The notes under the pieces: generated by a model | The model's input: only the letters and a program-made list of their open reading frames with translations | Databases searched by the model: none | Told to the model about the DNA's origin: nothing | Assembly: GCA_043228905.1 (NCBI GenBank) | Contig: JBHGNT010000014.1 | Location: forward strand, 10,850,001 to 10,914,000 | DNA from: Azolla caroliniana | Lineage: Eukaryota; Plantae; Polypodiophyta | Direction: 5' to 3' | Length of the DNA: 64,000 nt | Shown here: positions 1 to 64,000 of the stretch, in pieces | Layout of the letters: the number at the start of each line of letters is the position of its first letter | How positions within the stretch are numbered: the stretch's first letter is position 1 | Position numbers and translations under genes: made by a program

Positions 1-771
1 TTTCTGGGTTCGACATTAGTGTCGGAACTCTTGTCCTTCTGGAGATGTCATCAGTCCTACTGAAAGTTTCTAGGCTTTCCACAATAGAAGCATGTTACCT
101 TACCTCTGGACTTCGATCTAGCATGGGACTTTTTTCCCCATGGACTCCTTTACAAGTTCCTTCCTGTGTTGGTTTGTTGAGTCAGATTTGACTCCGACTG
201 GGATTGGATACCCTTATCCTTCATGTTTCTTCATTCAAGATGCTTCTCTTTACTGCCTGTAATGACAAGTTCTCTTCCTGACACGAGGTGTTGAGAGTCA
301 CCCCTAGATTCTCCCAGTTGTCTGGTGGGGCTCACAATAGGAGGATGGCTTGCATATCATCCTCAAGGGAAACCTTGGTTGCAGGAAGTTGATTCACATA
401 CCCCATCATGAATGTGTTTACGTGCTCGACTATGCTTTCAGCCTCACGATCTTCCTCATCATGGATGTTTTGTTGAGGGCATTCTTCCTCTCATATAAGC
501 CTGATAGCTTTTGCCACATCTCGTACGCATTTGTGTTGTTCGCCACATGTTGAAGGACACTTACATAAACACACTGTCAAATGGTGGTCACCGCCTTTCT
601 GTTAAGAAGTTTACTTTCCGAATCCAATACCCCTGTGGGTATTTCTTCTCTGTCGAGTAGCTCGTACAGGTCTTTGACTATTAGAAAGTTTTCCATCTTT
701 ATCTTCCAGTCCGCATAGTTCTGAGAGTTTGAAATTATCATGCTTGGGAAACTGCTCACACCTCCTTCCAT
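1..771 (-). pseudogene. gag: Ty1/copia (Tnt1/Tork-like) gag N-terminal part, decayed, runs off the window start
   Basis: ORF 577-771 reads NYADWKIKMENFLIVKDLY, typical of a copia gag N-terminus; the frame continues with stops towards position 1; a degenerate iMet PBS (782-793) lies between it and the LTR. Confidence 0.8.
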
Positions 772-796
772 CTTTAACTTTGCTTTGGTACTAGTT

Positions 797-1442
797 TGTA
801 GAGAATCGAATTGTTGATCGACGACAAAGATATCCTAAAATACACAAATCTTACGGAAATAGAAAAAACAAACTATTGCGCAATGCTTTATGTGGAAACC
901 CTAAACGGGGAAAAACCATGAGAACAGAGATTCCACTATACACAAGAGAATACAAGATGAGCTCAGAATACAACACTCTCCACTCGGAGTGTATCAGCCA
1001 CACATGGCTTTTGGCATCAAACCTGACTCGGCTATGGCGCCGCTCTCTCTCTCTCACTCACACACTCTCTCTACAGAGGCTAACAACTATTCTGTTCTAC
1101 ATGCACACATCACTACCTTTGCCCGAAGTATATTTATACTTCTACACTATATAGGCTATTTACAAATGTAGCCTCTTCTACGATCATGTCTATTATAACA
1201 ATAATAGTCAATCAGTCGAATGGTGGACTAGTTAACTCCACTGTCGACTGTCTAGTCGGCCCAACTAGTCGGCCTGATCTTCGACCATCTGGTCGGCCCG
1301 ACTAGTTGGTTGTCTCTTCAACTAGAATTCTCCTACTGTCGACTCCCCCGGTTGACTTCCGCAATTGAATCTCCATGTCTTCGACTATTGGCACTCGGCC
1401 TGACTAGTCGGTTGCTCCTATAAGAGGGACATATTCCTAACA
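797..1442 (-). repeat. 5' LTR of the copia element at 1-793
   Basis: TG...CA ends (tgtagag / cctaaca), adjacent degenerate PBS, and similarity to the LTR at ~33700-34284 (shared gtggaaaccct and gagggacatattcc motifs). Confidence 0.75.
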
Positions 1443-2610
1443 TTGTTTTACCTTTTCCTTTACCTTACGAATTCTAGCTCTCTGGCGTTTTCGATGGTCC
1501 GGTTGCATCATCCATGCACCGTTGTTTCTCATCTACATACACCTCATGTAATTAACATAAGGCATATACGCTATTTTTATCTACGGGGCACCCCTATCCC
1601 GTAGCTTCTCGGATGCCTTCGGTGGTGCTCTGGTTTTCATCAAAGTGGGTTTTCTCGAAAATTTCTAGCAGTTCTATCCAGACAAACAACTTCTCTCTCG
1701 ATGTTTCTCCCACACGTATTCCCCCAGTTGTTGCATACTTGCTTTTTGCCATCATCTCCCCGTCTAGGACCTTCTTCATGTCGCGTTTCGGAAGTTTGGC
1801 TGGAGTGGCTTCCGAGAGTTCATTGAATGGATCTGATTTGCTTCATACTAGATGAGTTCCCACCGTAGAGCCTCCTTGTGCTCATCACAATCCTTCCGAT
1901 CATGTACGGTGCTATCGCAACATATGCACCAATCCATATACTTGGAACTTGAGGGACGGTCTTCCGATTTCTTCACCATAGCAATCTTCAGAGTTTCCAT
2001 CTCCTTTAGAAAATGCTCCACTATGGTCACATTGATTCCCTTTTCGGCCGTAGTCTTGTGAGGTCGTGGTTGGTGGTGTTCTGCTACAAATCTCGGCTCA
2101 TCGTTAGGTCTGTATTTCTCTTCTCTTCATCACCAAGCCATGGCTCCCTCTTTTTGTATCGAGCAATGATGTCTCACACATTTTCCCATGTATTGGTGAG
2201 GTTACTCTCAGTAGTCCTATCCTCTAGAAGCACTCCAAGATCTTCCTCGTCCCGGACATCCACGGCTCGTAAGAACATGATCACTTTGTCCGGTACGAGG
2301 ATAGCTTGATCTCTCATGGAAAATCTCCTGAATTGACTTTCGAATGCCGAAAACACATCAAGGAACTTCAGCCCCTTGTCTGGTGTTTCCACCCCATCTT
2401 CGAATCCCCTCTGCATTGCCTTGGAGGAGTCCTCAATAGCGTATGTAGTCTTCGGTGCTTCTTCAAACACCGCCCATGTCGGATTTTGTTGTCGTATCCT
2501 GTGAATACTCCCTTGAAGCCCATCCATAGCCACCCGATTGAAGGATGTCACTTGAAATCCTTTTGATATTCCGCACCGTAGAATCTCCGCCTTGTAATCC
2601 CGCTATAAAA
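1443..2610 (-). pseudogene. gag: Gag fragment of the tRNA-Trp gypsy group
   Basis: ORFs 2174-2551 (TSFNRVA...LGVLLED) and 1848-2030 (CICCDSTVHDRKDC knuckle) resemble the gags at 12057-13259 and 19575-21167. Confidence 0.75.
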
Positions 2611-2928
2611 GTTATTATGCGGAAGCTGTGACAAAACCGGTTACACCAGATAACAACAGAGAATAAACACAGGTTTAATGGAAGCTTAGAATACACAGTT
2701 CACGGGAGTGACAGAGAGAGAAGAATAGCATAAACTCAATTCAAAATAATAACACTCTATACGTACAATGTGCTCAATGAGCACTTTTATATGTGAAATG
2801 TTACGTGCGGAAACTATATGAAAAATAGAATACCGACAAAGGAAAACAGGTTTAATGGAGAGCTTAAAACACAATGTATGCGGGAGAGACAGAGAGGGGA
2901 TGAACACATAGAAAAACTAAATTCAAAA
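2611..2928 (-). repeat. Two adjacent partial LTR fragments of the Bryco-like copia group
   Basis: 2799-2928 matches the LTR end starting at 6446 (tgttacgtgc...ggtttaatggagagc); 2611-2790 is a diverged version of the same segment. Confidence 0.65.
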
Positions 2929-5900
2929 TGAAGGTCCCTCAGGTCCTTCATATCAAATGATGTCGCAAAATGGAGCTTTACGCTGCCAATTTTTACCTAG
3001 GTAGACGCCGGTGATGGCCAAGTCATCAACATAAAGTAAAATACTACCCGGCCCAAGTCGACCTTGTTGGACGAACAATGAAGAGTCCGATTTGGACGTC
3101 GCAAATCCCATCTGACGCAGTCGTTACGTGATCTTTGCGTTCCAGGCACGCGGGGCTTGCTTTAGTCCATAAAGGGACTTCTTCAACTGGCATACCGTCG
3201 AACTGTTTGTTCCGGAGTGAAATCCGGGGGGTTGTACCATGTACACTTGTTCCTCAAGCTCACCTTGCAGGAACACATTCTTTACATCCATCTGATGTAA
3301 GTGCCACCCCTTCACCGTGGATATCGCAAGCAAAACACGGATGGTCGTCATCTTCACGACTGGTGCAAACGTCTCATCTTAATCGATGTCGTGTTGCTGC
3401 ACGTAACCTTTTGCTACTAGCTGGGCCTTGTATCAGTTGACCGAGCCGTCAGTGTTGTACTTGACCTTGTACACTCACCTGCATCCAATCGTCTTTACAC
3501 CTTTGGGTGTGTCAACAAGGTCCCAGGTTTCATTCTCCGCAAGTGCGTTCATCTCTTCCTCCATGGCGGCACGCCAATTTGTGTCCTTTGCCGCTTCTAC
3601 ATAGCTCTCTGGCTCACTCACTTCCGCTACACGTGTCATGTACGCATGTACTCATTATATCTGAACCACAGAACAGGGTTCATCTGGCAGGTAGATTTGC
3701 GTAATTGATCAATGTTGAGGCTATTCTCGCCGATGCAGACTTTGTTTTTGAAGGCCCGTCATCGCTCTTCTCAAAGTCGGATTCGCGTCGATCCGACTCG
3801 TCCCTATCCGTGTCATACACTAGCATCTTCTTCTTTCCCTTTTCTTTGCATGTAAGCCATCTCTTCGGCTTCCTACGCAGGGAATGCACGGCCGAGTCTC
3901 CACTACTTGCCAGCTCTTAATCTGACTGGTCAAACCGACTCAGTCGCTCATTCGGTCCACTTAGCTGAAATAATATCAGACTCTCTTCAAGAGTTCCGAC
4001 TTCATGTTCATTAGGAGGCATCTCAGCCTCGCTGACCTCATCTTCAGAACTTAGATTGGAGCTGACGTCCGGAGTCGGAAGCAAATACCAAGATGCAAAC
4101 TCATCAAACACAACATCGCGACTTACGTGAACTTGTTTGGTTCGGGGGTTATGACACTTTGAACTCTTATGTTCATCTGTATAGCTAACCAAGATACACT
4201 TCTTGGCTTTCGTGTCCAGATTCCTCCGCTTCTCCTTCGGTACATTCACATATGCGATGCTACCGAAAACCCTCAAGTGTCGTAGATTCGGCTTCCTTCC
4301 GAAATACAACTCATGTGTCGACACTTTTTCTCCGATCCGATTCTAGATGTAGACCGCGGTTTAGATTGGTTCGGCCCAATAGAACTTGGGCATGCTCTTT
4401 TCTTCCAGCATTGCCCGCGCTGCTTCCACAACCGACCGATTCTTCCTTTTGGCTACACCGTTTTGCTCTAGCGTATAGATGCAACTGAATTCGTGCCGAA
4501 TTCCCATTTGTTGCAGATAACTATTGAATTGGCCGGAAAAGTACTCTTTTCCGCCATCCGACTGCAGGCACTTGATCTTCCTCCCTGTTTCCCTTGGAAG
4601 ATTTTTTAGGTTCGAAAACAGTCGAAGACTTCACTCTTCTTTTCGATGAGGTAGATCCATTTGTGTTGGGTGTAGTCGTCGATGAAGGAGACGAAATATC
4701 GACTCCCGCCAAGACTCACGTTCTGTGTCGATTCCCATACATTTGAATGTATCAAGTCGAGCTTATTTCGGCTCTGATTACGCTCGTCGGGGAAAGGAAG
4801 TCGGCGTTTCTTCCCTAGTTGGCAGGCTTCACAAATTTGGGCCTTTTGACCACTGAATTTCGGCAATCCGAACACAACTTGTTTCGATTGCAGGTCCTGA
4901 AGCCTTTGGTAGTTGAAGTGGCCTATCTGCTTATGCCACAAGTCGATATTCGACTCGAATGTTTGTCCTTTTGCGAACATGGCAGTGCCTAGGTCATTGG
5001 TGTCAAGGATGAACATCCTCCCATCTCTACGCCCTTGCGCAATAACTTGGCCTTCTTCCTCGATGAAGCACCCAAGATGCGTGAACTGGACTTCCATCCG
5101 CCTGGTCGATGATCTGTCCAACCGACACCAGATTCTTCATAATTGTCGAGACATGTAACACGTTCATTAGCTTCCCTTTTTGCCCGATGTAGCTGAGGGG
5201 AACTTCACCGACATGTATGATCGGATGCGGAGTTTCGTCTCTTGTTGCAACTTCTCCTAGTTGTTCCGGTTTTTCCAGATATGAGAACCACTCTGTATGG
5301 TTCGTCATATGGCTTTACACTCCGGACTCAACGTACCACACTTCGTCTGATTTCGGGGTGGTCTTCTTCAGCGAGGTTGCTTCATATCTTGTCAAGAAGG
5401 TTGTCCCCTTTCCAACTTTTTCGGATCCTTTGACGTAGGGCGTCCGCTACCGATTTCCTTGTTAGGTCTATCTGGATCCGAATCCGGTTTTCTCGGCGCG
5501 CTTCTTCCAGCACTCACTCTCCTTGTGGTGTTACTTGCCACAATACCAGCATTCCGCGACGTGTTTCCCTTGCCGGTTCTCGTTGCCTCCTCGACTCCCC
5601 CTACTTCCGGAGGGTCCGAAATTGTTGTCGGCATCACCACGATGCCTTCTTCCTTGCTCCCGTCGGCCACCTCCATTGCACGCCGACTCATCTCTTCCAC
5701 CACAACCATAGGTCATATTTCCCTTTGAGTACAACATCTTGTTGTTGTTGTGCGTACTCGTCGACACACCCGCATGATTCTTCTCTACAAGGAGCATCGA
5801 CTACAAGTCGAAAAACGACGATGTATTCTCCCTTGTACAAATAACAATTCGGAATGCTTCGAACTTCGACATCAATCCTCTAAGGCAGATCTGCACCATT

Positions 5901-6445
5901 TAGCCCTCCTCAACGTTCACATCGATGGAGGTGAGGGAATCCCAAATATCCTTTATCTTGGAGGTATAGTCAGCCACCGTCATGTCACGTTGACGCACAT
6001 TGCTCAACTCATGTCGGAGTTGGAGCTTCCTAGTTGTGGTGCTTGCGGAGAAAATCTTTTTTAGATTTCCCCAAGCATCCTTCGGCATTCTTGCATCCCC
6101 AATGTAGGTCACAAACTGTTCGCTCACACAGGAAGCAAAGCAGTAGAGAACTCTGCTCGCCGACTGTTTCCAGGCCGAGAAGTCTCTATGTGTCGATTCA
6201 GGTGCTACATCATTTGCTCCATCGACATAGCTCTAGTATCCATGTCCGAGTAGGTACTGGTGCATCTTGTACGACCAAGATGCATAGTTACTTCTGTCGA
6301 CCTTCTCAGTTGGAAGCGAACTAGCCATACCTCTATCCATTTTTTCCTTTTCATTCTTCACCAAGATTTCGGTTTTTGTGTTGTTGTTTCGAGTTGAAGT
6401 CAGCTGTAGAGGTTCTCAACCCTCGCGCTCTGATACCATGTGATC
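2929..6445 (-). mobile_element. Bryco-like Ty1/copia internal region (gag-PR-INT-RT), truncated within RT, decayed
   Basis: PBS tggtatcagagc (reverse complement at 6427-6438); gag fragments 5900-6127 and 5531-5797 (CWYCGK); GAG-pre-integrase/INT 4606-5121 and 3917-4324; RT 3124-3357 ([23 protein letters not shown]). Lineage name is inferred. Confidence 0.85.
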
Positions 6446-6750
6446 TGTTACGTGCAGAAGCTATACGAAACATAAAATACCTACAGAGAAAAATAGGTTT
6501 AATGGAGAGCCTAAGACACAATGTATGTGGGAGAGACAAAGAGGGGATGAACACACAAACAAAACTAAATTCCAAATAATGTGTAAAACTCTATACATAA
6601 GATGTGCTTAGAGAGCACTTTTATACAAGTCCATATGGACTGACAGAAGTACTGACACGTACTTCAAATCTCATAACTTCCAAATATATACACTAACTTC
6701 CAAATATATTCCCTTGTGGAATATCTATTCCACGGCCTCCCGGTTTCCGC

Positions 6751-7590
6751 TGTCGTGAAGATCCGTCACTAGGCGCGGATCGCGAGGTGGAACCATCGGG
6801 GTTCAGAACCGGAAGGATCGAAGTTCCCACCAAGCTTAGCGAGAAAGTATTTAGGATAGATTGAGAGAGAGAGAAAGAGATTAAGATTAAACGCTTGACT
6901 TAGATTGAGAAAGATTGATATGGCCAAGAGAGAGATATTGAGATTAAGATTTTAACTCTTGATTTAAGAAACAAGATATATCATCAATGAATTTTCTTCG
7001 CATTAATTTCTTAGTTCATACACGGATCCATAATACATTTTTATCCATCCTTTTATAGATGCCCCCATGCATATGATGCATGTTTGCCATTTGGCGCTCA
7101 TGTATTACATGTGGTGCATCATAACCATGTCACTCATTTTAGCTCTCATTCATAAGAGTTTACATGTAAAAGTACGATGATAGAAATATAATTTCAATTA
7201 AATATCTTGGCTTAGTGGTAAGCCAATTGACTCCCAACTTGGAGGTGCAAGGTTCGAATCCTCACTTGCCCTCGTTGTATATGTATATATATTTATATAT
7301 TTATTTATCTAGTCGCTAGACGTCGGATTGTGAGAGCCTTATTCGTCCTGTCTATGTGGGATATCTCACAATTTTCTCTTTTTCTTTCGCAATTTCTTAC
7401 CCACATAAGTTGACACTTAGATGTCTGTTTCTTATCTAGTAAAGTGCACCTCTTCAAGATCTTCGTCTTTTGTACTAAGATATTAAACTTACTTAGAATT
7501 AGTATATTCACTATTATTGTTTTATATGATTGACACTTTATTTCGACGTCTTATGTGATTTTCACACCATTGCCGAAAATCTTCACGACA
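6751..7590 (-). repeat. 3' LTR of the gypsy element (lacks ~250 bp present in the 5' LTR)
   Basis: Direct repeat of 13417-14508; the segment ~13990-14245 has no counterpart here. Confidence 0.92.
7208..7261 (+). promoter_or_regulatory. tRNA-type (type 2) Pol III promoter-like A box and B box inside the LTR, antisense to the element
   Basis: TGGCTTAGTGG (7208-7218) and GGTTCGAATCC (7251-7261) fit the consensus; the copy at 13874-13927 has a mutated B box (ggtccgaatcc). Confidence 0.7.
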
Positions 7591-7759
7591 TCCACCCCCA
7601 CCAAACCGCACGTCCTCCGGTACATGCCAAGAAGAGAGGGAGAGAGTGAGATTTCGGCTACGGTGATAAATCAGATTCCTCCATGTCTTTATTTACATCT
7701 GCCCTATTATGTTCATTGCCAAGGTGATCGAGGTCATGATCCTCGTCTTTTCTTTTCTT

Positions 7760-10700
7760 GAAAATCTTTACTCTTTTTCCCGCAATGGGTACGACCAACC
7801 TTGATCAGTCTAGCTCTGCAAGGTGGTATGTGGCATTATCGTTGGCACTTGTCACCACATACGGCCCGAACCATCTTCTTGCGAACTTTCTTGTTCTACT
7901 GTGTTGATTGTCAAGGTTGCTGTCGTAAACCAAAACCCAATCTCCTTCTTCAATCTTCTTGGGACGAAATCGATGCGTGTTGTCAAACCGAACTTTGTTC
8001 TTTACTCGGGCTGCCTCCATCATCTTTCGTGCTTTTTCTAGATCTTCAAGTCTTCTTTCAAGTTGCCTTATCCGCGCCGCTAATAACTCTTGTCGGCTCA
8101 TCTCGTTCTCCCACGGTATCGCTACCCATGAGGCGATCGTCCTTTCGATGGGCATTACTGGCTTTTGTCCATACATAAGCTTCGTCAGCATATACCTTGT
8201 CACCGAGCTGTGTGTCGTTCTGTCGACCCACAAGGCATAGGGTAATAGTCGTGGCCAATTCCCGACTCGACCGTTGCATGCCCGTATGATGGCTTTGACG
8301 ATAGGTTCATGCACTTACTCGATCTTCCCATTCGCTTCCGGATTGTAGGTAGTCGTGAGGGAGAGCTTCACGCCTAGTCGTTCGAAGAGCTCTGTCGCTT
8401 CGTGCGCATCCAACTCCCCTCGGTCGGCCACTATCTTCCCCACACATCCGTATCGGCAAACAACCTCTTCAAGTAGAAATTTGCAAATGGCTGAAGTCGT
8501 CTTATTTATCAAGGTTCGTCCTTCCACGTGATTTGCCCAGTCTTCCCTTGCCAGCACTAAGTACTTCATTTGTCCCACTCCCATTGGCATCGAGACCAAA
8601 TCCACCATCCATTTGAAGTGTATGGTGAGTGGGTATGTCGGTCGTAACTCATCACGATGACGTATATTTGAATATATTTGACAAGTTTCACATGTGGACA
8701 CGAAATGGAGTACATCTTTGTACATGCTTGGGCACCAGTACTTCTCCTTCAACTTTTCGAATGTCACCCATGTTTCTCTATGACCTGCCCAAGCACTCTC
8801 GTGGAATTCGGTCATCAGCGTCTCTTGCTCTTCTTTCTTCACCACCACTCGACGTGGTATTCTTGTCCTTCTTTTTGGATGTCACCAAAGGAATCCTCCC
8901 TTCAAGAAGTATCGGTAAGCTTTCTTCCGGATTCGTAGGGCCTCTTCCTTTGTCAACGAAGCATCTGCCGTCAATGTTCTTAGGAATCTACCGATCAGTA
9001 ACCACTCTCCTTCGTACTCGTTCTCGTTGAAGGTGTGGAGATTTTGCGTGTCATAGTCTTCCGCCGATAATCGAGCCATCTTGAAGAAGTCGAGGGCGAC
9101 ATCTTCATCTTCCGAAACCATGTCACTTCAAATTTCAAATCTTGCCCTCGACAGCATGTCAGCCATGTTGTTCTTCTTCCCTGCAATGTGATGGATCTCT
9201 GGGTTTTAAGACTTTATGTAGGTGATCCACCTTAGCATAGCAAGATCTAGGGTCGCACATCCCGAGACCATTCCGAGAATTGGGAGACAATCTGTCTCTA
9301 TTATCACTTCCGACCCGATCAGGTAATCTTTGTCCGTCTTCACTGCCGACACAATGCCCCAAAGTTCCCGCTTGACTTGGGCATATCTTTGTTGCCGTTC
9401 GCTGAGAATGTTTGCTCCGAACCAGACGGCATATCGCGCATTATCTTCTCCTTCTTGATTGATGACCCACCCGATTTCGGTTGGGCTCGTATCTACGGTC
9501 ACGTAAATTGGCTTCCCTTCGGCATAGTCGATCTTTCTTAGTGCCGGAGCTTCAAGAAGCAATTTCTTCAATCTTCGCATCGCATTTGTTTGCTCGTCTC
9601 GCCATTCGAACTTCATTCTTTTCTTTAGTAGTCCATATAATGGTTCAATGACATGAGCGTAGTGTGGAATCCAGATATGTTAAAATGCGCATGCTCCAAG
9701 GAACCTTTTAACCTCCGTTTGGTTTTCGCATTCTTCTTTCATGTCTTGGATCGCGTTCACTTTGTATGGCGAAGGCTTCCGGCCATATGCCCCACACAAG
9801 TGACCTACTACCAAGATCTCCGGTTGCCCGAATGCGGATTTTTCTCCCGAAAATTTCAAATTCGCATCTTCGAGCCTTTAAAGCACCATCTCGCAATCTT
9901 TCATATGATCCGCAACGAACTTTCTACAACCTTCCTTATCTTTCGATTCATCTTTCTCCTCATCCGAACATCCTTTTATCGGAATATCATCCAAGAATGG
10001 CATTGTGATGTCCGGGATGCAATCCTTCAAGACTTTATTCATGGCATTCACCATATGAGCCACCGAATTCGTTGCGCCTTGGGGTAAGGTACACATCCGC
10101 ACAAGCCCGATCGGAGTCCTCATGGTTGTAATGTCCCGACTGTTGATCACCAATTGGAATTGGTCATATCCAAAGTAGAGATCGCCAATGGAGTAGATGG
10201 ACCGGCCTGCAAACGCTTCGACAAATTCGTCCACGCTCGGACCGATTCTGGCATTTCGAATTGTCACCTTGTTGATGGGTTGAAGATCTTTGATGAATCG
10301 CATTGATCCATTCTTCTTCGGCACCGTGAACCACCTATTGGAATAAGGAGCATTCGACGGTTCTAGAATTCCCATAGTCACCTTCTCCTTTAAGAGCTCG
10401 ATCATCTTCGGAAGGTGTGCTCTCAGAGCCGGTATCGGTTTCAAATTCCAAGGCACATGAGGCACTGTGAAGATCACCATCGGCTCTATAACCTTTGGGT
10501 CGACACATCCGATTTCTCGTGGGAAGAATGTGAAAGCCTTCCCATGTCTCTCAAGCATATCGCGAAACATTCACTCCTCTTCAAGGAGAAGGAAATCCTC
10601 CTTTCCAACTCGTAGCTTCCCCTTCGTCTCTTTGGTGAAGACATGCCCTATCGTCTTCGGATCTCTTAAGCTTGGATCATTAGCGACTTCCTTCATCTTT

Positions 10701-11130
10701 TGCCAGCTATCTTCCGGTAGCGGAACCGCAACTAGCTTGATCTTCTTATCCACCGTTTTATATTTCGTGTTGATGTCAACTTCCTTCATCGAGATTCCAC
10801 AACGGTATTCATCGATGATAGCGTACATGTTGACGGAGTTAACCGAAATCATGCGCTGGTCGTGAAGATAGCTCAAGTCCACGACGTCCTCGATTTTGCC
10901 GATGGTGTCGTTAAATGAGGCTTCTTCTGTAATATGAGTCAGGAACACTTCTTCATCTATTATGTTTTCTTCTTTCAGCATCTTCTCGAATTCTTGTATC
11001 CGACGCTTGTCCTTCTTGTCGGGTAGTACTAGTTTCAATGCGCCACTAGGTGTGACACATGTTGCTGCTCCTCGCAATCCACACACTCCTCTTACTTGTG
11101 GGGCTTGTGATTTCTCAAACTATTTGTGAC
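7760..11130 (-). pseudogene. pol: Gypsy pol RT-RNase H-integrase, broken by stops and frameshifts
   Basis: RT 9878-10570 (LPQGATNS, FLDD); RH 9206-9616 (VDTSP, ELWGI, ETDC); INT 8315-8848 (H..H..C..C, VDL, ADRG) and 7805-8314 (GPY motif). No chromodomain seen. Confidence 0.9.
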
Positions 11131-11150
11131 CCATGCTTCAATAGTCCGCT

Positions 11151-13350
11151 CTAAAAATCCGAGGATTCACCTCCGAGACTATCTCGATTCCTTTGATGAT
11201 TGGCTCGCACCGTTAGGAATTGGACCGATCTTTGGTTGTCAAGACTCTTTATTCGTGCGAAGGCTGCTCCATTATCAAACACTTTGTTCTCCATCCGAGA
11301 TGATGTGATATACGGTTGCCCTAGGATGACAGGATGCGACGCCGATTCTTGTACGAAGAAGTGTTGATCCATCTCCACATCCCCGATCGTGACTTTTACA
11401 TTGGGACAAGCTCCGTACAAGTCTTCCGTAGACTTTGTTGCCGCGTGAATCTTCCATCCGTGGTTTGTATTGATTGGCCATCTTCCTTTTTTGTAGAAGT
11501 CGGTTGACATGAGGTTGATCTCCGAGCCGTGGTCGATCAAGGCTACCACGGTCTCTTTCTTCTCCCCGATCTTCACCGGCGTCTCCGTTGTCGCTCGTGC
11601 CCAATGAGGTCGAGTATAGTGGCTGTCCACCATATCTTCATCGACTTCGTCTCTTGCCATCGTTATGGCATTCATTTTTGTTTTTTGCGGCTTCTCTTCT
11701 TCCTCGTCCGATTGTTGTCTTTTTCTCTTTACAAGGTCCACGATCGTGTCATGGAACTCCTTCTTCGTAATGCCAAGCAATTCCCTCAAGGACAAAGTCA
11801 TGTGGCTATCAAGAACTCGTTCTTTGAGAATCTTCTTTAGGTCCATCGTCTGCTCTATGTCCGACCTTAGCTTATAGGTAGGCATAGTCCTTGTCCTCCG
11901 AGCGGGGTCTTCGGAACCAACCTTCACGGGCCGAACCGTTTCTTCTACTCTTATGCTCAGCTCCCCTTTTCGGCTTGATTCTTGTTCCTCCTTTTGTAAA
12001 GGTCGACTCGTCTCCACATCTTCCTTCTTTTTCGCGTTCCTTGTTTCATGTCTTTTTTATGGTCCTTGCTCTTCTATTAATTTTCTCTTTTCTTCGACAA
12101 ACACCTCATGGTTGTCGCACATCACCTCCACGAGCATGGTGTTGTCATCCACCGGATCCAACCACCCAGTTATGCTTTGCACACTTCGGTCCGCAAGCTC
12201 GACCTCATTCGATGTGACCTTCCCCATCTTCTCATACTCAAGAACGGAAGACCAAAACTTGGCTCCCACTTTCACAGCTTCATTTCTGTCTGTCCCGACT
12301 CTTATTCCGGCCGACAAAGCATAGTGCATCGCATCCACTTGAGTCGCATCGGCATCCTCCATAGCTTTCTTCATTCCTCCTCTTCCGAAATTCACCCGTA
12401 GCGGTCTTCTAGTCTCGCTCGAGCAGATCATGTTGTCATCTATGTACACGATATTTTGTCGGATCGCCTCTCGAAGGCTCACACAATCCCTTCTCATGTG
12501 GTCCATGCTATCGCACCACACGCATCTAAAGGGTTCTTTTCCTTTGGGCCCCCGACGATTCATGTTGGCTAGCGTGACCTTCTCGAACTTCTTCGCTAGC
12601 TCTTCAATGATGTCATCATCAATCTTCTTTTCTTCTGGGCTGCTTTGTTTGGGCGGCTCAGCTACTTTCGGTTAGCTTGTTTTCTCCGCAACAGTCGATC
12701 CCGCCAAGTCGGTGTCATCAACCCATTGACGATGCTTGTCAAGCTTATTGCATGCTTGCTTTACTACAACCCAGTCTGCCACAAGCCCGTTCGCTTGGGT
12801 ATCATCTTCGAGAAGAGTCCCCAACCCCCGTCTATCCTTCATGTTCGTGGCCTTCAGGAAGTACAAAGTCTTGTCCTCTTCAAGAAACACTTGGTCCGTG
12901 TTGGGGAGATGACTAAACATCTGCTCGAATTCATCGTACACCCTCGAGGCACTCATCTTCTTATTCTTCTTCTCTATCCACTTCATCAGGGCATGTCGAG
13001 TCATCCTCGTTGAGTCTTCAGTCGTGAACTCCGCTAGTATTGTTTTCTCGAACTCGGACCATGTTGTATTACCTTCTTGAAGTTCGATGACGCGTCTTTG
13101 GACGTTGTTGGTGACAACTCTCTTGAAGCTTGCGATTTGACGTGCTTTGGACACATCCCTCTGATTCATCTCCCTTCTATATGTGTCAAGGAACTTCGTA
13201 ATGTTCCTTCCATCAAATTGACCCTCGAGCTTTACGACACAGTCGACGACCTTCTCCACGCTCGCATCGTTGTCTCAAGATCTCATCATTTGTTGAACGA
13301 TTAGCATCATCCTTTCGAGCTCTCCCGCTTGGTTGCTTGAGGACGCCATC
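11151..13350 (-). pseudogene. gag: Gypsy gag plus aspartic protease
   Basis: 12672-13259 (QFDGRNITKFL), 12057-12563 (CVWCDSMDHMRRDC knuckle), 11151-12017 (ALIDHGSEINL, ILGQPY). Confidence 0.88.
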
Positions 13351-13416
13351 TCCAAGTATTAATCTCAGCTTGTTTCTGCCTACCGCCTCTTTCACATCGG
13401 GTTCACCACTTTATTA

Positions 13417-14508
13417 TGTCGTGAAGATCCATGACTAGGTGTGGATCGCGAGGTGGAACCGCCGGGGTTCAGAACCGGAAGGATCCAAGTTCGCACCAAG
13501 CTTAGCGAGAAAGTATTTAGGATAGATTGAGATAGAGAGAAAGAGATTAAGATTAAACGCTTGACTTAGATTGAGAAAGATTGATATGGCCAAGAGAGAG
13601 ATATTGAGATTAAGATTTTAACTCTTGATTTAAGAAACAAGATATATCATCAATGAATTTTCTTCGCATTAATTTCTTAGTTCATACACGGATCCATAAT
13701 ACATTTTTATCCATCCTTTTATAGATGCCCCCATGCATATGATACATGTTTGCCATTTGGCGCTCATGTATTACATGTGGTGCATCATAACCATGTCACT
13801 CATTTTAGCTCTCATGCATAAGAATTTACATGTAAAAGTATGATGATAGAAATATAATTTCAACTAAATATCTTGGCTTAGTGGTAAGCCAATTGACTCC
13901 CAACTTGGAGGTACAAGGTCCGAATCCACACTTGCCCTCGTTGTATATGTATATATATATATTTATATATTTATTTATCTAGTCGCCGAATGCCGGTTAT
14001 CGGTGGCCGCCGCCTCGCTGGTTGTTGTCGGTTGTCGGATGCTGCCTTCGCCGGATTACCGGCTCTGCCGCCGGCTCGTTGAATGCCGATATCACCAGAT
14101 CACCGGTTACCGTCCAGTTCCATTTTGGTTGGCCAAAACCTTTACAAGTGGCTAGGCCACCTCCACTCTTAGTTCAAGTTACCTTGAACTCCCTATACTC
14201 CACACATAGACACAAAGATAATAACTTTTGCTCTACCTTATATATGGTGAGAGCCTTATTCGTCCTGTCTATGTGGGATATCTTACAATTTTCTCTTTTT
14301 CTTTCGCAACTTCTTACCCACATAAGTTGACACTTAGATGTACGTTTCTTATGTAGTAAAGTGCACCTCTTCAAGATCTTCGTCTTTTGTACTAAGATAT
14401 TAAACTTACTTAGATATAGTATATTCACTATTATTTTTTTATATGATTGACACTTGATTTCGTACGTTATATGTGATTTTCACACCATTGTCGAAAATCT
14501 TCACGGCA
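13417..14508 (-). repeat. 5' LTR of the gypsy element
   Basis: Direct repeat of 6751-7590; the tRNA-Trp PBS begins 8 nt after its end. Confidence 0.92.
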
Positions 14509-14865
14509 CTACTCCACTCTGGCCTCTTGTTGCGCACCGAGTTACGCACCGATCTAGGCAATGTTGCGCACCGATTTATGCACCGATTTACGCACCGATC
14601 TCAAGAATATACAAGTCCTTAAAAGAACTGACAGAAGTACTGACAAGTACTTTAATGCTCATACGAGTGACTGACATTGCCTCCCAAAAATATGCCTACG
14701 TACTAGACTGGATTCGTAGGGCTCTTACGGCTTACCGGTTACAATCCGATCCGGCTCTTGGTTCTGGATACCATCTAGACACTGATCCGGTTCTTCGTTC
14801 CGGACACCAATCTGGCTCTAGCTTGTTCAGCCGATCCGGATCCAGTTGAGCTTGTCTACTAAACA

Positions 14866-17800
14866 CTCCCCCACCAGCGCAACTTGAGGTTAGGTCGTAG
14901 TGTTTGTGTCTGTGGTAGCGGGTCCTCTCCTTCGGCTCCTCTTGGCGTCCTCCCACCGGGCTTGCGCTCCTTGTCAAGTCCATTTCTATTTCCTGCGACG
15001 CATTTGGTTCTGCACACCTCAACCTTGGCCTCTAGTCAATTCGGCTCCTTCGAATCAAACTCTTCGTCAGAATTGGTTGCCTTTGATTCGTTCTAGCTCT
15101 TGTCCGAATTGGTTATCTCCAATCCGTCTTTGATTCCCAGACCTTTCACACAATTGGCCCATGACCATGTCTCGATCTTTCCGGATTTACCCGCTTTCTC
15201 GGTTGGTTCTGGCTTCGGCTCTCCATTCTTGTGCCTCCTCCTATATCCGGTCTCTGCTTCTTTAGCAGAGCCATGCACTCCGAGTTCTTTAGTCAAGCCA
15301 AAGTCGAAATAGGTTTCCAACTCAAATTTTTGGTCGTTTTTCTCATTCCTCCCTCTCAAGTTCGGCATGTCGAGGTATTGCACACCCAATACACCGGAAA
15401 ATTTCCACAACTTGTCTAGGCTGTGGGGTTTGGTGAAGATATCGGCAACCTGCTGATACGTCGGAACATGCAGGAGTTCCACTTCACTGGACAAAACACA
15501 CTCTTAGACAAAATGGTAGTGCACCTCAATGTGTTTTGTCAGGGCATGAAAGACAAGGTTCTTAGCCAACTAGATGTTGTTGACGTTGTCACAGTAGATC
15601 ACAACGGGATTGGACACCTCCACACGCAGATCCATGAGTACCCTTTTTAGCCATATGGCGTCGCATGTTGCGACAAACGCTCCTCGGTACACGACCTCAG
15701 TGCTCAATAATGCCACTCTCAACTGCTTCTTGCTTCTCCCGGTGACCACGACGCTTCCAAATGAAAACGCATATCCAGATGTAGACCTGCGGTCGCCAGC
15801 ATTTCCGGCCCAATTGGCATTCGTATAGCCGACAAGTTGTTCGGTTACGCTAGCCCAATATAGCAACCCTCGGTCCTTACTACCGCTAACATACCTGAGT
15901 ATTCACTATGCGCACTGAAGGTGCTCCACAGTCGGATGCACCATAAATTTACTGATCAATCCGACCGGATAGCTGAGGTCTGTTCGGGTGATGGTCAAAT
16001 ATTTAAGGCTTCCAACTATTTTTTGGAACCTTTTCGGGTCGCATGCTATTCCAGAGTCGGAGCGAAGCTTCACATTCTGTCCAAAGGAGTCAAGAAGGAT
16101 TTTCATTCCGTCATACCGAATTTAAAGAGCATACTCAACATATAGTATCGTTGACAGATCAGTATGCCTTCCGAGGTGTGGATCACTTCGATCCTGAGGA
16201 AGTAATGAAGGTACCCAAGATCCTTCATGTCAAAGAATGTCGTGACATTGGACTTGACGTGGTCAATTTCATCTAGGTCGGCGTCGACGATGACTAAATC
16301 ATCAATGTAAAGTAAAATACTAATTGGCCTGTTCCGACCTTGCCGAATGAAGAGTGACTAATTCGACTTTGACGCATCAAACACCATCTAACGCAATTGT
16401 TGCGTGATCTTTGCTTTCCAAGCACACGGGGCTAGTCCGTCAAGGCACTTCTTCATTCCAGACTGAAATCTAGGGGGCTAAACCATAAAAAACCATGTTA
16501 CTCAAGATCTGATGTAGATGCCACCCCGTTGCCGCTGCCACCATAAGCAAGACACGTATGGTTGTCATCTTCACGACCGGCACAAACGTCTCATCATAGT
16601 CGATGCCATGCTGCTGCACGTAGCCTTGGGCCACTAATCGGGCCTTTTACCTATTGATGGAGCTGTCGATGTTGTATTTCACCTTATATACCCATCTGCA
16701 ACCAATTGTCTTCAGTCCTTTTGGTACGTCTACCAAATCCCACATCTCATTTTCCATGAGTGCATGCATCTCTTCCTCCATGGCCTTCTGCCAGTTCGGA
16801 TCCTTAACCGTTTCAACGTAGCTCTTCGGCTCACGCACAACTGCCAACTCTGCCATGTACGCATAATGATGCGCCATATACTCATTGTACCTATACCTCT
16901 TCACAGGGTTTTTCTAGCAGGTGGATCGGTGCAATTCTTGTGTCACCGATTTCGTGGCCTTCTCAGTTGACTTGGAACTCTTCCTCAAAGGTTCGTTTTC
17001 GGTTCTGTTGAAGTCGGATTCGCTCTGATCCGACTAAGCTCGGCTGGTGTCAAACTCCAACATCTTCTTCTTCCCTTTCTCTTTGCACGTGAACCATCTC
17101 CTTAGTTCCTTGTGCAGGGAACGCACAACTGAGTCTCCACTACTCACTGGCTCTTCATCTAATTGTCGTTCCGACTCAGTCGCTTGGTCAACCCTCTCAG
17201 CCGAAATGAAATCGGACTCTCATCTAGAGTACCAAGGTGTTCTTCTTCTTTTGCCCCGGATTGTGTCTGGTTCACTAGCCTCATCTTCCGGAATTGGGTG
17301 GAGTCAGAGGTTGGAGTCGGTAGAGAGTACCAAGATGCCGACTCATCAAATTTGACATCTCGACTTGCTCATACTTGCTTGGTCCGGGGGTTGTAGCACT
17401 TATACCCCTTCTATTCATGTGAGTGGCCGACCAAAATGTAGTTCTCCAACTTCGGGTCTAGCTTTCTCCGCTTCTCATCCGACACATGCACATACGCAAT
17501 GCTACCGAATATCTTAAGGTGCCTTAAATTTGGTTTCTACCCGAAATACAGCTCATGTGCTAACACCTTATCCCCAATCCGGTTTTGGATGTAGACGGCC
17601 ACCCGGACTACTTCGGCTCAGTAGAAGTTCGGCATGCTCTTCTCCTACAACATTTCCCGTGCCGCCTCCACAATTGACCGGTTCTTCCTTTCGGCCACAC
17701 CGTTTTGTTCCGGTGTGCATTGGCAACTGAATTCCCTCGGAATTCCTTTCTGCTGTAGATAATTGTTGAATTGGCTGGAAAAGTATTCTTTTCCGCCATC

Positions 17801-18187
17801 CGACCGCAGGCACTTGATCTTCCTCTCCGTTTCCTGTTCGACAAGACTTTGTAGGTTCCGGAAACACTGGAAGACTTCTCTTTTCTTCTCTGTGAGATAG
17901 ATCCATGTGTGCCAGTTGTCGTTGTTGATGAAGGAGACGAAATATCAACTCCTCCTAAGATTAATGTTCTATGTCGGTCCCCATACATCTAAATGTATTA
18001 GACCGAGCTTGTTACGACTCTGGTTTCTTTCAGTGGGGAATGGAAGCCGGTGCTACTTCCCAAATTGGCAAGCTTCACACATTTGGGCCTTCCGGAAACT
18101 AAATTTTGGCAATCCAAAAAAAACTTGTTTCGATTGCAGATCTTGAAGCCTCTGTAGTTGACGTGGCCGATCTGCTTGTGCCAGAGA
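14866..18187 (-). mobile_element. Bryco-like copia internal region (INT-RT-RNase H to PPT), cut at 18188 by another copia
   Basis: RH 15570-15866 (GYTNANWAG...YCDN) and 15093-15494 (QVADIFTK); RT 16647-16904 (CRWVYKVK); INT ~17350-18000; PPT next to the LTR. Confidence 0.85.
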
Positions 18188-18926
18188 TGTTGGGAATTCA
18201 GTCCCTCCGGATGAGAACTAGAGGAGCCGGATGAAGGGGCCAAATCCGGAAGGCTTCCGGATGCGACGCAAAAACCGGATTGAGTGAATCCGGATGGATT
18301 CGGTGCAAACCAGATCCAAGAACATATGTGTAAATATGTTTCATAGTGAGCCCATCGAGGCTATATTTGTAAATAGCCCTAAAATCATATAAGTATAAAT
18401 ATGACTTAGGGCAATCACTTTATGTGCAATGAGAGTTGTTGATAGAGTGTGTACACAGTGAGAAAGAGAGAGAGAGACACACACACACACACAGATAGAT
18501 TCCTATTGTAACTACTGGTTGGCGAAGACATAGAGCTCGAGGCCATTGCCTCTAAGTCTCACATTTAATTCCTCCCATTTAGGGTTTCCACGTAAACATC
18601 ATGTGTCATCTCTGTATTAGTTTGTTTTCTTCCATTCCTTGTTTAAGACTCGATTGTGGCCGAGCGTTATTTTTCGCACAAACTGGTATCAGAGCGAACA
18701 AAGGAAAAATGGAAGAATCGTTCGGCGGCATGTTCATGCTCACCGGCTCCAACTACCTAGTGTGGAAGTTGAAGATGAGGGACATGCTTGTGGTCAAAGA
18801 TCTCTGGCTACCGGTGTCGTAGTGTATTTCGTACACTACGTGAAAAAGTAAAAATAATATAACCGATTTAATTACATATAAATAAAAAAAATAATATATC
18901 AAGATATTTATCACGTGCATAGGGCA

Positions 18927-18980
18927 AGATTCGAACCTTGTACCTCCACGTAGCCAAACTTCAACTTCACCATTATGCTA
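18927..18980 (-). promoter_or_regulatory. Pol III A box and B box in LTR U3, antisense to the element (second copy at ~21736-21789)
   Basis: Minus strand TAGCATAATGG (18980-18970) and GGTTCGAATCT (18937-18927), then a T-run terminator candidate at ~18885-18891. Confidence 0.68.
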
Positions 18981-19574
18981 CCTTATCTTTAGTGTTCTAT
19001 AAATAGATTTAATAACTATAAGTGCTTTATTTGCGCCTACCTTTATTAAAAGGCAAATCATGTATTTTTAGAGTGCGTGAATATTTTATAGAAAAACGCA
19101 AGCGACTAAAAAATGACTCATGCACATCTAGCGTGCATGAGCACTATATTTAGCAAATAAAAGCAAGGATTAAAAAAGCATGTAGTTATGCTTAGTCTCT
19201 CCCATCACTACATAAGGATGGGGAGCACAATGTAATAGGTGTGTGAAATATTTGGAAATTGGATATATTTCCGAAAACACCAACCAATTAATATAATCGT
19301 GGGATTCACGAAAATAATATAATTATACTTGTGGGATTCACAAGTTTCTTATATCTTTCTTTCAATCTAAATACATATTCTTATCTAAATATTGATTAAT
19401 CGAATACAATACACTCGTGGGATTCACGAGATTTCTATCTCTCTTTCTAATAATCTATTTATTACTAGCCTCATCTCATATTCTTCTTTCTCCTAGTCCA
19501 AAACCTCGGCGGTTCCCACCCGACTCACGCAACGATTCGGAGCCGAAAGGCACGACACAGTTGGTGAACCCGAC

Positions 19575-21167
19575 GTGAAGGCGGGTGGCAAGGAGATGGA
19601 GAATCAACAAGAGGCAATGAGCATAACGATGATGATGATGTTCGAGCGGATGCTACAAGAACAACGAGTGATGTCGGAGATCACGGGGGCAGTAAAGCGG
19701 CTCGTACAACGAAACGGACAATTCAACGGAAACGATGTGTCACGCTATCTACATGACTACAAGGCAGAGATGATACGATGTGGGATACCAGAAGGATTGC
19801 AAGTGACATCCTTCAATCGGGTGGCCACGGATGAGCTACAAGAGAGAATCCACAAGATACGGCAACAAAACTCGACATGGGGGTCATTCGAAGAAGCTTT
19901 ACGAGAGGCATATGACTACGAGAGATCGAAGGGACGAGATCGACGCAAGTTTGACGAATGGGTGGCATCGGAGAAGACCCACCGAAGTGCAACACAAGCA
20001 TTCCTAGAGTTCGAGAATCGTTTTGCTCGACTCTCGGAGCGGGAACAACAGTTGGTGGGGGAGGATAAAGTCCTAATGTTCGTAAAATCGATCGATCGAA
20101 AAGAAAGGATGGACATTGGGATCGAACTCGAAGACGATGACGGTACGAATGGTCTTACCAAAAATTGGGCTGAAGTCCAAAGGGTATGCCGGAGACATGA
20201 TGAGAGGAAGATGAGAATCTTGTCAACGACATGGCCGATGAAGGATGGTCGATTGAAGACAAACGATGGAGCTGATATGAAGGCCGAAATACAACATGAT
20301 GGTGCGACGGAAGAGGGTGTAAAACAAGCTACCCTCTTGTCTTGCGAAAGAACGATGGCGAAGGATAAGGCCGATAACCCAAGTGTAGAAGAAGATTTCA
20401 GAATACAAGTGTCCGAAACATCGGGTGAAAAAGGGGTAAGCATAATTGATGTTTGCATAATTGATGCAGTGAAAGAGAGCAAGGAGGACTTGATTGAGGA
20501 GGTCGCCACGAAAGATGACATCGAATTGAAGGTGGCTATGGACGAATCAACGACGGATGGCCATATCGAGACTTCCCCACCACTGATTCTAGAGACTCCG
20601 GCGGTTGCGTTCGAAAGGCAACGTGAGACCGAAGAGACGGAAGGTGGCGGAGAGAAAACAAAGGTCGAAGTCGATGCATACGACGGAGAGATAGCCGAGA
20701 ATATGGCTATGGGTGAAACAATGGAGGATGATAATACCGAGGATTCCTACCCACTAATTCTAGAGACTTCGGCAGTTGTGTCCGAGAACCAACGTGAGAC
20801 CGGAGAGACGGGAGGTGGCGGCAAGAAAGGTAAAGTCGGAAGCCAATTAGGATGGAAGGTGATCCGGACGGGATTCCGATCCGAAAGAAAGCCGAACCGG
20901 GTAAAAGAGGATTCGACCGAAAGTCGACCCGAAAGAAAGCCGAACCGAAAGGAAGAGAATTCGGCCGAAAGACGACACAAACGAAAGCTGAATCGGGCGA
21001 ATGAGGATTCGGCCGAAAGACGACCCGAAAGAAAGCCGACCCGAAAAGGGGTCGACTTGGTCAAAACCGATCGACCGAGTCTGACTTGGCCGAACGCGAA
21101 TATGGATGGAAGCCGACCTAGCCGAAAGCCGATCGGACGAAACCGATCCGAAAAGAAGCTAATCTGA
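19575..21167 (+). CDS. gag: Gag-like protein (530 aa) with acidic duplicated middle and basic repeat tail
   Basis: Open frame; N-terminal ~210 aa (QFNGNDVSRYL, SFNRVA, LEDDDGTNGL) homologous to the gag at 12672-13259; no CCHC knuckle; the frame continues past the TGA into ORF 21180-21671. Confidence 0.75.
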   Translation: MKAGGKEMENQQEAMSITMMMMFERMLQEQRVMSEITGAVKRLVQRNGQFNGNDVSRYLHDYKAEMIRCGIPEGLQVTSFNRVATDELQERIHKIRQQNSTWGSFEEALREAYDYERSKGRDRRKFDEWVASEKTHRSATQAFLEFENRFARLSEREQQLVGEDKVLMFVKSIDRKERMDIGIELEDDDGTNGLTKNWAEVQRVCRRHDERKMRILSTTWPMKDGRLKTNDGADMKAEIQHDGATEEGVKQATLLSCERTMAKDKADNPSVEEDFRIQVSETSGEKGVSIIDVCIIDAVKESKEDLIEEVATKDDIELKVAMDESTTDGHIETSPPLILETPAVAFERQRETEETEGGGEKTKVEVDAYDGEIAENMAMGETMEDDNTEDSYPLILETSAVVSENQRETGETGGGGKKGKVGSQLGWKVIRTGFRSERKPNRVKEDSTESRPERKPNRKEENSAERRHKRKLNRANEDSAERRPERKPTRKGVDLVKTDRPSLTWPNANMDGSRPSRKPIGRNRSEKKLI

Positions 21168-24100
21168 CTCAATCGGAGGTTGGACCGGTCGAGGCTGGTG
21201 AAAACGAGGAAAAGAAAGCCAACCGAAACCGAAACCGATAGATCGAAACCGGGCCGGAAGGAGACCGACTCAATCGAAACCGAACAACCGATTCCGATTC
21301 GGCCGAATACGAATCCGATCGAAAGCCGATCAAACCGAAAGTCGATCGGACGAGAGCGATCCGGAAAAAAGTCAAGGTTGATGAAGACAAGAAAGAGGCC
21401 AGTAAAAGACACTACCACGAATGACAAGGGCCAAGAATATGACGAGAGAGAACAAAGAATATGGTGGATCGAATGGCGACAATGGTTCGGGTGGAAAGAA
21501 TGGGTCTACTCAAAATGGAGAGACAAAGTTGACATAGCGGGACAAACGGAGGATGAAGGGGAGACAACGAGCATCGGCAACTTCGGCACATACCGGAGGA
21601 TGTGCGGGTTCGGAGGGGGCGAGTGTCGTAGTGTATTTCGTACACTACGTGAAAAAGTAAAAATAATATAACCGATTTAATTACATATAAATAAATAAAA
21701 TAATATATCAAGATATTTATCACGTGCATAGGGCAAGATTCGAACCTTGTACCTCCACATAGCCAAACTTCAACTTCACCATTATGCTACCTTATCTTTA
21801 GTGTTCTATAAATAGATTTAATAACTATAAGTGCTTTATTTGCGCCTACCTTTATTAAAAGGTAAATCATGTATTTTTAGAGTGCGTGAATATTTTATAG
21901 AAAAACGCAAGCGACTAAAAAGTGACTCATGCACATCTAGCGTGCATGAGCACTATATTTAGCAAATAAAAGCAAGGATTAAAAAAGCATGTAGTTATGC
22001 TTAGTCTCTCCCATCACTACATAAGGATGGGGAGCACAATGTAATAGGTGTGTGAAATATTTGGAAATTGGATATATTTCCGAAAACACCAACCAATTAA
22101 TATAATCGTGGGATTCACGAAAATAATATAATTATACTTGTGGGATTCACAAGTTTCTTATATCTTTCTTTCAATCTAAATACATATTCTTATCTAAATA
22201 TTGATTAATCGAATACAATACACTCGTGGGATTCACGAGATTTCTATCTCTCTTTCTAATAATCTATTTATTACTAGCCTCATCTCATATTCTTCTTTCT
22301 CCTAGTCCAAAACCTCGGCGGTTCCCACCCGACTCACGCAACGATCCGGAGCCGAAAGGCACGACACCGGTACAGTTCAGGTACAATAAACCAGATAAGA
22401 TCGATGTCGCGACATGGGAGGTGATGCACATAAAGACAATGGCGTACATCCGGTGCTTCATCAACATGAGCATGTATAACAACTTAAATGTGCTCATATG
22501 CTCAGGGAGAAAATTAGCACCATGTTGGGGTGTAAAAACACCGTAAATTGGGTTTCGATATTCCGGAAATTAGTGAGACTCCAGTATCAAGATGGATCCA
22601 ATATGGCGGAGCACATGAACCCAATTCAGGGGCTCATAAATCAAACAACTTTGCTCGAAGTACCTCTAGTCGATGAGATACTTTGCATTGCTCCTCTGCT
22701 CGGTTCCCTCCCATATAGTCTGACACGTTGCTGCTGAAAGAAGTCTGACTGGATGCAAATTGCTACTGAAAGAAGTCTGACACATTCCGGAGGTTCGGTT
22801 GAACCTGATATCATCCGGTGGGCTAGATGATGAAGACTACGCGAGTAGCATCTGGAACGGAGTCATGAAATTCAGCAATGCAAGCCTGATTGTGGCTCGA
22901 GCCCGGAAGATCAACATGCTATATCTGATGCATGCCCGGATATGCCGGGAAGAACTGAATGTAGCATCCGACACTATCGGTGAGCTGTGGCACAAGAGAC
23001 TGTGTCATATGAGCCAGAAGGGGATGAGAAGACTTGCCGAAGACAACCTCATTCCGGAGGTGAAAGACGTGCATCTTGATAAGTACACCGATTGTTGGGC
23101 TAGTAAGCAAAACCGAACCTCCTTCTGGTCAAGATCACCAATGAGACGGAATGCACCACTAGAGCTAGTGCATACTGATGTCTGTTAAGTAGACACGAAG
23201 TCACATACCGGATCGCAGTAATTCGTGACGTTCATAGATGACCACAGCCGGAAGTTGTGGGTCTCACCGCTGAAGACGAAGGATCAGGTGTTGTCTGTCT
23301 TCAAGGAGCTCCACGCGTGAGTGGAAAGAGAAACCGGATGGAAGCTGAAAGCGGTTCAAGCATATAATGGAGGAGAGTACTATGGGCAGTTCGAAGAGTA
23401 CTACCGATCGAAGGGAATCCAGCTCGAATTCACCGTGCTGAAGATGCCAGAACTAAACAAGCTAGCCGAATGGATGAACCGGACTGTGATGTAGAGAGTT
23501 CGGAGCATGCTAGCACATGCAAAGCTACCCAAGACATTTTGGGTTGAAGCACTGATTACGGAGACGTATGTGATAAACAGATCACCCTTGGATGGAGAAA
23601 CACCACAGACAGTATGGACTGGTGGAGACGTGTCTTACCAGTATCTGAAGGTGTTTGGTTGTCTCGCATATGTGCATGTCGCAAAGGACAAGAGAGCAAA
23701 CTTGGATCCGAAGACCCAACCATGCATATTTCTTGGATACGACGATGATGAGTTCTGTTACCGGGTGTGGGATCTGGTTGAAAAGAAGGTGTTCCGGAGT
23801 CAGGACATTGTCTTCATGGAAGACAGGACCATTGGTGACTGGGAGTTGGAGAAGAAGGTGAAGAACTCCGGATCATCCAATGAAAACCGGTTTGAGGACA
23901 CAAGAACCTACCTAGTGGAAAACCAAAAGTTAGCCGGTAACAGATTAACACTCGATGAACGGGCCGGATTCGGACAAGAAACCCAACCAACCGAAGAAGA
24001 AGAAAAAGGAGACACCGGAACTAGACAAGACCCTGAATCAGATTTGGATGAAGAACAAACGGAGGAACCGGTAGTTGAAGAACAAAGGCGGAGATACCCT

Positions 24101-24438
24101 CTCAGGGAGGGAAGAGCCCCTCGAAGATTTCTGGATGCAGAGCATGTATTGCTGACCGATGAGGGGGAGCCTGAAAGCTTCGAAGAAGCAAAGAAAAACA
24201 CCCACAACTGCAAGTGGTTGAGTGCCATGCAGGACGAGATGGATTGCCTACATGAGAAGCACACATACGAACTGACAGAGTTGCCGAAAGGAAAGAGGGA
24301 ACTCTGGAACAAGTGGGTGTACAAGCTGAAACAAGGAGACGCCGGAAATCCACCAAGGAACAAAGCCCGGATCGTCGTGAATGGGTTGTAGTAGAAGAAA
24401 GAAGTGTTAGGAAACAGGTCCCTCCGGATGGGAAGTGA

Positions 24439-24540
24439 GAAGACCCGGTGAGAACCGGATGTGGAGTACCCGGCAACGAAAGACCCGGTGAGAATCGGAT
24501 GAGGAGTACCCGGCAACGGAAGACCCGGTGAGAATCAGAT
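24439..24540 (+). repeat. Roughly 39-bp tandem repeats in LTR U3 (also ~30772-30870 and inverted at ~27240-27350)
   Basis: aagacccggtgagaa(c/t)cggatg..gagtacccggcaacg repeated about 2.5 times. Confidence 0.8.
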
Positions 24541-24749
24541 GGCATGTGCCCCGCAAGCGCCGGATGATGCAAGCCCGGTGAGGACTGCTCACCGGATGAA
24601 GGGACATATTCGTAAATATGTTTTTGAGAGTCTATCGGGGCTATATTTGTAAATAGCCGAAAAGTCATATTAGTATAAATATGACTTAGGGCAAACTTAG
24701 TAATAAGTAATTGTCATTCTTGTAGGTGCACGATTAGAGCGCAACAGTG

Positions 24750-24751
<2 letters not shown>

Positions 24752-24800
<49 letters not shown>
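24752..24800 (+). repeat. (GA)n microsatellite in the LTR (sister copy ~31087-31139)
   Basis: Visible dinucleotide run. Confidence 0.95.
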
Positions 24801-24807
<7 letters not shown>

Positions 24808-26019
24808 CGAAGAGTTTGTATCTCTGTTGTAACCGCCGCCTGTGGCGAAGACAATGAACAAGAGGTCGTTGCCTCTGTGTTCATCTATTGTATATTGTCA
24901 CATAGTGATAGTTAGCAGTTAGTGGACTGTCGTGGTTTTTCCCATGTTTGGGTTTTCCACGTAAACATCCTGTGTACCCTTCTCTCCAATTTGTCGTGTA
25001 TTCATTCCCGTTTTCTGTGTTTGATTCTAAGCTTGGTTGTGGCCGAGCGTTGTTCAATGGGAGCGTGACAAAGTGGTATCAGAGCGAAACGACACAGAAA
25101 ATGGACGAATCGCTGGGAGGCATGTTCAAGCTCACTGGCTCCAACTATTCAGTGTCGAAGTCGAAGATGAGGGACATGCTCGTGGTTAAAGATCTATTAG
25201 TGCCGGTTCAGTTTGGGGACAAGAGACTGGTTCAGTTCGGGGAGGCCTACCTGCTTCTATTGCGGCAAGCCGGCACACTTCCAGAAAAACTATCGGCACT
25301 TCCGAAAGGACAAGGAAACCGACGGCACCGATTCAAAGCGGACACCGGACCGAAACGGTAAAGACCGGAGGCGGCCGGACCGGAAGGGAACGACGGCAAT
25401 CGCGGCAAGTGAAGAAGAGTTGATGCTCATCACCGAGGAGAGTGAGCTAAACCTTGCCAGCGACGAGATGACTTGGGTGGTCGACTCCAGAGCATCGTTC
25501 CACCTTACCCCGGACCAGAAATACTTCTCATCGTACTGAACCGGTGATCATGGCTATGTCCGGATGGGGAATGAAGGTACATGCCGAATTGTCGGCATAG
25601 GAGACATGTGGTTGACAACGCCAACCGGATGCAAGCTATTGCTGAAGGATGTCCGACATGTTCTGGAGGTTCGTCTGAACCTGATATCAGCCAGTCGGCT
25701 AGATGATGAAGGCTACACGGGTCGGAACAGTGTTATGAAGTTCAACAAAGGGAGCCTGATTGTGGCTCGGGCCCGGAAGGTCAACACGTTGTACCTGATG
25801 AATGCCTGGTTATGCCCGGGAGAAGTGAACGTGGCATCCGACAATGCCAGTGAATTGTGGAAGAAGAGGTTGTGTCACGTGAGCGAGAAGGGGATGAAGA
25901 GGCTTGCAGATGAGAACCTCATTCCAGTGAAGAACGTGCACTTGGAGAAGTGCACTGATTGTCTGGCCGGTAAACAAAACCGGACCACCTTCCGATCGAG
26001 GCCACAGATGAGACGTAAT

Positions 26020-27841
26020 TGACAGGAACTACACGCTCCCAATGAACAATGCTAGGCCACAACCGAGCTTAGAATCAAAACACAGAGAAACGGTGTCGTG
26101 CCTTTCGGCTCTGGATCGTTGCATGAGTCGGGTGGGAATCGCCGAGGTTTTGGACTAGGAGGAAGAGGAATACAACTTAAGGCTAGTTATGAATAATAGG
26201 AAGAGAAGTAAGATAGCAATATCGTGAGTCCCACGAGTTTAGTGTGTTTTAAAACAATATTTAGATTATAAGAATAATTTAGATGGCAAAATTCGTGAAT
26301 CCCACGAATGTATTAGATTGATCAATTCTTCTATATTAATCAACAACCATATACATATTTTTCTCCTCCTTATATAAAGATGGAAGAGGCTAAGCATGGC
26401 TTCATGCTTTTTCACCTAAAGTGTCCATGCACACTAAATGTGCATGTGATGCTTTGTCATTTCCTAAATATAGGGCTCATGCACGCTAGATGTGCATGAG
26501 TCACTTTTAATGTCACGTGTAAATAAAATATTCGCACTCTAAAGAATACATGATTTTTACCTTTTAATAAAGGTATGTGTAAATAAAGGTCTTATACGTA
26601 TTAAATCTATATTTATAACACTAAAGATAAGTTATTACAATGGTAAAGTTGGGGTTTATCTACGTGGAGGTGCATGGTTCGAATCCTGCCCTATGCACGT
26701 GATAAATTCTTTTGATATATTATTTATTTATTTATATGTATCTAAAATCGGATATATTATTTTATGGTTTTCACGTAGTGTGTGGAATACACTACGACAA
26801 CGGGGAATGAATGCACGACACAATGGAGAGAAGGGAACATAGGATGTTAACGTGGAAAACCCAAACTAGGGAAAAAACCACGGCAGCTCACAGACTGCAA
26901 ACTATCACTATGTCAGAATGTACAAATGGTAAAGCACCGAAGCAACGACCTTGAGCTTTCTATCTTCGCCACAAGCGGCGGTTACAACAGAGGCAACGAC
27001 CTCTTCCTCTCTCTCACTCTCTCTGTACACAGTTGCACGCTCTAATCTTGCACCAACAAGAATGACAACTACTTATTACTAAGTTTTCCCTAAGTCATAT
27101 TTATACTAATATGACTTTTCGGCTATTTACAAATATAGCCCCGATGGACTCTCAGAAAACATATTTACGAATATGTCCCTTCATCCGGTGAGCACTTCTC
27201 ACTGGGCCTTCATCATCCGGCTCTTGTCGGGTACTACTCATCCGGTTCTCACCGGGTCCTCCGTAGCCGGGTACTCATCCAATTCTCACCGGGTCTTCCA
27301 TAGTCGGGTACTTGTCATCCGGTTCACACCGGGTCTTCCGTAGCTGGGTAGTCCACATACGGTTTCATTTGACGGAGTATCCATTTGACCGCGTTCTAGT
27401 GCTCCTTGCCGGGATTGCTCATAATCCGGCTTACCACTCCGACTGCGTATCCTATATCCGGTCGGGTACACACCATTGCATACATTAAGCTCCCGACGGC
27501 AGAGGCATATGGAACCTTCATCATATCTGCCTTCTATGTTTTTGTCTTCGGGATTTGCTTACCTGATAACCTGCAGTTTGTCGGATGTGTCGATCCGACC
27601 GGTTTTGCTTCTAACATGTTGAACCGCTGAAGCAACTTTGTCACGTATTTCTCCTGTGACAGCCATAGTTGCTTCGTTGGCCGGTTCCGGATGATATCCA
27701 TCCCCAGCATTTGTCTTGCTGGACCCAAGTCTTTCATCGCGAAGGTTCGGTTGAGAGCCTTCTTTAGCATCCGTATTTTGGCTTGGTTCTGTCCGGCGAT
27801 CAACATGTCGTCCATGTACAGAAGGAGTATCAGGAGGTCGT
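26020..27841 (-). mobile_element. Inverted fragment of a related copia copy: partial LTR (26020-~27360) plus RT fragment
   Basis: Reverse complement of the X-family LTR; ORF 27534-27815 (MDDMLIAG...MKDLG) on the minus strand. Confidence 0.85.
26094..26799 (-). mobile_element. Solo LTR related to the 18815-22366 element
   Basis: tgtcgt...acgaca ends, reverse-complement similarity to 18815-19557, 4-bp TSD ACGG both sides; B box GGTTCGAATCC at 26676-26686. Confidence 0.9.
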
Positions 27842-30800
27842 TTGAACCTAATATCAGCCGGTCGGGTAGATGATGAAGGCTACACGGGTAGCATCCGGAA
27901 CGGTGTTATGAAGTTCAGCAAAGGAAGCCTGATTGTGGCTCGGGCCCGGAAGGTCAACACGTTGTACCTGATGAATGGCCGGTTATGCCCGGAAGAAGTG
28001 ATCGTGGCATCCGACACTGCCGGTGAGCTGTGGCACAAGAGACTATGTCACATGAGCGAGAAGGGGATGAAGAGGCTTGCAGAAGACAACCTCATTCCAG
28101 TGAAGAACGTGCACTTGGAGAAGTGCACTGATTGTCTGGCCGGTAAGCAAAACCAGACCTCCTTTCGACCAAGGCAACCAATGAGACGTAATGCACCACT
28201 AGAGTTGGTGCATACTGATGTGTGTCAAGTGGACACGAACTCACATGCAGGATCACAGTACTTCGTGACGTTCATAGATGACCACAGCCGGAAGCTATGG
28301 ACCACACCGTTGAAGACGAAGGATCAGGTGCTATCCGACTTCAAAGAGCTCCATGCGAGAGTGGAAAGAGAAACCAGTCGGAAGCTGAAGGCGGTTCGAG
28401 CAGATAACGAAGGTGAATACCGGGGGCAGTTTGAGGAGTACTATTGCTCGAAGGGAATCCGGCTCGAATTTACCGTGCCGAAGACGTCGGAACTGAACGG
28501 GCTGGCCGAGAGGATGAACCGGACCATAATGGAGAGGGTCCGGAGTATGCTGGCGCATGCAAAACTACCCAAGAAGTTTTGGGCTGAGGCACAGTCAACG
28601 GCGACATATGTGACAAACAGATCACCCTCAGTACCCTTGGACAGAGACACACCACAGAGAGTATGAACCGGTAAGGAAGTATCCTACCGACATCTGAAGG
28701 TATTCGGGTGTCTTGCGTATGTGCATGTATCTAAGGACCGGAGAGGAAAACTAGATCCGAAGACCCGGCCATGCATATTCCTCGGTTACGGCGATGATGA
28801 GTTTGGCTACCGAGTGTGGAACCTGGTCGACAAGAAGGTATTCTGGAGTAAAGATATTATCTTCATGGAGGACAAGACGCTCGCCGACTGGGAGTCGGAG
28901 AAGAAGATAATGAACTTTGAGTCGACCTGTAAGGATCGATTCTACGATGAGCAGACCCAACCGGCAAGAGACCGGATAGCACTCGAGGAACCAGTTGGTT
29001 ACGGTGAGGATATCGAACCGGCAAAAGAAGAAGTAGAGGAAGCTGAAACCGGAACCGGCCAAGACCCCAAATCGGATTTGGATGAAGAGCGAATGGAGGG
29101 CCCAGTTACCGAAGTCCAAAGACGGAGATATCCTCTTAGAGAGAGAAGGGCCCCCCGAAGATTTCCGGATCCAGAGCATGTGCTGCTAACCGATGAGGGG
29201 TAGCCAGAAAGATTCGTAGAGGTGAAGGATGACACCTACAACCGCAAATGGTTAAGTGCCATGCAGGATGAGACGGATTCCCTGCATGAGAACCATACGT
29301 ACGAATTGGTGGAGTTACCAAAAGGAAAGCGGGCACTCCGAAACAAGTGGGTGTACAAGTTGAAACCGGGAGATGCCGGCAACCCCCCGAGATACAAAGC
29401 GAGGATCGTGGTGAAGGGGTCCAGCAGAAGAAGGGCGTGGACTTCGGCGAGATATTTGCCCTGGTAGTAAAGATGACCTCCATCCGTACAGTGCTGAGTA
29501 TAGCGGCAAGCATGGATCTCGAGGTAGAGCAGCTAGACGTGAAGACGATATTCCTTCACGGTGACCTCGAAGAGGAGATCTACATGCAGCAGCCGGAAGG
29601 ATTCGTGGAGAAAGGGAAGGAGCACCTGGTATGTCGGTTGAAGAAGAGCCTGTACGGATTGAAGCAGGCTCCCCGACAATGGTACCAGAAGTTCGACTCC
29701 TTCATGACCGATCAAGGGTACCACAAGACGCATGCTGACTTCTTGATACTCCTTTTGTACGTGGACGACATGTTGATCATCGGACGGAACCAAGCCAGAA
29801 TACGGATGCGGAAGAAGGCTCTCAACCGAACTTTTGCGATGAAAGACTTGGGTCCAGCAAGACAAATGTTGGGGATGCATATCATCCGGAACCGGCCAAC
29901 AAAGCAATTGTGGCTGTCACAAGAGAAGTACGTGACAAAGGTGCTTCAGCGGTCAACATGTTAGAAGCGAAACCGGTCGGATCGACACTCCCGGAAAACT
30001 GCAAATTATCCGGTAAGCAAAGACCGAAGACGAAAATAGAGAAGGCTGATATGATGAAGGTTCCATATGCCTCTGTCGTCGGGAGCTTAATGTACGCAAT
30101 GGTGTGTACCCGACCGGATATAGGATACATAGTCAAAGTGGTGAGCCGGTTTATGAGCAATCCCGGCAAGGAGCAGTAGAACACGGTCAAATGGATACTC
30201 CGGTACTTGAAGGGCACTTCAAATATGTGTCTCTGATTCGGCTCCGGAAAACCTCAACTTGACGGTTTTACGGATTCGGGCATGTCGGCTGATGTGGATA
30301 GCAACTGGTCCACATCCGGGTATGTAATGACATATGCAGGGGGAGCTGTTTCGTAGCAATCGAGGCTGCAAAAGATGGTTGCGTTGTCAACCACGGAGGC
30401 GGAGTACGTGGTGGCTGTGGAAGCCGGCAAGGAAATATTATGGATGAAGGAATTCATCGGAGAGCTCGGTATCCGACAAGATGAATACCGGCTCTATTGT
30501 GACAGTCAAAGTGTCATCCACCTTGCTAAGAATGAGGCCTACCATTCCCAGATGAAGCATATACAACGAAGGTATCACTGGATCCGGGAAAGAGTAGATG
30601 ACTAGGAGTTTGCGCTGACGAAGATCCACATGAACGGGTCAGATATGCTAACCAAAGTATTGATACCCGACAAGCTGGATGCATACCAGAAGCAGATCGG
30701 ACTAGTAAGACATCCCATGCCAGAGTGAAGGGGTAGTTTGTTAGGAAACAGGTCCTTCCGGATGGGAAGTGAGAAGACCTGGTGCGAATCGGATGTGGAG

Positions 30801-31083
30801 TACTCGGCAATGGAAGACCCGATGAGAACCGGATAAGGAGTGCCAGGCAACAGAAGACCCGGTGAGAACTAGATGACATGTGCCCAGCAAGCGCCGGATG
30901 ATGCAGGCCCGGTGAGGAGTGCTCACCTGATGAAGGGACATATTCGTAAATATGTTTTTGAGAGTCCATCGGGGCTATATTTGTAAATAGCCGAAAAGTC
31001 ATATTAGTATAAATATGACTTAGGGCAAACTTAGTAATAAGTAGTTGTCATTCTTATAGGCGCAAGCTTAGAGCACAACAGTG

Positions 31084-31145
<62 letters not shown>

Positions 31146-33027
31146 CGAAGAGTTTGTATCTCTGTTGTAACCGCCGCCTGTGGCGAAGACAGTGAACAAG
31201 AGGTCGTTGCCTCTGTGTTCATCTATTGTGTATTATCACATAGTGATAGTTAGCAGTTAGTGGACTGTCGTGGTTTTTCCCGTGTTTGGGTTTTCCTCGT
31301 AAACATCCTGTGTACTCTTCTCTCCATTGTGTCGTGTATTCATTCCCGTTTTCTGTGTTTGATTCTAAGCTTGGTTGTGGCCGAGCGTTGTTCATCGGGA
31401 GCGTGTAGTCCTTGACAAGAAGTGGATTTCGACGAGATCTTCACCCCGGTAGTAAAGATGAAATCCATCCGGAAAATATTGAGAATAGCAGCCAGCATGG
31501 ACCTCGAGGCAGAGCAACTCGTGTGCTGACTAAAGAAGAGCTTATACGGACTGAAGCAATCTCCTCAGCAATCTTCATGACCGACCAAGGGTACCCTTCA
31601 CAAGATGCAAGTTGACCACTGTGTGTTCGTGAAGAAATTTAACGGAGGCGACTTCCTGATACTCCTACTATATGTGGATGACATGTTAATCATCAGACGA
31701 GACTAAATCAAGATCTGAATGCTGAAGAAGGCCCTGAACCGGACTTTCCCAATGAAATATTTGGGTCCGGCAAGATAAGTATTAGGGATGCACATAATCC
31801 GGGACTGGTCGAAGAAGCTGTTGTGGTTGTCACAAGAGAAGTACATGACAAAGGTGCTTCAAAGGTTCAACTTGTTAGAGGCGAAACTGGTCCGATCGAC
31901 ACTTCCGGCAATTGCAAGTTTTCCGAAAAGTAGAGCCCGTAGACAAGGCAAAGAATTCGGATATGACGAAGATACCATATGCCTCTGCCATCGGAAGCTT
32001 AATGTACGCAATGGTCTACACCTAGCCGGATATTGCATATGTTGTCGGAGTAGTTAGCCGGTTCATGAGCAATTTGGAAAGAGAGCAGTGGAATGCAGGA
32101 GGGATTCACGGATTCGGATATGTCGACTGATGCTGATACTAGCCAGTCCACATCCAGATATGTCATGACTTACGCAATGGGAGCTGTATCATGGCAGTCA
32201 AGGTTGCAGAATTCCATTGCACTATCGACAACGGAAGCAGAGTACATGGCAACTGTGGATGCCAACAAGGAAATAATCTGGATGAAGGACTTCATCAGAG
32301 AGCTAGGGATCCGGCAGGAGGAATTCCGGCTCTACTGTGACAGTCAAAGTGCCATCCACCTTGCAAAGAATGCGGCCTACCATTCCTAGACGAAGCACAT
32401 TCAGTAGAGGTACCATGGGAGAGAGTAGAAGATCAAAGCTTCATGCTAACGAAGATCCACACGAAGGAGAACGGATCGGATATGCTGACCAAGGTGCTAT
32501 TAGCTGAGAAACTGGACACGTGCCGAAAATGGATTGGATTAATGAGAAATCCCATGCCGGAGTGAAGGGGGAGTTTGTTAGGAAATTCGGTCCCTCTGGA
32601 TGGGATCTCGATGAGAACCGGAGGAGCCGGATTGGACGAGTCGGATGAATGAACCAGATCCGGAAGGGTTCTGGAGGAGACCCGGAAACCAGATCGAGTG
32701 AATCCGGATGGATACGGTGCCATCCAGATCGAAGGACATATGTGTAAATATGTTTCATGGTTAGCCTATTGAGGTTATATATGTAAATAGCCCAAAAGTC
32801 ATATAATTATAAATATGAATTAGGGCAATCACTTTATGTGAATGTGGTGTAGTAGTGTTTGTATCATTGTTGTACACAAAGTGTGAGAAAGCGAGAGAGA
32901 GATACATAACTAGTTTCTGTTCTAACCGCCGGCTGGCAAAGACATAGAGCTCGAGGTCATTGCCTCTGAGTCTCACATTGTATTCCTCCCGTCATAGTGA
33001 TAGTTGGAGTCTGTGGGCTCCCGTGGT

Positions 33028-33700
33028 GATGAACTCCAGATCATCCAATGAAAACCGGCTTGAGGGCACAACAACTTACCCGGTTGAAAACCGGATGTTA
33101 GTCGGTAATCGGATGACACTCGACTAACGGGCCTGATTTAGACAAGAAACCGAACTGACCGAAGAAGAAGACACCAGAACCGAACAAGATCCCAAATCAG
33201 ATTCGGATTCAGAATAGACGGAGGAACCAATTGCCGAAGACCAAAGACGGAGATACCCTCTCAAGAAGAGAAGAGCCCCCCGGAGATTTCCAGATGGAGA
33301 GCATGTATTGATGACCAATGAGGGGGAGCCGGAACGCTTCAAAGAAGCAAAGAAAGACACCCACAACTGCAAGTGGTTGAGTGCCATGCAGGACGAGATA
33401 GATTCCCTGCATGAGAACCACACATATGAATTGATGGAGTTGCCGAAAGGAAAGAGAGCACTCCGGAATAAGTGGGTGTACAAGCTGAAACCGGGGAGAC
33501 GCCAGAAATCCAAAGAGGTACAAGGCCCAGATCGTGATGAAGGGTTTCCAACAGAAGAAAGGTTTGGATTTTGATGAGAACTTTGCCCTGGTCATAAAGA
33601 TGACATCCATCCGGATGGTATTGAGCATAGCAGCAAGCATGGACCTCGAGGTAGAGCAACTGGACGTCAAGACGGAATTCCTACATGGAGACCTCGAAGA
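33028..33700 (+). pseudogene. Extra copia INT-RT linker and RT fragment
   Basis: Paralogous to 23860-24400; ORFs 33308-33574 (NKWVYKLK) and 33534-33731 (QLDVKTEFLHG). Confidence 0.8.
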
Positions 33701-34380
33701 AGAGAAATCGTCGTGGAATAAATCACAATAGACAAATCGTGCGTTGAAATACGAATCACACAGAAATGCTAGAAATAACAAAGACAAGATAAATGACAGA
33801 TGTACACAAAGATTTACGTGGAAACCCTGAGATGGGAAAAACAACGGGAGAACATAATCTTCACTATAGATAGTGTATATACAAAACACTGAGAGAAATA
33901 CAACACTGTGTCGAGTGTATTAGCCGCACAGGGCTCTTCGCGTTTGCTGTTACACGCACAACTATGGCGCGGCTCTCTCTTCTTCTCTCTCACGCTCTCC
34001 TACACACTACAACTTTTGTTTCTACTCCGTTCGTCACACATTAAAAGTTTGCCCTAGTTGCATATATGCCTACACAACTTTTCTGGCTATTTACATACAT
34101 AGCCCTTATGGGGCGCACTCTTAGACTATTTACAAGTATAGCCTCCCGAGTTGGCTATTTACACGATTCCGATTTCGGCCGAGGCCGAGTTCCTCATCAA
34201 CTCGGCTCCTGTTTTCTGACTCTTCGACTATCAACTTTCCGAACAGTCGGATCATCCTCCCACTGGAGGGACATATTCCCAACAAACCTCCCCTTCACTC
34301 CTGTGGGAGGAAATCTGTCAGTCCTGTATTTTGTCGACAGACTTTGAGTCTGTCTATAGGTAGGTTCTTCGTCACAACAA
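33700..34380 (-). mobile_element. Copia 3' LTR (to 34284) with PPT and last piece of internal sequence
   Basis: Similar to the LTR at 797-1442; ends cccaaca, followed by aacctccccttcactc (minus-strand PPT). Left edge is approximate. Confidence 0.75.
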
Positions 34381-34396
34381 TAGTGTTTTTGAACAA

Positions 34397-35848
34397 TTGA
34401 TGCAACATTTCTTTGAATCCCAAAACCTTGATTCCACCCCACTGAGCCCAAGTACTGATAATGTCCAAACAGTTCCCACTGTACTGGAAAAGCTAGTGCA
34501 AGACGCGGCTGACCTGCAAGCTGTTGCTGAGGTGATGGAAAGGTTGTCGGAGGAGGACACACATGGGTCAAAGAAGCAAGGCTAAATGGGCAACCGGCTA
34601 GAAAAAGGTTGAAGAAGGGGCCACGATCGGGGACAAGACCAATTACTCGGTCAAGGGGCTCTTGAATTGGAGCGAAATACTTATTAGTGGGATATGATTG
34701 TTAGCGATTTTCCTAGGGTTTTATGAAGTTTTACTATGATCTATTTGGACAAGTAAAACCTCAGATTGGTTGTTGCTTGATCCACATTATCTAATGGAAC
34801 TCTATGACGTTTCTCCAAGATAATTATGTTCATGTTTCTATGATGGAAAATATTTCATGTTCATTATGGTGTTTTCTAATGTTGCAGAGTCTAAAGGGTT
34901 CGAACCTATTGATCCTAAGGCTGATGGCAGTGTGGAAATTGTTGATGTTGCTGCATGCTTAGAGGGCCACAACTTGAAAGTAGATGTAGCAACTGATACA
35001 AATGATCTGGTCACGCAAGTTGATCAAGCATGTGGCACAAATGATCTGATTTTGCAGGTAGATGCAACATGTGATACCAGTGGGCTGATATCGACCAGAT
35101 CAGTATCTACATGCACTAAGCCAATGACTAAGTGACAACACAAAAGCACCAGAATGTGAAGCCAGGCCTAACACAATTGACCAGGGGTTTGAAGAGGAAA
35201 AGGACACCAATTGTGTTGACAGAACCTGAGTTGATTGAAATTGATCGTGTGCTACCAGTAATTGGTGTAAAAGAGGCTCAGTTACAGGAATGGAAACCTA
35301 AACCATTAGAAGTCGAAAGAAGAGCCTTGATCTTGGAGCTTGATAAAGTCCTAATGAGTGTGCGATATATGACACCAAGGAGGGACACAAATCAATTTCT
35401 GGAGTGGGTTGTGCAATACTTTGATTTTTTTATTTGGAGAGCAAAACCACGTACAGATGTGTGGAAGTGTGTAGAAAGATTCTTCCCGAAGTGGCGACAA
35501 CATTTCAAGGGTTAGTGGACACGAGAGAATTGTGAGCAGAATGATGTTGCAAGATTCAAAAGACTTTCTGATTTTTGGAACACTAGGCCAGATTATAATG
35601 CCGACAATACGTTGATTCTGGATACAGAACATTTCCGACATTACTTCAACATTTGCAGATGTTGTCTCATTCTACCCGATCAAATGCATGAACACTATTT
35701 GGTGAAAACATTGAGCTGCCAACTAGCTACATGGTCGTGAACTCCATACCGAGCTCAGTATGCAGATATATGTAGAGAAGTTCCACTAACCAGCAAGAGC
35801 TTAGTTGTTTATAGGCGATTTAAAGACATTGGCAATGGGATGTTATAA
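34397..35848 (+). pseudogene. FCP1/NIF-like HAD-fold (pseudo)phosphatase gene, decayed, probably spliced
   Basis: Reading through stops gives ALILELDKVL...RRDTNQFLEWVVQYFDFFIW...WTRENC...FKRLSDFW...YNADNTLILDTE, the motif order of FCP1-homology domains; candidate acceptor ttgcag at 34882-34887. The 5' extent is uncertain. Confidence 0.55.
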
Positions 35849-35883
35849 ATATGTACTTTTCTACCACTTAATCAATGAAGGAT

Positions 35884-38800
35884 TGTTGAGAATCGAACTC
35901 AACTTCCCATAGATAGGTTTCACACTAGCTCGTGGACATGTTGGGCTAGTTTTGTAAATAGTAGAAAGGGCACTTGCCCTAGATTAGTTGGTATATAAAC
36001 CAACGCATTGTAACTTAGTAGCTGGTGGATGTTTTATGCTCTAATGAAATTTTGGTTAATAGACAGTTTGTCCATTTTTGTCTTAAGAGCTCACTCTCTC
36101 TCACTTTCTCTCTCTCTGTCTTGAGACACACACACACTCACTCATCTTCCGCTGCATTACAACCACTCTTGCCTCTTCATTTCTTTACATGGTATAAGAG
36201 CGTGTGGTTGCTTGATCAAGCATTTTGGACTGTGTTGTGCTACACGCCGACGATCAACAGAACTGGCCCATCGACAGAGAAGAAATCACCATGAATACTC
36301 AAATGGGAAGCGCTCTTCCTACCGAGAAGCTCGGCAGAACGAACTTTGCATCTTGGGAATACAAGATGCATCAATATCTTGTCGGACAAGGCTACTAGAG
36401 CTACATCGAAGGAGGTCACGAATCACACCCCTACCCAACACACACCGACTATCCCGCTTGGGAGCAAGCTGCAAGCCGTGTGTTGTACTGCCTTGCATCA
36501 TGCGTTCATGATCACATGCTTGGCTACATTCGAGAGGCAAAAATGCCGAAGCAGGCATATGAAAACCTCAAGAAGATTTTTGCAGCCAATATGGCCGCAT
36601 GAAAGCTCCAACTTCGACAAGAGCTGAACAATCTTCAACAAAGGGACATGTCAATCGGCAACTACACCTTGAAGATCAAGGAGTTGTGCGATGCCTTTGG
36701 ATCAATCAATGTTAGCATTGACGAAGAAGAAATGGTGTAGATATGCCTCGGTGGCTTGGCACCACACTTTGGTGCAATAAGATCGGCCGTTCTCGCGAGA
36801 GAGAATCCTCCCTCCTTTTTTGACCTCCAGTCATTGTTGCTAGTTGAAGAGAATCACTTGCGTCAAAGGACCAACACACATGACGGACAAATGCTATATT
36901 CAAACTTCGATGAAGGAAGAGGACAAAGTCACGGAAGGAGAGGTCGATTCAGCCAGGGCCAACACAACCAAGAGCATAACTCCCACCAATGGCAAGCGGA
37001 CAAAAACAACCCTAGAGAGTTCGGCGGAAGGGGGAGTCATCACGCCGGACAAAGCAACCGTAGGAATCCAGTTGAGTGCGGGTACTACGGAAAACCCGGC
37101 CACTACGAAGAGGAGTGTCGGAAGAAGAAGCGTGAGCAAGGCTGACAACTAACAAATTACGCCACGAACTCCGACAACGGCGACCACGGCGGAATGTTCA
37201 TAATGAAGCACGAAGCGCACTCAATGTCCGCACTTGCATCAACTACCGCTTCCACTCTGAATAGCATATGGTTTGTCGATTCAGGAGCCTCCAATCACAT
37301 GACGTCCCATGAAGATTGGTTTCGGGAACTACAGAAACCCGAATGTCCCGGGTATGTCGAAAGGGGAGATGACCCGACTCACCCCATACAGCATATTGAA
37401 AACTTCCCATTCGGAAACGACGGCAAACAGACCTACCTCAAGAACATGCTGCATGTCCCCACCATTACAGAGAACCTGGCTTCAGTCGGCTAGATTGTCG
37501 AATAAGGAATGCAAGTACGCTTCAATAATGATGGATGCTTCATCGAAAAAGGCGATCAAGTCATAGCTCACGGCCATCGTGAAGGCCGTATGTTCATCCT
37601 CGAATCGAGCGAGGTACGCAACGGGCCTGAAAGTCGAAACTGACTTAAAATTGTGGCACAATAGAATTGGCCACATTAATCTCGAGAAACTACAAAACAT
37701 GTAATCGAAAGGAGTTGTAATCGGACTCCTGAACTTTACGGCAAAGGAGATTATAGGTGTATGCAAAGCATGTCAGTTAGGAAAGCAACGCCATCAGCCA
37801 TTCCCTAACGAGCGGAATGTGAGCAAAGGGATCCTAGATGTAATACATTCAAATGTATGGGGACCAGCCCAAACTGCTACATTTGGCGAATGTCAATACT
37901 ATGTCATGTTCATCGACGACTTCTCCAGGAACACCTGGATCTATCTGATGAAGCACTTCCAGACATTCAACGCTAAAGTTGAAAAAACTACGAGTCGGCA
38001 AGTACGCTGTCTTCTATCAGATGGAGGCAAAGAATATTTTTCGAATGAATTTATGACATATCTCCGAAAAGAAGGAATCCGACGAGAGTTCTCGTGTCAA
38101 CACACGCCTCAGCACAACAATGTAGCAGAGCTTAAAAATCGCCATGTAGTAGAAGTTGCACGAGCCATGATGAACGAGAAGAACCTGCCAAAATCATATT
38201 GGGCAGAAGCTGCGAATACGGCCATATATCTCATGAACAGATGCACAACCTTGGGTGTACACGATATAACTCTGCTTGAGAAGTTCTTCGGAAAGAAGTC
38301 AGACTTGTCACATGTCCGCATTTTCAGTTCTATCGCCTACGTACATATTCCCGATGATACGCGGCAAAAGCTTGACTGAAAGTCGGAGAAATGTATCCTC
38401 GTAGAATACTCACTCGAACAGAAGGGGTACAAATGCTACAACCCATCTACCCGTAAGGTTCGAACAAGTCGAGATGTAGTCTTCGACGAATACGCATCCT
38501 GGTACGCACTAGAGAATATGTCGACTCCAACCCCACTCGACGCGGATGACATTTAAATAGAAATAGAAGTTGGGGATCAGCTCTCACAGATGTTAGAAGA
38601 CAACCCAATTACAACACGGCTGAGTGGGCCATCAGAGCCGCCGAGCGATGAAAGAAAATCTCGGCCGAGTCCGAAGTTGGACAAAGGGAAGGAAAAAATG
38701 CAGGAATATGAAGATCAGTTCTAATTCGGATCGACCCACTCCCTTGATAGTGAGTTCGAAGGCCTTGACACCGGGACAGACAGCGTGAAGAAAGCTTTAG

Positions 38801-41800
38801 AATCCGCAAACGAAAAGCTACGCCAGTCCACCCGACAGAAGAACCTCGTAAATCGCTACGGCTACGACGAGTACATGGTGTATCACTATGCTTTTATGAT
38901 GAAAGTAGTGTTAGTACAAGAACCGGAAACGCTTTCTGAAGCCGCAAAGGATCCGCGATGGGTCGACGGGATGAATGAGGAGATGGAAGCTTTATGCAAA
39001 AACAAGACATGGGATCTCGTTCCTCTCCCCCTGAACAAGAAAGAGATTGGCTGTAGATGGATATACAAAGTAAAATACAATGCCGACGGATCCGTAAATC
39101 GCTTCAAAGCATGCCTCGTTGCGAAAGGCTACGCGCAAATGCACGTCATAGAATACGAAGAAACCTTTGCCCCGGTGGCAAAGATGACAACTGTACGGAC
39201 AGTAATTGCACTCATCGTAGCGAAGGGATGACACCTCCACCAGATGGATGTGAAAAATGATTTCCTCCAAGGAGAGTTAGAAGAAGAGGTGTACATGATA
39301 CAACCACCCAGATTCGAATCACGTAAGCATCCGCACGCCGTATGCTAACTCAAGAAGCCACTCTACGGCTATAAAAAGAATAGCGTGCTGAAGCAATAGA
39401 AACGCAGGTTTAATGGACAACTTGAATATACACAGTACGTGGGAGAGACACAGAAAGAGCAGAACAACTTAACTCTATTATCAAAACAATAATAGTTCTT
39501 TGTAATAATCTGTACATCGTATGTGTTCAGTGAACACTTTTATACAAGTCCATACGGATTGACAGAAGTATGGTGTACTTCAATGCTCACACGAGCGTCT
39601 GACACTAACTACAAGACATGAACTCCCTAGTAGTCTAGCTGCTACTTGGCTTTCGATTGTTGCTTGATTCGACTAACCGGCTCCCCAACTCACCGGCTCA
39701 CTTGCTCACCGGCTCAGGCTTATTCAGCCGATTTGGATCCGGTTGAGCTTGCCGCCCAACACTCCCCCTCAAGCTCAACTTGAGGTCGGATCATAGTGTC
39801 AGTCTCTATGGCAGTCGGTCCTTCCACCCGGCTCCTTCTGGCGTCACTCCGCCTCGCTCACGCTCCTCGTCCAGTCCGGCCCCGTTTGACGCGACCCCTC
39901 TAGTTCTGCGCACCTCAACCTCCTCGGCCGGCTTGTCTGCTCAACAAGCCCAATTTAGCTCCCTCACTGCTGTGACTCCGGCGCTTGTCGACCCTCCGGT
40001 TCCTTCGTGCTGGTGTCGACTTTCACTGCCTTCTCCTCCTCTTGGCCTTGAATTGATCCGGTTCTTTTGAATCTGTTTGTTGAACCGAATCGGTTGTCTC
40101 CGATTTGTTCCAGCTCTTGTCCGAATCAGTCGCTCCCGATTCATCTTCCAGTTCCAGACCCTTCACCACATCGGACCATGTTTAGGTCTTGGCTTTCTTC
40201 TTCCGAGATGCTAAACACCAAGCATTTCGGTGAACTACTGCAACTTGTCCGATCCGAGTGGTTTGGTGAATATGTCCGCAACTTGCCGATCCGTATGAAC
40301 ATACCAAAGTTCGACTTCACCGCAGGTCTTGCAGCAGTCGCCGAAGCCAAACGGCTGCATAGGCGGCAACGGTAGCGCCCCGATATTCAGCCTCAGTGCT
40401 CGGAAGGGCCACTATTGGCTGCTTTTTGCTACTCCATGCAACAACCGCGCTACCAAGGGAAAACATATAGCCGGAGGTGGATCGGTGATCCGATGCATCG
40501 CCGGTCTAGTTGGCATCAGTTTAGCCGACTAGCTCTTCGGTTATATACCATGTCGGTATAATAGTCCCCAGTCCTTCATGCCGCTCACATATCAAAAATT
40601 TGATGCGCACACAAAAGGTTCTCCACGGTCGGCTTCTGCATATATTGGCTGATCATGCCGATTGGATAGCTGATGTTGGGTCGGGTGATTATCAAATATA
40701 CAAGGTTTCCGACGATTTGTTGGAACCGCTTCTCATCGCAGGCTGATCCGGAGTCGGGACAGAGCTTTTGGTTCCGGTTCAGGGGTGTGGAGATCGGTTG
40801 GCATTCTGTCATGCCAAACTTGTACATCTTCAACACCTAGGGTTTTTGTGAGAGAAATATACCGTCAGGGGTTCGGATCACCTCGATTCCAAGGAAATAG
40901 TGAAGGTCCCCCAGGTCCTTCACCTCAAATGCATCCAACAACTAGGACTTGACTCGGCTGACTTCATCGAGTCTGGGTTCGGTGATGACTAGTTCATCAA
41001 CATACAACAAAATGCAAACCGGACCATCCGGACCTTGCCGGATGAACAACGAAGAGTCGGACTTGGAGGCCGTAAACCCCATCTTACGCAACCGGTGCAT
41101 GATCTTCATTTTCCAAGCTTGGGGGGCTTGCTTCAGGCCATAGAGTGACTTCTTCAGCCGGCATACCGCCGACTTGTTCATCTCCATCTGGAAACCGGGA
41201 GGTTGGGTCATAAATACCTCTTCTTCAAGATTGCCTTAAAGAAATGCATTCTTCACGTCCATCTGGTGAAGATGCCATCCTCTTGTCGCAACAACTGCCA
41301 GTACCACATGAACCGTCGTCATCTTAGCTACCGGACCAAAGGTCTCGTCATAGTCGATTCCGTGGGTCTGCCCGTATCCCTTCGCCACTAACCGGGCCTT
41401 GTACCGGTTAACCAAACTGTCGGCATTGTACTTTACCTTGTACACCCACTTACATCCGATCCGTTTACAGTGTCCGGGAGGGTCAACAAGGTCCCATGTG
41501 TCGTTGGCATCAAGTGCCCGCATTTCTTCCTCCATAGCGGCAAGCCACTTTGCGTCCTTTGCCGCTTCTACGTAGCTCTCCGGCTTACGCACTTCCACCA
41601 CCTTGGTCATGTACGCATAGTGATGCGCCATGTACTCATTGTACCTGTACCGCTTCACGAGGTTCTTCTGGCGGGAAGACCGGCATAACTTAGAGTTACC
41701 CAGTTTGGGGCCCTTCTTGGCTAGGTCGGCGGACTTCATTCCTGAAGATCCGCCTTCATCCTTTCTGGAGTCAGATTTGCTCCGATTCAACTCATTGTTT

Positions 41801-44800
41801 CCGGTTTCATATTCCGACATCTTCTTCTTCCCTTTTTCTTTGTGCGTGAACCGTCTCCTCGGTTCCTTACGCGAGGAGAGCATGGCAGAGTCTCCACTAT
41901 TCACTGGTTCCTCATTTGACTGGTCATCCCGACTCAATTGCTCATTCAGTCCACTTAACCGGAATGAGATAGGACTCTCTTCTAGAGTGCCAAGGTCTTC
42001 CTCTTCTAACTGGACTGGCTCAAGCTCACTAGCCTCATCTTCCGGTATCGGGTTAGGGTCAAAAGTCGGAGCCGGTAAGGCATACCATGACGCTGTCTTA
42101 TCAAACTCAACATCCCGGCTAACTCGGACCTGCTTCGTCCGGGGGTTATAACACTTATACCCCTTTTACTCATGCGAGTAACCGACTAGGATGCATTTCT
42201 TCGACTTTGTATCCAACTTCCTCCGCTTCTCATCCGGAACATGCACATATGCAATGCTACCGAATATCCAAAGGTGTCTCAGATTTGGCTTGCGCCCGAA
42301 ATATTGCTCATGTGTCTCAAATTCACCTTGTCACCGTCCGGTTTTGGATGTAGACGGCCGTCTGGACCGCCTCCGCCCAAAAGAAATGAGGCATGCTTTT
42401 CTCCTCTAGCATTGCACTTGCCGCGTCGACAATCGACCGGTTCTTCCTTTCAGCCACACCGTTTTGCTCCGGTGTGTACCTTTAGCTGAATACTCTCCGA
42501 ATTCCGTTTTGCTGCAGATAACTGTTGAATTGGCCAGAAAAATATTCTTTACCACCATCCGACCGCAGGCACTTGATCTTCTTCTCCGTTTCCCATTCAA
42601 CCAAGCTTTGAAGGTTCCGGAAACACTCGAAGACTTCGCTCTTCCGCTCAATGAGGTAGATCCATGCGTGTCAGCTATAGTCGTCAATGAAGGAGACAAA
42701 ATACTGATTCCCGCCAAGACTAACGTTTTGTGCCAGTCCCCATACATCCGAATGGATTAAATCGAGCTTGTTATGGCTCCGGTTTTGATTGGTGGGGGAT
42801 GGAAGCCAATGTTGCTTCCTGAGTTAGTAGGCTTCACAAATTTCGGCCTTCCGGTCGCTAAATTTCGGCAAACCGAAAACAACTTGTGCCTCAAGTCAAT
42901 GTCCGATAATTGACGTGGCCGATCCGCTTGTGCCACAAGTCGATGTCCGATTCGACCTTCTGCAAACATAGCAGTGCCGACGTCATTGGTGTCGAGGATG
43001 AACATCCTCCCATCTCTGTGCCCTCTTCCTCGATGAAGCACCCAAGGTGCATGAACGGCACGTGCATCCCCTAGTCAACGATTTGACGATTGAAACCAGG
43101 TTCTTCGTGATAGTCGAAACGTGTAATGCGTTCATCAACTTCCCCCTCTGTCCGACATGGCTCAAAGGGACTTCTCCAACATGCACCATTAGGTGAGGAG
43201 TGTCATCTTCGGTTTCGACGACTCCCGGTCGTTCCGGTTTCTCCAAGAAGGAGAACCACTCTTTGTGGCTCGTCATTTGATTCGACGCACCGAAATCAAT
43301 GAACCACACTTCCTCTAATTTGGAAGTGGTTTTCTTCATCGAGTTAGCCTCGGGTTTCATCACCAAGGCTGGCCTTTTACCGGTGTTTCCAGTTTTGGAT
43401 CCTCCTGATCCTTCTACGTAGTGCGAGTATTGTCGGTTTTCTCTACCGGCCTTGCCGGATCCGGATCTGTCCGAATTGGCGATCTTCTTCCAGCACTCGC
43501 TTTCTCTATGGCCCTTTTTACCATAGTACCAACATTCTGTGTCAGCCTTTGCTTGCCGGCCTCTGGCGCCGCTTTGACTCCCCCTGCCTTTGGATGGTCC
43601 GGAACTGCTTTCGGCACATTCTCTGTGCCTTCAGTCCTGCTCTTGTCGGCCGCTACCATTGCGAGTTGACCCGCCTCGTCCACCACGCCTACGGGGCCGA
43701 TCCGCCTTTGTGTACAACATCCGGTTGTCGGTGGGTGCACTTGTTGATGCACTGGCATGGCTCTCCTCTACAAGGAGCATTGACTGTAAGTTGAAAAATG
43801 ACGGTGTATTCTCCCTTTTACATACCGCCGTTCGGAACGCTCTGAACTTAGAAGCTAGGCCCCCGAGATAGATCTGCACCATCTCATCTTCCTCTATAGT
43901 GACGTTGATAGAGGCAAGTGAGTCAAAGATCTCTTTGATTCAGGTCGTGTAATCAGCTACCGACATGTCCTTCTGTCAGACATTGCTCAACTCTTGTCGG
44001 AGTTGCAGCTTCCGGGCCGTAGTGCTTGCTATGAAAACCTTCTTCAGGTTTCCCCAAGCTTCTTTTGGCGTCTTGGCATCTCGGACGTGGCTCAGCAGCT
44101 AGTCTCCAACATTGGATGCAAAGTAGTACATCACTCTGCTTGCCGCTTGTTTCCATATTGGGAAGTCCTTGTGTCCCGCATCAGGTGTTGTGTCGTTAGG
44201 TCCGTCGACATAACCATACCCAAGCAGGTAATGGTGCATCTTGTATGAACAAAATACGTAGTTGGATCTATTGAGCTTCTCCACCAGGAGCGAGTTAGCC
44301 ATTCCTTTGTCCATCACTTCTCTTTATGCTCTTATCGGGTCTTCGGGTTTGTCTCCAAATGCTGATGTCGGTTGTAGAGGTTCTCAACCCTCGCGATCTG
44401 ATACCATATAAAAAGAATAGCATGCGGAAGCAACAGAAAACCAAAAACAGAAACGCAGGTTCAATGGAGAGTTTGAATATACACAATACATGGGAGAGAC
44501 AGGAAAGAGCAGAACAACTTAAATCTATTATCAAAACAGTAATAGTTCTCTGTAATACTCTATGCATCGTATGTGTTCAGTGAACACTTTTATATAAGTC
44601 CATACGGACTGACAAAAGTACGGTGTACTTCAATGCTCACACGAGTGTCTGACACTAACTACAAGACATTAACTCCCTAGTAGTCTAGCTGCTACTTGGC
44701 TTCCGGTTGCTGCTTGATCCGGCTAACCGGTTCCCCAGCTCATCGGCTCACTTGCTCATCGGCTCATCCTTCCAGATGTTGATTCGGCTCAGGCTTATTC

Positions 44801-46391
44801 AGCCGATCCGGATCCGGTTGAGCTTGCCGCTCAACAGGCCTCAAACAAGCACCGCGTGGTTGGCACTCGAAGATCACGCAGTATCTTCACCAAGTCGGAT
44901 TTCGGATGTCAAAATCTGACACCTCTCTGTACATCCGAAACGAGTCAGATAGCCTGATCATCATCATCCTATACGTGGATGATTTGGTCATCGGAGGAAA
45001 GTATCTTGCCAAGATTAACAAAGTCAAATCACTTCTTTCAAGCAGATTCGAAATGAAAGACTTACACGAGCTCCATTACTTCCTAGGTATTGAAGTAATT
45101 CGGACACGAGTCGGAATAATGATCTCTCAATGGCATTACATTCTCAACTTACTCTACAAGTTCAAAATGACCAAGTGCAAGCCTGAGTCTACCCCTCTTG
45201 ATTGTAATCTCAAGATCGATGCCAGTTCCGGAACCGCTGAGAGCGAGCCGACTTAGTATCGACAACTGATCAGTAGTTTGATCTATCTGACCATTACGCG
45301 ACCCGACCTCAGTTATTCGGTTAGCCTACTTAGCCAATTTATGCAGAATCTGCGACATCTTCATCTGGACTGCGCTAAGAGGATACTTCGGTGTATTAGT
45401 ACGACAATGGACTACGACATTATGTACAAGAAGAATATGATGATTCGACTTGAAGGGTACGCAGACGCGGACTAGGCAGGATATAAAGCGGACAGGCGAT
45501 CCACATCCCGATTCGTCTTCTCTCTTGGTAGCAGAGTGATCTCCTGGAGTAGTAAGAAGCAGTCGATAGTCGCATTGTCGAGCACGAAAGCCGAATATAG
45601 GAGCACAACAGTCACCGCATGTGAAGCCGTTTGGCTCAAACGCGTACTAAAGGATCTAGACGTACCCATCAAGGATCCAATTCGTCTCTACTGCGACAAC
45701 ATGAGCATATCTACTTGGCGTGGAATCCCATATTCCATGTGCGGACTAAGCATATCGAAGTCCACTACCACTTCATCGACGAGCGCGCGTACAAGCCGGA
45801 GAGATTGTCCCACAACACATCAGTACGCACCTCCAGGTTGCTGATATTTTAATGAAAGCTCTAAGCGTCGACAAGCTCGGGAAATTTGCATCGGACCTTG
45901 CTCTCACGACATCTACATTGCCGAGCTTGAGGGGGAGTACGCAACATACGTAGCACAGATAGACTATGCAACACGCAATAAGAAGCGTAAAGCAATAAGA
46001 CCGGAATCCGATTCCTTAAATTGAAGTACTCCGAAGACCGAAACAACTTTTCGATAGATGGAAGTTGTGTTCAAAGGGGCGTGTTGAGAATTGAACTCAA
46101 CTTCCCATAGATAGGTTTCACACTAGCTCGTGGACATGTTGGGCTAGTTTTATAAATACTAGAAAGGGCACTTGCCCTAGCTTAGTTGGTATATAAACCA
46201 AGGCATTGTAACTTAGTCGTTGTTGGATGTTTTATGCTCTAATGTAATTTTGGTTAATAGAAAGTTTGTCTATCTTTGTCTTAAGAGCTCACTCTCTCTC
46301 TCTCTGTCTTGAGACACACACACACATACACACACACACACACTCATCTTCCGCTGCATTACAACCACTCTTGCCTCCTCATTTCTTTACA
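35884..46391 (+). mobile_element. Full-length decayed copia 'Z' (Bryco-like gag), with element V nested in its RT
   Basis: LTRs 35884-36189 and 46082-46391; TSD aggat/agaat; PBS tggtataagagc 36190-36201; gag from ~36290, PR (WFVDSGASNHM), INT 37819-38379, RT 38785-39369 resuming 44837, RH to ~45940. Confidence 0.9.
39370..44836 (-). mobile_element. Full-length decayed Bryco-like copia 'V'
   Basis: LTRs 39370-39761 and 44407-44836; PBS 44395-44406; PPT 39762-39771; gag 44099-44317, PR 42983-43366, INT ~42100-42750, RT 40942-41937; splits the host LYG|LKQAP codons with a GGC duplication. Confidence 0.9.
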
Positions 46392-48574
46392 AGAATTAAA
46401 TTGCTTGTTTTGAGTAACTTATCTACTGTATAATTAAATTGTTGATTTCATGATAGTGCTTTTTCTTAAAATTATGCAAACTATTTTAACTTGTACATGG
46501 TTTACTTGAGTATATCAGAAACAAGAACCCTAAATGATATTATTAAACTGTATATTAGAAAGAAGACTGTATATAAAAATGACACACAATTTTGTTGAGA
46601 AAGAAACACAAAAAGTAGACTGTATATCAAAAATAAAAATCCCAAACACTTCCAATAAACTGTTTATTTGCAATACATGTGCTTTGTTTGTTTTACAAGA
46701 AAACTCGTAAATTGCTACTTGTAGCTACAAATTCCATGGCATACTGTTGTAAATACATTCATACACATTAGCACTAACTATGTATAAACCTAAGCAGCTA
46801 TTGTATTGCAACATTGGGACATTGATGCACCTGACCAAATGAGAGGACATGTACACCATTGGTTTGTCTTCTAATATAGCCTATACACATAATCGTAATA
46901 ATCTAGTCTTGCATAAAAAATACCTTCGATGTAGAATGTCCCGGTAGATACGACATTTCCCCAAGCATCTAATATATTCTACGTTGCACACTCTTTACTA
47001 ACCGTGCACTTCAATATATAGAAATCAGCATGGAGAGATCAACTGCATTTACAATGAAATTATCCCCAACATTTAAGACATCCTTCAAAGTATCTCCACA
47101 TCCTTGATATGTGACGTCAAAATTCTTTTTTGTTTCTCTATCAACTGCTTCTTTATCGTTCAATGTATGATCCTCCCAATTCTGAATATATGCTTTGTTT
47201 AAACAATACCTCCAATTTCCCTGCACACAATGGAAGCAAAAACAAGTTAATTCTCTAACAGCAATACAATGACCATCCAACCTAGAATAACCACGAAAAG
47301 CATGAAGAGATCGCAATTCGGGAATTCCTTAGCACTTCCAGGTCTTCTTCCTATTTACTTCATCTATCTTCACTTCCCAAAATTCACGTTTGATATCTCG
47401 GATCTGCGAGGAATAAACACCAGTTGCACTCGTTGACATATTAGCTCTTAAAAATTCAACTAAATGTTTTGCACAATTCATCTGCACACCATCTGCGTTT
47501 AGTTGTTCATGGGTGAGTGCTTGCTTTATAACAATACCTACACCATCATGTTCACCTTTACCATGCATGGCCAGACCCAAAAAAATTCCATCTCATCTCT
47601 AAACCTGTTATAGCAGGATACCACCCCACAAAATAAAATGGACGTCTAGCCTTGAATTGTGACACAACTCCATTAGACCAGACCCAATGTTGAGTAAGCT
47701 CCAAACGTTTAGCCAATAACCATTGCCAATGTAAGTTAAAACAATGTTGGACGAACAAGGTATCATGCTTCTTATCATCGGACATAAAAAAATGAATTAC
47801 TTTTTTAACATCACCTGAAACTCGAAAATATTTTATGTGCACAAAAATGGTTACCTGCACTGAACACCAATGCATAGATTGAATTTCATTCTGCTGCTTG
47901 AAAGTATAATTCTCTACGAAATCTACTACTGAGACTACTACATCATTTGGAAAATCAGATACGCAAGTCTTAAACTGATGGGCTTGCCATGAATAAATGA
48001 AGGTGTGTTTAATGAACTTTCCTAGAGATACTACAAATAGAGACGCCAAATCCCTTGGTTTAAGTGACTTCCTAACTAGATCCTTTCTTTTACACACCTT
48101 TCCTTCAAAATTGGTGTCAACTGACTCAAATAACTTGACAGAGAATTCATTTGGACACCACCTAAATCTACTAGGACCACAATCTTGACATAAACCCATG
48201 ACACATTTATGAATGTGGAAGATGGCCTTAGTTTCTGTCGGACATAATACAGAATCTAAAAGACAACTCATGAAAGAGATAACATGCTCAGATGATTTAC
48301 AGTGCTCATGCAGGCTCGATCGACAAATTGGGCACACACAAGTGCAAATTTCATTTGTTAGGGAGGCACTATGGTGACATAGTAGATTAACAGAGTCCTT
48401 GGGACAACCCATTTGTACATGGTAAATGCAACAACATGTGTATCGATCCTTCAAGCGTCTCACAAAGTGTGACTTAAGTGACTCAAATATTCGTAGTTGA
48501 ACTTTGATATTTGGATGCATTCGCCTGAACCTAATAACTAAATTGACCTGCGTAATAAAATGTACATACTGATT

Positions 48575-48703
48575 AGCTCTATGGATAAGTGGCAACTAAT
48601 TAGCTACTACCATAGTTTAGTACAGTAGCTAATTAACTAAGTGGTAGCTAATTAGCTACTACCATACTTTAGTTGAGTAGTTAATTAGCTAGCACTTAGC
48701 TAA
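48575..48703. repeat. Left remnant of the palindromic TAGCTAATTAGCTA satellite
   Basis: Same units as 54355-56245, separated from them by the chromovirus insertion. Confidence 0.9.
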
Positions 48704-48713
48704 TGTCATGGCA

Positions 48714-48767
48714 AGACTCGAACCCATGACTTTATGCTACATGGGTCGAGCTCTTACCATTAGATTA
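48714..48767 (-). promoter_or_regulatory. Pol III A/B box-like pair at the start of chromovirus U3, antisense (second copy 53924-53977)
   Basis: Minus strand TAATCTAATGG (imperfect A box, 48767-48757) and GGTTCGAGTCT (48724-48714). Confidence 0.55.
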
Positions 48768-48881
48768 TGAATTGTATTTTGTAGGATATTATTTTCATTT
48801 ATACTTTATCATAGAAAATTGATGTATATTCCAGATCTCTCTGGAACATTCTAGAAGCTTCAGGATTATTCCTAAAAACAC

Positions 48882-48888
48882 TATAAAA
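48882..48888 (+). promoter_or_regulatory. LTR TATA box
   Basis: cTATAAAAgg about 30 nt upstream of the sequence complementary to the PBS. Confidence 0.75.
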
Positions 48889-49144
48889 GGAGGCACAAGG
48901 CATTGTTTTGAACCAAATTGGTTCAACGCCAGTCTTAAGCCTCTTAGCCGCTTGTACTTATCTTTTCACATAATATATAGCTGCTGTCATCATCTCTCTC
49001 TCTCTCTCATTCTCGCTATCTCTCTCTCTCTCCTCTTCTCACTTCCTCTCTCGGGAATCTTACGCAGTCCCGTCCTCTTAGTACTAATAGTACTGTTGTT
49101 CTTAGTACTAATTCCATCTCTGTTTTAGTACTATTCCTGACAGT

Positions 49145-49156
49145 TTGAACCAATTT
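49145..49156 (+). other. Self-priming primer binding site
   Basis: ttgaaccaattt is the exact reverse complement of aaattggttcaa at 48915-48926; no tRNA-type TGG PBS follows the LTR. Confidence 0.85.
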
Positions 49157-49211
49157 GTTCCTCTAGCCTACTTGTCACTCTCCCTCATCCTCCTACCCTT
49201 TTCCCTATACT

Positions 49212-50350
49212 ATGGCTACTGTTAGCGCCCAAGAATACCAATCCGTTTTCTCCGAGCTACAGTGCCTAAAAGAAAAGTTTGTTGCCCTGGAACAAGAAAA
49301 CCAACGGTTGATAGGGGATCTACAACAAATCGCTCTAGAAAAACAACAAACACAACAACAACATGGGGAGTTAGCGTTACGGGTACAACAACTCGAAGCA
49401 GCGTTGCAACAACAAGGATCCAGTCCCCAAGGATTTCATAAAGAGCCCAAGATTGGACTTCCTGTGAAATTTGATGGAACGCGTTCGCAATTCCGGGGAT
49501 TCCTTAATCAGGTACGCTTAGTCATCCAGATGCATCCTTCCCGATATCCCACTGATGCATCTCGAGTCGGCCTAATAGGCACACTACTTAGCGGCTCAGC
49601 CTTGGCATGGTTTGCTCCGCTTCTAGAAAAACAATCACCCTTACTTAATAACTTTGAAGATTTTATTGGTGAGTTTAAAGCCTGCTTTGGAGACACCGAC
49701 AGCATCAGGACGGCGATCAACAAGATCCGGCGATTGCGTCAAGGCGATCGTCCAGCCTCTGCCTACGCGGCGGATTTCCGCCTACTTGCTTCAGATATAC
49801 CCTGGGATGATCAAGCACTAATGGAGCAGTTTCGCTATGGCTTGCGAAACGATGTCAAAGATCTACTTCTAACTTTCCCCGAAGAACCAAAGTCTCTTAC
49901 GGAGGCAATCAGTCGAGCAGTTCGATGTGACAACCGCCTTTTTGAATGGCGTTCAGAACGTCAATTACAGATACCACTTACGCCGCAGTCGCGGCTAAAC
50001 CGTTTGCACGAGACATACCTCAAGCAAATACTTCGACACCGATGGAGATCGATACCATGCGTCGACGCGGCCCGTTATCGGAAGAAGAAAAGCAACGACG
50101 ACGTGTCAATCGATTATGTCTTTATTGCGGTGGACCAGGACATATCGCCATCAATTGTCCCCATAGGCCAAGAAGACAGGTAAATCAAATCGTCGCCTGT
50201 ACTAAACCCGAGTCAATTCTTCCCTTCGGAGTGTCTGATAGTATTAATAGTACTAATAGAGTGTCAGATAGTATTCATAGTACTAATAGCCCAAGTATCT
50301 CAAATAAATTTGAAATCCTTAGTCAATTAGATGAAGAGTTAAACGATTGA
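49212..50350 (+). CDS. gag: Chromovirus Gag (coiled coil, capsid, CCHC), frameshifted near 49970
   Basis: 49212-50183 has [14 protein letters not shown] and LRQG...F..GL; the knuckle [14 protein letters not shown] lies in another frame (49946-50350). Confidence 0.88.
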
Positions 50351-53300
50351 GTCCAGCCAAAATAGGAGCCATTTGGTTGGACAGCAGCCCTAGATCTATA
50401 CAGCCCATTAGTGGTTCCATTCCTTCCAAGCAAGTTAGCAATGTGTTCCTAGCCCAAGTCATTGTTAGTACTAAAAGTACTCCCCCAGTACCCGTCCTAG
50501 CACTTTTAGATTCCGGAGCTAATTCCTGTTTCATGGATCGAAATTTTGCCCAAGCTTCTCAGATATCCTTAAGAAAACTTCCTTGTCCCGCATCTTCGTC
50601 CCATTGCTTCCGGGAATATTGTAGAAGAATCAGAACCCATTCAAGTTGTCCTAGGTAGTTTTGTGTGTATAATATCATTTAATATAATTAGTAGTCCAGA
50701 GCATCCTATTGTCCTAGGATTACCTTGGCTTGAATTACATAATCCAGCCATAGATTGGAGAACAAGAGAAGTCCGATATCGACCACCCCAAGAATCAACT
50801 CACCGAGTTTCGACCATTTCACTCCATCAACTACGCGAAGAAGGACCAAAGGAGGCAATGTTCCTATTTGCCATATCAGTACATCCTTCTAGCACTATTA
50901 AGAAGGACTCCTCAATACAACTTCCGGCAAAATATCATCCTTATGCCGATGTATTTGACAAGGTAAAAGCCGGTACCCTTCCTCATCACCGTCCCTATGA
51001 CTGTCCCATCGATTTACAACCAGGAACCGAGCCACCATGGGGACCAATTTACAACTTGTCACCCACCAAGTTAGAAGTCCTTCGAGCCTACATAGAGGAG
51101 AACTTGGCAAGCGGGTTCATCCGTCATTCGAAATCTCCGGCCGGTGCACCCATCTTCTTTGTCAAGAAGAAAGATGGCTCACTTCGTCTTGTCGTTGATT
51201 ACCGCGGATTGAATAAAGTCACCATCCGGAATAGGTATGCACTTCCTCTTATATCAAGTCTTTTAGAGCGAGTTAATGGTGCCAAGTTTTTTACTAAAAT
51301 CGACCTACGAGGAGCGTATAATCTCGTGCGGATCCGACCGGGAGATGAGTGGAAGACCGCTTTTCGCACACGGTATGGGCATTTCGAATATACTGTTATG
51401 CCGTTTGGCCTAACCAATGCACCCGCAGTCTTCCAACACATGGCAAATGATATATTCAGAGACCTCTTGGATATCTGTTTGATCATTTATCTGGATGATC
51501 TGTTGATTTATTCGAAGACCCAGGAAGAGCACGATTCTCATGTACTATTAGTACTAAAGCGACTCCGCGAGAATGGTCTTTATGCCAAGCTAGAGAAATG
51601 TAGCTTTGACTGCAAGCAAGTGGAATTTCTAGGCTACGTCATCTCCTCAAAGGGCATCGCCATGGATCCAGCTAAAATCCAAACTGTACTAGAGTGGCAA
51701 AATCCACGGTCGGTACGAGATGTACAATGTTTTCTAGGCTTTGCTAACTTCTACCGTAAGTTTATACAAGATTACTCGAAGATTATTTTACCTCTCACAC
51801 AACTTACGAAGAAGGGCCAAGCATTTCTTTGGTCCATCGAAGCAGATATGGCTTTTCGGCATCTTAAGAAAGCCTTTACATCAGCACCGATTCTAGCTCA
51901 TGTGGATACAAGCAAACCATTCATCATGGAGGCCGACGCATCAGATTTCGCCCTCGGTAGCATCCTTTCTCAACAAGGCGATAAAGAAGAGTTGCATCCG
52001 GTGGCTTTCCATTCGCGCAAATTCAAGGTTGCAGAAATCAACTACGAAATACATGACAAGGAGTTATTAGCCATCGTGGATTCATTTGTACAATGGCGGC
52101 ATTTCTTAGAGGGCTCTCCACATCAGGTCATTGTCTTTAGCGATCATAAAAATCTTGCTTATTTTCAGAACGCTCGCGTACTAAATCGACGGCAAGCTCG
52201 GTGGGCGCAATTCCTCACGCGTTTCAACTTCGAAATCACATATCGACCGGGGAAGCAGCAAGGAAAAGCAGATGCACTATCACGGCGTTCATATCTTGCA
52301 CCTCGTCCTGGTGACGCAACATTTGATAATCAAAAGCAAGTAATCTTGGGACCAACACGATTGCACACAACGCGGATTTTTCACACCCCGATGGATTCAC
52401 GGATTACCGATGACATACGTGCAACCTTGAAGACGGATAGTTTTGCTCAAGACATCCTGGCGCACATTGATACTTCTCGGGCATCCTGTTCTCAGTCTCA
52501 ACAACCAGGTATTGACTACCGACAATTCGAATATCATGATGGTTTGTTATTCTTTAAAAAGCGCGTATATGTCCCCGATTGCTCCTGTCGCCTTCAAATC
52601 GTCCAACATTGTCACGACACCCATACGGCGGGACATTTCGGTAGTACCAAGACGTTGGAGTTAGTGCAGCGATCTTTTTGGTGGCCCCACATGCGCCGTT
52701 TTGTCGACGACTATGTTCGGACCTGTGATGCTTGCTGCCGAGCAAAGATGCCACGACACCATCCATATGGCTTGTTGGAACCTTTACCAATTCCAAGTAA
52801 GCCATGGCAGTCTATTTGTCTTCATTTTATTACAGATCTGCCGGTCTCGAAGGGGTTCGATGTTATCCTAACCGTCGTCGATCGATATACGAAGATGGCA
52901 CATTTTGTGCCATGTACTAAAGCCATCACTAGCGAGGAAACCGTCGCTCTTGTTATGCGTGAGGTATTTCGGCATCATGGCCTACCAGACAGTATTATCA
53001 GTGACCGAGGCCCGCAATTTGTCTCCAAATTTTGGCAGCATCTCTTCAGGATGCTCAAGGTCTCCTGCAACCTCTCCTCCGGCTACCATCCTCAAACTGA
53101 CGGACAGGCGGAACGAACAAACCAAACGTTGGAGCAATATCTCCGGTGTTTCCTGAGTTATCAACAGGACGATTGGGCCGAGATTCTCCACTTTGCGGAG
53201 TTTGCGTATAATAATGCTATTCACTCCTCGACTCGGGTTTCCCCATTTCTCGCTTATACCGGTTTCCATCCTCGCTGGTCGGTGATCGACACTCCAGAGC

Positions 53301-53902
53301 TACCTACCAACCCTCGTGCCGAGGACCATTTGGAGAGGCTACGCAAGATCCAGATGGATCTCTCTACTCACCTTCGTCATGCTCAACACACACAGAAGAC
53401 TTATGCGGATCGTCATCGGATTCCCTCCTCTTTTGCCATCGGAGATCGAGTATGGCTCTTACGTCGTCACATCAAGACTACTCGACCGTGCGACAAGTTG
53501 GATTATCGACGACTCGGTCCTTTCCGTATTACGGGGAAGATTAATGATGTCACCTTCCGCCTGGATCTCCCTCCGCAGCTTCAGATACATCCGGTTTTCC
53601 ATTGTTCTCTTCTTGAACCTTATAAAGCAAACACCATTCCTGAACGTGTGACACCACCGCCGCCCCCGCTGGAGTTGGACGCCGGCCTGGAGTATGAAGT
53701 TGCTGCCATCCTCGATTCCAAACTTATTCGCAACAAACTTTATTACTTGGTCGATTGGCTCGGTTATAGTCCGAGCGAACGTACTTGGGAACCCGTCGAG
53801 AATGTTGCCAATGCACAAGATCTTCTTGCTGATTTCCACCGAAAGTATCCGGACAAACCCGGTCCGCAATTAGCGCCGACTCGTTCCACTCGTCGTCTTT
53901 AA
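50347..53902 (+). CDS. pol: Chromovirus Pol: protease (frameshifted near 50600), RT, RNase H, integrase, chromodomain
   Basis: LLDSGA; YLDD; EADASD / ELLAI / SDH; HHCC; GPF motif; C-terminal YEVAAILD...YLVDWLGY...TWEP. The 1079-aa frame 50663-53902 is open. Confidence 0.95.
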
Positions 53903-54354
53903 GGGGGAGATAGTGTCATGGCAAGACTCGAACCCATGACTTTATGCTACATGGGTCGAGCTCTTACCATTAGATTATGAATTGTATTTTGTAGGATATT
54001 ATTTTCATTTATACTTTATCATAGAAAATTGATGTATATTCCAGATCTCTCTGGAACATTCTAGAAGCTTCAGGATTATTCCTAAAAACACTATAAAAGG
54101 AGGCACAAGGCATTGTTTTGAACCAAATTGGTTCAACGCCAGTCTTAAGCCTCTTAGCCGCTTGTACTTATCTTTTCACATAATATATAGCTGCTGTCAT
54201 CATCTCTCTCTCTCTCTCATTCTCGCTATCTCTCTCTCTCTCTCCTCTTCTCACTTCCTCTCTCGGGAATCTTACGCAGTCCCGTCCTCTTAGTACTAAT
54301 AGTACTGTTGTTCTTAGTACTAATTCCATCTCTGTTTTAGTACTATTCCTGACA

Positions 54355-56245
54355 GCTAATTAGCTATTACCATAGTTTAGTACAATACCTACTTAGCTAA
54401 GTGGTAGGTAATTAGCTACTACCATAGCTTAGTACAGTAGCTAATTGGCTAAGTGGTAGCTAATTAGTTACTACCAAACTTTAGTTCAGTAGCTAATTAG
54501 CTAAGTGGTAGCTAATTAGTTACTACCATAGTTTAATACATTAGCTCAGTGGTAGCTAAATAGTTTAGTACAACAACTTATTAGCTACTACCATAATTTA
54601 GTATAATAGCTAATTAGCTAAGTGGTAGCTAATTAGCTACTACCATAGTTTAATACAGTAGCTAATTAGCTACTACCATAGTTTAGTGTTGTAGCTAATT
54701 AGCTACTACCATAGTGTAGTACAATAGCTAATTAGCTAAGTGGTAGCTAATTAGCGACTACCATAGTTTAGTACAATAGCTAATTAGCTACCACTTAGCT
54801 AATTAGCTACTACCATAATTTAGTTGAGTAGGTAAATAGCTAAGTGGTGGCTAATTAGCTACTACCATAATTTAGTACAGTAGCTAATTAGCTAAGTGGT
54901 AGCTTAATTAGCTACTATACTACCATACTTTAGTATATTGCTAATTAGGTAAGTGGTAGGTAATTAGCTACTACCATACTTTAGTTATAGTGGCTAATTA
55001 GCTAGTACGATACTTTAGCTGAGTCACTAATTAGCTAACTAGTAGCTAATTAGCTACTACCATACTTCAGCTGAGTAGCTAATTAGGTACTACCATAATT
55101 TAGATGAGTAGCTAATTAGGTACTACCATACTTTAGATGAGTAGCTAATAGGTACTACCATACTTGACCTGAGTAGCTAATTAGCTACCACTTAGCTAAT
55201 TAGCTACTAGCATAGTTTAGTATAATAGCTAAATAGTTAAGTGGTAGCTAATTAGCTACTACCATACTTTAGTTATAGTGGCTAATTAGCTACTACCACT
55301 TAGCTAATTAGCTACTACCATAGTTTAGTACAATAGCTAATTAGCTAACTGGTAACTAAATAGCTACTACCATACTTCAGCTGAGTAGTTAATTAGTTAA
55401 GTGGTAGATAATTAGTTATTACCATACTTTAGCTGAGTAGCTAATTAGCTAAGTGGAAGGTAATTAGCTACTACCATACTTTAGTTATAGTGGCTAATTA
55501 GCTACTACCACTTAGCTAATTAGCTACTACCATAGTTTAGTACAATAGCTAATTAGCTAACTAGTAACTAAATAGCTACTACCATACTTCAGCTGAGTAG
55601 CTAATTAGTTAAGTGGTAGATAATTAGTTATTACCATACTTTAGCTGAGTAGCTAATTAGCTAAGTGGAACGTAATTAGCTACTACCATACTTTAGTTAT
55701 AGTGGCTAATTAGCTACTACCAAACTTTAGTTGAGTCGTTAATTAGCTAATTGGTAGCTAATTAGCTACTACCATACTTCAGCTGAGTAGCTAATTAGCT
55801 AACTGGTAGCTAATTAGCTACTACCATACTTTAGCTGAGTAGCTAATAAGCTAAGTGGTAGCTAATTAGCTACTTCCATAGTTTAATACAGTAGCTCATT
55901 AGCTCAATGGTAGTTAATTAGCTACTACCATAGTTTAGTATAGTAGCTATTCCAGTAGGGGATTAGCAATTCTGGTATCTAATTAGCTATAGTCATAAGC
56001 AGCTAATTAGCTACTATGGTAGCTAATTAGCTATTGTTCTAGGAAACTAATTAGGTATTGTGGTAGCTAAATAGCTATGAATGGTAGTTAATTAGTTATT
56101 CTAGTAGCTAAATAGCTATGTTCAATATACTTAGGGAGCTAATTAGCTATTTTGGTACCTAATTATCTATGGTCATATTTTGAGGTAGGTAATTAGCTAT
56201 TCGGGTATGGTCATATTCAGAGTTAGCTAATAAGCTAACTAACTA
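54355..56245. repeat. Satellite built on the 14-bp palindrome TAGCTAATTAGCTA, with 19- and 33-bp subunits and a 212-bp higher-order period
   Basis: Dozens of palindrome copies alternating with ctaccatagtttagtacag and agtgg spacers; the block at 55261 recurs at 55473 and 55685. Confidence 0.95.
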
Positions 56246-57122
56246 ATCTGAAAAGTCAAAACAAATGTTGAGATAAATGTAAATACCTAAGGTACATCAA
56301 GAAGATGATTGGGATGCTCCTCGTATTGACTAATTCCAACACGTTTCTTGCATAAATCCTTCTTATTGGGTGAAACCCTACTCTCATTAGTCCAAAATAT
56401 TGTGATTATATCCTTGATTTATGATGTTATGGGTGTCATTGGCTTACATCTTTTTGCTAGCTTTAGCAAACTAGTTCCTTCACCCGAGGAAACTATCTGG
56501 TTCAATGTATTGTACACACTTTTTCTACTAACACCAATTACCTTAGATAGCACACTGATGTTAACATCGTCAACATCACTATTAAGTAACATCATTAGAC
56601 TAGAAATTTTTAAGACAAGATCATCTTCAGACCTGCTCATGGATACGAAACTATTACGGAGATTATTTACTAGTACAAATGTTATGTTTGCATTAAGACC
56701 ATCACAATCAACTAACTCCTTTATCGATGCATCATTTAATATTCCATAAAGTACTACCTTCTTTTCTTCATTTCTGATGTGCTTGGTTTGAACATTGAAA
56801 TAGTCTACAACCTTTCTCTCTATGATAGTAATCTCATTACTTCCATTCTCAATGATATTTAGACCTATATCCCAACCAATACTATCTTTACCTTTAGTGA
56901 GTGTGGCTTTCGTATCCTTCAACAATTGACGATGTTTTCTTCTTTTTTTCTGCCCAATACTTTCGTATTGCTTGTTGTGTCCTGATAGCGTCATCCCTAT
57001 CTTGATGATCATTCAGGGGTAATTCTAAACACCCTCCTTCCCCTTCCATTTGGCTTGACGGGTGCTACTGATTAGGAACACAGTCTACGGGCAGTCCTTC
57101 AACCTAGACCTCAAAGCGACTG

Positions 57123-57531
57123 TGTTGCAATGAATGGTATCGTCGCAGTGTAATAGTTAGTGGGATACCTCCCGTATCCTAGTAGCGTATAAGGGAGTCG
57201 GCTACAACCGAACTCCTTAGATCGTGGACTAGCAACCGCATTGTTACTCACACCTACGCTCTTATGACTACGCTACGCCACCAAGAATCACAGACACACA
57301 GTAGATTAACCATAGATACGCACAGGGATCAGAGAAGATAGAACTCTATTAAGATACGCCTTTTACATTATAAATTACACGCTACGTCTATCACAGGTTT
57401 TCTGCCCTTTATATACGCATGTTCTTTTAGCTGTTCATGCTTCCCGCGCGAACCGTTTACATGAGTTACAATATTACTATATTCTATATTTCTGCACTCT
57501 TGTTCGTAGGTTGCTATTCCGGCGGACAACA
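57123..57531. repeat. LTR-like sequence of unknown element A (left edge tentative)
   Basis: TGTTG...CAACA ends; minus-strand TATATAAAGGG at ~57405-57415; followed after 2 nt by tggcacgcccgtggga (57534-57549). Confidence 0.6.
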
Positions 57532-57578
57532 CCTGGCACGCCCGTGGGATAGGTCCATGGCACATCAGACCCACCCCT

Positions 57579-60060
57579 TTAATCTTCCTCCAAAATGGCC
57601 CTGATGTTTGGTTCTGCTCTGGTGTCTGGGTTCGGGGACGGCGTAGGGCCTGTAGGCGCATCGTTTTGTGGTTACCGTGTTTGCTTGGGAGGGCTTCCTA
57701 TGGTGTCACTAGCTTCCTGTGTGGACGGTCCGGGTTCTGCTGGCTCTTCTTCTGATATTGTGGTTGGTTCAGCCGTCAGCGAGCTTGCGGTAGGTCGCGG
57801 TTCTGTTTCGTCCGTAACTTCCTCCATGATGTCGGTCGTAGTCGTACGCTTCGGTGAGTGGGGTTGGGGTTCCCCTTGGTTCAGAACGTCCTCCGTGATG
57901 TCGGCCATAGTCGTACGCTCCGGTGGTTGGGGTTCCTCTTGGTTGGCGGTTTCACTTTCTGGTATTGCGGGGGGCTCCACTTGCCGTTCCATGCTGTTCA
58001 CCGTAGTGGTAATTTCCGGTGACATGGGCTGAGGTTCCTCTTGTTCGGTAGTATCCGGAATTGGTATCGTGATGGATTGTTCACGTGCTGCGGGCTTGCA
58101 TGATCTGGTGAAACAGGTCCTCCTGACTTTTGCCAAAATCATTTAGTAGCTACGCGAGTTCCTCAGAATGTTGGTCCGCTAGCGTGCGATAGTCCTGCAC
58201 TAGGTCCTCGCGTACTGCCACAATGCTTTCCTCATTGAGTTTGTAGAACCCTCGGTCGTCTTTCCTTCAGTTCTCCCAGTCCGCCCAATATGTATGCAAT
58301 TCCACCGCTTGTGCGGCCCACGCCATCCATCCTTTGTCTAGCGTCGATTTTAATTGCACCGTAAACCTCTTCCGATTCGTTTGCAGAAGTATGTGCACGT
58401 TGTCCGTTATTGCTTGGCAACGGTTGCATGCTTCTTCTACGGATTTCTTGAGGTTTTCAATTTCTTGTTTACTAACCGCTGCCGCTTCCTCATAAGTGCT
58501 CCTCCTTCCTGCCCAGAGCTGAGATTCCTTGGAATGTAGTTCTTCCAGCTTTCCCATTTCATTGTTTAGGCGGATTTCTAGCTGATGCCTCCTCTCTTGT
58601 TCTCCACCCAGTTGCTCGTCGAACCATGCTCATCGGTGGTGTTGGCCATTGGTTGAGCTGCCTGTTGCGTTGTAGTCATGTTACACTCTAACTCCGCGAT
58701 GCATGCGTTGGCCTTTTGTAGCTCGGCTTGGGTCAGTTTGACAGTCTTCCAGACATTTTAATTTTTAATCGCCATATCCTTGGCGCCCATACTGACCTTC
58801 GCTAGTTCCCGATGAACTTTGACAAGGGCCGCGTTTAATGGAGGTAGTTACATCCCCATTCGGCGTATACCGGCGTTCCTTTGTTTGCCGACTTTGGCTA
58901 ACTGATCCTCATCGTTGCTTTCTGCCGTTTGTGTTAGCGAGCGCTCGATCATCTAGTGCTCCGCGTGCTCCTCAGCCATTTGTTGTGAGACTTTTATTTG
59001 TTGCATTGCCAAAAATTCCATGAGTTCAAAAGTGGTTGCGAACTGCAATAGTGTGCCGAACTCATGGGCCATGTCCGGAATGTCCGGATATGCCAGGACC
59101 TCACTTTCCGCCGTAAATACGCCTTTCCCCCGTTGTGACTGGGCCATAATGATCGGTCGTGGTTCCTGGATTATTTCGAAGGTGGTGTTGGGCTCCGTAG
59201 CTACAGAGCTATCGACCACGGTTGTCGTCTCTGTGGCCGCAAGTGTGTCTTTAACTAACCCGCACCCATCTTTCCTGTCCAGTCTCTGCCGTTTCGGCCT
59301 CGGGCTTTCCTATCGTGGTTCGGCTTCCAGCTCCTGTGACGCTTCCTCGATGCACTCAGCCTGCTCTTCCTGTGTTGTTCGCGTGTTCGGCTGCGCAGGT
59401 TGGGGTTCATCCTCCCACTCTGTGGTGGCTAACTCCACTAACCTTCACATCGTGGATCTTGGCAACGGTGTGTGTTTGCTGGGCTGCAGTGCCGACAGAC
59501 CTTGGGGTGGGAATAGTATCGTCAAATACTGTTGTATGATAGGGCATGAGCTTTTTACCTCCTTGATACGCGTGCAGGCCTTCCCATAACACCGGCCCAG
59601 TAATGACCCCCCAATCAACCGTACGCCCTTCAAAGGTATCAATGATGATACCTGGCTTCTGCTTGGGCATCCCATATGCGTTTCCATGTACACATCCAAC
59701 CTGCAATAGGAACTTGGCGATTTCGCGGAAAAAGGGGTTTGGGATCTCCTTCGTTCTATATGCCTTGGCGGATGACGAATATGGACTGAAATATCTCTAC
59801 AAAGATTCCGCAAGAGGGATTTCGAAGTGCCTTTCACCCATTGATGATAGGCCCAGCTTTTTCCGGATGGATGAGTTGGTGACCGTGTCCATGTTAAGCT
59901 TCCTAGCGATGTCCAGTGCGTTAGGGTGCGGAGGTGCCACGGCAACTCTGATGTACCCATCCAAGAATTTCTCCACAAGCCATCGACGCAAGGCGGCAGA
60001 GATGGGTATCAGCATAGTCGGAATAGGCTCGTGGCTAATCGGTGAGGATTGATGGCTATG
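57579..60060 (-). pseudogene. Unknown accessory ORF of element A (N-terminal globular domain, coiled coil, Pro/Glu/Thr repeats), decayed
   Basis: Fragments 59797-60186, 59407-59706, 58953-59219, 58267-58557, 57672-58142; homologous to 60672-63620; last codons ILEED*. Confidence 0.65.
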
Positions 60061-60259
60061 GCGAACTTGGGCTCTGTGATAGGATGACGAAGAGGGTGAG
60101 GAAGGGGAGCGATGAGATTTAGAAGGTGGGTTTCTATATTGTGCAAAAAACCTTCTATTTCCTTCTTTTTGTGGCCTAGGGTTCATTGGTCAGTGAGCCA
60201 TTGTGGTGCCGCGTGTTCTTATCCTAGAAGTTTTTGCATGCCTTAAGTCCTTTTAATAG

Positions 60260-60621
60260 TGTTGTCTGCCTGGCCGGACTAGCCTCAACACAGGTGTCTA
60301 TACGACACTTCTCCAAAGGGGTGGTAAGGATTGGATGCTAGGTTACACGCGTAAGATGATTACAATTAAGCACAGACGGTAAACAATACGAAGATACAGA
60401 TAAACACGCAATAATTACTTTTGTATTACTTCCGTCAAAGCCTTTTACAAATCATTGGATCCTTTTATAGGCATCCGGCAAGGTTACAATCGGTGCGCTT
60501 AGGCAACCGACATCCGAATCGGTCTGGATCCCTCCGAATAATAATTCTACTATTATTTACTTCCTATTATCCGATCCGACTCCGCCTTCCCACTTGTCCT
60601 TGCTCTTCTGTCCGGCCAACA
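60260..60621. repeat. LTR-like sequence of unknown element B
   Basis: TGTTG...CAACA ends; minus-strand CTATAAAAGG at ~60460-60469; followed after 2 nt by tggcacgcccgtggga (60624-60639). Confidence 0.65.
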
Positions 60622-60671
60622 CATGGCACGCCCGTGGGAAAGTGCCTTGCACTTCGAATCCACTCTCGGCC

Positions 60672-63620
60672 TCATTCTTCCTCCAAAATATCGAGCACAC
60701 TCTGCTCGATGGTGTCAAGTGGTGCTTCTTCCTCCAATTCTTGTTCCTTGCCTGCCTAGTCTCCGACCTCCGGTTGGGTTGGCTGTTCCGTAAAAATTTG
60801 CTGCTCCGGCTCTGCTTGATTCTGTGGTGCCGGTGCTTCCTCACCGCTTCGTCCGGGTTCTTCCTGTTCTCCCTCCGTTCCAAGCTCTGTTCTGTTACCA
60901 GTGTCGCTTTCTCCGGTCTCGACTGGTCGGCTCGGTACGCCTTCTTCCTCTGCTCTGGTGTCTTCCGGTCTCAGCTCTTCTTCTTCTCCGGCATCGGTCT
61001 GCTCCTGCTCTTCTTCTTCTCCTTCGAACGGAAGTTCTTCTTCGGGTATTCCTCGTCAGGGTTGTTCGGTGTCGGTTGGTTCAACTTCAGCCGGTCGCTC
61101 TCCCTCACTTATAGTGATTGGCGTCGTTCTTCCCTTGGCTTCCTGTCGTAACCGGTCCTGCTCGTATTTCTCCAACTCCAACTGAGTTGCGAGCTGCCCG
61201 TCATCCAACCTCTCTACCAACCCTCGGATTTCTTTGAGATGTTCTTCCACTAAAGCGTAGAAATCCTCCGACAATTCTTCCCGAATGGCGACGATACTTT
61301 CTTCATCCATCTTGTAGAACTTGTCACCGGTCTTCCTCCGATTCTCGGCATCCGCTCGGAGTGTCTGCATCTCGGCTGCCTGTTGTGACCACTCCTTCCA
61401 TAGCTTTTCCGTACTTTCGTTGATGCTTGCCTGAGCGCAGGTACTCCAACCTAACATGATGAGCTTGATCCGGTCAACCCCCGCCTTAGCATGCGCATAA
61501 GCTTCTTGCTTTTCCTTCCTTGCCTGTTTTATAATGTCGGTCATTATTTGAGCCTGGGCCTCGTAATCCGCTTTCTGCTTTTCATAGGTACTTTGCAGTT
61601 TGCTGATCGTGAAGGTCGATTTTTCCTTTTCTTCATTCCTGATCTTGGTCAGATCCAGCTTTTCCCGCCTTAGCGCCTCTAATTCCTTCCTTCTCTCCGT
61701 TGCTTGGGCTATTTCCGCCGACAATGCTTCCTTGTTGGCACTGACCTCATCCATTGCCTTAGCCAGGTCTAATCGGGTCTCTTTGAGCTGTTCTTTCATC
61801 TTCTCTATTTTCCGGTCGTAGTCTGCTGCCCGTTTCTTGTTGTCCGACTCGGCCTGCTTGTGATCTCGGTAGAGACGGTCGAAGTCCTCCGTCTTCTGCT
61901 TCAGGCGTCGGTTTGCCTGAGCTCTTAACCGATCGTCCCGGTCCTTCTGTTGTCAGAGTTCTTCCTGCAGTCGTTCTATCTCCTCCTCGGCATGTCGACG
62001 CAGTCGGTCCTTCTCCTTTTGCAGCTTTTCTTTTTCTTCTTGCAGTCGGTCATTAGTGGCTCGGCCTTTCCGGAGGCCTTCTTCCATTTTTCGCCTGTCA
62101 TCCTCCACCGCTTTCCGCTGCTCCCTTTCTCTTTCCCTTAATGCCTCCTGAGCTTTTAACTCCTCTCGTAAGGTTTCTATTATTTTTTCGGTCTCAGGAC
62201 CGGTTTGCAAGGCTACCGGTTCCGGTTCCGGTTCTGGTTGCTTCCTTGTTGTCCTGACCGGCTCGGTGACAACTTGTGCTTGTTGAATTCCTTCCCTTGC
62301 CTACAACAGCTCCCCTTGCATTTCCTCGATCTGTGTTCGGAGCGCGACCAACTCTTGAGTTGTTGTATGCGTCAGCTGTTGCCTACACGTTTCTTCTTCC
62401 TCTAACTGGTCCGCTACTCCCGATAACTGCTCCGAAAGCCATCTCAGCCATTGTGGCTTTGTGCTTCCTGTGTTGGGGTGGCCTTGCTCACTTCTACTGC
62501 TTAACTCAGGCTGTTTTTCCGGCCTTTTCTCTGGCTCCGGCGCTTGTTCATTCTTCTTCTCTGGGATGACCGGTTCTCTGAAGTCCGGCACAACCGGTGT
62601 CGGTGGTGCTTCCCTCGGTACGGGTTCCGGTACTGCTTCCGCCTCGGCTACTGGAGGTGATCCTTGCGCCCTCTGCTGAGTTTTGTCAACTGGTGGAGCC
62701 GGTCCTTTCGCCCGTCTCTCCCGACCTTGTCTTGCTGGGAGTCTTACCAGTGGTTCGGATGAGTCTTCTGTTTCAGCTTCCTCCTCCGGTGCGGTTACCA
62801 GACGGACCTTTTGTATAAAGACCTCTGGTTCCGGTTCCGGCCGTCGCAACGTTATATTAATTGGTTTGAGCGCTACCGGTTCCTCCTCGGCCGATTTCCC
62901 TTTGCCTTTTCCTGCCGGTTTTGCCTTTGTTGCCGATTCCTGTTGCTATCGGGATGGTCCTTCCCCCCGCTGTTCTACTTCTTGCTGGGTCAATCCGGGG
63001 GTGTGTTTCTCCAGGATCTGTCGGCGCTTTGTGACCTTTTTCGGCGTCGTCTCCTGCCGACCTCTTTTCTTTTGTGTGATGGGGAGCACCGGTGGGACTA
63101 GCACTATCCCGGCCCATAGCTTTTTTCCTTCCACAAGATTCTTGATGGCCTCCTTCAATCCTTCAGTTATGAAATGGAGCCAGTCTACTTGTAATCCTTC
63201 GTATGCTGCTATTAAGAACGTTGCCCGGTACCTGGCTATGGCTGGGGGACGAGGATTCACGAATCCGTATTCCATCATGGCGCGAGCCACTTCTCCGAAT
63301 AGCAGGTTCTCTCCGCCCTGTGTTCGGTACGCCTTGCTGCTGATAGAACGCTCACGGAAATATTCGAACAGGATTTCACTTGAAGGGTTTTCGATTGTTT
63401 GAAGCCCTCCTGCTTTTATCCCCATGAGCGCCTGCACCGCTCCTTCCGTGATTTCTGATAAATCGATCGATGCTGCCACCTGCTCTGGTTCTGCATGTGG
63501 TGGAGCGTCGGCGATCCGTAGCAATCCTTTTAACCCGTTCTCCCTCATCCATTGGCGTGCCTCCTCCGACAGTACCATTGTTTCGAATTCTTCCTTTGCT
63601 GTCTGTTGTTCAGGATCGGG
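60672..63620 (-). pseudogene. Unknown accessory ORF of element B (N-terminal domain, Pro/Glu linker, long coiled coil, charged tail)
   Basis: Fragments 62946-63578, 62301-62849, 61953-62210, 61056-61799; last codons ILEEE*; TATA-like ctatataat at ~63715-63723 on the minus strand. Confidence 0.7.
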
Positions 63621-64000
63621 CTATGTGTGCGTTGTGCGTCGGATCGCTCTTCTGTGCTTCTGCGCCTGTGTGTAGGAAAATTCGTAAAAAGTAAGTCCTT
63701 CGCAGGCCTGTGTATTATATAGTGGCTTTTGCCTCGAGCCGCCCTTTTTCGTTTCCCGCGCATGTTCCTCTCCCGCCATAATTAGTATGTCCTTTCTTGT
63801 TTGCCGCGTGTGAGTGCCCACGTTCCATGCTTTAAATAGCAAGTACGCACACGTCCTTCTTTAATGCATGGCGCCTCTTCGTTGCATGGTGGCGCTCCCA
63901 CCTCTTGTGATCTCCCCATCACTACTATGATTCGCGTCGATTTTGCCCACGTCTCTTTTATTTCTTTTTTATTTCTTTTTTTTATTTCTTTTTTTTTCCT

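Follow-up and report, generated by a model that had tools for sequence, protein, structure and literature searches.

Why should the LTRs of gypsy retrotransposons carry the A and B boxes of a tRNA-type Pol III promoter, and why should these boxes point against the element that carries them? The question is raised by a stretch of 64,000 nucleotides of Azolla caroliniana (GCA_043228905.1, contig JBHGNT010000014.1, positions 10,850,001 to 10,914,000, forward strand), hereafter the window.

A/B-box pairs in the gypsy LTRs

The presence of antisense A/B-box pairs in the gypsy LTRs was confirmed. The four pairs reported in an earlier note (A/B starts 7208/7251, 18980/18937, 26633/26676 and 48767/48724) were correct in coordinates and strand, and the sister LTRs contributed the pairs 13874/13917, 21789/21746 and 53977/53934, giving seven in the window. 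Each of the 7 gypsy LTRs holds one pair; none of the 11 other LTR-like repeat segments of the window holds any, and 0 of the 7 modules lies outside an LTR in the 64 kb. The start-to-start distance is 43 nt (a 32-nt gap) in all seven pairs, as had been claimed, and 0 to 1 mismatches to the A and B consensus were found in every pair. The A box at 26633, which had been called degenerate, is indeed imperfect but shows a single consensus break only; one break was also found in the B box at 13917.

All seven pairs are antisense to the carrier element, as judged from the strands of the open reading frames, the primer site and the polypurine tract. Their location on the U3 side is inferred from a TATA-like motif, which lies about 115-260 bp downstream of every module. 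In the chromovirus the 13-nt self-primer complement (48914-48926) also lies downstream of the module, which likewise suggests a U3 location. In the comparison with shuffled sequence that the earlier note had proposed, 500 block-wise dinucleotide shuffles gave a mean of 0.052 and a maximum of 2 pairs per window, against the seven observed; when the three LTR types were treated separately, a pair occurred in 3, 0 and 0 of 1000 shuffles. The absence of a tRNA cloverleaf also held, with 0 genes from ARAGORN and no tRNA match in Rfam, for three modules even at E<=10.

The Phygy-type elements

The first carrier, F1, is a Phygy-type gypsy element on the minus strand. Its 5' LTR (13417..14508) measures 1092 bp and its 3' LTR (6751..7590), in which 252 bp of the 5' copy are missing, 840 bp; the two differ at 34 of 840 aligned bases. 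In the 3' LTR the A box (7208..7218) and the B box (7251..7261), both on the plus strand and thus antisense to F1, have 0 mismatches; an AT-rich tail follows, and the first T4 lies 121 nt past the B-box start. In the 5' LTR the boxes are at 13874-13884 (A) and 13917-13927 (B, the copy with one break). The internal region (7591..13416, minus strand) encodes gag (DUF4100, a weak match), protease, RT, RNase H and integrase in pieces interrupted by stops. Its tRNA-type primer site (13392-13408) is presumably that for tRNA-Trp. The best named matches of the RT are Riccia proteins (66-74%), the F1 pieces gave no chromodomain match, and the flanks of F1 showed no matching target duplication. With the whole 5' LTR as query, the family is abundant in public reads, as seen in the best 40 of 169 variant rows, without the AT tail.

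For the element at 18815..22366 (F2, plus strand) a detail has to be corrected: it is a gag-only, non-autonomous Phygy-type element, the gag of which is 30% identical to that of F1 (E 6e-34). Its LTRs (18815-19557 and 21624-22366) show 5 differences in 743, its primer site is at 19562-19578, and it has a 4-bp NCGN target duplication. The module of the 5' LTR (18927..18980, minus strand; A 18980-18970, B 18937-18927) has 0 mismatches, and a T run 46 nt past the B-box start predicts an RNA of about 100 nt; the sister copy in the 3' LTR is at 21736..21789 (minus strand). A solo LTR at 26094..26799 (F2b, minus strand), 71% identical to F2 overall, is also flanked by a 4-bp NCGN duplication. Its module lies on the plus strand (A 26633-26643, with the one break; B 26676-26686), with T4 34 nt past the B-box start. 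The part of Neumann (2019, PMC6317226) on this lineage describes a preference of Phygy for NCGN target duplications. The RT matches, the lack of a chromodomain match and the NCGN duplications at F2 and F2b point to Phygy, a non-chromovirus gypsy lineage of seed-free plants, for all three.

The Tcn1-like chromovirus

The remaining carrier is a chromovirus on the plus strand (48704..54354) with open frames for gag (49167-50183) and for pol plus chromodomain (50573-53902; Chromo PF00385, E 5e-13). Its LTRs (48704-49142 and 53914-54354) show 0 substitutions in 439, and the target duplication is 5 bp. A self-primer site at 49145-49157 is formed by a 13-nt complement to 48914-48926. Self-priming is described for Tcn1 elements (in part of PMC6317226), and the chromodomain together with a self-priming site in place of a tRNA primer site indicates a probable Tcn1 element.

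The module of the 5' LTR (48714..48767, minus strand; A 48767-48757 with 1 break, B 48724-48714) stops 10 bp short of the LTR end and lies partly within a hairpin of some 21 bp (48708-48760; z -6.45). That of the 3' LTR (53924..53977, minus strand) faces the polypurine tract and the integrase, and no antisense T4 follows it until about 52560. Codon shuffles gave P=0.007 for the absence of terminators from the integrase, but terminators are also missing from 4 of 105 stretches of related integrases, and we did not accept this absence as evidence.

Origins of the module

The modules of F1 and F2 are homologous over 74 bp including the AT-rich tail (E 1.6e-6), and the last 13 bases of their spacers agree at 11 positions. 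The two LTRs are otherwise unalignable, having in common only the module, the AT tail and, close to the 3' end, a short motif. The spacer of the chromovirus module is identical to those of the Phygy-type modules at just 7-11 of 32 positions; homology between them was rejected on this ground, in agreement with the earlier note. The three independent acquisitions claimed there are reduced to two, because module and AT-rich tail are common to both tRNA-primed families.

The spacing was also considered as a sign of convergence. This was rejected, since 43 nt is ordinary tRNA geometry: among 14 real tRNA genes it is the commonest A-to-B spacing, present in 6. The closest chromovirus relative has a spacing of 46. 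The spacers of F1 and F2 agree with real tRNA spacers at 10-15 of 32 positions.

Conservation across copies and relatives

Variation in F1 was analysed in DNA contigs of 4 public runs aligned to 7120-7290. The module is family-wide across the copies in these runs, which excludes, for F1, the possibility that it is a private SINE copy in some elements only. In 4 of 4 runs, variation in the A box was confined to the two purine-choice positions and variation in the B box to the CpG. Consensus-defining box positions were broken at 1 of 17 (one CpG base), against 13 of 32 variable spacer positions (Fisher p=0.018). At the CpG, consensus-compatible and consensus-breaking changes were counted in 36/15, 74/45, 44/23 and 46/17 contigs of the four runs; these contigs are not independent events, and read alignment may favour a conserved core. 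The earlier note had expected the boxes to be better conserved than adjacent U3. When any variant is counted, this expectation failed (4 of 22 against 17 of 87 positions variable, p=1.0), and the boxes were no better conserved than the spacer either (p=0.14).

Summed depth over the B-box half relative to upstream U3 was 1.1, 1.8, 5.5 and 4.8 times in the four runs. Loose ends recurred at 7206-7216 and 7254-7269, which indicates that further repeat families share just the tRNA-length core. The flanks at these ends are other repeated sequences.

Between F2 and F2b the A box, with 8 of 11 positions identical, falls below the sequence on either side of it (49 of 60 and 59 of 66). Broken B boxes in single copies were found at 13917 and in the chromovirus relative L055. 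Two of the four closest chromoviruses have a module at the same LTR end, clear in L055 and with a weak A box in L002; it is missing in L001 and L009, and also in L146, the sole outside Phygy LTR compared. Among ten seed-plant Tekay elements, one has two sense pairs and nine have no module. A scan of 2 of 64 parts of a metagenome collection gave 80 loci, 76 of which were less than 53% identical; close relatives are therefore few. Scans of viral contigs with single window proteins, the Phygy alignment and the module pattern gave no matches. CAA at -6/-7 in F1 and the chromovirus, and TATA at -29 in the latter, resemble the plant tRNA gene flanks presented in part of PMC13578239; the CAA motif is missing in F2 and F2b.

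Possible role of the module

The reading that we tentatively prefer, and regard as possible, is that heads of tRNAs or SINEs were captured by these LTRs and then retained, next to the Pol II promoter, as sites for TFIIIC/TFIIIB. The backward tRNA-like stretch, in which both promoter boxes are largely intact, is likely to recruit tRNA transcription factors, and the module may help to shield the element's own promoter from silencing. Capture, from a tRNA or a tRNA-derived SINE, would have occurred at least twice, each time presumably as a single insertion in one U3 that the next reverse transcription copied to both LTRs. Once bound to the boxes, TFIIIC would position TFIIIB, with its TBP, so that it faces the TATA box of the Pol II promoter at a distance of 115-260 bp, and Pol III would transcribe outward, leaving the start site of the element behind it. 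The outcome would be a nucleosome-poor site or a barrier on the flank where heterochromatin spreads in. Since the terminators differ among families, any Pol III RNA would be mostly a by-product. In yeast it is established that TFIIIB/TFIIIC can act as a barrier (part of PMC9540200); the relevant part of a review of plant barriers cites TFIIIC for yeast and animals only.

As to this reading, the excess over chance, the island shared by F1 and F2, the spared consensus-defining positions and the recurrence in L055 and L002 were counted for it, as were the excess of consensus-compatible over breaking changes at the CpG in all four runs, the depth over the B-box half, the loose ends, the CAA and TATA flanks and the yeast precedent. 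Patchy relatives, broken B boxes, the ordinary conservation of the boxes when any variant is counted, the lack of CAA in F2 and F2b and the low A-box identity between F2 and F2b were counted against it.

The main alternative, itself rather doubtful, is that the modules are neutral relics. A short tRNA-derived SINE in the U3 of a few founders would have hitch-hiked ever since, the reverse orientation being merely tolerated, and boxes and spacing would simply be a tRNA inheritance. The commonest tRNA spacing (6 of 14), the patchy distribution among relatives, the ordinary conservation relative to adjacent U3 and the AT-rich, SINE-like tails of the F1 and F2 modules all agree with such an origin. 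Kojima, in the relevant section of PMC10886601, finds tRNA-like parts in 'not a few LTRs' of Repbase and proposes SINE insertion, and the extra families at the loose ends could be a free SINE. However, 0 of 7 modules stands outside an LTR in 64 kb, inspection by eye showed no target duplication around them, the module is the only U3 island common to F1 and F2, and variation avoids the consensus-defining positions. We consider it unlikely that the product itself matters, that is, that the element is restrained or tuned by a short antisense Pol III RNA from U3 that enters small-RNA pathways. The predicted product would be an RNA of about 90-100 nt in F2 and F2b and, in the chromovirus, a hairpin of about 21 bp. 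The T runs 46 nt (F2) and 34 nt (F2b) past the B-box start fit such an RNA, as do the chromovirus hairpin, stronger on the antisense strand (z -6.45 vs -4.09) with arms retained in L055, and the precedent of Pol III hairpins in bovine leukemia virus (part of PMC12498455). The terminators, however, are at +121 and +206 in F1, absent within the chromovirus LTR and for 1.4 kb from its 3' LTR, whereas in L055 and L002 they follow the B box closely. Folds also vary by family and are weak in F2 (z -0.4), L055 (z -1.9) and L002 (z -1.4). A conserved terminator and a conserved fold were both rejected on account of this variation.

For the chromovirus, the conserved item might be an inverted repeat at the LTR end, a structure of DNA or RNA beside the polypurine tract, with the box match partly a by-product. 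From the last four A-box bases through the first half of the spacer, the sequence mirrors the B box and the LTR end, and L055 keeps both arms but not the loop. Yet the first seven A-box bases, though outside the hairpin, still follow the consensus, with 0 breaks in L055 and 1 in the window; L002 has a B box but not this hairpin, and F1 and F2 are left unexplained. This explanation seems very unlikely. Least probable of all is a role of the modules as landing pads or decoys for those retroelements that target sites upstream of Pol III genes: no nested insertion was found in the 7 module-bearing LTRs, and sister LTRs are collinear except for the one deletion in F1.

Extended to a wider claim, the preferred TFIIIC/TFIIIB reading would hold that protein-coding plant gypsy elements of at least three clades (Phygy, Tcn1 and Tekay) repeatedly co-opted tRNA-type modules in U3 as a portable shield, so that an autonomous, Pol II-driven element brings its own barrier into heterochromatin and seeds thousands of extra TFIIIC sites in the host. 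We regard this extension as doubtful.

Significance

Pol II is taken to be the sole polymerase on which plant LTR retrotransposons depend; the part of PMC12786077 concerned states Cassandra as the exception. In a section of PMC10886601, Kojima argues that Pol II promoters must drive the autonomous partners of TRIMp3 elements, and that long LTR stretches common to both are unlikely. No template RNA can come from type 2 boxes that lie reversed in U3; if they are under selection, another role is therefore required. They would then represent a new cis-acting strategy to escape or tune silencing, and an abundant family, a young intact element and a single B-box mutation would offer a ready test for TFIIIC barriers in plants. 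If neutral, the modules still matter as a large source of false tRNA and SINE annotations.

Comparison with known systems

tRNA genes differ from the modules in having a cloverleaf with an anticodon arm, to which nothing in the modules corresponds (0 ARAGORN genes, no Rfam tRNA match). The miRNA cluster of bovine leukemia virus lies outside the LTR. Like the window elements, this cluster combines Type 2 Pol III boxes and hairpins in a Pol II-driven retroelement, but its B boxes are downstream of the terminator and its RNAs are demonstrated (part of PMC12498455). tRNA-derived SINEs (SINE2) share tRNA-spaced A/B boxes, the lost cloverleaf and, with F1 and F2, an AT-rich tail, the box definitions being those given in part of PMC2774510; unlike them, the modules have no free copy in the window and no visible target duplication, and spread as part of an LTR. 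The likeness to the tDNA/TFIIIC barriers of yeast and animals lies in the proposed mode of action. These are host genes rather than parts of mobile elements, and the section of PMC9540200 on them gives no plant case.

The carrier lineages are known, Phygy by its NCGN duplication and Tcn1 by its chromodomain and self-priming; the passages describing them in Neumann (2019, PMC6317226) and Novikova (2010, PMC2864245) mention no Pol III boxes in the LTRs. The literature search turned up no account of antisense A/B boxes in the LTRs of Phygy, Tcn1 or Tekay elements; Repbase, subscription journals and bioRxiv supplements were outside its range. The earlier note, which knew of no description for these families, did not name the tRNA-derived LTR promoters known from Helenus TRIMs (part of PMC10886601). 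Cassandra also has an internal Pol III promoter in a plant LTR, but one of Type 1 (5S) that makes the element's own RNA, and it is non-autonomous (parts of PMC10886601 and PMC12786077).

Helenus/TRIMp3, as presented in the relevant sections of Kojima (2024, PMC10886601), has a non-functional tRNA-like stretch with conserved A/B boxes in both LTRs, as have the window LTRs, and a SINE origin with repeated independent births is proposed for it as well. One Helenus family occurs in Selaginella, a seed-free plant. Helenus elements are non-coding and 311-1263 bp long, whereas those of the window measure 3.6, 5.7 and 7.8 kb and have gag or gag-pol, one of them intact. Helenus boxes are sense in the four LTR consensuses inspected by eye (Helenus-1_SMo and three wasp families), and synthesis of the template RNA is ascribed to them; the window boxes are antisense in 7 of 7 LTRs and point away, with TATA-like motifs retained. 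Helenus/TRIMp3 is the nearest known kind, from which the modules of the window are distinguished by antisense boxes in large coding elements.

Gypsy elements of the window

Self-BLAST, ORF and Pfam analyses resolved the window as a nested stack of LTR retrotransposons of a seed-free land plant, with four gypsy units and many copia pieces. F1 (6751-14508, minus strand) is a decayed Phygy-type element, and the best named matches of its reverse transcriptase are liverwort (Riccia) proteins (66-74%). F2 (18815-22366) is a young gag-only element, whose gag shares 30% identity with the F1 gag; its ORF (19497-21167) comprises a Phygy-type gag N-terminus and then a long charged repetitive tail without a Pfam match. 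The solo LTR F2b is related to F2. The fourth unit, T (48704-54354), is a Tcn1-like chromovirus of very recent age in which gag and pol are open; it has a self-primer site and 0 substitutions between its two LTRs. It was inserted within a palindrome-rich tandem array of a 52-bp unit (48527-48703 and 54355-56120) with higher-order units of 33, 160 and 212 bp, whose only Rfam matches, to miRNAs, are spurious. PMC6317226 records moss and club-moss sources for Phygy and Tcn1 elements.

A/B boxes in the LTRs

Direct inspection of the window bore out the A and B boxes described in the earlier note, such as those in the 3' LTR of F1 (A box 7208, B box 7251; LTR 6751-7590). A consensus scan for both boxes (gap 30-35 nt, at most one mismatch) found seven pairs, all with a gap of 32 nt. 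Each of the seven gypsy LTRs has one pair, in all cases antisense to the element, and none of the 11 other LTR-like segments has any. Shuffling gave a mean of 0.052 pairs per window (500 shuffles, maximum 2). The pairs in the gypsy LTRs are real and non-random. As had been claimed, no tRNA cloverleaf was found in the modules. The modules would lie in U3, judging from their distance of 115-260 bp to TATA-like motifs; for T, the self-primer complement also points to this.

Past the AT tail of the F1 module, 252 bp of the 3' LTR are missing (7317-7327 vs 13987-14243). F1 also lacks a target duplication that matches, so it may be a recombinant copy.

Spacing and origin of the modules

The 43-nt spacing is ordinary tRNA geometry: it occurs in 6 of the 14 real tRNA genes of the control genome G001, a cyanobacterial bin, the others having 42-45 nt. 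The F1 and F2 spacers are identical to these tRNA spacers at 10-15 of 32 positions, so the two modules likely descend from a tRNA or a SINE2.

The main alignment between the F1 and F2 LTRs spans 74 bp (E 1.6e-6) and comprises the B-box half of the module with the AT-rich tail behind it. A second, non-significant one covers a short motif at equal distance from the 3' end, and the LTRs align nowhere else. In the spacer, F1 and F2 have the same base at 17 of 32 positions overall and at 11 of the final 13. The T spacer matches those of F1 and F2 at only 7-11 of 32 positions, in keeping with the earlier observation that the chromovirus LTR is otherwise dissimilar to the tRNA-Trp families. The proposal of independent acquisition in three families therefore has to be reduced to two origins in the window. 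The common F1/F2 module may have been inherited or may have been received twice from the same SINE.

Relatives and copies

Among 80 chromovirus-like metagenome loci, taken from 2 of the 64 parts of the metagenome set, four reach an integrase identity of at least 53%. L055 carries an antisense module at the LTR end as in T (perfect A box, one break in the B box, spacing 46), and in L002 this position holds an antisense B box accompanied by a weak A box; neither L001 nor L009 has an A/B pair. Only four pairs with at most one mismatch were found among 109 loci (710 kb): one in L055, one in L028, which we take as a chance match, and two in L099, a seed-plant chromovirus of Tekay type. The L099 pairs are perfect and sense (4834-4889 and 5002-5055) and lie roughly 110 and 275 nt from the start of its 3' LTR; none of the nine relatives examined has a pair. 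Nor is a pair present in L146, a complete Phygy-type LTR of 1445 bp from a plant contig within G001 (58% integrase identity to F1). The module therefore recurs, but patchily.

F1 (7591-7630), F2 (21584-21623) and L146 (575-618) have a conserved motif of some 25 nt right before the polypurine tract, even though their LTRs are non-alignable. Plant-type retrotransposon contigs within G001 (C16, C91, C92, C123, C148, C175, C201 and C259) are probably contamination.

Contigs of four DNA runs (X1, X4, X17 and X19; four organism codes) were mapped to 7120-7290. The module was deeply covered in all four and is therefore family-wide. Summed depth, which is not copy number, was in the B-box half 1.1, 1.8, 5.5 and 4.8 times that in upstream U3. 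Loose ends recurred between runs at 7206-7216 and 7254-7269 (among the 24 of 203 rows listed), so additional repeat families, perhaps LTRs or SINEs, have the tRNA-length core alone in common.

Possible role of the modules

We tentatively propose that the modules are captured tRNA or SINE heads retained as TFIIIC/TFIIIB sites. The reversed orientation would place TFIIIB on the side toward the Pol II TATA box and send Pol III outward rather than across the element's own start; the outcome would be an open-chromatin or barrier site at the outer flank of the promoter. We infer this mechanism wholly from precedent in yeast and animals (PMC9540200).

Neutral hitch-hiking of the module is a somewhat less probable explanation, on which the variation bears in both directions. 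In 40 variant rows (frequency at least 8%), A-box variation was confined to two purine-choice positions and B-box variation to its CpG, where the consensus-compatible change was 1.6-2.7 times more frequent by contig counts in all four runs. One of the 17 defining box positions was broken, against 13 variable positions among the 32 of the spacer (p=0.018). When any variant was counted, the boxes (4/22) did not differ from the spacer (p=0.14) or the upstream flank (17/87, p=1.0). F2 and F2b have identical bases at 10 of the 11 B-box and 8 of the 11 A-box positions, compared with 78-89% identity in neighbouring U3. The evidence for selection on the boxes is suggestive but mixed.

A functional antisense RNA seems unlikely. 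The first T4 past the B-box start lies at +46 in F2, +34 in F2b, and +121 and +206 in F1. The T LTR contains no T4, so a transcript begun in the 5' LTR would continue into flanking DNA and one begun in the 3' LTR would extend into integrase by about 1.4 kb. The families as a whole have neither a terminator nor a fold in common, which argues against a common RNA product and for a role, if any, at the DNA level. In T, the module folds into a hairpin about 21 bp long (z -6.45), retained but weaker in L055; a structural role for it is very unlikely. Least probable is a landing pad for insertions; none of the seven modules holds a nested insertion.

The T hairpin (48708-48760) lies at the extreme LTR end, where its 3' copy adjoins the polypurine tract; its fold is stronger on the antisense strand, and its arms are conserved in L055. 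The integrase-chromodomain stretch of T (52561-53913) has no AAAA on the sense strand, so that an antisense Pol III terminator is lacking over 1365 nt counted from the module of the 3' LTR (P=0.007, codon shuffles). The share of A at third positions drops there from 29% to 15%. AAAA is also absent from 4 of 105 related integrase stretches; early terminators are present in L055 and L002.

Comparison with known systems

The boxes are likely tRNA-derived, and a role in the element is our proposal. Our literature search turned up no description of antisense boxes for LTRs of protein-coding plant gypsy elements. According to PMC10886601, Cassandra carries a 5S promoter in its LTR, and "not a few" Repbase LTRs have tRNA-like parts, the analysis there being restricted to TRIMs. 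The same paper describes Helenus TRIMs with tRNA-derived A/B boxes within their LTRs, sense in those examined. The gypsy elements of the window share with Helenus, as described there, the A/B boxes inside LTRs, but fall outside it by size, coding content and the antisense orientation of the boxes.

Follow-up and report, generated by a model that had tools for sequence, protein, structure and literature searches.

The right-hand end of the window (the whole stretch of 64,000 nucleotides of Azolla caroliniana DNA analyzed here) holds what are probably two nested Ty3/gypsy retrotransposons of an Athila/Tat-related plant lineage without aRH, in which a tRNA 3'-end cassette takes the place of the polypurine tract (PPT) and a second host tRNA would prime the plus strand. 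All features described below lie on the minus strand and are given in order of increasing coordinate, and each element has one long terminal repeat (LTR) inside the window. We infer from the homology of the adjoining open reading frame (ORF) to that of element 2 that the 409-bp sequence with TG...CA ends at 57123-57531 is the 3' LTR of element 1. It is followed by a 2-nt spacer between the LTR edge and CCA (57532-57533), a 16-mer that is identical to a tRNA 3' end, terminates in CCA and stands at the PPT position (57534-57549), the remainder of the cassette (57550-57574), consisting of a decayed hairpin insert and the T-arm 5' strand (57566-57574), a sense-oriented 3' extra ORF with stops and a frameshift (57579-60050, start approximate), and part of the spacer between pol and this ORF (60051-60259). 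From the layout, we infer that element 2 is nested at the edge of the latter spacer. Its 362-bp 3' LTR, also with TG...CA ends (60260-60621), is followed by the 2-nt spacer (60622-60623; like the LTR and spacers of element 1, delimited from the sequence), the CCA-ended, tRNA-identical 16-mer at the PPT position (60624-60639; tRNA positions 60-76 without base 66), a hairpin insert with a 6-bp stem and a 3-nt loop at tRNA position 58/59 (60640-60654), a copy of the T-arm 5' strand and the start of the T-loop (60655-60663; approximately tRNA positions 49-57), the 3' sense extra ORF (60672-63578) and the pol-to-extra-ORF spacer (63579-64000), which is matched by blastn to the spacers of the related loci L001, L022 and L010 and contains a TATA-like motif (63712-63722). 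The last bases of the window match the spacer that starts some 20 nt past the pol stop of L022, and the pol stop of element 2 is expected about 20 nt past the window end.

Most features given in a preliminary description of this DNA were recovered: the 16-mer is present in both elements on the minus strand, the ORFs end in ILEED* at 57579 and ILEEE* at 60672 (29 and 32 nt ahead of the 16-mer, respectively), the 16-mer is followed by 2 nt and TGTTG in both cases, the two LTR bodies fail to align with each other, and each LTR contains a TATA box on the strand of the ORF (57406-57416 and 60461-60471). The 16-mer has only these two matches in the window at up to 3 mismatches, with 0.22 expected and two reached in 1 of 100 shuffles. 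The long ORFs were described with the right ends and strand, but both are broken in the window, ORF2 by 5 internal stops in 968 codons and ORF1 by many stops and one frameshift. The two extra ORFs share 31% identity (tblastn, E 3e-19); that of element 2 encodes a helical N-terminal domain, a low-complexity linker and a long coiled-coil-like region. The extra ORF has no Pfam match, and the Atlas hits of its N-terminal domain to PF20167 and PF03078 (0.81) are leads only.

Read in the sense direction, the cassette consists of the T-arm 5' strand, the hairpin, the T-arm 3' strand, the acceptor strand and CCA, after which come the 2 nt and the TG of the LTR. Its approximately 40 nt, with the 16-mer at the end, resemble tRNA positions ~48-76, CCA included, split by the hairpin and lacking base 66. 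The reference is a tRNA-Arg(TCT) gene from a phage contig, with which 26-27 bases of the cassette agree when the hairpin and the missing base are skipped. A phage tRNA serves as the stand-in because the host tRNA gene was not found: ARAGORN detected no tRNA gene in the window, the plant-derived loci or 12 fetched regions, and Rfam returned nothing real in 57000-61000. The resemblance to a tRNA-Arg 3' end noted previously is present but exceeds 16 nt, extending into the T-arm across the inserted hairpin; the arginine identity itself is presumptive, given that it derives from the phage stand-in. The cassette is kept in all 11 relatives that reach the end of the ORF (9 whole, 2 cut by the contig end). 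In the read layout, where conservation is biased by seeding and end clipping, positions 60617-60645 show no variant at 2% or above in 4 of 4 runs, depth peaks on the cassette, and other families join on both sides. The window copy of the element 1 cassette departs at 57553 from nearly all read-derived contigs, that of element 2 has one change, at 60659, relative to most contigs of X17/X18, and the 3-nt loop of the hairpin differs between relatives. Pattern matches in G002 and in other G001 contigs were due to chance where inspected (6 of 8 fetched), and no such element was found among the viral contigs. In models that use RNA:RNA energies in place of RNA:DNA, the tRNA pairs with the minus-strand DNA at -23 to -31 kcal/mol in 6 of 7 cassettes, beyond all 200 shuffles of each, and with the sense strand at 0 to -11 kcal/mol.

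The orientation of these elements is apparent from relatives of element 2, which, on the strand equivalent to the minus strand of the window, contain a 5' LTR, a short primer-binding site (PBS), gag-PR-RT-RH-INT, the extra ORF, the tRNA-like site, 2 nt and the 3' LTR; because this order runs on one strand, the 16-mer occupies the place of the PPT. In L010, one strand reads LTR end, 6 nt, PBS, gag-PR-RT-RH-INT as a single frame of 1944 codons, extra ORF and cassette; L001 and L022 agree with this layout, and L014 contains cassette, LTR, PBS and gag within a single contig. L010 and L014 stem from a small number of related assemblies and probably each merge many copies. The Ty3/gypsy domain order, gag and PR-RT-RH-INT, was detected by Pfam in the L010, L001 and L022 frames, the protease match being weak (E 0.006). 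The LTR of element 2 aligns at 91% to the L010 LTR that stands before the PBS and gag, and loose read-layout ends at 60255 yielded the same PBS in 3 of 4 runs (2 samples); the read layout did not show 5' LTR flanks for the family of the window. Accordingly, the two observations named in the preliminary description as supporting a minus-strand element were both made in close relatives: gag-pol lies on the strand of the extra ORF and the LTR TATA box, and a separate PBS is located behind the 5' LTR. The geometry of that reading is supported by the layout of the relatives, and its priming mechanism keeps the status of a proposal. The PBS starts with TGG, 6 nt (L010, L014) or 2 nt (L036) after CA, and we take it to be a tRNA-Arg site. 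Modeled pairing between the 3' site and the PBS of the same element, calculated without a shuffle control, is partial (-10.2 in L014 and -19.8 in L036); this partial pairing and the different sequences of the two sites led us to reject the cassette as a simple inverted copy of the PBS. Support for an internal TATA box that would serve the extra ORF is weak, the motif being TATA-type in 9 of 29 loci and CTACA-type in the remainder.

No purine tract abuts the 3' LTR in any of the 12 copies scored (both window copies, 9 loci and L036): the last 15 nt contain 7 purines, with a longest run of 3, whereas three control elements from the same window have 10-13 purines there, in runs of up to 7-10. The most distant case, L036, is a full element with two LTRs from another assembly and the sole distant full-length relative found, on an apparently chimeric contig that contains bacterial DNA farther along; among the 10 loci inspected of 79, it alone contained an LTR pair, so that the Athila-like loci gave no PPT control. 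Identity in pol is 64%, and the L036 LTRs (7813-9454 and 19919-21573; 93% alike, TG...CA ends) cannot be aligned with those of the window elements. The outer flanks are unique, which fixes the LTR edge, and share only ATA, one base short of a 4-bp repeat, so that the target site duplication, 4-6 bp in Ty3/gypsy elements, is imperfect. L036 has an 18-nt PBS and, at its 3' end, a hairpin, a tRNA-like end, CCA, 2 nt and TG, with 8 of the last 10 nt of the site identical despite the unalignable LTRs. With the stand-in tRNA, its modeled pairing is only -13.0, no better than the best shuffle (-14.1); the T-arm 5' match is about 5 nt, and 13 of 16 positions match a different phage tRNA. A single-sequence structure prediction for its ORF gave a pLDDT of 37.

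The sequence comparisons suggest a lineage beside Athila, among liverwort-related elements without aRH and similar to Tat Z. The RT is 44-48% identical to liverwort relatives and 37-41% to angiosperm relatives, falls outside the seed-plant Athila clade, and groups with Riccia and Marchantia proteins with support of 84 in a quick tree (88 rows, most matches below rank 78 left out) and 98 in a FastTree analysis of 33 chosen rows, both trees being built without labeled Tat references. This RT clade is sister to, not inside, the clade with PF03078-bearing Arabidopsis proteins, the Athila labels being assigned via Pfam. No second RNase H family was detected in the L010, L001 and L022 frames (Pfam, E 0.01); TatI-III, Ogre, Retand and Tat A-L are marked by an extra RNase H of archaeal type (aRH) and decay of the native one. 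Here, the native RNase H keeps D, E, D and D (by eye), and this combination characterizes Tat Z1 and Tat Z2, Tat lineages that lack aRH and occur in land plants other than flowering plants (Biryukov and Ustyantsev 2023, PMC10508981; PMC13468544). The earlier label 'Tat-type' is therefore loosely true, but for a lineage without the aRH domain. The chromodomain that chromoviruses have at the integrase C-terminus was not found by Pfam, and the chromovirus-like pol present in the window is distant from this lineage. The PBS is unlike the Athila one quoted for ATHILAfinder (10.64898/2026.03.20.713144), and the PPT junction typical of Athila is absent.

Because a copy of a tRNA 3' end stands where the purine tract is absent, a second host tRNA likely primes the second strand; in the interpretation that we favor, it would anneal to the minus-strand DNA. 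The first tRNA would prime minus-strand DNA at the PBS, and, after the first jump, RNase H would clear the RNA, exposing DNA complementary to the second tRNA, likely an Arg isoacceptor other than the first. This tRNA would pair over its last 15-16 nt and, in the window families, also over positions ~48-57, with the DNA hairpin looped out at 58/59. RT would then extend from the CCA-OH, copying the 2 nt and the LTR, which would yield the usual 2-nt overhang for integrase, and the tRNA would then be removed by RNase H. Instead of the whole molecule, a fragment from the tRNA 3' end could be used. The site would be inherited via genomic RNA and not recopied from the tRNA, in keeping with the fixed loss of base 66.

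Alternatively, the primer might be the element's own RNA: a cassette remnant would survive RNase H in folded form and be cut at or just after CCA, priming the plus strand as an atypical PPT that looks like a tRNA end to RT. We consider this unlikely, although it requires no trans factor, the sense RNA of the window-family cassettes is predicted to fold on itself into an extended T-stem and hairpin (-20 to -30 kcal/mol), and the geometry of the 3' edge equals that of a PPT. L036, however, drops the internal T-stem yet keeps the tRNA-like 3' 15 nt, CCA and spacing, and RNase H resistance of a mixed sequence is not expected from PPT biology as outlined in PMC3185662. Moreover, a remnant would pair with its own cDNA regardless of its letters, which would leave the tRNA identity unexplained; T-loop letters are kept although the insert destroys the T-loop shape, which would favor pairing over mimicry.

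Still less probable is a non-priming cassette with a role in packaging, dimerization or strand transfer or as a tRNA-fragment decoy, the plus strand starting from a nearby purine run or mixed remnants. Both window families do have purine runs of 7-10 nt, located 42-53 nt upstream of the LTR, and a 14-mer in this region is common to elements 1 and 2, but the upstream tract differs from relative to relative and L036 has no purine run of at least 7 within 120 nt. Furthermore, three families whose LTRs are unrelated all have the LTR edge fixed 2 nt after CCA, a start 40-50 nt upstream would place the cassette inside the LTR whereas the 5' LTR of L036 begins with TG next to unique flank, and the sense strand pairs poorly with the tRNA.

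It is very improbable that the genome RNA is antisense, with the cassette serving as the genuine first PBS and the second strand primed from the site behind the 5' LTR. Such a scheme would exploit the quasi-symmetry of the element, in which a tRNA-complementary site faces each LTR, but TATA boxes, poly(A)-like signals, gag-pol and the extra ORF share one strand (the L036 LTR has TATA-like motifs on both), and the deletion of base 66 is never repaired at a level of 2% or above, unlike what would be expected of a first PBS recopied from the tRNA. There is also no pyrimidine tract behind the 5' LTR, so the antisense route too would need two tRNAs. The remaining reading of the preliminary description, in which a plus-strand element would have an ordinary PBS, an antisense extra ORF on its 5' side and a normal PPT at the opposite end, has next to no probability: the plus strand does read LTR-CA, 2 nt, TGG locally, a textbook PBS geometry, and the gag-pol of element 1 itself was not seen, but in the element 2 family and L036 the end of pol immediately precedes the extra ORF on the same strand and a further PBS stands behind the other LTR. 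This layout refutes the reading for element 2 and, through homology alone, for element 1.

In canonical LTR reverse transcription (retroviruses, Ty1, Ty3, Tf1), the minus strand is primed by a tRNA or self-primer and the plus strand by an RNase H-resistant PPT (PMC3185662; 10.1101/2022.12.06.519325). The elements described here resemble canonical ones in having two LTRs, a PBS behind the 5' LTR, RT-RH-INT with the four acidic residues of RNase H, and a 2-nt offset before TG, but they lack a PPT and have in its position a tRNA-identical cassette that terminates in CCA. Similarly to Tat Z1/Z2, they have no aRH and an intact native RNase H, their nearest named relatives are in Riccia and Marchantia, and their clade lies beside seed-plant Athila. 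The PBS and PPT are not treated in the portion of PMC10508981 at hand, and the accessible text of PMC13468544 has 0 mentions of PPT, PBS or tRNA. Athila has a conserved PPT junction and a tRNA-Asp/Asn PBS (Neumann et al. 2019, PMC6317226; ATHILAfinder 10.64898/2026.03.20.713144) and shares with the present lineage the absence of aRH and chromodomain, the 3' extra ORF and an AT-rich LTR-PBS gap of 3-6 nt; unlike Athila, this lineage has no PPT junction, a PBS of another type and an RT outside the seed-plant Athila clade. Helenus TRIMs also contain a sense-oriented tRNA-derived sequence, which, as summarized by Kojima (2024, PMC10886601), lies in the LTR as a Pol III promoter, with the PPT kept; here, only the tRNA 3' part and CCA are present, outside the LTR, at the PPT position and in autonomous elements. 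A literature search, including by sequence, did not find a tRNA-end cassette in place of the PPT described. In the bipartite or extended PBS of Ty3 and Ty1, a further tRNA-related site, close to the element's 3' end and involving the T-arm, is complementary to the tRNA on genomic RNA. Unlike that site, the present cassette is tRNA-identical and can pair only on the minus strand.

Because the site mimics a perfect PBS on the wrong strand, solo ends of such elements may be oriented backwards and sense ORFs called antisense during annotation. Collectively, the sequence evidence makes it likely that a land-plant gypsy clade dropped PPT priming and uses one host tRNA on the RNA genome and a different one on minus-strand DNA via a hairpin-split T-arm site, which would constitute a third route of plus-strand initiation, present in many high-copy families and in more than one host. 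The sources cited above for canonical elements (PMC3185662; 10.1101/2022.12.06.519325) regard plus-strand priming from a PPT as general among LTR retrotransposons and retroviruses, and a tRNA-primed plus strand, if true, would break this rule. The site of about 40 nt, the tRNA and the intact RT frame form a compact, testable substrate. Should the proposal hold, a tRNA annealed to a DNA template is a normal starting point for RT in a successful lineage, the choice of primer need not depend on RNase H specificity, and the synthesis of both strands may hang on the host supply of tRNAs or tRNA fragments.

In the window, copia, chromovirus-like and Phygy-like elements are nested together, a content suggestive of a non-seed plant. 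The CCA-ended 16-mer, identical to a tRNA 3' end, has just two matches there allowing up to three mismatches (0.22 expected), at 57534-57549 in element 1 and 60624-60639 in element 2, both, as claimed in the preliminary description, on the minus strand. The surrounding layout holds as well: each 16-mer lies 29-32 nt past the stop of a long ORF (about 30 nt had been claimed) and is followed, after 2 nt, by an LTR beginning with TGTTG (57123-57531 in element 1; 60260-60621, the 3' LTR, in element 2), both LTRs carry minus-strand TATA boxes, and their bodies, described as unrelated, give no mutual alignment. The long ORFs (extra ORFs) stop where that description placed their ends, but both are broken in the window; their homology is distant, at 31% identity (E 3e-19). 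Elsewhere in the nest, a minus-strand Phygy-like gypsy element (6751-13986; DUF4100, RT, RH and INT; LTRs 96% alike) sits inside a copia element. A young non-autonomous plus-strand LTR element (18814-22367; 745-bp LTRs 99% alike) has a 556-codon frame without a Pfam match, a PBS like that of the Phygy-like element and a normal PPT; a related inverted LTR lies at 26091-26799. A short-period satellite, extending to ~56200, hosts a young plus-strand chromovirus-like element (48698-54355; LTRs 99% alike, 1109-codon pol, normal PPT).

Relatives were gathered from the extra ORF: the alignment of 10 close homologues led to 33 loci. One of them, L010, begins within an LTR that is 91% like that of element 2 and ends in CA. 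A gap of 6 nt separates this LTR from a PBS that starts TGGCGACCAC; next come a frame of 1944 codons with gag, zinc knuckle, RT, RNase H and integrase, then the extra ORF and finally the cassette, a ~40-nt tRNA-like site containing the 16-mer, with every part on a single strand. The order is identical in L001 and L022, and L014 runs from cassette through LTR and PBS to gag within one contig; each of L010 and L014 probably collapses many copies into one assembled sequence. The last 111 bases of the window match L022, starting ~20 nt past the pol stop, and this match, together with the order in the four loci, places element 2 on the minus strand. Minus-strand gag-pol with a PBS behind the far LTR, the arrangement to be checked for, is thus what the relatives of element 2 (L010, L001, L022) display. 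Element 2 is therefore a minus-strand element with 60260-60621 as its 3' LTR and the extra ORF in sense, and its 16-mer occupies the PPT position; element 1 would share the minus-strand layout by homology alone. The site is real and conserved and is no orientation artefact. The loose end at 60255 shows an L014-type PBS in contigs of three of the four runs (two samples). Outside the 3' LTR of element 2 (in 60249-60259), the adjoining five bases equal the first five of the family LTR-to-PBS spacer, CTATT. This may be a coincidence at a TATA-like motif belonging to element 1, or the LTR may have been integrated together with an unprocessed end of the cDNA; the opposite end of element 2 lies beyond the window.

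Scanning a pol alignment against genome contigs gave 79 loci, and the 10 inspected included a complete distant relative, L036. Its LTRs, at 7813-9454 and 19919-21573, are 93% alike and have unique outer flanks; an 18-nt PBS begins 2 nt past the 5' LTR, and gag-pol and the extra ORF are both in sense. Ahead of the 3' LTR stands a hairpin of 8 bp whose sequence differs from that in the window families, then a tRNA-like end and CCA, with 2 nt left before TG. Its TSD is imperfect. The pol core is 64% identical to that of L010, the LTR does not align with the window LTR, the extra-ORF domain is remotely related to that of the family (E 5e-5), and the last 10 nt of the site match the family cassette at 8 of 10 positions. 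Since unique flanking DNA precedes the TG at which its 5' LTR begins, plus-strand synthesis must start no more than a few bases from the CCA. L036 is plant-type DNA within a bacterial bin: retrotransposon DNA of this type lies in the first 30 kb of the contig (G001:C10), which becomes bacterial further along, and eukaryotic gypsy contigs occur in many GTDB representative genomes.

Of the 15 nt that lead up to the 2-nt spacer, 7 are purines and the longest purine run is 3 in both window copies, nine loci and L036, against 10-13 purines and runs of 7-10 in the equivalent 15 nt of three control elements of the window. The window families do have purine runs of 7-10 nt further upstream, at 42-53 nt, inside the last codons of the extra ORF; none was found there in L036. 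The comparison tRNA, a stand-in for that of the host, came from a pattern scan of viral contigs (two loci, in which ARAGORN calls one tRNA-Arg(TCT) gene). Against it, the family cassette covers positions ~48-58 and then, after an inserted hairpin (6-bp stem), positions 60-65 and, with base 66 missing, positions 67-73 and CCA. Across relatives the hairpin loop and upstream bases vary, whereas the stem and tRNA-matching bases are constant, and all 11 loci that reach the ORF end have the cassette (nine whole, two cut by the contig end), the other 22 of the 33 ending before it. In four of four runs, including two further organism labels, no variant of at least 2% was listed at 60617-60645, no insertion restored base 66 and summed depth was highest on the cassette, while contigs of other families join at 60614/60618 and 60652/60663, all with a bias from seeding and clipping. 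In loose-end contigs at 60623 this 16-mer adjoins another LTR-like end across a longer spacer; they come either from another cassette-bearing family or from one with this tRNA at a normal PBS.

We consider it probable that a second host tRNA anneals to minus-strand DNA and primes the plus strand. Modelled with RNA energy terms, the stand-in tRNA pairs with the minus strand at -23 to -31 kcal/mol in six of seven cassettes, beyond all 200 shuffles of each, and with the sense strand at 0 to -11 kcal/mol; the L036 site pairs no better than its best shuffle, and matches another phage tRNA end at 13 of 16 positions. The methylated A of the tRNA 58/59 region is unable to pair. Second-tRNA priming is suggested because three families keep a CCA end of post-transcriptional type at a distance of exactly 2 nt from TG, a sense-identical site can pair with minus DNA only, the T-loop letters are conserved though the insert breaks the loop, that insert falls at 58/59, the site of the RT-stopping methylated A, and the internal T-stem is lost in L036. 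The stop of RT at this base is described in the accessible text of PMC3185662. The main rival, a tRNA-like RNA remnant of the element itself as primer, draws on the stable fold of the cassette in the window families but appears distinctly less likely; a non-priming role of the cassette is improbable, and an antisense genome very improbable. A plus-strand element with a normal PBS and a 5' antisense ORF is least credible, since in L010, L001 and L022 gag-pol and the extra ORF share a strand and a separate PBS lies behind the 5' LTR.

The N-terminal domain of the extra ORF (63039-63578, minus strand; L001:5042-5581) has 186 relatives at E<=0.001 and a confidently predicted fold (pLDDT 92.5), with the DNA-bound transposon anti-silencing protein VANC21 (9lnj) as best PDB match (Foldseek E 0.16; VIA Z 6.0, a middling value for a helical domain; 163 residues superposed at rmsd 3.7; Z 2.1 for the following row). 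A DNA-binding anti-silencing function is thus a lead from the predicted model. About 143 nt before the invariant Met, all 29 loci tested carry CTA(T/C)A(T/A)AA (63712-63722 in the window), TATA-type in nine of them and a possible internal promoter; database versions of this ORF begin further upstream and may be over-called.

Among the best 120 of 689 pol homologues, Riccia and Marchantia proteins reach 44-48% and angiosperm Athila-type proteins 37-41%. Trees, built by quick methods without labelled Tat references, group L010 with L036 in a subclade with good support, inside a liverwort-related clade that is sister to seed-plant Athila. Neither aRH nor a chromodomain was detected in the pol frames, and native RNase H retains its four acidic residues. 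Absent aRH and intact native RNase H are shared with Tat Z1/Z2, the aRH-less Tat lineages, as far as the available text of Biryukov 2023 (PMC10508981) describes them, and the sequences would fit a tentative assignment to these lineages.

In the accessible portions of the literature compared (Neumann 2019, Vicient 2025, Biryukov 2023, PMC13468544, the Helenus paper, ATHILAfinder, the S. osmophilus preprint and PMC3185662), with subscription papers mostly outside coverage, we found no description of tRNA-primed plus strands or of this cassette, and wherever the plus strand is treated, PPT priming is assumed. With a second host tRNA as the candidate plus-strand primer, these families would likely represent a known element class with a new replication step.
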